Source: Octopus bimaculoides
Lineage: Eukaryota
NCBI RefSeq assembly: GCF_001194135.2
Contig: NC_069003.1
Coordinates: 11,933,039 to 11,969,933 of the forward strand
Direction of reading: 5' to 3'
Length of the DNA stretch: 36,895 nucleotides
Shown piece by piece: positions 1-36,895 of this stretch. The notes under the pieces are model-generated. The model worked only from the letters and a program-made list of their open reading frames with translations. It did no database searches and had not been told where the DNA came from. The position numbers and the translations under genes were made by a program. Positions within the stretch are counted from its first letter, which is position 1, and each line of letters begins with the position of its first letter.

Positions 1-544
1 GAGGGAGGTCTCGACGGAGACGTTAAAAAACGATGTAATCATGTTGCTGCCCACTTACATGGGAAAAAGAACAGCACGGGTGACCATTGAGGACATTCCT
101 TTCAGATACGACGTAATGTGGGCGGCAGCAGCCGTTATATTTGATGTCGAGGAGAAAATTAATATCCTAAGCATGAAGAAGAAGGAAGCGACCAGATGGA
201 GAGGTCAGACGTTGGAAATTCTGGTCCAAGCTGAGAATAGCACATTCGAGAATTTGCCTGATAGGGTGTTTGTGGGGGAGGGGCATACCATCCGCGTGTC
301 GGTGGAGGGACGTCGACCCAGATGTTTCAAGTGTGGGCAGAAGGGTCACGTCCGCTCGGCCTGTGTAAAAACAAAGCCAAACACCGTTAAAACGAGTGAC
401 GCCCCTCCTCCGAAAGCGGACGAGGAAGAAAAAGAAAAAGGCAAAGCAGTTACCATCGAAGTGGAGAGTGGAAACACTGTAGAAGGAAAAAAAGAGCAAG
501 AAAAGGAACAAGAGAGAGAAAAAATAGTTGCCGTGGTGGAGAGC
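1..544 (+). mobile_element. ORF1 (gag-like, CCHC zinc knuckle) of an L1/Tx1-type non-LTR retrotransposon, cut by the window edge and a gap
   Basis: Open frame with RVSVEGRRPRCFKCGQKGHVRSAC (CX2CX4HX4C) followed by a K/E-rich tail; GC- and CpG-rich compared with the flanks. Confidence 0.75.
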
Positions 545-644
545 NNNNNNNNNNNNNNNNNNNNNNNNNNNNNNNNNNNNNNNNNNNNNNNNNNNNNNNN
601 NNNNNNNNNNNNNNNNNNNNNNNNNNNNNNNNNNNNNNNNNNNN

Positions 645-2390
645 TATAAAGAAGCTGGCATGGGTTAGACATTTTGCAGGAGTTGGCCAGCTGGAGAGCT
701 GTCCAGACACCATTTGCTTGTTTTGATATTGTCTCTATAGCCGGATGCCCCTTCTAATGCCAACTACTTTACAGAATTTACTGGGTGCTTTTATGTGGCA
801 CCAGCACCAGAGTTTTTATGTGACATTGGCACAGGTGCTTTTATGCAGTACCAGCATCCATGAGTCTGAGATTTGGTTGTGACAAGGATATAGAGGACAC
901 GCCTGTATATAGGGGCAGCCACAATTTTACTTAGCTTGGTGTGTCCTTAAGCACAGCAAACTGTCAGAAATTTTGGACCCAATGTTTGGAGATCCTTTCT
1001 TACCATTTCATCCCACATCTTCCTGGGTCCTACTCCTTACACACGTTCTCTCTACAATTAGAGCTCAGCACTTCCTGATGTAGCTGTCCTCATCCATATG
1101 CATTCTATGACCTACCAGCACAGTCTTCTCTCTTGCACACTACATCTTATGCCTCCTATACCCAATTTTTCTCTCAAGTCACACTCTGACATTACCCATT
1201 CAGCAAGAGCATACTGGTTTCATTTCTTTCAAACCTCTGCATGTCCTCAATTGTCACTGCCCATGTCTGTCAGCCATGTAGCATAGCTGTTCATTCACAG
1301 GCATCATACAAACTGCCTTTCACCCTGAGGGAGAAGTCCTTTATTACCAACAAAGGTAGCAGTTCTCTGAATATTGCCTAGCCTGTTTTTATTCTAGCTA
1401 ACTGTTACACTTTCAGAGCTTCCTCCTCCACTGCTAACTTGGTCACCTAAGTAATAGAAATTGTCTCCCACTTCTAAGGATTCCCCTCAACATTTGAGGG
1501 AGTCTATTTTCAGCGCATTCCTGGTGTTTAATGTATCATGCTCATCTGTCACACACAAAGACTACTTTCTCTGTTAATCTTCCTGTGATACAGCTGCACC
1601 TCTTATGTGACTGTAGCTTCCCCTGGTTACACTGTATGGAGTTTCTACCAACATCTTTTCTACATTCTGAGTAGGGCCATCTTCCCAAAGAGATCATTAA
1701 TTTACCTTTGGTCATATTAAATTAACTCTAAGGTCCTTTGCTTTCAGACCTTGCTTCCACACCTGAAATTTCTTCTCTAGCTTTAATAATGATTCAGCTA
1801 TAAGAACAAAGTCATCTGCATACAGGAGCTCCCAAGTCAGCCAGTCTTAAATTCTTTTGTTGTGGCCTGGCGGACTGTCATAAACAAGAAAGGGCTGAGA
1901 ACTTGTTCCTAGTGGACTCCTACCTGTACGCAAAATTCCTTGCTATACCCACTGCAAAATTTACTACCAGCATCCCTGTACATAGCTTGGACAGCTCTCA
2001 CCAACAACTATCTGTCCCTAGATTCCATATTACTCACTAGATAAGGGAGTGGGAGACCCTGTCAAAGGCTTTCTCAATGTCAACAAAAGCCAAATACAGA
2101 GGTATATTTTTGGCTGAATACATCTCCTGCAGGTGCCTCACCAGGAAGATAGCATTGGTAGTGCTTCTTCATGGCACAAAACCAAACTGCATCTCACCTA
2201 GGCTAAATCTCTTCCCAAGTCTAAGGTGTCACTTTTACCTTTCTAGCAGTTGACTATAATACTGTTACACCAGTTGTTTGGTCTCATTCTTAACTATACA
2301 GGTTGCTGATATTTTAAGCACCTCAGTGATGATTCCTATGGACCAGGGGCATTCTCTGTCTTAATATCCTTAATTGCTTTATTCACTAAA
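645..2390 (-). mobile_element. Decayed, 5'-truncated RTE-clade LINE (RT domain plus 3' UTR)
   Basis: Minus-strand RT motifs KAIKDIKTENAPGP (~2340-2380), AFVDIEKAFDRV (2055-2090), QVGVH and (W)ELLYADD (YADD at 1811-1822), with stops and frameshifts; ends in the same 3'-tail repeat seen elsewhere in the window. Confidence 0.85.
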
Positions 2391-2621
2391 ATGTATGTGT
2401 GTGGGGGGTATATGTTATATATATCCAAACACATAGTGTATCTATGAGGGGCTAATAAAATAGCATTCTGTGAAATATGAAATAGGAACACAAAAAAGTT
2501 TTGGCTACACATTTTAAAGTACATTTAGTTAATCCAAGAGTTCTTAACCTGACAAATACCAATCTCAAGGAAAATATATTAATGAAATAATTTTTTGCTG
2601 CTCCTGTATTTATTAATGAGT

Positions 2622-2836
2622 ACGTGGTTGATTCCAGTGACCCCGACTGGCTCCTGTGCCGGTGGCATGTAAAAAGCACCTGCTACACTCTTGGAGTGGT
2701 TGGTGTTAGGAAGGGCATCCAGCTGTTCTACAGTCAAATCAGATTGGAGCCTGGTGTAGCCTACTGGCTTGCCAGTCCTCAGTCAAACCATCCAACCCAT
2801 GCTAGCATGGAAAGTGGACGTTGAATGATGATGATA
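2622..2836 (+). mobile_element. RTE LINE 3' tail
   Basis: gtgccggtggcatgtaaaaagcacc...ggagtggttggtgttaggaagggcatccagc...catgctagcatggaaagtggacgttgaa(tga)n. Confidence 0.75.
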
Positions 2837-3017
2837 TTGAAGACAATGGCGTTAGCATCCATTATAATTTTTCTTTCTTCACCATGGTGTTGAATAACAT
2901 TAAAAAAAAGTGTAAACCACCTTAATTCTATTACCCATAGCAATTTTCCTGTCTCCACAGGACCTGCTTATAAACTCATGCTGTATGTTAGCCCAAATCT
3001 GAATCAACTGAAGGCAG

Positions 3018-3974
3018 TTAACCGTTTTGTTACCATATGTCTACTGAAATTTGAAAATGAAGAAGAATTTAGTAAAATAATTTTGCTGATGTTTGGAACA
3101 AATTAACATGAAATTTTGATGGAAGATTTTAATTTAGATCGCTTTAAACCAAAAAAATTATATTGTAGAATAAGGGCGTCTTTTTTAATATCATATTTCC
3201 ATTGAAATACATTGTTTTTGTTTAAATTATTTTTTTTTAATTATGAAGAGTTTAGCAAAATAATTTTGTCAACATTTATCTTGCGTTTGGAACATAAATT
3301 AGTATGGAATTTTTGTTAGATTTTAATAGATCTGTTTAACCTTTTTGTTACCATATTTCTTTTGAAATACGTTACCTTTGTTTCAATTAATTTTAACCCT
3401 TTTGAGACACATGGTATGTTAGAATGTGTAGCCAAAAAGACCAAGATTTGTTTCTATTGAGATTCATCTACTAAAAGATGATCTCTGATTAGCTATTACA
3501 CTTTAAAACCAACCATTCACAACATTTGTTCCATCGGACCGATGGATCGGCCTCAAAGTCCTTTCAGTTTGTATCACTTGGGCTGATCATTCAGTTTGGG
3601 TATTCCAAGAAGGTTAAAAATAAGGAAGAATTTAGTAAAAATAACTCGGCCATTAAGTTGGTGTTTGAAACATAACATGAAATTTTGGTGGAAGGTTTTG
3701 ATAATAGAACCAGGGCAGTCTCAGGTAAGTTATAGAACACACAAACCGATGGAGTCATACAATATTTTAACTTTTTTGTTAACATATTTCTGTTGAAATA
3801 CATTACCAATTAATTTTGAAATTAATGAAAAATCAGTTAAAATAACTGATGGTTTGGAACATAAATTAATATGAAACTTTGGTGGACAGTTTTAATTTAG
3901 ATCATTTTAAAACAGCAAGTGTGTATAATGGAATTAAAGGCAGTCTCAAGCAGGTTGGAATGAAAAAAGTTAAT
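3018..3974. mobile_element. Cluster of fragments of a second TTAA-type MITE family (another fragment ~8525-8700)
   Basis: Repeated blocks ttaacc(t/g)tttgttaccatattt, gaagaatttagtaaaataa and ttggaacataaatt..atgaaatttt; the cluster ends ...gcaggttggaatgaaaaaagTTAA. Confidence 0.55.
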
Positions 3975-3988
3975 TGTATGCAACCTAC

Positions 3989-4112
3989 CTGGTATTGTGA
4001 ATATAAACTTGTATTTATCTCTGAATTCAAAACATGTTGTGACATCAAACAATAAAATATCTGGTTCTGTCTCTCTGAAGTTATATATATTCTTTTCCTC
4101 AACTTCATGCGA
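3989..4112 (-). CDS. Coding exon 10 (SHEVEEKNIYNFRETEPDILLFDVTTCFEFRDKYKFIFTIP)
   Basis: T-rich tract then ttttaaacag|TCG; 124 nt phase 0-1; donor CCAG|gtaggt. Confidence 0.88.
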
Positions 4113-4174
4113 CTGTTTAAAAAAAACCCAAAAAACAAAAAGAATGAAATGGCAGTTTACAAGAAAATACTCAT

Positions 4175-4600
4175 ACGAAATCGAAATCGAACTAAATTTG
4201 TAGGAACACTAAACTTGGCTTGCGAAGACCTGTTGGGGCAAGTGAAAGCGAAATCGTGATGGCACCTGTACCAGTGGAGCACTAAGAGCACCGTCCGAGC
4301 GCGATCGTTGCCAGAGCAGCTGTATGGCTTTTGTGCCGGTGGCATGTAAATAGCACCAGCATGATCGTTACCAACGTTGCCTTCTTGGCACTTGTGCCAG
4401 TGGCATGTGAAAAGACATTCGAACAAGATTGTTGCCAGTGCCGATGGATTGGCTCCTGTGCAGGTGGCACGTAAAATACACCATTTTGAGCGTGGCCGTT
4501 GCCAGTACCGTGTGACTGGCCTTCGTGCCAGTGGCACGTAAAAGCACCCACTACGCTCTCGGAGTGGTTGGCGTTAGGAAGGGCATCCAGCCGTGGAAAC
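4175..4600 (+). mobile_element. RTE LINE 3' UTR fragment with ~64-bp tandem subrepeats, inside intron 9
   Basis: Five units starting near 4268, 4333, 4394, 4458, 4525, then the conserved ggagtggttggcgttaggaagggcatccagc block. Confidence 0.75.
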
Positions 4601-4643
4601 AATTAATTAAAGAGTTAAGCTAAATTAACTGCAAAGTACTTAC

Positions 4644-4709
4644 AGTAAGGTCAGTCTGTATCATCAACTTTGGTACTCCATGGGCAGTTTTTCCATAATA
4701 CCACTGGCG
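4644..4709 (-). CDS. Coding exon 9 (RQWYYGKTAHGVPKLMIQTDLT)
   Basis: Acceptor accatctcag|CGC; 66 nt phase 0-0; donor ACT|gtaagt; supplies the G-V-P motif parallel to V-P-V of domain 1. Confidence 0.8.
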
Positions 4710-4807
4710 CTGAGATGGTTATATGCAAAAAAAAAAAAAACCCCAAAAATATAACATTAGACAATTTAGAATTAATATTAACTTTCTTTTAGTTCAAACA
4801 TTTCATA

Positions 4808-5156
4808 TTTTATTTCAATTGTTGGACTGGAGCCATGCTGGAGCACTGCCTCGAAGGGTTTTAGTCGAATGAATTGACCCCAGTACTTTTTGTTTTGAAA
4901 GCCTGGTATTTATTGTACTAATCTCTTTTGCTGAACTGCTAGGTTATGGGGGATGTCAAGTATTTGTGGGATTCACACACACACACACACATATATGATG
5001 GGCTTCTTTCAGTTCCTGTCTGCTAAATCCACTCAAGGCTTTGGTTGACCTGGGGTTATAGTAGAAGACATTTACCCAAGATGCCATGCAGTGGAACTGA
5101 ACCCAAAACTATGTTGGGAAGCAAACTTCTTACTACACAGCCATATATGTACCTAT
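4808..5156 (-). mobile_element. tRNA-derived SINE family A (full length)
   Basis: Reverse complement of the family consensus (A-box TGGCTGTGTGG, B-box GGTTCAGTCCC, core gcaccttgggcaagtgtcttctactatagcc, tail ...ccagcatggc..cagtc..atgactgaaac). Confidence 0.8.
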
Positions 5157-5253
5157 GGGTATATTGCTTCCCTAGTGGGGAATTGAACACTGGCCTACGG
5201 CATGACAGATGGAGACACAACTATACTACCAAGAACAGTTCTCTCTCATATAT

Positions 5254-5400
5254 ATAGGTGTGGGCATGGCTGTATGGTTCCGGGTTCACTTCCACTACAT
5301 GGCACCTTGGACAAGTGTCTTCTACTATAGCCTTGAGCTGACCAGAGACTTGTGAGAGGATTTGCTAGACAGAAACTGAAAGAAGCCTGTTGTATATATA
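5254..5400 (+). mobile_element. SINE A, 5' half
   Basis: ggcatggctgtatggttccgggttcacttcc...gcaccttggacaagtgtcttctactatagcc. Confidence 0.75.
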
Positions 5401-6533
5401 TATCTTGTATATATAAATCAGAGTATGTATGTGTATAATGACTAATGCATACATTTCCACAATTCTCAATCAATTTTCACCAAACTTTATACACACATTA
5501 CTTATGTCCCAAGGATAGTCATGCACTAAACATTTTGCCCAGAGCTTCCGTGTAAATGGACCTTAATAGACATAGATTTTTTGTATGTAGGGTATTCCAT
5601 ACTTAAAAAATTTTTTTTTATAAAAGTGAAAGGATTTTGTCTATTTATTTTGTCTGTCCATCTACAACGGTGATTAAATTAACTAGGAACACTGTACGCG
5701 ATGAATATTCAATACCAAACAATCTTAATTTTTGTAGTTAAACTGCATTAATCTTTGGAAAGCTTACCTTTACCTATTCTGAGTTACTTCAAAGGTGATG
5801 TACCCTTCCCTTTCTTCTATTTGTTGATACCTTTGTTTACCTACCAATGCATTGTTTCATTTTAAGGATGCTTATTTACTCTTGCATTATGATATTTCGA
5901 CTGTTGTCTGTTGTTTCAAATATGTCTTAGCATTGTTGTTCTAACCTTTTTTAAACAATCACATATGATTCGTCCCAAAGAATCAATCTTTAAATAAGAG
6001 TTTTGCTTCCATTAGCGAAAGCTATACATATCTTTCAGAAAGCTCCATACCAATTTAAATTTATGTGGCATTCGCTGTTAGTTTATGCACAGGCTATGAG
6101 GGAAGACGAAATAAAGGAGCTTTTGTTAGCTTATCTCTCCGAAAAAATAGCTCCCTTTGCTGTTGATTAAAATAAACTCACAGAGGGGAAGTTCCAGCAT
6201 CTTCCTTCAATTTCCTTACGCCATTTATGTGGCAGTTTCTGACAAGAAATTTTGCTTTCATGTAAAACAGCTATATTTTGTAGTCATTATTCATAATCTA
6301 TTCCCAAAACACTCCAGCAGCTCTACTTTGCATCGTTTGCAAACTTATATGTTCTATGATCATTAAAGTGCAACGACCTCCACAATAACCAGCCATCAAT
6401 TTGGTTTTCTGTTCCTAAGTTAATCGGAGACATAGATTGCTGTGCTACTCATTAACCTTCTCGGTAGTTCAATTATATGGTGAAGAAAATAACACCAAAG
6501 CAACTTAAACCATCCAAAGGATGGGTGTGTTTG

Positions 6534-6536
<3 letters not shown>

Positions 6537-6575
<39 letters not shown>
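6537..6575. repeat. (TA)n microsatellite; similar (TA)n/(ATAC)n/(CA)n/(GA)n tracts at ~15285-15366, 21883-21937, 26020-26165, 29665-29688, 32900-33045 and at most gap edges
   Basis: Direct reading. Confidence 0.95.
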
Positions 6576-6578
<3 letters not shown>

Positions 6579-6668
6579 TCACCATCATCATCATCATCGT
6601 TTAACGTCCGCTTTCCATGCTAGCATGGGTTGGACGATTTGACTGAGGGCTGGTGAAACCAGATGGCT
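6576..6668 (-). mobile_element. Short RTE 3' end with (GAT)n tail
   Basis: (cat)n-cgtttaacgtccgctttccatgctagcatgggttggacgatttgactgag, almost identical to 7231-7330. Confidence 0.75.
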
Positions 6669-7230
6669 ATATATATATATATGTATTTATATAAAAGTGA
6701 AATTCTGTCTGTCTGTCTGGGTCCCCAGTATCTCAGCCTACATTTGCTCTACATTGACATATTATACCTTTCTGGAATCAGGATGATCCCAGGATGAAAA
6801 TCTGCCCTTCATTTGGTTCTTGAACATTCAGCATTGAGATCAGATTTAAAGGTATTTGTGTTGCTATGTCTAGCAGGTAAAGTTTGGCTGATTGACACCA
6901 TCTTGGTGGCATTTGTCAGATGATGTTGGAGTTCAAGGGAGAGATAAATGACATTCACTTTGTTACTATTATGTCAACATAAGAACTTTGGGACAAGTTG
7001 GCCAACAGTTTGAATTCAACTTGGGACTGGAACAATAGAATGATTGCTTTACAGAATTAATTCTCATCTGTCATTAACCTCTAATCAGACACCACCAGGG
7101 TACATAGTCATTATAGACATATTATAGCCGTGTTATTTACCTCTCTTTAGTTTTGGGTTGCAGGCCCAATTAGCTCTCCACAAAAGCTATCTTAAATGTC
7201 TGCACAGAGTGTGGCTTGTAAGCTAATATA

Positions 7231-7560
7231 TCATCATCATCATCATCATCATCATCATCGTTTAACGTCCGCTTTCCATGCTAGCATGGGTTGGACGATT
7301 TGACTGAGGACTGGTGAAACCGGATGGCAACACCAGGCTCCAGTCTAATTTGGCAGAGTTTCTACAGCTGGATGCCCTTCCTAACGCCAACCACTCAGAG
7401 AGTGTAGTGGGTGCTTTTACGTGTCACCCGCACGAAAACGGCCATGCTCGAAATGGTGTCTTTTATGTGCCACCCGCACAAGCCAGTCCAGGGGCACTGG
7501 CAACGATCTCGCTCGAAAATCCTACGGGAGCCAGTCAGGCGGTACTGGCAACGGCCACGC
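7231..7560 (-). mobile_element. RTE 3' tail with subrepeats
   Basis: Reverse complement of the 4175-4600 and 2622-2836 family; (cat)n tail. Confidence 0.8.
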
Positions 7561-7607
7561 TCTATATATATATATTTATTTATTTATATATTTATTTATT
7601 TATTGTG

Positions 7608-7795
7608 TGTGTCTTTGTGTCTGTGTTTCTCATTTGCCCCACCACCACTAGACAACCAATGCTGGTGTGTTTATGTTCCTGTAACTTAGCCGTTTGGCAA
7701 AAGAGACTGACAGAAAAAGTACTGGGTTCGATTGATTAAACAAAAAATTCTCCAAGGTGGCGCCCTAGCATGGCTGCAGTCTGAAACAAAAGATA
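7608..7795 (+). mobile_element. SINE A, 3' half
   Basis: gacaaccaatgctggtgtgtttatg..tgtaacttagc...ctagcatggctgcagtctgaaac. Confidence 0.75.
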
Positions 7796-7897
7796 TGTGT
7801 GTGCCCCATGCTCACACACCCATGCACACACACACACACACACACACACATGCATGCAAACTAAGATACAGAAGATGGAGTAGTTGTTAGAACTCAC

Positions 7898-8002
7898 TGT
7901 TATAAAATACCATTCAATAATTGATCCTGTCATCAGTGGAAACGTTGGGTAGGTATCGATGTGAGCAACCCAAACATCACAGTCATAACCACGGATACTT
8001 TG
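7898..8002 (-). CDS. Coding exon 8 (QSIRGYDCDVWVAHIDTYPTFPLMTGSIIEWYFIT)
   Basis: Acceptor tttgtctgctttcag|CAA; 105 nt phase 0-0; donor ACA|gtgagt. Confidence 0.9.
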
Positions 8003-8149
8003 CTGAAAGCAGACAAAGAACAACAAAAATATGATTTAATATTCTTACAAAAATTATGGATTTTAACAGAAATAAATAAAAATGTAAAAATCATAATGGT
8101 TCTTTTTTTTATAATTTTTAGATGAGACTGGTCTTTTATAGATTTATTA

Positions 8150-8530
8150 CTTTTCTTATTGGTTTCAGTCATTAGACTGTGGCCATGCTGGGGTACAATC
8201 TTGAAGAATTTTGGTTTTATAAATCAATCCAGTACTTATTTTTTTTTAAAGCCTGGTACTTTATCAGTCACTTTTGCCAAACTGCTAAGCTACAGGAGAT
8301 GTAAACACACCAACACCTGTTGCAAAATGGTGGACAAATACAGACAGAAACACACATACACATATACGACAAGCTTCTTTCAGTTTCCGTCTACCAAATC
8401 CACTCACAAGATTTTGTTTGACTAGAGGCTATAAAAGAAGACATTTGCCCAAGGTGCCACACAGTGGGGCTGAACCAAAAACCATGTGTTGGGAAGCAAA
8501 TTTCTTACCACATAGCCATATCTGTACCAG
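8150..8530 (-). mobile_element. SINE A (full length)
   Basis: Both halves present in reverse orientation. Confidence 0.8.
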
Positions 8531-9277
8531 TTTATTTAACTATTTTTTTCGTCATATTTCTGCTAAAATACACTGCTTTGTTTCATTTAATTCTGAAAAT
8601 AATGAAGAATTTAGCAAAACAATTTTGACATTATTATTAAGGTGGTGCTTGAAGCGTAAGTTGGCACAAAATTTTGATGTAAGGTTTTAATTTCGTCATT
8701 GTCATCAGGTCGAGCTTTCTTGGATATTTATGACTTGCTCATACCATCCATCTCAGTCCTGCAATAGTCCTGCAACGTCTTTAGGGAGGCATCCAGTGTC
8801 TCTGGTGTGTTGATCTACATATGTTTTTTTCAGACAATATGCTCAAATATGTCCATGCTTTGACATCCGTAGCATTAGGTCACTATTTCCATTTCTTGTT
8901 TAACACACTATTAGCCATTTCTTGTTTAACATACCAGCAGTGTTCTACAAAGTGCAAGTTCTTGGCTTTGGGTAAAAGAAAATACAGGTGGACCAGTCAA
9001 TTATGATTTTATTCAACATATTCCCCTCTCATTTAGATTTTACTTGTAATTCAGTTTGGTCACATATTATGTACTGCTGATTCAGCTTGGTAAATTATAT
9101 TAAGGGTACATGTGTCTTTGGAATACTCAGCTATGTATAATTTAATGTGGGGCATTCAAGGCAGTGCCTCAGCACTGTAAAAGATTCACAAGTAAAATAT
9201 TCAGTAGGTAGAACAACTCAATGCTTGTTATTGAAACCATTGGAGGATCTATCATTTATTTTATTTACAAAGCTTTA

Positions 9278-9502
9278 TGAGGGGGTGCTGAATAGTTCTT
9301 GGCTTTAAGGGTATCACAAAAGGCCCAGTTGGAGGCCCAACCTTCTGAGTTCTTTTACAGGGTTTAGAAAAATTGAAGGACTGTCACAGTAAGTGTGTGA
9401 ATCTGAGAGGGGAATATATTGAATAAAATCAATTTTAATTGATTTTCATAATTAATTGTATTTTCTTTTACCCAAAGCCAGGAACGTTTCAGCACCCCTT
9501 CA
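9278..9502. mobile_element. Mariner-derived MITE (related copies at ~8940-9050, 10191-10410, 18511-18730)
   Basis: TA|tgagggggtgctgaatagttcttggcttt ... aaagccaggaacgtttcagcaccccttca|TA; terminal inverted repeats and TA flanks. Confidence 0.7.
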
Positions 9503-9521
9503 TATGTAGAATATTAGAAGG

Positions 9522-9835
9522 GAGTACACGTGGCTTTGTGGTTAGGGTATTCAGTTGACAATTGTAAGGTCTTGAGATCGATTCTCAGCAATATGCTATG
9601 TCCTCGAGCAATATGCTGTATTCCTCATTGCTCCACCCAATTCATCTGGCAAAAATGAGTTGTACCTGTAATACAAAGGGTTATCCTTGCTGCATTCTAT
9701 TTCATGCAGAATCTCCCGGAGAACTATGTAAAAGGCATGTGTGACTGTGGAGTGCTCAGCCACTTGCACAATAGTTTTGCAAGCAGTTTCTTCAGTTGAT
9801 TGTATCAACTGGAAGACTCAGTTAATCGTATTGAT
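9522..9835 (+). mobile_element. Third SINE-like family (tRNA-like head)
   Basis: gtggctttgtggttagggtattc...gagatcgattctc (A/B-box-like), followed by a distinct body. Confidence 0.45.
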
Positions 9836-10190
9836 GGAGAGCCAGGCTGGCTCAGAATATAAGAGCTAGTGCGGCACATAATGAACTGGCAGGTCCCCTA
9901 GCTTCAAAGAATTTAGCTTTGATACCTCGAATTTAACTAGTATCTCCTTTGGCTTATCTGCCTCTTTTATACCAACCCATCTCTTAATCTAGAGTACAAA
10001 ACCACTTGAAGATAGAGTGAGTTGATGAAGAGCAGAGACAGGAAATCAATAGAGTAGATGATGAAGGTATAGGTGATGGGGAGTACTCTTTTCTTTGTCA
10101 CCCACAAACTACTATCTTAAAAAAGGAAATAGTAAAACCAGAGAGAAAGAGGAAGGAAGAACATTTGTTAATGTAGTCCTAGGTATGCTA

Positions 10191-10410
10191 CGAAGGGCTG
10201 CTGAAAAGTTCTTGGCTTTGGGTAAAAAAAACAAAAATACAGGAGGATTAGTTAATTATGATTTTATTCAACATATTCCCTTCTCAGATTCACGCATTTA
10301 CTGCAGTGGTCCTTCATTTTTACTCAGCCCTGTTAAAGAACTTGGAATGTTGAGCCTCCAACCAGGCCTTTCACGATACCCTTAAAGCCAAGAACTTTTC
10401 GGCACCACTT
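10191..10410. mobile_element. Mariner-derived MITE
   Basis: TA|cgaagggctgctgaaaagttcttggcttt ... aaagccaagaacttttcggcacc. Confidence 0.7.
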
Positions 10411-10528
10411 TAATTTGGAATGTCTTTGATGATATGTGTACATGATCAGGCTTCACCTAAGATTAAACAATAACAACAAAGCACTAAAGAGTATCTAGAA
10501 TTGGATCAAATTAACAGCAGGTACTTAC

Positions 10529-10683
10529 CACACCTTCATATGTAAAGATACCCTTATCAACCTTGAAAATCTCTTTTGCAGTGGCCATGTGCTGATTGTG
10601 ATCACCTCTGATATCATCATCATTCCCAAATATGGCTTGCATCGTGCAGTTGCCTCGGATATCATCAATAATGTATGCAACAT
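10529..10683 (-). CDS. Coding exon 7 (DVAYIIDDIRGNCTMQAI...EIFKVDKGIFTYEGV)
   Basis: Acceptor gttatttgcag|AT; 155 nt phase 1-0; donor GTG|gtaagt. Confidence 0.9.
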
Positions 10684-10732
10684 CTGCAAATAACATCAGA
10701 GATAAACTGCAGTGAAAGCTGGAATACAAAAT

Positions 10733-11215
10733 TACTATCTTTTACTTGTTTCGGTAATCAGGCTATGGCCATGTTAGAATACAGCCTTGAAGGATTTTAG
10801 TCAAACAGATTGATCCCAGTACTTATTTTTTAAGTTTGGTACATATTTTCTATTGATTTCCTTTTTTCTTTTTTTTTTGCTGAACTGCTAAGTTATGGGG
10901 GACATAAACAAACCAACACCAGTTGTCAAGTGGTGGATAGGGGGCAAACACAAGCACAAAAGCATACACAGATTGTTTTATATATTCTTTTACTTGTTTC
11001 AGTCATTTGTCTGCGGCCATGCTGGTGCATTGCCTTGAAGGGTTTTAATTAAACAAATCTACCCCAGGATATATTTCTTAAGCCTAGTACTTATTCTATC
11101 GGCCTCTTTTTGCCAAGCTGCTAAGTTACAGGGATGTAAACGTACAAGCACTTGTTGTCAAATGGTGATGGGGGAGGTTAAGACAGACACAAAAGACATA
11201 CATGCATAGATATAT
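10733..11215 (-). mobile_element. Two tandem SINE A 3' halves (~10733-10965 and ~10987-11215)
   Basis: Twice tttacttgtttc..tc...ggccatg...gaagg..ttt...ctgctaagtta...taaac. Confidence 0.75.
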
Positions 11216-11590
11216 NNNNNNNNNNNNNNNNNNNNNNNNNNNNNNNNNNNNNNNNNNNNNNNNNNNNNNNNNNNNNNNNNNNNNNNNNNNNNNNNNNNNN
11301 NNNNNNNNNNNNNNNNNNNNNNNNNNNNNNNNNNNNNNNNNNNNNNNNNNNNNNNNNNNNNNNNNNNNNNNNNNNNNNNNNNNNNNNNNNNNNNNNNNNN
11401 NNNNNNNNNNNNNNNNNNNNNNNNNNNNNNNNNNNNNNNNNNNNNNNNNNNNNNNNNNNNNNNNNNNNNNNNNNNNNNNNNNNNNNNNNNNNNNNNNNNN
11501 NNNNNNNNNNNNNNNNNNNNNNNNNNNNNNNNNNNNNNNNNNNNNNNNNNNNNNNNNNNNNNNNNNNNNNNNNNNNNNNNNNNNNNNNNN

Positions 11591-12871
11591 NTGGCTAGAA
11601 ACTGAGAATAATAAAACCCGAATCCTCCATTCACACTATGCAAAACCTATGGCCTCCAAATACCTGATCCACCGGAACTCGGCTATTGCGGACAATGCCA
11701 AATTCAATATATTGATGGCAGACCTCGTCAGAGTAATGCGAAATGTGTCCTGCATGTGCAACCCTACAGAGTTAAAGAGACATGTACAGCATTTCGTTCA
11801 CCGCATGCAGTTCTCAGGTTACAGCCATAAAGAAAGGATCAGAGTATACAAAGGAGCTATGAAGAAATTTGAAACCATCAAACGTAACGATAGGAATGGG
11901 ATTTGCCCACTCTATAGAAGCAAATCATGGAACACCATTGAAAGGATTAAGAAGAAAATAGGAAAGGCAAACTCATGGTATGATAGCCACAAATACCAGA
12001 GCGTCATGTTCATCGACACCACCCCTAGAGGCGAACTGGCATACCGCTTTAGAAGGGCCCTAGACAAACTTAAGCTAAGAATTAAAGTTGTTGAAAGGCT
12101 AGGCAACCCTATCAAATCCCTTATCAGTAGAACATACCCTTTTAGTAGAACCCCCTGCACTGATAGGAACTGTACTGTATGTAGATTTAGCCGACAAACT
12201 GTAAAACCAGAAATGTGGTCTATAGTATAAAATGTACAGAAGGACGATGCAGTAACAAGACAATGACGTATGTAGGAGAAACAGCACAGAGCATAGGAGA
12301 GCGGGTAAATGAACATTGGAGTGAACTTAAGGAAGAGAAGAGCTCATTAGTTCTGTACCAGCAGGCTGAGCAAGAACACGGAGGCTCACTCAACAACATA
12401 GAAATTAAAATCTTGTCCACACATAGCACAGACGCAGCACTTAGACAAATTACAGAAGCTACACACATAATAGAAGATAAACCTAGCCTGAATAGGAAAC
12501 TGGAATGGAACACTAACACACACTCCTAACAAACCACAACATATGACAATAAATTCCCCATAAACCAATAACAATATGAACAAAATATAATACAATACAT
12601 AGATAAACAAATGGAATTAAATACTACATATGTTAACAAAACAAAATTAAATACAAAAAAAAGTAGGTATAAACACATGAACAAATAAATAAATGAAAAC
12701 AAAAATAAATGAACATGTATTAAAAGAGGATATAGATAATACAGGCACTCCCCATACACACACATGCACTTACAAAACATAGACACACATAGAGGGATAC
12801 GCATGCGTAGACACATACAATAGGAATACAAAATACAAAATGGCTGATCATTAGCAAGGTGGGACACACAT
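11591..12871 (+). mobile_element. Penelope-like retroelement: RT C-terminal region, Cys-rich linker and GIY-YIG endonuclease; antisense in intron 6
   Basis: HYAKPMAS..IH..SA, RMQFSGY, MFIDTTPRGEL, IKVVERLG, CTDRNCTVC, then (after one frameshift at ~12195-12200) NCKTRNVVYSIKC..TYVGETAQSIGERVNEH..RQITEA..LN; stop at 12529; A/C-rich 3' region; gaps on both sides. Confidence 0.88.
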
Positions 12872-13552
12872 NNNNNNNNNNNNNNNNNNNNNNNNNNNNN
12901 NNNNNNNNNNNNNNNNNNNNNNNNNNNNNNNNNNNNNNNNNNNNNNNNNNNNNNNNNNNNNNNNNNNNNNNNNNNNNNNNNNNNNNNNNNNNNNNNNNNN
13001 NNNNNNNNNNNNNNNNNNNNNNNNNNNNNNNNNNNNNNNNNNNNNNNNNNNNNNNNNNNNNNNNNNNNNNNNNNNNNNNNNNNNNNNNNNNNNNNNNNNN
13101 NNNNNNNNNNNNNNNNNNNNNNNNNNNNNNNNNNNNNNNNNNNNNNNNNNNNNNNNNNNNNNNNNNNNNNNNNNNNNNNNNNNNNNNNNNNNNNNNNNNN
13201 NNNNNNNNNNNNNNNNNNNNNNNNNNNNNNNNNNNNNNNNNNNNNNNNNNNNNNNNNNNNNNNNNNNNNNNNNNNNNNNNNNNNNNNNNNNNNNNNNNNN
13301 NNNNNNNNNNNNNNNNNNNNNNNNNNNNNNNNNNNNNNNNNNNNNNNNNNNNNNNNNNNNNNNNNNNNNNNNNNNNNNNNNNNNNNNNNNNNNNNNNNNN
13401 NNNNNNNNNNNNNNNNNNNNNNNNNNNNNNNNNNNNNNNNNNNNNNNNNNNNNNNNNNNNNNNNNNNNNNNNNNNNNNNNNNNNNNNNNNNNNNNNNNNN
13501 NNNNNNNNNNNNNNNNNNNNNNNNNNNNNNNNNNNNNNNNNNNNNNNNNNNN

Positions 13553-13587
<35 letters not shown>

Positions 13588-13673
13588 CACACTGTGTGGA
13601 GAAATTAGGCTATGAGTGAAAGAAAGACAATAATGTAATAATAATTATATAATATAATAAACGATATAGTTAC

Positions 13674-13785
13674 CAATGTTGTAGTCATGTATTTTAGTTA
13701 ATTTTCCAGTCCCAAAACTGTCTTCAGATCCTAATACTGGTTTGTAAGTGAAGCGTACAAGTTGATTAATGGTATCATATTCTTC
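13674..13785 (-). CDS. Coding exon 6 (EEYDTINQLVRFTYKPVLGSEDSFGTGKLTKIHDYNI)
   Basis: Acceptor tttaaatttgcag|GAA; 112 nt phase 0-1; donor ATTG|gtaact. Confidence 0.88.
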
Positions 13786-13884
13786 CTGCAAATTTAAAGT
13801 TAATACATTGTTAATACTGAACATGGTGTCATAAATTCATGATTGTATTGTAATGTCATGTGTTTTCTTATTGTTAAATTATTG

Positions 13885-14125
13885 TTACGATCATCATCAT
13901 CATCATTATAATGCTTTTCCATACTTGCATGGGTTGGAAGGAATTTGTGCAAGCAGATTTTCTTTGGCTGGATACCCTTCCTTGCCAGCCCTCAGCTGTT
14001 TTCCAAGTATGGTAATATTTCTCCATGGCCAGACATGTTTTCGCAGAAGATTGGAAATAAATGACACTGCTTACATGACAGGGACACTTGTTTACAACTA
14101 TCCTGTGATGTTGAGGCAAGGAGAC
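13885..14125 (-). mobile_element. Diverged LINE 3'-tail-like repeat
   Basis: (cat)n followed by ttccatacttgcatgggttgga...gctggatacccttcc, a variant of the RTE tail. Confidence 0.5.
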
Positions 14126-14334
14126 AGTAACACACACACACACACACATGCGACAAAGCAAATACAGATGACAAAAAAGTCCAAGGGGTTTGCAGTTAAT
14201 ATTTATTAGATTGATGTCTTTAATCAATACATTGGAGTACAACCTTAATTCTCAGATTATCTTATTCCTTGAATATTATTTGATTACCATTTTGGATTAT
14301 GGTGCATCTTCATCCTTGATTATATATCTTTTGT

Positions 14335-14945
14335 CTTTTGTGGTATGGTCTTGAAGAACTTTAGTCAAACAAATCAATCTCAGTACTTATTTTTTTAAAG
14401 CCTAGTTCTTATTCTATCAGTCTCTTTTACCAAACCACTAAGTTAAGGGGACATAAACATACAGGCACTTGTTGTCGAGAGGTGGTAAGAGTCAAACACA
14501 GACACAAAGACAAACATGTATATGTGATGGGCTGTTTTCAATTTCAGTCAACCAAATCCATTCACAAGGCTTTGGCTGACCTGGGGTTATAGTAGAAGAC
14601 ACCTGCTCATGGTGTCACGCAGTGGGACTGAACTCAGAATGAAGTAGTTGGGAAGCAAACTTCCTACCGCACAGTCATATTTGCACCTACAAAAAATTGA
14701 ATATATCCATACACAGGTGTAGGAATGGCTGTGTGGATAGGCGCTGGCGTGGCTGGTGTGGAAAGAAGCTCGTTTTTCAAGCAAATGGGTCTGGGTTCAG
14801 TCCCACTGTGTAGCACCTCGGGCAAGTGTCTCCTACTATAGCCTTGGGCTGACCAAAGCCTTGTAAGTGGATTTGGGAGACAGAAGTTGAAAGAAACCTG
14901 TTGTATATATATGTATATATTCATGTGAGTGTCTTTGTGTCTGTG
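14335..14945. mobile_element. Head-to-head SINE A pair (- ~14335-14690, + ~14712-14945)
   Basis: Minus copy ends at its tRNA head near 14690; the plus copy starts aggtgtaggaatggctgtgtgg near 14714. Confidence 0.8.
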
Positions 14946-14961
14946 TATATATATATATATA

Positions 14962-15283
14962 AGGTTAATGCTAGGAATCTCTCTTAGAGATCACATTTGG
15001 AACAAAGAGATCAGGAATAGAACTGGAGTGAAGGATGTCATTGCAGAATACCACCAGTCAAAGCTATGGATGGGTCGGTCATGTCACAAGGTTCACAGAC
15101 TATCGGTGGACCTGTGTAGTTGTTAAGAGATGACTCAGAAGACCTCCAATCAGATGGGAAGATGATTTAAGAAAAATGTTGGGAGCAACTTGGAAGAGAA
15201 TGCTGAGAGTATGAGGGGAGTGGAGCAAATGCTGGAGCCAGCTGAGCTGACTTGGCACCAGACAGCCTGGCCAATCCAGGTGA
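14962..15283 (+). mobile_element. 3' end of a second RTE-like LINE (C-terminal ORF remnant) with (ATAC)n tail
   Basis: RLMLGISLRDHIWNKEIRNRTGVKDVI..., then WVGHV and RPPIRWEDD across frameshifts, typical of RTE C-termini. Confidence 0.75.
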
Positions 15284-15305
15284 TATATATACATACATAC
15301 ATACA

Positions 15306-15365
<60 letters not shown>

Positions 15366-15722
15366 NNNNNNNNNNNNNNNNNNNNNNNNNNNNNNNNNNN
15401 NNNNNNNNNNNNNNNNNNNNNNNNNNNNNNNNNNNNNNNNNNNNNNNNNNNNNNNNNNNNNNNNNNNNNNNNNNNNNNNNNNNNNNNNNNNNNNNNNNNN
15501 NNNNNNNNNNNNNNNNNNNNNNNNNNNNNNNNNNNNNNNNNNNNNNNNNNNNNNNNNNNNNNNNNNNNNNNNNNNNNNNNNNNNNNNNNNNNNNNNNNNN
15601 NNNNNNNNNNNNNNNNNNNNNNNNNNNNNNNNNNNNNNNNNNNNNNNNNNNNNNNNNNNNNNNNNNNNNNNNNNNNNNNNNNNNNNNNNNNNNNNNNNNN
15701 NNNNNNNNNNNTTTTCTTATTG

Positions 15723-15754
<32 letters not shown>

Positions 15755-16481
15755 TAAGAATTATTTCTCTTGACTCATTTTTGTCAAATTTATGCAAATT
15801 ACCTCGGCCATAAATGTGTTCTACTCTTTTTGTATATGTCTATGTCCCTTAATAGCTGGTGATAGGTTGAGATAGGTAAGGACAATTGTTGTACTGATGA
15901 TAGCTGTTGAGCCAGAAACACATGTCCACGACTGCCCTCTTATCTTCACACAATAAGCTTATCCTTTTCTTTCAGGCATATCAACTTTGGAGAATGCTTG
16001 ATTCTTGAGTGTACTAGGTGCTTTTTTGTGGTACCAACACTGGTGACCTCACTAAGGACCCCTCAACTTAGTGAATTGCAGTATTAAAGCTCAGTTGTCT
16101 CACTTGCAGATCTAGCCAGATCAGTTGGAGACAGCTGCTTCAGACAGGACTCCATTGGAAGACGGATTTGAGGACCTGTCCCCACAACCCTCTCAGAAAT
16201 ATATTGAGCAAAGAAGAAATGAGATGTATTTGCAATGAACTTTTGCTCAGTTTCAATTTGTTCAATTCATTCACAAGGCATTGGTCATCCTGTGGCTATC
16301 ATAGAAAAAAAAAACTTGTTCAAGGCACCGGTGTAGACAAACCTGAGATATAAACTGACCAAGTCAACCAACCAGAGCAATGCAGGGGAGATTGGGAGAG
16401 GGAAATCGTATTATTACTGGTGGTGGTGGTAGTGTCTCATGATGTGTTCTTTTTGTACATTGGATCAGAGATATCTCTTAC

Positions 16482-16604
16482 TTCCTGGTATTGGATTTTG
16501 TTTTGGGCTTCATTGACAATCTCTGTTGTACAACTAAAAACATCAGGGAAGTCTGGTAAAGGCTTCGTTTGTTTCCGTCCATTACATACGGTTCCTCGTG
16601 GAGT
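16482..16604 (-). CDS. Coding exon 5 (TPRGTVCNGRKQTKPLPDFPDVFSCTTEIVNEAQNKIQYQE)
   Basis: Acceptor ctcttctctttccgcag|ACT; 123 nt phase 0-0; donor GAA|gtaaga. Confidence 0.9.
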
Positions 16605-16978
16605 CTGCGGAAAGAGAAGAGAATTAATAATAGCAAGAAAGACAGATTAAAACTGGAATATAATAAGAATATGCATATGGTTTGGTCATAATGGCTTTTT
16701 CCTCTTCATGAAAATATAAATTATATATACTTCATTCGTAATGTATGATAATGTATGCACAAGTACTTTCCGTCTCTCCTCTCACTCTCTTTTTGCCTTC
16801 TCTCTCTGTCTTCTACTCTTGATTTGTGTGTATATGTATATATGTTTCTATCTGTCTGTCTATCGACTGGCTGTTGTCACATCATCTGTAAGTTTAAAGA
16901 ATTTCTTAAGCTTCTTACCATGCAGCCATGTCTACCACCCTTATTATTATTGTGGCAAGAACAGAAAGTACTTCATAC

Positions 16979-17115
16979 CTCAAATATTGGTTTCTCTGTC
17001 AATATGTAAGGCTTGTAGTGGAAAAACTCAAACTGGTATTCAAGAGCCTCCCCATCACTGTCCTTTCCTTTCATGTGAAGTCTCACTGGTGTCACAGGTA
17101 CTGAATCTTCTGTTG
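16979..17115 (-). CDS. Coding exon 4 (ATEDSVPVTPVRLHMKG...YQFEFFHYKPYILTEKPIFE)
   Basis: Acceptor tttcttttcag|CA; 137 nt phase 1-0; donor GAG|gtatga. Confidence 0.9.
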
Positions 17116-18227
17116 CTGAAAAGAAAGAAACCTTTTTTATATTAATTAGAAACAAATTAATCGCAGTAATTGAAATACGGGTGTATATAATTGTATATAG
17201 ACCTGCATAGTAGACATAAAAAATCTACTGCAGTCATGAAACAACCATAGGATTGCACCTAGAAAGTTCCCCTCCGAGGCACAAGTCTGGGCAAGGTTGT
17301 TTATGGAAGACCAGCAATCTTACACTGGTCTTTTGCTAGCTGTAATATCTCATCTGCATATGCAGTGACTGCAGATAATAGCTGTAGTTCATTAACTGAA
17401 GTGGTTAATTATGACTGCTGACAGATTGTTGTCTGTTCATGCACTTAGCATGTAGTGATATTCACCATTGATTCAGTAAGTTCGCCTGCTGAAATAGTTC
17501 ACATCCACGATACTACATCCCATGATTTCAACATACCCTGGCTCAGGTGGTTACATGTTAAATTAACCCACAGCTGAGACCTTGATGGGTGTTACTGCTC
17601 AGGGTCAGAGTAGATCTGGAAACAATAGTGCCTAGGTGGTGGTTCCACACTCCTTGAAACCCTGGAATTCTTGAACAAGGACCCCTCTACTTGATACAAT
17701 TTGAAGTCATTCATAGGCCATAATATATGCCAAGCTACATAATAAACATGTTTGTGTACACTTAATTGTGGAAAGGCTTTGCTGCAGAAAATGGTTTGGG
17801 AGAGAAATTCTTCTGATAGACTGTGTTTGTGAAAACCACCCCCTACTGGGCTATAAATGATATCATCAGACTGTGGGACACTTATTTCTGCATCTTTATG
17901 CTTCATCAGTTACAAACACTGAATCCATCATTCATAACTAAAAACTGCTGTTCATATATCTAAATAGCAAACAGTAATTAAAAAAAAAATTTAAGCAACA
18001 AATAATAAATTTCTTGATGGATACAAAGCTTTGTCAAGCTGGAACCAATCAGAAGTGCACAAAGCAGCATTGATTAAAATATAGGGGTGAATGTAGTGAA
18101 TGATGTACAAAGATTGGTGTGGGGGTGATGGTCAGAGACAATGGTAAGAATGAAGAACAGATGTCAATAGGAAGGGGATCAGGAGAGAGGAATGATTTGC
18201 AATACAAAAAGACTGTATTCACACACA

Positions 18228-18415
18228 TGTCATTATCATCATCATCACTTAACATCCATTTACCATGTTGGCATGGTTTGGGTAGTTCATCAGGAACTCA
18301 CAAGCCAAATGACTGTGTTGAGCTCCATTTTCTGCTTTGGCATGATTTTTACAGCTGAATGTCCTTCCTAATGCCAACCACTTTCCAGAGCATGTGGGTT
18401 CTTTTTTTTTTCCTG
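18228..18415 (-). mobile_element. Diverged RTE 3' tail
   Basis: (cat)n-cttaacatccatttaccatg...acagctgaatgtccttcctaatgccaaccact. Confidence 0.6.
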
Positions 18416-18510
18416 GCAAAACAAGACTCCTCAGCTAAGTGTGGTATAGTATTGAAGGAGGTGAAATTATGATAAAGGCCAAGAACATATGTTTTGCTGA
18501 AGAGGAGATA

Positions 18511-18730
18511 TGAAGATTTACTGAAAAGTTCCCGGCTTTGGGTAACAAAAAAAAAAAAATGTACAGGAGGATCAGTTAATTTTATTCAACACAGTCCCCT
18601 CTTAGATTCACACACTTATTGCAACAATCCATCAGTTTTTGTAAGCTCTGTAAAAGAACTTGGAATGTCAGGCCCCCACCCAGGCCTTTCATGGTACCCT
18701 TAAAGCCAGGAACTTTTCAGCACTCCATTG
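18511..18730. mobile_element. Mariner-derived MITE
   Basis: TA|tgaagatttactgaaaagttcccggcttt ... aaagccaggaacttttcagcactccattg|TA; interior homologous to 10191-10410. Confidence 0.7.
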
Positions 18731-18846
18731 TACATGGCTTTCCCAGCTGGTGAGGGTGTAACCTCAAGGTACAAGGTAAATATAAAGAGAGAATAGGGAC
18801 AGAAAAACAAGAAGGGTAGGCACACATATAATTTTTTCCAACTTAC

Positions 18847-19080
18847 CAAAATACCAAGTCGTTGTTACAGTTGCTTTCATGCTTGGTAAATACTGACATG
18901 CTGACCATACTGATGTACTGACACCTCGGTCAATGACTGTGGTTTTCTCTTTGACCTTGAAGAAATTTGTCTCTGCCAGTTCAATTGCTCCCGCAAGTGA
19001 GAAGAAACGTCCATTGGAGATTTCCTCTCCAAACAAGTACTTATTTGGTTTCTTCCACAAATCAGTTATTCTGCATGCCC
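18847..19080 (-). CDS. Coding exon 3 (GACRITDLW...RGVSTSVWSACQYLPSMKATVTTTWYF)
   Basis: Acceptor ctcttacttttattcag|GG; 234 nt phase 1-1; donor TTTG|gtaagt. Confidence 0.9.
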
Positions 19081-19353
19081 CTGAATAAAAGTAAGAGTCG
19101 TAACCAGCAATGCCATACCTTAATTAATATCAATATCATCATCAAATGAGTCACCAGTGTACTAATGCTGAAAATAGTGAAAATACATTTAGCATTATGT
19201 CTTTTGATTGCAGTTATTTGACTACACACAAAAACATAGACTCCTACTGTGTAAAGGAGCAACTAAAAAGGCTTAAAACTATTCTAAAAAATCACAAGGA
19301 TTGAACATGTCCACTATACCATGGCAAATTTTGGAATAGGATAGTTAGAAATA

Positions 19354-19570
19354 TTCCTTTCTATTATAGGCACAAGACCTGACGTTTTGGAGGAGGGGTT
19401 TTAGTCAATTACATTAACCCCAGTGCTTCTCGACTGGTACTTATTTTATCGACCCCAAAAGGATGAAAGGCAAAATTGACCAAGGCAGAATTTGAACTCA
19501 GAACATAAGGACATGAAATACCATGAAGCATTATGCTCAGCACGCTAACAATTTTGCCAGTTTGCCACCT
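19354..19570 (-). mobile_element. tRNA-derived SINE family B with a 17-bp TSD
   Basis: taggatagttagaaata at 19337-19353 and 19571-19587; minus-strand head with B-box gagttcaaattc; core gcctttcatccttttggggtcgataaaataagtacc. Confidence 0.85.
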
Positions 19571-20493
19571 TAGGATAGTTAGAAATAATAAGATAACTAA
19601 AACCAGTACTTGGTGCAATAAGAATGGGTTTGATAGCGTAATTTTTATGGCTGCATCACCAAATAGCAAATTAGCTAATAGAATTTAGGAAAAATCCTCC
19701 AAGAAACTAACCTCAAAATCAAATGTCACAGAGAAAACTGGTAAATTTATGGAATCAGTTTTCTTTGTCTGTCTTACATTTTGACAGTGACACCTGTAAA
19801 AATGGCTGAAAAAAATTTGTGCTACCACCCCACCTATTGGTATACCATATGAAGTGCTAAAAGGAATCATGTGCAAATCTCTCTAAAATTGATATAGGAA
19901 AGACAGTTTGAAGTATTAGTGAAAGATTCTATGAGCAACGGAACAGTGATACTGAAAAAAAACTTCATTCCAATTTTTTCACTGACATGGATTAGATAAA
20001 TACAATGGTTTAGTCAAGAAATTCAGTGTGGGGATCATGAACTACAAATTTCTATGACACAGTACTAAGGTAACTGAATCAGTTTACATACGAAAATACA
20101 AACCCAGTTTCAACCATAAGTTAGAAGTAGGTACACCAGTGCATCTCAAACAAGTGTATATTTGCCTTTCTTACTTAAATTAGTTTTATACATTTCTGTG
20201 TATATATATATATATGTATATATGTGTACAAAATGGCAACAATTTACCCATCACACCATGTGTGTGTGTGCCTATATATATNNNNNNNNNNNNNNNNNNN
20301 NNNNNNNNNNNNNNNNNNNNNNNNNNNNNNNNNNNNNNNNNNNNNNNNNNNNNNNNNNNNNNNNNNNNNNNNNNNNNNNNNNNNNNNNNNNNNNNNNNNN
20401 NNNNNNNNNNNNNNNNNNNNNNNNNNNNNNNNNNATATATATTGACACACACACATGGTGTGATGGGTAAATATATATAAAGACACGCATACA

Positions 20494-21359
20494 CATGGTG
20501 TGATGGGTAAATTGTTGCCATTTTGTATTTTTAATTTTGCACATGCACATTGTTTCTTTTTGATTTTGTTGACTACGCAGTATAGGAGGGTTAGCTGGGC
20601 ACCATGTGCGAGAAAAACAGCATCATGACACAATTCACTCTGCCAGAAATTTGGAAACGACATGCTGTACTGCTTGGCTTCTACACTGGAAGCTCCAATA
20701 TGAACATTTCAGAGTGTTTGGGTGTCAATCAGAGGACTTGTACTGAGAGTGATAAAAATCAAAGATCCAATTAACATTATGGTGTTTGGAATGATCACTA
20801 GTGATGGTGATGTTATTGCTGCATACATCTTCCCACATGGCCTAAGATTCAACATGGAGGCCTACATCAAGTACCTGGAGGAGGTAGTGCTGTCTTGGGT
20901 CAGGAGGGTGGCTGCTGGAAGACCCTATTTCTGGCAACTGGACTCTGCACCATGCCACACAAGCAGGAGAACCCAGTCATGGCTGTCAGATAATTTCGGT
21001 GACCACATCATCCCTAACATCTGGTCACCTAACTCCCCAGACTGCAACTTCCTTGCTTATTATGTGTGGGACGCAGTTGAGCGAGAGACCAACAAAACTC
21101 CTTGTAACATCATAGATGAACTGAAGGCAAAGATTATGGCAGCATTCCCTAAGTTAAACAAGAAGACTGTCCAGAAAAGTTACAGGAAATTCTGAAGTTG
21201 TCTGGAGGCTGTGGTTGAAGCCAATGGCGATTTTATTGAATAAATTTACTCCTTAAATACTTCAAGATATTTTTATGTAATTTTAGTAAATATATCTGTT
21301 AAAATGAGATGTCAGTGTTACTTTCATTATTAAACAACAGTTTATTCATTGCACCGTGT
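20494..21359 (+). mobile_element. Internally deleted Tc1/mariner DD37D (maT-type) transposon, copy 1
   Basis: WQLDSAPCHTS...WSPNSPDCNFLA(D)YYVW with 37 residues between the 2nd and 3rd catalytic positions; TIR catggtgtgatgggtaaattg and degenerate ...ttttattcattgcaccgtg followed by TA. Confidence 0.85.
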
Positions 21360-21881
21360 ATATACATGTATATTAATTGTAGTGTACAGCATTATATATC
21401 TATTACGGCCAATGTTACCAATCGGTTTCACACTGGGTTTCAACAGAGTGTTAGATAACTGCCAATTATGTTGCCCTGTGCTCTTGATAGCTGGCAATTA
21501 CGGAAGAAAATATGGTGGCTGCTCTCGAATGTGGGAGGTAAAAAAACGCATCTTGTTTGTGGTTGCCCTGAGAAAAGATTAAACAAACTACAGAAGGGCT
21601 AAGTCAGGAGTTATGTCCCTTGGAAATGTGTGTAGGTTTAGGGGATGATATTCATGTAGGGTTGGAATGTGTGCAGTAAAACTATATGTGGTGTTTTTGG
21701 AGGTTGGGATAGGGATGGAGTTGCTGGGCAGATGTCCAAGGGGCACAGGAGTGCTTGTGTGTGTATTTTTTATATTTTGGATAACGCCTTTGGAGTATAT
21801 GTGTAGGATTATATTGGGGGAGGAAAGGAGTGGTATTGTGTGGATTTTGCATGTTTGGGCCCATGTAAGGGTGCATATGTA

Positions 21882-21938
<57 letters not shown>

Positions 21939-21943
21939 GGCTA

Positions 21944-22312
21944 AGGCATAGGCATGGCTAGGTAGCTTGCTTCTCAAATCATGTGGTTTTGGGTTCAGTG
22001 CCACTGCATGGTACCTTGCTCAAATGTCTTCTATTATAACCCTGAGCCAACTGATGCCTTATGAGTGAATTTGGTAGATGGAAATTGAGTGGGAGTCTAT
22101 TGTATATATTATATATATGTGTGTGTGTAAGAGAAAGTTTGTCCTCCCCTCCCCAATGTCTGACACCTAGTGTTGGTTTGTTTATGTCCCTGTAACTTAA
22201 AGGTTCTATAGAAAAAAAAAATATCAACACTGGGGGTGATTTATTTGAGTAAAACCCTCCAGGGCGGTGCTCAAGCATGGCTGCAGTCCAATGACTGAAA
22301 CAAGAAAAAGGA
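21944..22312 (+). mobile_element. SINE A (full length), just inside intron 2
   Basis: Head ggcataggcatggct..., core and tail ...gcatggctgcagtccaatgactgaaac. Confidence 0.8.
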
Positions 22313-22370
22313 ATATAATAAATGAATGAATGAATTTTTCAATGATTAATCGATAACTTATGGTGTTTAC

Positions 22371-22571
22371 CATCTTGTGATACAGTAAACATCTCTCCAG
22401 TACTCTGGAAGAGGTAGACGTCTGTTTTTGAATCTTGTTGGCTTCGTTTGATGACATTGGCTCCTTTGCTTGTATCATGGTACTCGGTGAAATGTACGGT
22501 GGATTTGTTTGAAATGTAATTAGCCTCTATGAATACACTGTATTGAGGGTCTAGTTTGGGAAAACTGTCAT
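22371..22571 (-). CDS. Coding exon 2 (DDSFPKLDPQYSVFIEANYISNKSTVHFTEYHD...FTVSQD)
   Basis: Long poly-T tract then ccag|AT; 201 nt open in phase 1-1; donor GATG|gtaaac. Confidence 0.9.
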
Positions 22572-22607
22572 CTGGAAAAAAAAAAAAAAAGAATTAATTA
22601 ATAAACA

Positions 22608-23005
22608 TATAGGCACAGGAATGGCTGTGGTAAGTAGCTTGCTTACCAACCATATGGTTCCGGGTTCATTCCCACTGCGTGACACCTTGGGCAAGTGTCT
22701 TCTACTATAGCCTCAGGCTGACCAAAGCCTTGTGAGTGGATTTGGTAGACGGAAACTGAAAGAAGCCCATCATATATATATATATGTATGTATGTTTGTG
22801 TGTCTGTGTTTGTTCCCCCAACATCGCTTGACAACCGATGCTGGTCTGTTTACGTCCCCGTAACTTAGCGGTTCAGCAAAAGAGACTGATAGAATAAGAA
22901 CTAGGCTTCCAAAGCATAAGTCCTGGGGGTCAATTTGCTTGACTAAAGGTGGTGCTGCAGCATGGCCACAGTCAAATGACTGAAACAAGTAAAAGAGTAA
23001 ACAAA
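22608..23005 (+). mobile_element. SINE A (full length), just inside intron 1
   Basis: Close to consensus throughout. Confidence 0.85.
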
Positions 23006-23009
23006 GCAA

Positions 23010-23340
23010 ATGAAATGATTTGATCATCATCATCATCATAGTTCTAATCATGCTCACACTATCGTTACCATGATCATGTCATCATCATCTTCATCCCCAT
23101 CACGACCACCGTGACTAATGATGACCATGACCTCCATGACAACCACCTTCACCATGACAACAATGATAACCAACACCACCACCACAATCTTCACTACCAC
23201 ACAACCACTAACACTATTGCCACAACAGTTACCACAAGTACTGCCACCACCATCACTGCCAACGCAATCATTACCTCCACCACTGTCATCATGACAATCG
23301 CCACAAGCACCATCATCCCTACCTCCACCATCAATGACTT
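23010..23340. repeat. Degenerate (CAT/CAC/CAA) trinucleotide low-complexity tract
   Basis: Triplet periodicity that produces spurious His/Thr-rich ORFs. Confidence 0.85.
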
Positions 23341-23426
23341 GTGTGTGGCATGAGGAAATTTGTCTGCTATTTCTATCAGGCTGAGCAACCAGATACAGGC
23401 TCCACTGTTGGTTTGTGTATGTTTAA

Positions 23427-23654
23427 CTCTTTAGCGTTCAGATTTCTCTGTCAAATGTAATTTTAATTTATTCACATTGATATGGATTAGTCATGCATTA
23501 CTTTGTAGCTTTGAGATTTTAATGACATGATTATGTAATTTCAATTTTGAGGATAATATTACAAGGGAAGTGTAAGAGGCTGGATCTGGCCAATTTAAAG
23601 GTAAAACAGGGCTGAATATTTTGGCCAGATATGATCAGATTAAATGCTAAATGA
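23427..23654. mobile_element. piggyBac-like MITE (TTAA target); further copies 23811-24013, 35953-36249, ~36730-36800
   Basis: TTAA|ctctttagcgttc ... aatgctaaatga|TTAA; sister copies read ccctttagc... and ...gctaaaggg. Confidence 0.65.
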
Positions 23655-23810
23655 TTAAAGTTTATTATTACATTTCACTAGCTCCAGTTATTGAACTGTA
23701 GCATCAGGTTCAATAGAATTAATCAACCATATTGAAGCTTCTACTTATATCAATATCTTGCATTGATTTAAATTTATCGAAAGGCTAAGTTACCAATTTT
23801 GAAAACGTAA

Positions 23811-24013
23811 CCCTTTAGTATCCAGACTCCTCTAATGCTTATTTATTCACATTGTTTTGAATTAATCACAGCTTATTTTGGAAATTTCAATGATGTGATT
23901 GTTTATTTTTAGATTAAGATTGTAGGGTAAGTGTGAGAAGCTGGATCTGGCCAGTTTGGCGATTAAACAGGGAGAATATTTTATCCAGATATAGTTGGTT
24001 TAAATGCTAAAGG
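23811..24013. mobile_element. piggyBac-like MITE
   Basis: gtaa|ccctttagtatcc ... taaatgctaaagg|TTAA. Confidence 0.65.
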
Positions 24014-24287
24014 TTAAACATTGAAATTTTCAGTGAAGTTTCTTACTCTCCTACCAAAGCTTTTTAGGCATGCAAGAAAGTTGTGCTCATAACCCTTAAA
24101 AGGGCCTCTGAGAACCATGGTCGGGAGGATCTGACCTGAAGGCTTGCAACAGAGTGGTCTCCACTAAAGATACTCAAGATGCCAGGTGGAGGTGTTAAAT
24201 TGGGCAACAGATTCTGTCTGTTATTCAAACAGACCACAGTGGGATTTGAAGTCAGAACCTCTCAGAGAGCCAAAATAAATACCACAA

Positions 24288-24690
24288 GGCACAAGCATAG
24301 CTATGCGGATTAGAAACTTTATTTGCAACTACATGATTTGGGGTTCAGTCCCACTGAGTGGCTTCCTAGGCAAGGGCCTTCTACTCTAACTCTGGGCTGA
24401 CCAATACGTTGTGAATAAAATTTGGTAGATGGAAACCGTGTGGAAGCCTATCTTATATGTAGATGTGTGTGTGACTGTGTTTGTCACTCCACCCCACTGC
24501 TTGTCAACCAGTGTTGGTTTATTTATGTCCCTGTAATGTAGCATTTTGGCAAAAGAGACCAATAGAATAAGTATTAGACTTTTTTAAAAAAAACTTTAAG
24601 TATTGGTGTTGGTTCATTTAAAACCCTTTGAAGAAGTGCTCCAGCATGACCACAGCTGAATGATTGGAAGAAATAAAAGATAACAAAAAG
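24288..24690 (+). mobile_element. SINE A (diverged, full length)
   Basis: gggttcagtcccactgagtgg...ctccagcatgaccacagctgaatga. Confidence 0.75.
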
Positions 24691-24921
24691 GTATCTGGTG
24701 TGATTCTTTTACAATTACAACAGTGTACCATCTTGGATTAGTACCTATATTTATCAATTCCCTCTAAAAAACGAAAAGCAAAGCTAATCTTGACAGGAAT
24801 TGAACTTAGAATGCAAGCTCTCAGGAGATATACAACAAGGCATTTTAGTTGATTTTGTAATGACTTTGTCAAATCATCGCTTAATTTAAAATTAATATGG
24901 AGCACTTAATTATCTTCTATT

Positions 24922-25150
24922 GTTTACTTGTTTCAGTTATTGGACTGCAACCATGCTGGGGTATTGCCTTGAATGGTTTAGTCGAACAAATTGACTGCTC
25001 AATACTTATTTTTGTTTAAAGTCTGGCATTTATTCTTTTAGTCTCTTTTGCTGAGCCACTAGGTTATGGGGACATAAACAAACTGACACCAGCTGTCAAG
25101 CAGTGGAGGAGGACAAACACAAATATAAAGACATACAAATATATATACAA
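24922..25150 (-). mobile_element. SINE A 3' half, abutting maT copy 2
   Basis: ttacttgtttcagttattggactgcaaccatgctgg... Confidence 0.75.
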
Positions 25151-25155
25151 ACATA

Positions 25156-26019
25156 CAGGATGTGATGGGTAAATTGTTGACGTTTTATATATTTAATTAC
25201 ATGCATGTGCAGTATAGTAGGGTCAGTTGGACACCGTCTGTGAGAAAAACAGCACCATAATGCAATGCACTCTGCCAGAAATTTGGAAATGACATGCTGT
25301 GCTGCTTGGCATTCGTGCTGGAAGCTCCAATATGAACAGATGGTGAACACAGAACGACCATTGGCTTTCGGTGTCTCCAAAACATGTACCAAGTGTGATA
25401 AAAAATCAAACATCCAGTCAACATCATGCTGTTTGGAGTGATCGCTAGTGATGGCGATGTTATGCCTCCATTCATAGCGTTATGTCTCCACATGGCCTCG
25501 GACTCAACATGGAGGCCTACATTAAGTACCTGGAGGAGGTAGTACTGCTCTGAGTCAAGAGGGTGGCTGCTGGAAGACCCCTATGTCTGGCAACGGGACT
25601 CTGCACCATGCCACACAAGCAGGAGAACACAGTCATGGCTGTCAGACAATTTCTGCGACCACATCACCCCTAATATCTGGCCACCTAACTCCCCAGACTG
25701 CAGCCCCCTTGATTATTATGTGTGGGACACAGTTGAGCAAGAGACCAACAAAACTTGTAATTCCAAAGATGAACTGAAGGCAAGGATTATAACAGCATTC
25801 CCCAAGTTAAACAAGGAGGCTGTCCAGAAGAGTTGCAGAAGATTCTGAAGTCATCTGAAGGCTGAGGTTGAGGCCAATGGCGATTTTATTGAATAAATTT
25901 ACTCTTTACTATTTCAAAATATTTTTATGTGATTTTGGTAATTATATCTGTTAAAATGAGACATCTGTATTATTTTCATTTTTGCATAATTTAAAAGACA
26001 ATTTATTCACCACATCTTG
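25156..26019 (+). mobile_element. Internally deleted DD37D (maT-type) transposon, copy 2
   Basis: TA|caggatgtgatgggtaaattg ... caatttattcaccacatcttg|TA; DSAPCHTS and WPPNSPDCSPLDYYVW; contains stops and frameshifts. Confidence 0.88.
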
Positions 26020-26159
26020 TATATATGTATGTGTGTGTGTATACATATGTATATATAAGTATATATTATGTATATGTATGTATATATCTATATGTATATA
26101 TTATATATATGTATGTTTATATGTGTATGTACATGTATATATGTACATATATATGCATA

Positions 26160-26318
26160 CATATGACAAGGTTCTACACAATTTCCATCAACCAGATTCA
26201 CTCAACTAGGCTTGTATTAGTCCAGGACTATAGTAGAAGACACTTGCTGTGTAGTGGGACTGAACCCAAAGCTATAGAATTGCAAAGCGAGCTTTGTAAC
26301 CACATAGCCATGCCTATA
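26160..26318 (-). mobile_element. SINE A 5' half
   Basis: actatagtagaagacacttg..cagtgggactgaaccc-like block and cacatagccatgcctata. May be the other half of the copy at 24922-25150, split by maT copy 2. Confidence 0.7.
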
Positions 26319-26996
26319 ATTAATTGATAAAAGAAGAAAAAGTATGACAAACATTAATTTTAATTATAAATTTTAAAATAAACTTCACATCATGTTTCCA
26401 TGGAAACAACTACCCCAGGTAACATGTATTTGTGGGAGAAATGCTTGGTGTGCATGTCTGATGCTAATTATTATTGTAATCAGTTGTTATTGCTTCGTTA
26501 AGGCACTGGAATAAATTTCCTCCTCCTGTTAATTAGCAATTTGGATCAATTACCTCTGCATGCATCACGTTGAAGAAGGAAACATCTCAAGGAGAAATTT
26601 ATAGTGGGTGTATATGTGTGTATGTGTTCATGTATGTGCATGTCTATGTCTGTGTGTGTGTATGTGCATGTGTAGTCGTGTATGTATGTGTGTAAATGTG
26701 CATATGTGTGTGTCTGAATGTTCATGTGTGTGTGTATTTTTCAGTAGCATAGAAAAATGAGGAAAATATTAAACAAAAAAAAAAAAAGGTGACATTAAAT
26801 TTGTGATTATGAATTTGCTAAATCTTAACAAACAATTTGCCAACACAATTATATGCACAAGCATATTCAGAATAATAACATATGGTTGGGTAGTTGAGAA
26901 GTTATCTTCATGATCATGTTGGGTTCAACTAAAGGTGCCTTGGTCCATGAGGAAAATACTTTCTATCATAGTCCCAAATCAACTAACTGTCTTGCT

Positions 26997-27509
26997 CAAT
27001 GGTTGTCAACCAGGGTCCATATAAGATTTTTGGAGGCCCATGTAACAAAATAGTAAATTTGGGATCCACAATAGTATTTTCAGGGCCCCTGAAAAAACCC
27101 TGGCTTAGATGTATGTATTGGTATATATTGCAAGAAACAGCTGGGTTTCTTTCTCTAACATTTTACATAGTCCAACCTACACAAGTTAATGTCATCATCA
27201 TCATCATCATCATCGTTGTTTAACGTCCACTTTCCATGCTAGCATGGGTTGGACAATTTGACTGAGGAATGGTGGACCAGGAGGCGACACCAGGCTCCAG
27301 TCTGATTTGGCAGAGTTTCTACAGCTGGATGCCCTTCCTAACGCCAACCACTCCGAGTGTGTAGTGGGTGCTTTTGAAAAACAAAATAGGAATTTGGAAA
27401 AAAGTTTCTATAAAATTAGTTTTTAAACATTGAATGGCTATGGGTGTCCACCGGAATAAGATAGTGATCAAAGGGGTCCATAGATTAAAAAAATGGTTGA
27501 GAACTCCTG
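26997..27509. mobile_element. hAT (Charlie-type) MITE
   Basis: TIRs caatggttgtcaacc / ggttgagaactcctg; 8-bp flanks gtcttgct (left) and gtctagac (right, matching the NTCTAGAN Charlie target). Confidence 0.65.
27192..27376 (-). mobile_element. RTE 3' tail nested inside a hAT-like MITE
   Basis: (cat)n-gtttaacgtccactttccatgctagcatgggttgg...cctaacgccaaccactccgagtgtgtagtgggtgctttt. Confidence 0.8.
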
Positions 27510-27844
27510 GTCTAGACAGAAATGGACTGTATCTGTTGACCTATTGTTGGAGGTAGACTTAATGCATAGCTTGTTTTAGTATCTTAGTAGCAGAAATTGC
27601 TCCAGTTTCCTAAAATTATGAACTCTCTATGACTGGATTTGATTGGATTGCCTATGCTCAGTCTGTTGCAAGATGAAAACCTTAACATGTTCTTTCCATG
27701 AACCCTGGTCTCATGTGGAGGCTATGGATTTGTACTTCAGATCATACTGGTTTAATGAGCCCACTCTACTACACTGGCTCAACAAGGCTTGGCTTAGGGG
27801 TGTGGTTTGTATACTCTTACCCAGTAGTTAAATCGAATACATCA

Positions 27845-27996
27845 AACCAGTTTTCAACTGGTACCTATTTTATTGACCCCAAAAGGATGAAAGGCAAAGT
27901 TGGCCTTGGTAGAATTTGAACTCCGAACATAAGGACAGATAAAATACTGCTAAGTATTTCACCCAGCATGTTAATGATTCTGCCAGCTTGCCGTCT
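27845..27996 (-). mobile_element. SINE B (partial)
   Basis: ggtacctattttattgaccccaaaaggatgaaaggcaaagt...gattctgccagcttgccg. Confidence 0.75.
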
Positions 27997-28286
27997 ACAA
28001 CAGTGACCCTTAAACTGATAAATAAGTGTACCCCCACAGAAAAGTAGTGAAAATGCTTTGCATCCCCACTTACTGTAAAAGATATCTTTATCTTTTATTC
28101 AAAATGTAAGAACCACACTAAATATTCATTACACATCTAATACTGCTACTCATTAAAACTGCACCAAAGCAGTTGTTAATGACTTTCACCATAAGACACA
28201 AATCTAAAAACAAGATAAAGAAACGAGACCAAAAAAAGCAAAAAGAAATAAATATAGTTGAAACTTCCATTTAAAAAAATACTTAC

Positions 28287-28389
28287 CAATGTTTGTTGTG
28301 TTTGATTTACAGACTTGCGGATCAAATATTGCTTGGATGTTTGTCACAAAGGTGAGCAGCAGAAACAAAAGGTAAGTGGAAGGATTCAT
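28287..28389 (-). CDS. Coding exon 1: signal peptide and N-terminus (MNPSTYLLFLLLTFVTNIQA-IFDPQVCKSNTTNI)
   Basis: ATG at 28389; hydrophobic core YLLFLLLTFV ending in I-Q-A (signal-peptidase-like); donor ATTG|gtaagt (phase 1); acceptor gatttcag| 5 nt before the ATG. Confidence 0.85.
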
Positions 28390-29613
28390 TTTATCTGAAA
28401 TCAATTGAAATTGCAATGATATTTGATTGATAACCGATGAATGGTTGAGCATGTCTCCATCCGTTGTGTGTGCTCTTTTCTGTGTTTCTGTATGTTGATT
28501 TGCTTATATATATATAATCCATGAGAGTTAGGGGTTGAGGATTCAACCCACTAAGGGATAGTATCTATCCAATATACTGCTGGGAGGGTACCCAATTATT
28601 GTTACACTAGTGTTATACCAAGTGCAATAAGTGGGTGTGGGTAGAAGGGAGTTATTTTACCCTAAATTTATATAGCAATGAGAAAATGGAGGAGAATATG
28701 CAGTACCCATCAACTTGCAGACAATGTATTCCGTTGATTAATCTGTTTATTTTATAACTAAATTGACAAAAAACACAATATACAGACACTTATGACATAC
28801 CATGTGTGGTTACATAANNNNNNNNNNNNNNNNNNNNNNNNNNNNNNNNNNNNNNNNNNNNNNNNNNNNNNNNNNNNNNNNNNNNNNNNNNNNNNNNNNN
28901 NNNNNNNNNNNNNNNNNNNNNNNNNNNNNNNNNNNNNNNNNNNNNNNNNNNNNNNNNNNNNNNNNNNNNNNNNNNNNNNNNNNNNNNNNNNNNNNNNNNN
29001 NNNNNNNNNNNNNNNNNNNNNNNNNNNNNNNNNNNNNNNNNNNNNNNNNNNNNNNNNNNNNNNNNNNNNNNNNNNNNNNNNNNNNNNNNNNNNNNNNNNN
29101 NNNNNNNNNNNNNNNNNNNNNNNNNNNNNNNNNNNNNNNNNNNNNNNNNNNNNNNNNNNNNNNNNNNNNNNNNNNNNNNNNNNNNNNNNNNNNNNNNNNN
29201 NNNNNNNNNNNNNNNNNNNNNNNNNNNNNNNNNNNNNNNNNNNNNNNNNNNNNNNNNNNNNNNNNNNNNNNNNNNNNNNNNNNNNNNNNNNNNNNNNNNN
29301 NNNNNNNNNNNNNNNNNNNNNNNNNNNNNNNNNNNNNNNNNNNNNNNNNNNNNNNNNNNNNNNNNNNNNNNNNNNNNNNNNNNNNNNNNNNNNNNNNNNN
29401 NNNNNNNNNNNNNNNNNNNNNNNNNNNNNNNNNNNNNNNNNNNNNNNNNNNNNNNNNNNNNNNNNNNNNNNNNNNNNNNNNNNNNNNNNNNNNNNNNNNN
29501 NNNNNNNNNNNNNNNNNNNNNNNNNNNNNNNNNNNNNNNNNNNNNNNNNNNNNNNNNNNNNNNNNNNNNNNNNNNNNNNNNNNNNNNNNNNNNNNNNNNN
29601 NNNNNNNNNNNNN

Positions 29614-30099
29614 NCATCAGCATTTGCAAACATGAGTTAAGTCCCCTTCTAGCGACGGTGTAAAAAGAGAGAGAGAGAGAGAGAGAGATAACATTTTTTA
29701 AAATTTCGCCTTTTTAGTGAGTGATACACAATATAAACTATATTCTCCGTTTCTCCACAACTAATTTCCAAATTTGCTGAATCCGTTGCTCTACTCGTAG
29801 CGACATATAGCTGGTCGTGCATGAACATGGCAGAGAGCAGAAGTTACCAGAGCAAAAATCCTAAGTGTTGACTGTAGACACGCTTCTTTGCAAATGATCA
29901 GCTATTATTTTGTAAACAATGTTACGAAACTGTTCATGTTTTCGAAAGGAGAGATCTGACTCTCACGTCTCTGCGGGAGAAGATAGGCCTCTCTATTCCT
30001 CTTACAAAACTTACATCTAGGTACCAAATTTGCCTCAATTGATGGTATTACTCAGGTAATCCTAACTTAATCCCGAGCGAAGCCGGGCTATAGTGCTAG
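29614..30099 (+). mobile_element. Helitron-like non-autonomous element, 3' end
   Basis: Hairpin cccg-a-gcgaagc-cggg (30072-30087), 8 nt, then CTAG (30096-30099) followed by T; CpG-rich interior. The left boundary is uncertain and may lie in the gap. Confidence 0.55.
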
Positions 30100-30264
30100 T
30101 ATATATCTATTTATCTATATCTATCTATCTATATATATATAGTTGTGATTTGGTGTATGTAACCCTGGTGTTTACCACATGAAGCATTTACACAGATACT
30201 GGCTGGCTGAATATTGAAAAATGAGGAGCCTTTTCACTCTACCACTCGAATTATCTGAAAATCT

Positions 30265-30662
30265 AGGTGCAGGAGTGGCTGTGTGGTAAAAGTAGCTTGC
30301 TTACCAACCACATGGTTCTGGGTTCAGTTCCACTGCATGGCACCTTGAACAAGTGTCTTCTACTATAGCCTTGGGCTGACCAAAGCCCTGTGAGTGGATA
30401 TGGTAGATAGAAATTGAAAGAAGCCTGTCATATGTGTGTGTGTGTGAGTATGTTTGTATGTCTGTGTTTGTCCCACTCACCATTGCTTGACAACCAACGC
30501 TAGTGTGTTTATGCCCCTGTAACTTAGCGGTTCTGTGAAAGAAACTGATAGAATAAGTACTAGGCTTACAAAGAATAAGTTAGGGTCGATTTGTTCAACT
30601 AAAGGCGGTGCTCCAGCATGGCTGCAGTCAAATGACTGCAACAAATAAAGGAATAAAAGAAT
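30265..30662 (+). mobile_element. SINE A (full length)
   Basis: ggtgcaggagtggctgtgtggtaa...gcggtgctccagcatggctgcagtcaaatgactg. Confidence 0.85.
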
Positions 30663-31046
30663 ATGATTGTAAATGAAATATTAAAATGATTTGCTAGCAC
30701 CATTCTTTGATATTTGTCACACACATACTGTGTTTATTAAATAATATTTATCTCCCACCAGATGGAGTACTTTTTTTGTATATATTTTTATGAGGTACTA
30801 ATAGTTTCATGTGATGAAAAACCACTCAGACAGCATTTTGTAACACGTCTGGTGTTTTCACGCAATCCTCAAGCTTTGCCCACATGACATAACATGCTAA
30901 AACCGAATGATGGAATAAGAGAAAGTACAAGAATAGGTGAAAACAAAGTCAATGTAAAAGGTGGAAGATTGGAAACACTGGAAAATGAAAAGGTAAAAAG
31001 ACAAAAAGTGGAGGGAGAGTATTAGAGTTATGTCCCCTTTGGCTGT

Positions 31047-31142
31047 AAAGTCATAAGGCTGTATGGATAGGGGTCTAGGGATGTATGGATTAGGGCCTAG
31101 GGATGTATGGATAGGGGTCTAAAGTCATAAGGCTGTATGGAT
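31047..31142. repeat. ~22-bp minisatellite (tgtatggat(a)gggg(t/c)ctaggga) bracketed by a duplicated aaagtcataaggctgtatggat
   Basis: The core tgtatggat recurs at 31060, 31082, 31104 and 31134. Confidence 0.75.
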
Positions 31143-31699
31143 GGTACAGCTGCTCAGTTTGGAGAGGTTGGTATTTTCCAGTTTTCCAAGAGGAACTTAG
31201 CCATATGTTTACATCTGCTGAAAATTTACTTTCCTCTTGCCTTTTCCCATATTTTCTCATATACCATCATCTTGATTTAGCTTGTTATGGCATGTGGGAA
31301 GAGCCTGAGGAGTGTATGAAGATACCCAACATGTTATAAAATGCTGTCTGAGTTGTTTTCATCGCATGAAACTATTAGTAGTTCACAAAAATATATAATG
31401 TGTTTATTAAATAATATATATATAAGAGTTCAAGACTTGAGTGAATCAGGTACCTAAATAGTAAAGCACCAAGTTCGCACCAAAGAAATAGCAATCTTGT
31501 CCAAAACAAAATTAGGGGAACATATATGTACATATTGAAGTACAGAAGGATTAATATTCCACTTGCGTATACAATCACAAGTGCCTGACTGAATATACCA
31601 TGAGTTTCAAGGCTGTACCTAAGAACACTCACTGCACCAACTGTACTGCCCTTAATAGACTCCAGGTCCATGCTAATTGCAGGTTCTGAGTAAGGTGAA

Positions 31700-32240
31700 T
31701 AGTTAACAAATAATAACAAATGGAAATTGGTTCATTCTCTACAACTGTTTCAAAGGAATTTTTTTATTGATGAATAGAATTATTCTTTTCCATTCTAGGC
31801 ACAAGGCCCAAAATTTCTGGGGAGGGGGCCTAGTCGATTAGATTGACCCCAGTACATAACTGGCACTTAATTTATTGACCCTGAAAGGATGAAAGGCAAA
31901 GTCAACCTCAGCGGAATCTGAACTCAGAACATAAAGACAGATGAAATACCACTAAGCATTTCGCCCGGTGTGCTAACATTTCTGCCAGCTCGCCGCCTTA
32001 TTAATAGAGTTATTACATCAAGAATCTTTGGCTGAGGCTAGTCAGGAATCATGAAGTGGCACACAATATTGATTCTTGGATTGTTTATTTAAGATGTTTA
32101 ATTCATGTATATTCACCCGAAAAAAAAAAAAATTTATTTTGCATGATGTAATAACTATATTCATCAATAAAAAAACTCGTTTGAAACAGCTGTAGTGAAT
32201 GAATGAACCAATTTCCATCTGTTGTTATTTATAAACATAT
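31700..32240. mobile_element. MITE with ~100-bp TIRs interrupted by a SINE
   Basis: Left aaataataacaaatggaaattggttcattc..ctacaactgtttcaaa..ttattgatgaata[SINE]gagttattacatca is the reverse complement of ~32144-32240. Confidence 0.6.
31785..31999 (-). mobile_element. SINE B with degenerate TSD
   Basis: Flanks tgaatagaattatt and ttaatagagttatt. Confidence 0.8.
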
Positions 32241-32507
32241 ATTTATAACTGGCAGAATAAATTATCCTTTTCATAAGGAAACCCGGGGTACCTTTTTTTT
32301 TTTTTTTTACAAGATTTGTGTTTTTTAAAAATGTATATGTACACTAAGAGTTAGAGAGTATATATACCCATCATTGTATATACTGTCATATGATGCATAA
32401 CTTCAAAAGTACATTTGAGGTACCATGGATAATATCAAGAAATACAATATAAATACAATAATGATGAAAATAAATACTAATTTCCTTTCTTTAAATTTTT
32501 GTTTATC

Positions 32508-32650
32508 AAAACCATTCGCAAGGCTTCGGTTGACTTGGTTCTTGGTGTAAGATTAGAAGACACTTGCTCAAGATGCTATTCAGTGGGACTGAACCCAAAA
32601 TCATGTGGTTGAAAAACAAACTTCTTAACCACACAGCCACACCTGCACCT
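32508..32650 (-). mobile_element. SINE A 5' half
   Basis: agaagacacttgctcaag..cagtgggactgaaccc..cttaaccacacagccacacctgcacc. Confidence 0.75.
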
Positions 32651-33381
32651 TGTGTGTGTGTGTATGTGTGTGTGTACATGTATGTTACCTAAAGCTTAAA
32701 AATACCAATTACATTTACTGCAATTTTTATTACTATATATGTGTGTGTGTGTAAATATATTATAATGCACACACATACATGCATGCATGCATACATTCAT
32801 ACATACATACATATAAGCAAGAATACCCTGTTGTTGATGTTGAAATTCCAATGAAGGAGCCTGGATCTAGGTTAGAAACTGGTTCTTTCTCTATTGGCAA
32901 GAAATCTTGAAATAAACTGAATAATGACATACATAAACATACACACATATATACAAAAACACTCACATACATATATATAAACGCACATACATATGCACAT
33001 ATACATGTATACATACATATGTACATACATACACCCATACATATTTCTCATTTGTATATGAAGAAAACACAACAAAACCTTGCATTAGATCTCAGAGTCT
33101 ATCCTACATTGAAATAAAATTGAGGCTATGTTTGAATAAATGAACGAGTGAATGAATGAATGAATTAATTAATTAGTTAATTAATTAAATAATTAATTAA
33201 ACTAGGAAGAGAATGAACAACAGTTTTTCTTACCTGATTGATGATGTTTCTTTAGTGAACTTTAGCACAAACCAGGTTGTCATACCTGTCTATCAGTATT
33301 GAGTATTGATTAAAAAAACTGGGAAGAAATGAACTCTTCCAAACTTTAGAAAACAGAAATACCTCCCCTTANNNNNNNNNN

Positions 33382-33415
<34 letters not shown>

Positions 33416-33729
33416 ATATATATATATAATACATTTGTGTGTATAGATTTTTATGAACATCTATGTGTTAGTATATATACATAAGCACACATGTGTCTGT
33501 GATTAACAGTTGGACTTGGTGTACTGTTGGCTATCTTTGATAACTTAAATTATAGACTTTAGAATAAAAGATAACTTTAAACATAATAATCACAGAAGAA
33601 GGGTTTTCGAGTTTCTATCAAGAAGCTGTGTCACCAAAGTGTTTTGTTAGTTTATTAGTAATGCTGTCATACCTGGAGGACAAATATATTAGGCAGAACA
33701 AGGCACTTTTTTTTTATATATGTGTATAT

Positions 33730-34810
33730 AAGCGTAGGAGTGGCTGTGTGATAAGTAGCTTGCTTACGAACTACATGGTTCTGGGTTCAGTCCCTCTGCG
33801 TGGCACCTTGGGCAAGTGTCTTCTACTGTAGCCTCGGGCCGACCAAAGCCTTGTGAGTGAATTTGGTAGACGGAAACTGAAAGAAGCCCGTCGTATATAT
33901 GTATGTATATATATATATATATGTATATATATGTATGTGTGTGTATATGTTTATGTGTCTGTGTTTGNNNNNNNNNNNNNNNNNNNNNNNNNNNNNNNNN
34001 NNNNNNNNNNNNNNNNNNNNNNNNNNNNNNNNNNNNNNNNNNNNNNNNNNNNNNNNNNNNNNNNNNNNNNNNNNNNNNNNNNNNNNNNNNNNNNNNNNNN
34101 NNNNNNNNNNNNNNNNNNNNNNNNNNNNNNNNNNNNNNNNNNNNNNNNNNNNNNNNNNNNNNNNNNNNNNNNNNNNNNNNNNNNNNNNNNNNNNNNNNNN
34201 NNNNNNNNNNNNNNNNNNNNNNNNNNNNNNNNNNNNNNNNNNNNNNNNNNNNNNNNNNNNNNNNNNNNNNNNNNNNNNNNNNNNNNNNNNNNNNNNNNNN
34301 NNNNNNNNNNNNNNNNNNNNNNNNNNNNNNNNNNNNNNNNNNNNNNNNNNNNNNNNNNNNNNNNNNNNNNNNNNNNNNNNNNNNNNNNNNNNNNNNNNNN
34401 NNNNNNNNNNNNNNNNNNNNNNNNNNNNNNNNNNNNNNNNNNNNNNNNNNNNNNNNNNNNNNNNNNNNNNNNNNNNNNNNNNNNNNNNNNNNNNNNNNNN
34501 NNNNNNNNNNNNNNNNNNNNNNNNNNNNNNNNNNNNNNNNNNNNNNNNNNNNNNNNNNNNNNNNNNNNNNNNNNNNNNNNNNNNNNNNNNNNNNATGAGT
34601 GGGTTTGGTAGATGGAAACTGAACGAAGCCAGTCATATGTGTGGGTGTGTATGTCTCTGTAACTTAGTGGTTTGGCAAAAGAGACCAATAAAATAAGTAC
34701 CAGGTTTCAAAAAAAATAGTACTGGGGTCAATTTGTTTGACTAAGTCCTTCAAAGTGGTGCCCCCTCATTGCTGCAGTCTCATGACTGAAACAAGTAAAA
34801 GATAAAAAAA
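33730..34810 (+). mobile_element. SINE A copy or copies spanning a gap
   Basis: Near-consensus head and core 33730-33967; a second core and tail 34595-34810. Confidence 0.8.
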
Positions 34811-34812
34811 CA

Positions 34813-34843
<31 letters not shown>

Positions 34844-34844
34844 G

Positions 34845-35105
34845 ATCTTTTATTCTTTTACACATTTCAGCCATTTGACTGTGGCCATGCTGGAGCACTA
34901 CCTTAACAGGCTTCAGTTGAAGAAATCAACCCCAGGACTGATTCTTTGTAAGCCTAGTACTTATTTTATCATTTTCTTTTGCTGAACTGCTAAGTTACAG
35001 GTACATAAACATACCAACATCTGTTGTCAAGTGATGGTGGGGGGACAAACACAGATAGAAAGACACATACACATAAATATGTATACATATACATACATAT
35101 ATATA
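34845..35105 (-). mobile_element. SINE A 3' half
   Basis: gactgtggccatgctggagcact...ctgctaagttacagg. Confidence 0.75.
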
Positions 35106-35109
35106 TACA

Positions 35110-35290
35110 ACCCTATCCCTCTTGGTTCATCTTTAAGGCTTTCATTTCCTGAACAAAATCTTTGGAACCATCTCTGAACAGTTCTAATGTCAACAGAATT
35201 GTTACCAAAAGCTCGCTTGATGTTTTGTAGAGCTTCAGTGGCTGAGTGACCCAACATGTATTTGTACAAGAAAATCACTCAATATTGTTC
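35110..35290 (-). mobile_element. Mariner transposase N-terminal HTH fragment
   Basis: GHSATEALQNIKRAFGNNSVDIRTVQRWFQRFCSGNESLKDEPRG matches the mariner paired-like DNA-binding pattern. Confidence 0.75.
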
Positions 35291-35489
35291 AGTTATCAAC
35301 ATTGTCATAAGAGCTGTTGGTAGCAATTTTGAATAATAGTATTGTCTAGAAAGAAAAAGAGTTAAGAGTAAACACAAGCATATACATAGAAACTCATTAA
35401 AAATCCATTTGTAGGTGACTCATAAGAAACCCATTGAAAATACCACATTCCATGTGAGACAACCTATTATATATATATAAATATATATG

Positions 35490-35735
35490 TATGTATGTAT
35501 CCATGTATGTGTGTGTCGTTGTGTCTGTGCTTGTCCCCCATCACTGCTTGACAACCAGTGTTGGTGGGTTTATGTCCCTATAACTTAGCAGTTCAGCATA
35601 AGAGCTCAATAGAATAAGTACCAGGCTTAAAAAAAAAAAGGTACTGGAGACAATTCATTTGACTGAATTTCTTCAAGATGATGCTCCAGCATCGCCACAG
35701 TTTAATGGCCTGAAACAAGTAAAAGGTAAGATGAA
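35490..35735 (+). mobile_element. SINE A 3' half
   Basis: gcttgacaaccagtgttgg...gctccagcatcgccacag. Confidence 0.75.
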
Positions 35736-35952
35736 AAATATAATGAAGAAGGGAATGTGGTGGTGGTAGTGGTGGTGGTGGTTGGGGTTAACCTAGTATC
35801 TCCTCTACAGTAACAAACCTGTTCCCTCCACTTCTTTCCTACCTTAATTTTGCAACATCTACAATATCATTTGAGGATGATATAAGTCTTGCAAGTTACA
35901 TAGTGAACTACAGAAAAAAAAATACAAACAAATAACAGAACCCAACATTTAA

Positions 35953-36249
35953 CCCTTCAGCATTCAAATTACTCTGTTAAATGCAATGCTTATTTATTCT
36001 CATTGCTTTAAATTAACCCCTTAGTGATCAGATTAATCTATTAATTATTTATTAAATATAATGCTTATTTATTCACATTCTTTAAAAAATTGATCATGTA
36101 CTATCTTGTAGCTTCAGAGTATTGAACATGTTACCGTCTATTTCTAGAATGGCATTGTAGGGTATGTATGAGAGGCCGGATATAGCCAGTTTGAACATAA
36201 AACAAGTAGAATATTTGGTCCAGATATGTCCAGTTTAAATGCTAAAGGG
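35953..36249. mobile_element. piggyBac-like MITE
   Basis: TTAA|cccttcagcattc ... aatgctaaaggg|ttat. Confidence 0.65.
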
Positions 36250-36261
36250 TTATTAAATGTA

Positions 36262-36455
36262 GGTGTTCTGTTAGAACAAACTATACTGCTGTAGTTACCA
36301 TGAGAGAACCTCTCCTATTGGCTTTTGGTGCAAAATACACTTTTGATTTATCTCCCCATTAGTAATATAGACAAGAGTGCATTTTGCATCAAAAGCCAAT
36401 AGGAGAGGTTCTCTCATGGTAACTACCAAAGTATAGTTTGTTCTAACAGAACATC
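36262..36455. repeat. Long foldback: 84-bp arms, 26-nt loop
   Basis: 36262-36345 versus the reverse complement of 36372-36455 differ at 7 of 84 positions by manual alignment. Confidence 0.92.
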
Positions 36456-36479
36456 ATTATCTGAGTGGGGATAAATATT

Positions 36480-36698
36480 CTTTTCTACTCTAGGCACAAG
36501 ATCCGAAATTTTTGGGTAGGTGGCGGGGCAGTCAATTAGATTGACCCCAGTACGCAACTGGTACTTAATTTATCAGCCTCGAAAGGATGAAAGGCAAAGT
36601 CGACCTTGTCAGAATTTGAACCCAGAATGTAAAGACAGATGAAATACCACTAAGCATTTTGCCAGGCATGCTAACATTTCTGCCAGCTCGCTGCCTTA
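36480..36698 (-). mobile_element. SINE B with TSD
   Basis: Flanks agtggggataaatatt and agtgggggataaatatt. Confidence 0.85.
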
Positions 36699-36825
36699 AG
36701 TGGGGGATAAATATTACTTCTCAGTATTAACACTTTAGCCCTCAGATTACTTGTCAAATGTAGCGCTTATTTATTCACATTGTTTTGAATTAACCCTTTA
36801 GTGTTTAGATTTTTAACAATTAATC

Positions 36826-36895
36826 ATGCAGGAGTGGCTGTGTGGTAAGTAGCTTGCTTACCAACCATATGGTTCCAGGTTCAGTCCCACTGCTT
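36826..36895 (+). mobile_element. SINE A head, cut by the window end
   Basis: gcaggagtggctgtgtggtaagtagcttgcttaccaacc..ggttcagtcccac. Confidence 0.8.

Follow-up and report, generated by a model that had tools for sequence, protein, structure and literature searches.

The locus studied here raises two questions: whether ten short exons scattered over a 36,895-nucleotide stretch of the Octopus bimaculoides genome (the whole stretch analysed, hereafter the window) belong to a real gene, and what the product of such a gene may do. A preliminary description of this DNA had proposed a hidden gene encoding a secretory protein of 453 residues with tandem ependymin/LolA-like domains.

Exon-intron structure of the locus

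The exon set of the minus strand was rebuilt independently. It consists of 10 exons running from 28389 to 3989 with a summed length of 1360 nt, and splicing of exons 1-10 generates an open frame of 453 aa; the ten-exon frame, the 8 Cys and the sequons NTT, NKS and NCT of the preliminary description were reproduced exactly. AG is present at 9 of 9 acceptors and GT at 10 of 10 donors, and no site scores below about the 90th percentile of all AG/GT sites in the window. Exon 1 (28287..28389) carries the ATG at 28389, the signal peptide MNPSTYLLFLLLTFVTNIQA, the near-invariant Cys27 and the sequon NTT; it ends in phase 1 at the donor TTG/GTAAGT, and exon 1 of O. sinensis has an equal length and 94% identity. 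Domain 1 (D1) begins in exon 2 (22371..22571; phase 1 on entry and on exit) with P.L...YS...E, EYHD and the sequon NKS. This exon has the length of its orthologue and is matched by 33 relatives in tblastn searches. The core of D1 is encoded by exon 3 (18847..19080; 128 relatives), with GAC containing the invariant Cys104, RG.....W, the invariant Cys163 and WYF, and its strands 10-11 (SVPV...) by exon 4 (16979..17115). A tandem acceptor at 17109 is an alternative start for exon 4, and the sequence WYFATEDSVPV, present in the orthologue and in the public model, favours 17115. Exon 5 (16482..16604) encodes the end of D1 (TPRGTVC, with the invariant Cys232) together with the start of domain 2 (D2; KPLPDFPDVFS); it has 108 tblastn matches among relatives and is also present in O. 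sinensis.

D2 continues in exon 6 (13674..13785; EEYD...IHDYNI; 78 matches), whose phase 1 donor TTG/GTAACT is weak and has its GT kept in O. sinensis, in exon 7 (10529..10683; 91 matches), where GNCT combines the invariant Cys316 with a sequon conserved throughout the family, and in exon 8 (7898..8002; RGYDCDVW ... EWYF; 85 matches). Exon 9 (4644..4709) encodes a variable loop of D2 (RQWYYGKTAHGVPKLMIQTDLT) and is supported by near relatives only, namely the public model and O. sinensis (77% amino acid identity). Exon 10 (3989..4112; 108 matches) encodes the end of D2 with the invariant Cys439 and terminates at 3989 with the strong phase 1 donor CAG/GTAGGT. Four runs of N, all intronic, interrupt the assembly: intron 2 contains one (20282-20434), intron 5 another (15366-15711) and intron 6 two (12872-13552 and 11216-11591). 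These gaps conceal no exon, and none was found in the matching O. sinensis intervals.

Homology identifies the exons as a real gene

An open chain of ten exons was examined as a statistical proof of the gene and was dropped, as the control failed to separate real from chance: the same chain search on the opposite strand yielded an open chain of 1539 nt. Because an open exon chain of such length also occurs by chance, the proof of the gene lies in homology. The family was missed by a word-indexed search of proteins for which some of the exons were joined into a query; it emerged from an exhaustive HMMER search, which gave 331 homologues at E<=1e-3 and 53 at E<=1e-30, spanning residues ~10 to 453. 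Exons 2-8 and exon 10, eight of the ten, were each matched by 25 to 128 distant relatives in tblastn searches, and no comparable matches from relatives were found in the rest of the window. The O. sinensis orthologue shows 90% identity, with all ten exon lengths and their AG/GT flanks equal and zero indels over 1360 nt. No stop codon interrupts the exonic comparison of the two Octopus species and dN/dS is 0.36. The protein aligns without gaps with this orthologue and from end to end with 36 relatives.

These data bear directly on the idea that the frame opened by chance or belongs to a decaying pseudogene. The chain found on the opposite strand speaks for it, as does the conservation of exons relative to O. 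sinensis, which at 94% is only slightly higher than that of aligned intron blocks (84-94%). Against these two points stand the 331 homologues, the exonic comparison of two species without indels or stops, with splice sites kept and with a dN/dS below one, and a fold that is predicted confidently (see below). We regard this explanation as refuted, and homology confirms the ten exons as part of a real gene, in which they specify residues 1-453 of an octopus secretory protein.

The gene extends beyond the window

The preliminary description treated the ten-exon frame as the whole gene. Since the gene does not end at 3989, where exon 10 meets a splice donor, the 453-aa frame is incomplete: the window holds exons 1-10 of a 13-exon gene orthologous to O. 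sinensis LOC115223611, and three further exons lie outside. The O. sinensis model is 573 aa long and past the exon 10 junction reads ...VP/AKHTQ, the split codon G/CN encoding Ala; mapping of this model places the remaining part, exons 11-13 (~120 aa), beyond the start of the window. Exons 11-12 of O. sinensis, which map past that start, encode a third small domain, DUF7959 in Pfam (PF25899), and its absence from the window is a limit of the window and not of the gene. Within positions 1-3988, which form part of intron 10, neither tblastn nor a C-terminal HMM detected exons 11-13 or a membrane-anchor exon, and the same HMM does detect those exons in O. sinensis. Read-through beyond 3989 to a stop at 3897 was rejected, as the resulting sequence does not really resemble the relatives and the donor site is itself conserved. 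The end of the O. sinensis model contains no hydrophobic segment, and no anchor exon was found downstream of it. Because the 3' end of the gene is outside the window, the part of the protein that makes it soluble or anchored is outside as well.

The gene is not hidden, as had been supposed: it is already annotated as UniProt A0A0L8FG05, an O. bimaculoides "LolA-like domain-containing protein", and both gene and domain type are known in UniProt, RefSeq and Pfam. This public model lacks exon 5, which is confirmed by the orthologue and by more than 100 relatives. Its five-codon terminal exon (RMLFY followed by a stop, at ~2467-2450 within intron 10) is not conserved in O. sinensis, and the short end of A0A0L8FG05 is doubtful. 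The public model can be corrected by adding exon 5 and probably by replacing the five-codon terminal exon with exons 11-13.

The protein is predicted to contain two homologous LolA-type domains

AlphaFold with an alignment gave a model with a pLDDT of 83.2 and a pTM of 0.78, and a prediction made with no alignment was useless (pLDDT 30). DSSP assigned 6+5 beta strands to each half of the model with a helix between them. In Foldseek comparisons with the PDB, which give one domain-sized match per target and not one per half, the best 16 matches were all EPDR structures (E ~1e-6, target TM 0.56-0.68), followed by LolA, VioE, RseB and LprG (E 1e-5 to 1e-3). The combination of AlphaFold and Foldseek that had been suggested as a check on the preliminary description thus returned a LolA/EPDR-like fold. 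D1 and D2 were aligned by hhalign with a probability of 99.6% and an E value of 7.7e-24; pairwise BLASTP between them was not significant (E 0.69), and the repeat is visible only in profile-profile comparison. The modelled structure and these profiles show two homologous domains of ~210 aa each, predicted to be LolA-type half-barrels nearest to ependymin-related proteins, and at the level of the fold the tandem ependymin/LolA-like domains claimed earlier are borne out.

Searches at the sequence level were less direct. D1 matched a 110-sequence vertebrate EPDR1 profile (E 3.3e-4), the 160 aligned columns being in plausible register, and D2 did not match it significantly (E 0.043); hhalign against an alignment of three EPDR1 sequences was too weak. 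The Pfam Ependymin family (PF00811; gathering score 32.3 bits) gave no match even at E<=10 with fragments, the full protein or either half. Of 37 relatives, 10 showed sub-threshold matches to this family (best E 5.8e-4), and no other family was matched as often. EPDR1 was also missed when the PDB was searched by sequence, whether the query was the single protein or the family profile. Because the Pfam Ependymin threshold is not attained, the relationship to ependymins is placed at the level of superfamily or fold.

The N-terminus, MNPSTYLLFLLLTFVTNIQA, has a hydrophobic core, and a hydrophobic start is also present in 36 of 36 aligned relatives; from these features the product is predicted to enter the secretory pathway through an N-terminal signal peptide, in agreement with the initial proposal. 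The eight cysteines are at positions 27, 104, 163, 232, 250, 316, 363 and 439, and the sequons are NTT30, NKS56 and NCT315. C104, C163, C232, C316 and C439 are invariant across the alignment of 36 relatives. C104/C232 in D1 and C316/C439 in D2 lie at strand 6 and in the C-terminal tail, and C104 aligns with EPDR1 C113 in the vertebrate profile. These cysteines match the positions of the conserved C113-C210 bond of EPDR1. The second pair of D1, C27 and C163, is present with C163 off the position of EPDR1 C172, and D2 has no conserved second pair. A series of seven motifs had also been proposed to recur in both halves. Six of them occur once per half and in the same order, and the seventh, F..P..F...C, is found literally in neither, its place being taken by FETPRGTVC in D1 and FRETEPDILLFDVTTC in D2.

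A two-domain family and its relation to ependymins and LolA

The preliminary description considered longer multi-domain relatives of ependymins as established, whereas a review ascribes ependymin models with multiple domains to mis-annotated tandem genes (PMC6280359). Such fusions are reported in other genomes, and two neighbouring single-domain ependymin genes could likewise have been joined wrongly here. This is very improbable: exon 5 by itself spans the end of D1 and the start of D2, there is a single signal peptide, the D1-D2 order is kept in molluscs, amphioxus and a rotifer, and full-length relatives are encoded on transcript-sized contigs of ~2.2 kb. There is now a clear case that ependymin-like proteins with two domains genuinely exist and do not result from wrongly fused models.

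Homology searches place the family in molluscs, amphioxus and rotifers, where it is conserved and uncharacterised; no vertebrate member was present among the sampled matches. PF25898 (LolA_2nd_metazoa) is precomputed for A0A0L8FG05 and its orthologues, and a separate Pfam scan returned no PF25898 for the window protein or its relatives. Homology to metazoan LolA-like proteins (PF25898 and PF25899; LOC115223611, Magallana gigas K1R990, Branchiostoma belcheri LOC109467529) is full-length, with E values from 1e-67 to 1e-14, and the D1-D2 order, the invariant cysteines and the GNC[TS] motif are held in common. The majority of members, ~620 aa long, are anchored as type I membrane proteins by a C-terminal transmembrane helix, which is absent from the octopus orthologue model, and the DUF7959 part is missing from the window. 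Literature searches by family names and accessions found no publication and no member with a described function.

The EPDRs (PF00811; human EPDR1, PDB 6E7O/6E8N/6JLD) share with the octopus protein the best fold match, an 11-stranded 6+5 sheet, a signal peptide and Cys placed like those of the conserved C113-C210 bond (PMC6363788), as well as a similar register of motifs (P.QW/P.QF, YD..N.R, G/Q.C, VQEW/V..W, YPV/VPV, VF.PP/FETP). They differ by an identity of 11-16%, below the Pfam threshold, and by a second disulfide (C42-C172) that does not lie at the same position. EPDRs are single-domain proteins of ~200 aa (median 213 aa; PMC6280359) that form non-covalent homodimers, whereas the octopus protein, 453 aa in the window and 573 aa in the orthologue, has two diverged domains in one chain and a third domain. 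Bacterial LolA, VioE, RseB and LprG share the half-barrel fold; this similarity is of fold only (E 1e-5, 10-12% identity), with no detectable sequence similarity. The bacterial LolA/LolB proteins have no disulfides (PMC6363788) and act in another cellular context with other partners, and the periplasmic sorting of lipoproteins by LolA/LolB has no counterpart for a spliced eukaryotic gene.

Possible functions of the protein

By analogy, the 13-exon gene probably encodes a secretory protein with two LolA-like domains that binds or carries lipids or other hydrophobic ligands. EPDR1 has a hydrophobic groove and binds liposomes (PMC6363788), and a sponge ependymin-related protein binds carotenoids (PMC10470211). 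Each domain would have a hydrophobic groove such as those accommodating anionic lipids and ganglioside GM1 in EPDR1, carotenoids in EPD-BCP1 and lipoprotein acyl chains in LolA; the two covalently linked domains may replace both chains of the EPDR1 homodimer, and the protein would bind or carry lipids or other small hydrophobic molecules, either outside the cell or in lysosomes.

LolA-fold proteins that are not carriers exist, RseB being a sensor and VioE an enzyme, which counts against a carrier role. The two domains could instead be the extracellular part of a receptor or adhesion molecule at the cell surface and serve in protein interaction or in sensing, as RseB does; any ligand would then be a signal and not a cargo. 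In most of the family the protein indeed spans the membrane in type I orientation, with a juxtamembrane domain and a short tail in the cytoplasm, RseB is among the fold matches, and the pTM of 0.78 suggests a rigid two-domain body; yet the nearest structures are soluble binders of lipids or pigments, the model of the octopus orthologue lacks a membrane anchor, and the cytoplasmic tails of relatives are short and not conserved, so that we consider a sensing role a minority possibility, to be taken seriously. Much less probable is a secreted carotenoprotein comparable to the sponge blue carotenoprotein. EPD-BCP1 (8i34), an invertebrate, secreted, single-domain protein, is the single best fold match and binds a hydrophobic ligand in its own LolA-type groove (PMC10470211), but its lead over human EPDR1 is negligible (8.4e-07 versus 8.8e-07), the identity is 13%, the family is common among animals in which no such pigment is known, and nothing points to pigment binding in the octopus protein.

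The binder or carrier reading can be extended, in a form that we find rather unlikely: the linked D1-D2 unit would be an intramolecular copy of the EPDR1 homodimer, and the family, tethered to the membrane in most invertebrates and in amphioxus, would form an unrecognised class of proteins that handle lipids with two grooves at the cell surface or in lysosomes, the single-domain secreted ependymins being their soluble relatives.

Since databases already list both this gene and its type of domain, the results change little for biology at large. They draw attention to a conserved and wholly unstudied invertebrate family, the predicted fold of which points to the binding of lipids or pigments.

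Structure and reality of the gene

The motifs of the preliminary description were mapped by searches in all six frames of the window, which is eukaryotic DNA containing eight runs of N, and all fell on the minus strand. Splice-site scoring combined with phase bookkeeping rebuilt ten exons on that strand: E1 (28389-28287), E2 (22571-22371), E3 (19080-18847), E4 (17115-16979), E5 (16604-16482), E6 (13785-13674), E7 (10683-10529), E8 (8002-7898), E9 (4709-4644) and E10 (4112-3989). All acceptors are AG and all donors GT, none scoring below roughly the 90th percentile of the AG and GT sites of the window. The 1360 nt translated gave exactly the 453-residue open frame first described, with eight cysteines and the sequons NTT, NKS and NCT. 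Exon 4 has tandem acceptors 6 nt apart on the minus strand (17109/17115, TTTCAG/CAACAG/), and the choice between them could generate isoforms differing by two residues; the O. sinensis orthologue and the public model both use 17115.

An open ten-exon chain is unconvincing by itself, because the same dynamic-programming search yields an open chain of 1539 nt on the opposite strand. The real evidence for the gene is homology. An exhaustive HMMER search returned 331 relatives, including 53 with E<=1e-30. An alignment with 36 relatives covers the gene model over its full length, no block is missing, and C104, C163, C232, C316 and C439 are invariant in it. When 150 relatives were compared with the window by tblastn, E2-E8 and E10 were each matched by 25-128 proteins and no match of comparable level was found elsewhere in the window. 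At the orthologous locus of Octopus sinensis (L001), each of the ten exons matches its O. bimaculoides counterpart in length, with conserved AG/GT flanks and no indels; the two species differ at 82 nucleotides and 46 amino acids (dS 0.13, dN 0.046, dN/dS 0.36). These features of the comparison indicate that the gene is real and under purifying selection.

Public annotation and the 3' end

The gene had been presented as hidden, but it is already annotated: the top match was UniRef A0A0L8FG05, an O. bimaculoides "LolA-like domain-containing protein" identical over the exons common to both models. This entry, of 418 aa, is without exon 5 and has GRMLFY as its C-terminus, which it reaches by splicing from an alternative donor located 5 nt further downstream to an exon of five codons near 2467. 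On the minus strand, the donor reads GGTAG/GTTGCA (3984-3989) and the exon, RMLFY followed by a stop, lies at 2450-2467, within a 2.5-kb stretch (912-3421) that has no syntenic O. sinensis counterpart; this ending probably reflects either an error of gene prediction or an isoform specific to the species. The O. sinensis orthologue LOC115223611 (573 aa) is 90% identical to the gene model, and its HSP boundaries match all ten exons, exon 5 included. The model first proposed is better than the public one for O. bimaculoides.

A strong phase 1 donor (CAG/GTAGGT) lies at position 3989. Past exon 10, the orthologue continues with Ala (G/CN) and then 120 further residues on exons 11-13. Neither tblastn nor a C-terminal HMM found these exons in window 1-3988; the HMM does recover them in O. 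sinensis. Because window 645 corresponds by synteny to L001 31986 and exon 11 lies at L001 33117, exon 11 is located beyond the window start, and the window carries exons 1-10 of a 13-exon gene. In the orthologue, some 2.3 kb separate exon 11 from exon 10. The O. sinensis model has no hydrophobic segment at its end, and no membrane-anchor exon was found within 5 kb downstream of it. In its last exon, a donor-like GAA/GTAAAAG immediately precedes the stop codon (L001 37270-37290) and could in principle allow splicing to a further exon, such as a membrane anchor.

Assembly gaps and intron content

All four runs of N inside the gene are intronic (introns 2, 5 and 6). The protein aligns to its orthologue without gaps, so no coding sequence was lost in them, and the O. 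sinensis intervals matching the four gaps contain no exon. Intron 6 carries, between two assembly gaps, two overlapping retroelement-like ORFs (11592-12529, plus strand). The second (12215-12529) has a weak GIY-YIG endonuclease match (E 0.001, under the Pfam cutoff; compare Penelope-like elements), and the insertion is absent from the O. sinensis intron. Related ORF remnants on the plus strand of introns 2 (20722-21195) and 1 (25583-25848), reading …DSAPCHTSRRTQSWLSDNFGDHI… and …NKT.CN..ELKA.I..AFPKLNK..VQKS.R.F, resemble, on visual inspection, the C-terminal region of a mariner/Tc1-type transposase; they have no Pfam match. A short interspersed repeat (~160-400 bp, copies 70-90% identical) occurs within introns and in flanking DNA at both octopus loci, with copies in the window at ~22600-23000, 30270-30660, 8147-8518, 14359-14677, 4974-5143, 33715-33967 and elsewhere, and more than 15 in L001. 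It often adjoins assembly gaps, with TA/CA microsatellites.

Tandem domains and relationship to ependymins

The two repeats reported at first were recovered as homologous halves (D1 and D2) when their family profiles were compared (99.6%, E 7.7e-24); pairwise BLASTP between them did not show homology. Of the seven shared motifs, six are found once in each half and in matching order; the last, F..P..F...C, is not literally present. Multi-ependymin-domain models have been regarded as mis-joined tandem genes (PMC6280359). Such a fusion of single-domain genes was rejected here, since exon 5 alone codes for the last part of D1 and the first part of D2, there is a single signal peptide, the D1-D2 architecture is common to molluscs, amphioxus and a rotifer, and full-length relatives are encoded on transcript-sized contigs.

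The tandem ependymin/LolA-like assignment held at the level of fold and superfamily and not as Pfam Ependymin membership. At sequence level that membership fails: the protein has no Pfam ependymin match even at E<=10, and the PDB gave no match by sequence or by family profile. Sub-threshold Pfam Ependymin matches were present in 10 of 37 relatives, exceeding any other family. AlphaFold run with the family alignment (pLDDT 83.2, pTM 0.78) modelled each half as six strands, a helix and five strands, the same shelf-I/shelf-II layout that EPDR1 has (PMC6363788). The best 16 Foldseek matches in the PDB were without exception ependymin-related proteins (EPD-BCP1 of a sponge and EPDR1 of human, mouse and frog; E ~1e-6, TM 0.56-0.68 on target), followed by LolA, VioE, RseB and LprG. 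Against a profile of 110 vertebrate EPDR1 sequences, D1 gave an alignment of 160 columns with a plausible register (E 3.3e-4, probability 38%), and D2 only a weak one (E 0.043). The invariant pairs C104/C232 and C316/C439, located at strand 6 and the C-terminal tail, are placed as the conserved EPDR1 bond C113-C210.

Family and putative function

Relatives are usually ~610-660 aa long, and most have an extra ~100-aa domain (DUF7959), a transmembrane helix and a short tail; some reach ~1250-1400 aa, with two matched stretches each. The named members are all "uncharacterized", and we found no paper on the two-domain LolA-like family. O. bimaculoides has an anchored paralogue, LOC106872607. In O. 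sinensis, the orthologue has a head-to-head neighbour ~7 kb upstream, a paralogue of 648 aa that shares its Pfam domains (L001 1-2947, minus strand). Exons of this paralogue were not detected by tblastn in the corresponding upstream stretch of the window (28390-36895), so that the O. bimaculoides counterpart is probably beyond the window end.

N-terminal hydrophobicity and its conservation point to entry into the secretory pathway, and the protein has two LolA-type domains with conserved cysteines and a sequon. By analogy with EPDR1, EPD-BCP1 and LolA, the groove of each domain is predicted to hold a hydrophobic ligand, and the linked D1-D2 pair may mimic the EPDR1 homodimer. The main rival to this carrier-like role is that the ectodomain would be a receptor or sensor.

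In conclusion, the gene is ordinary and already catalogued, and the preliminary account of it was correct and careful; its remaining value lies in a corrected gene model and in pointing to an unstudied family.
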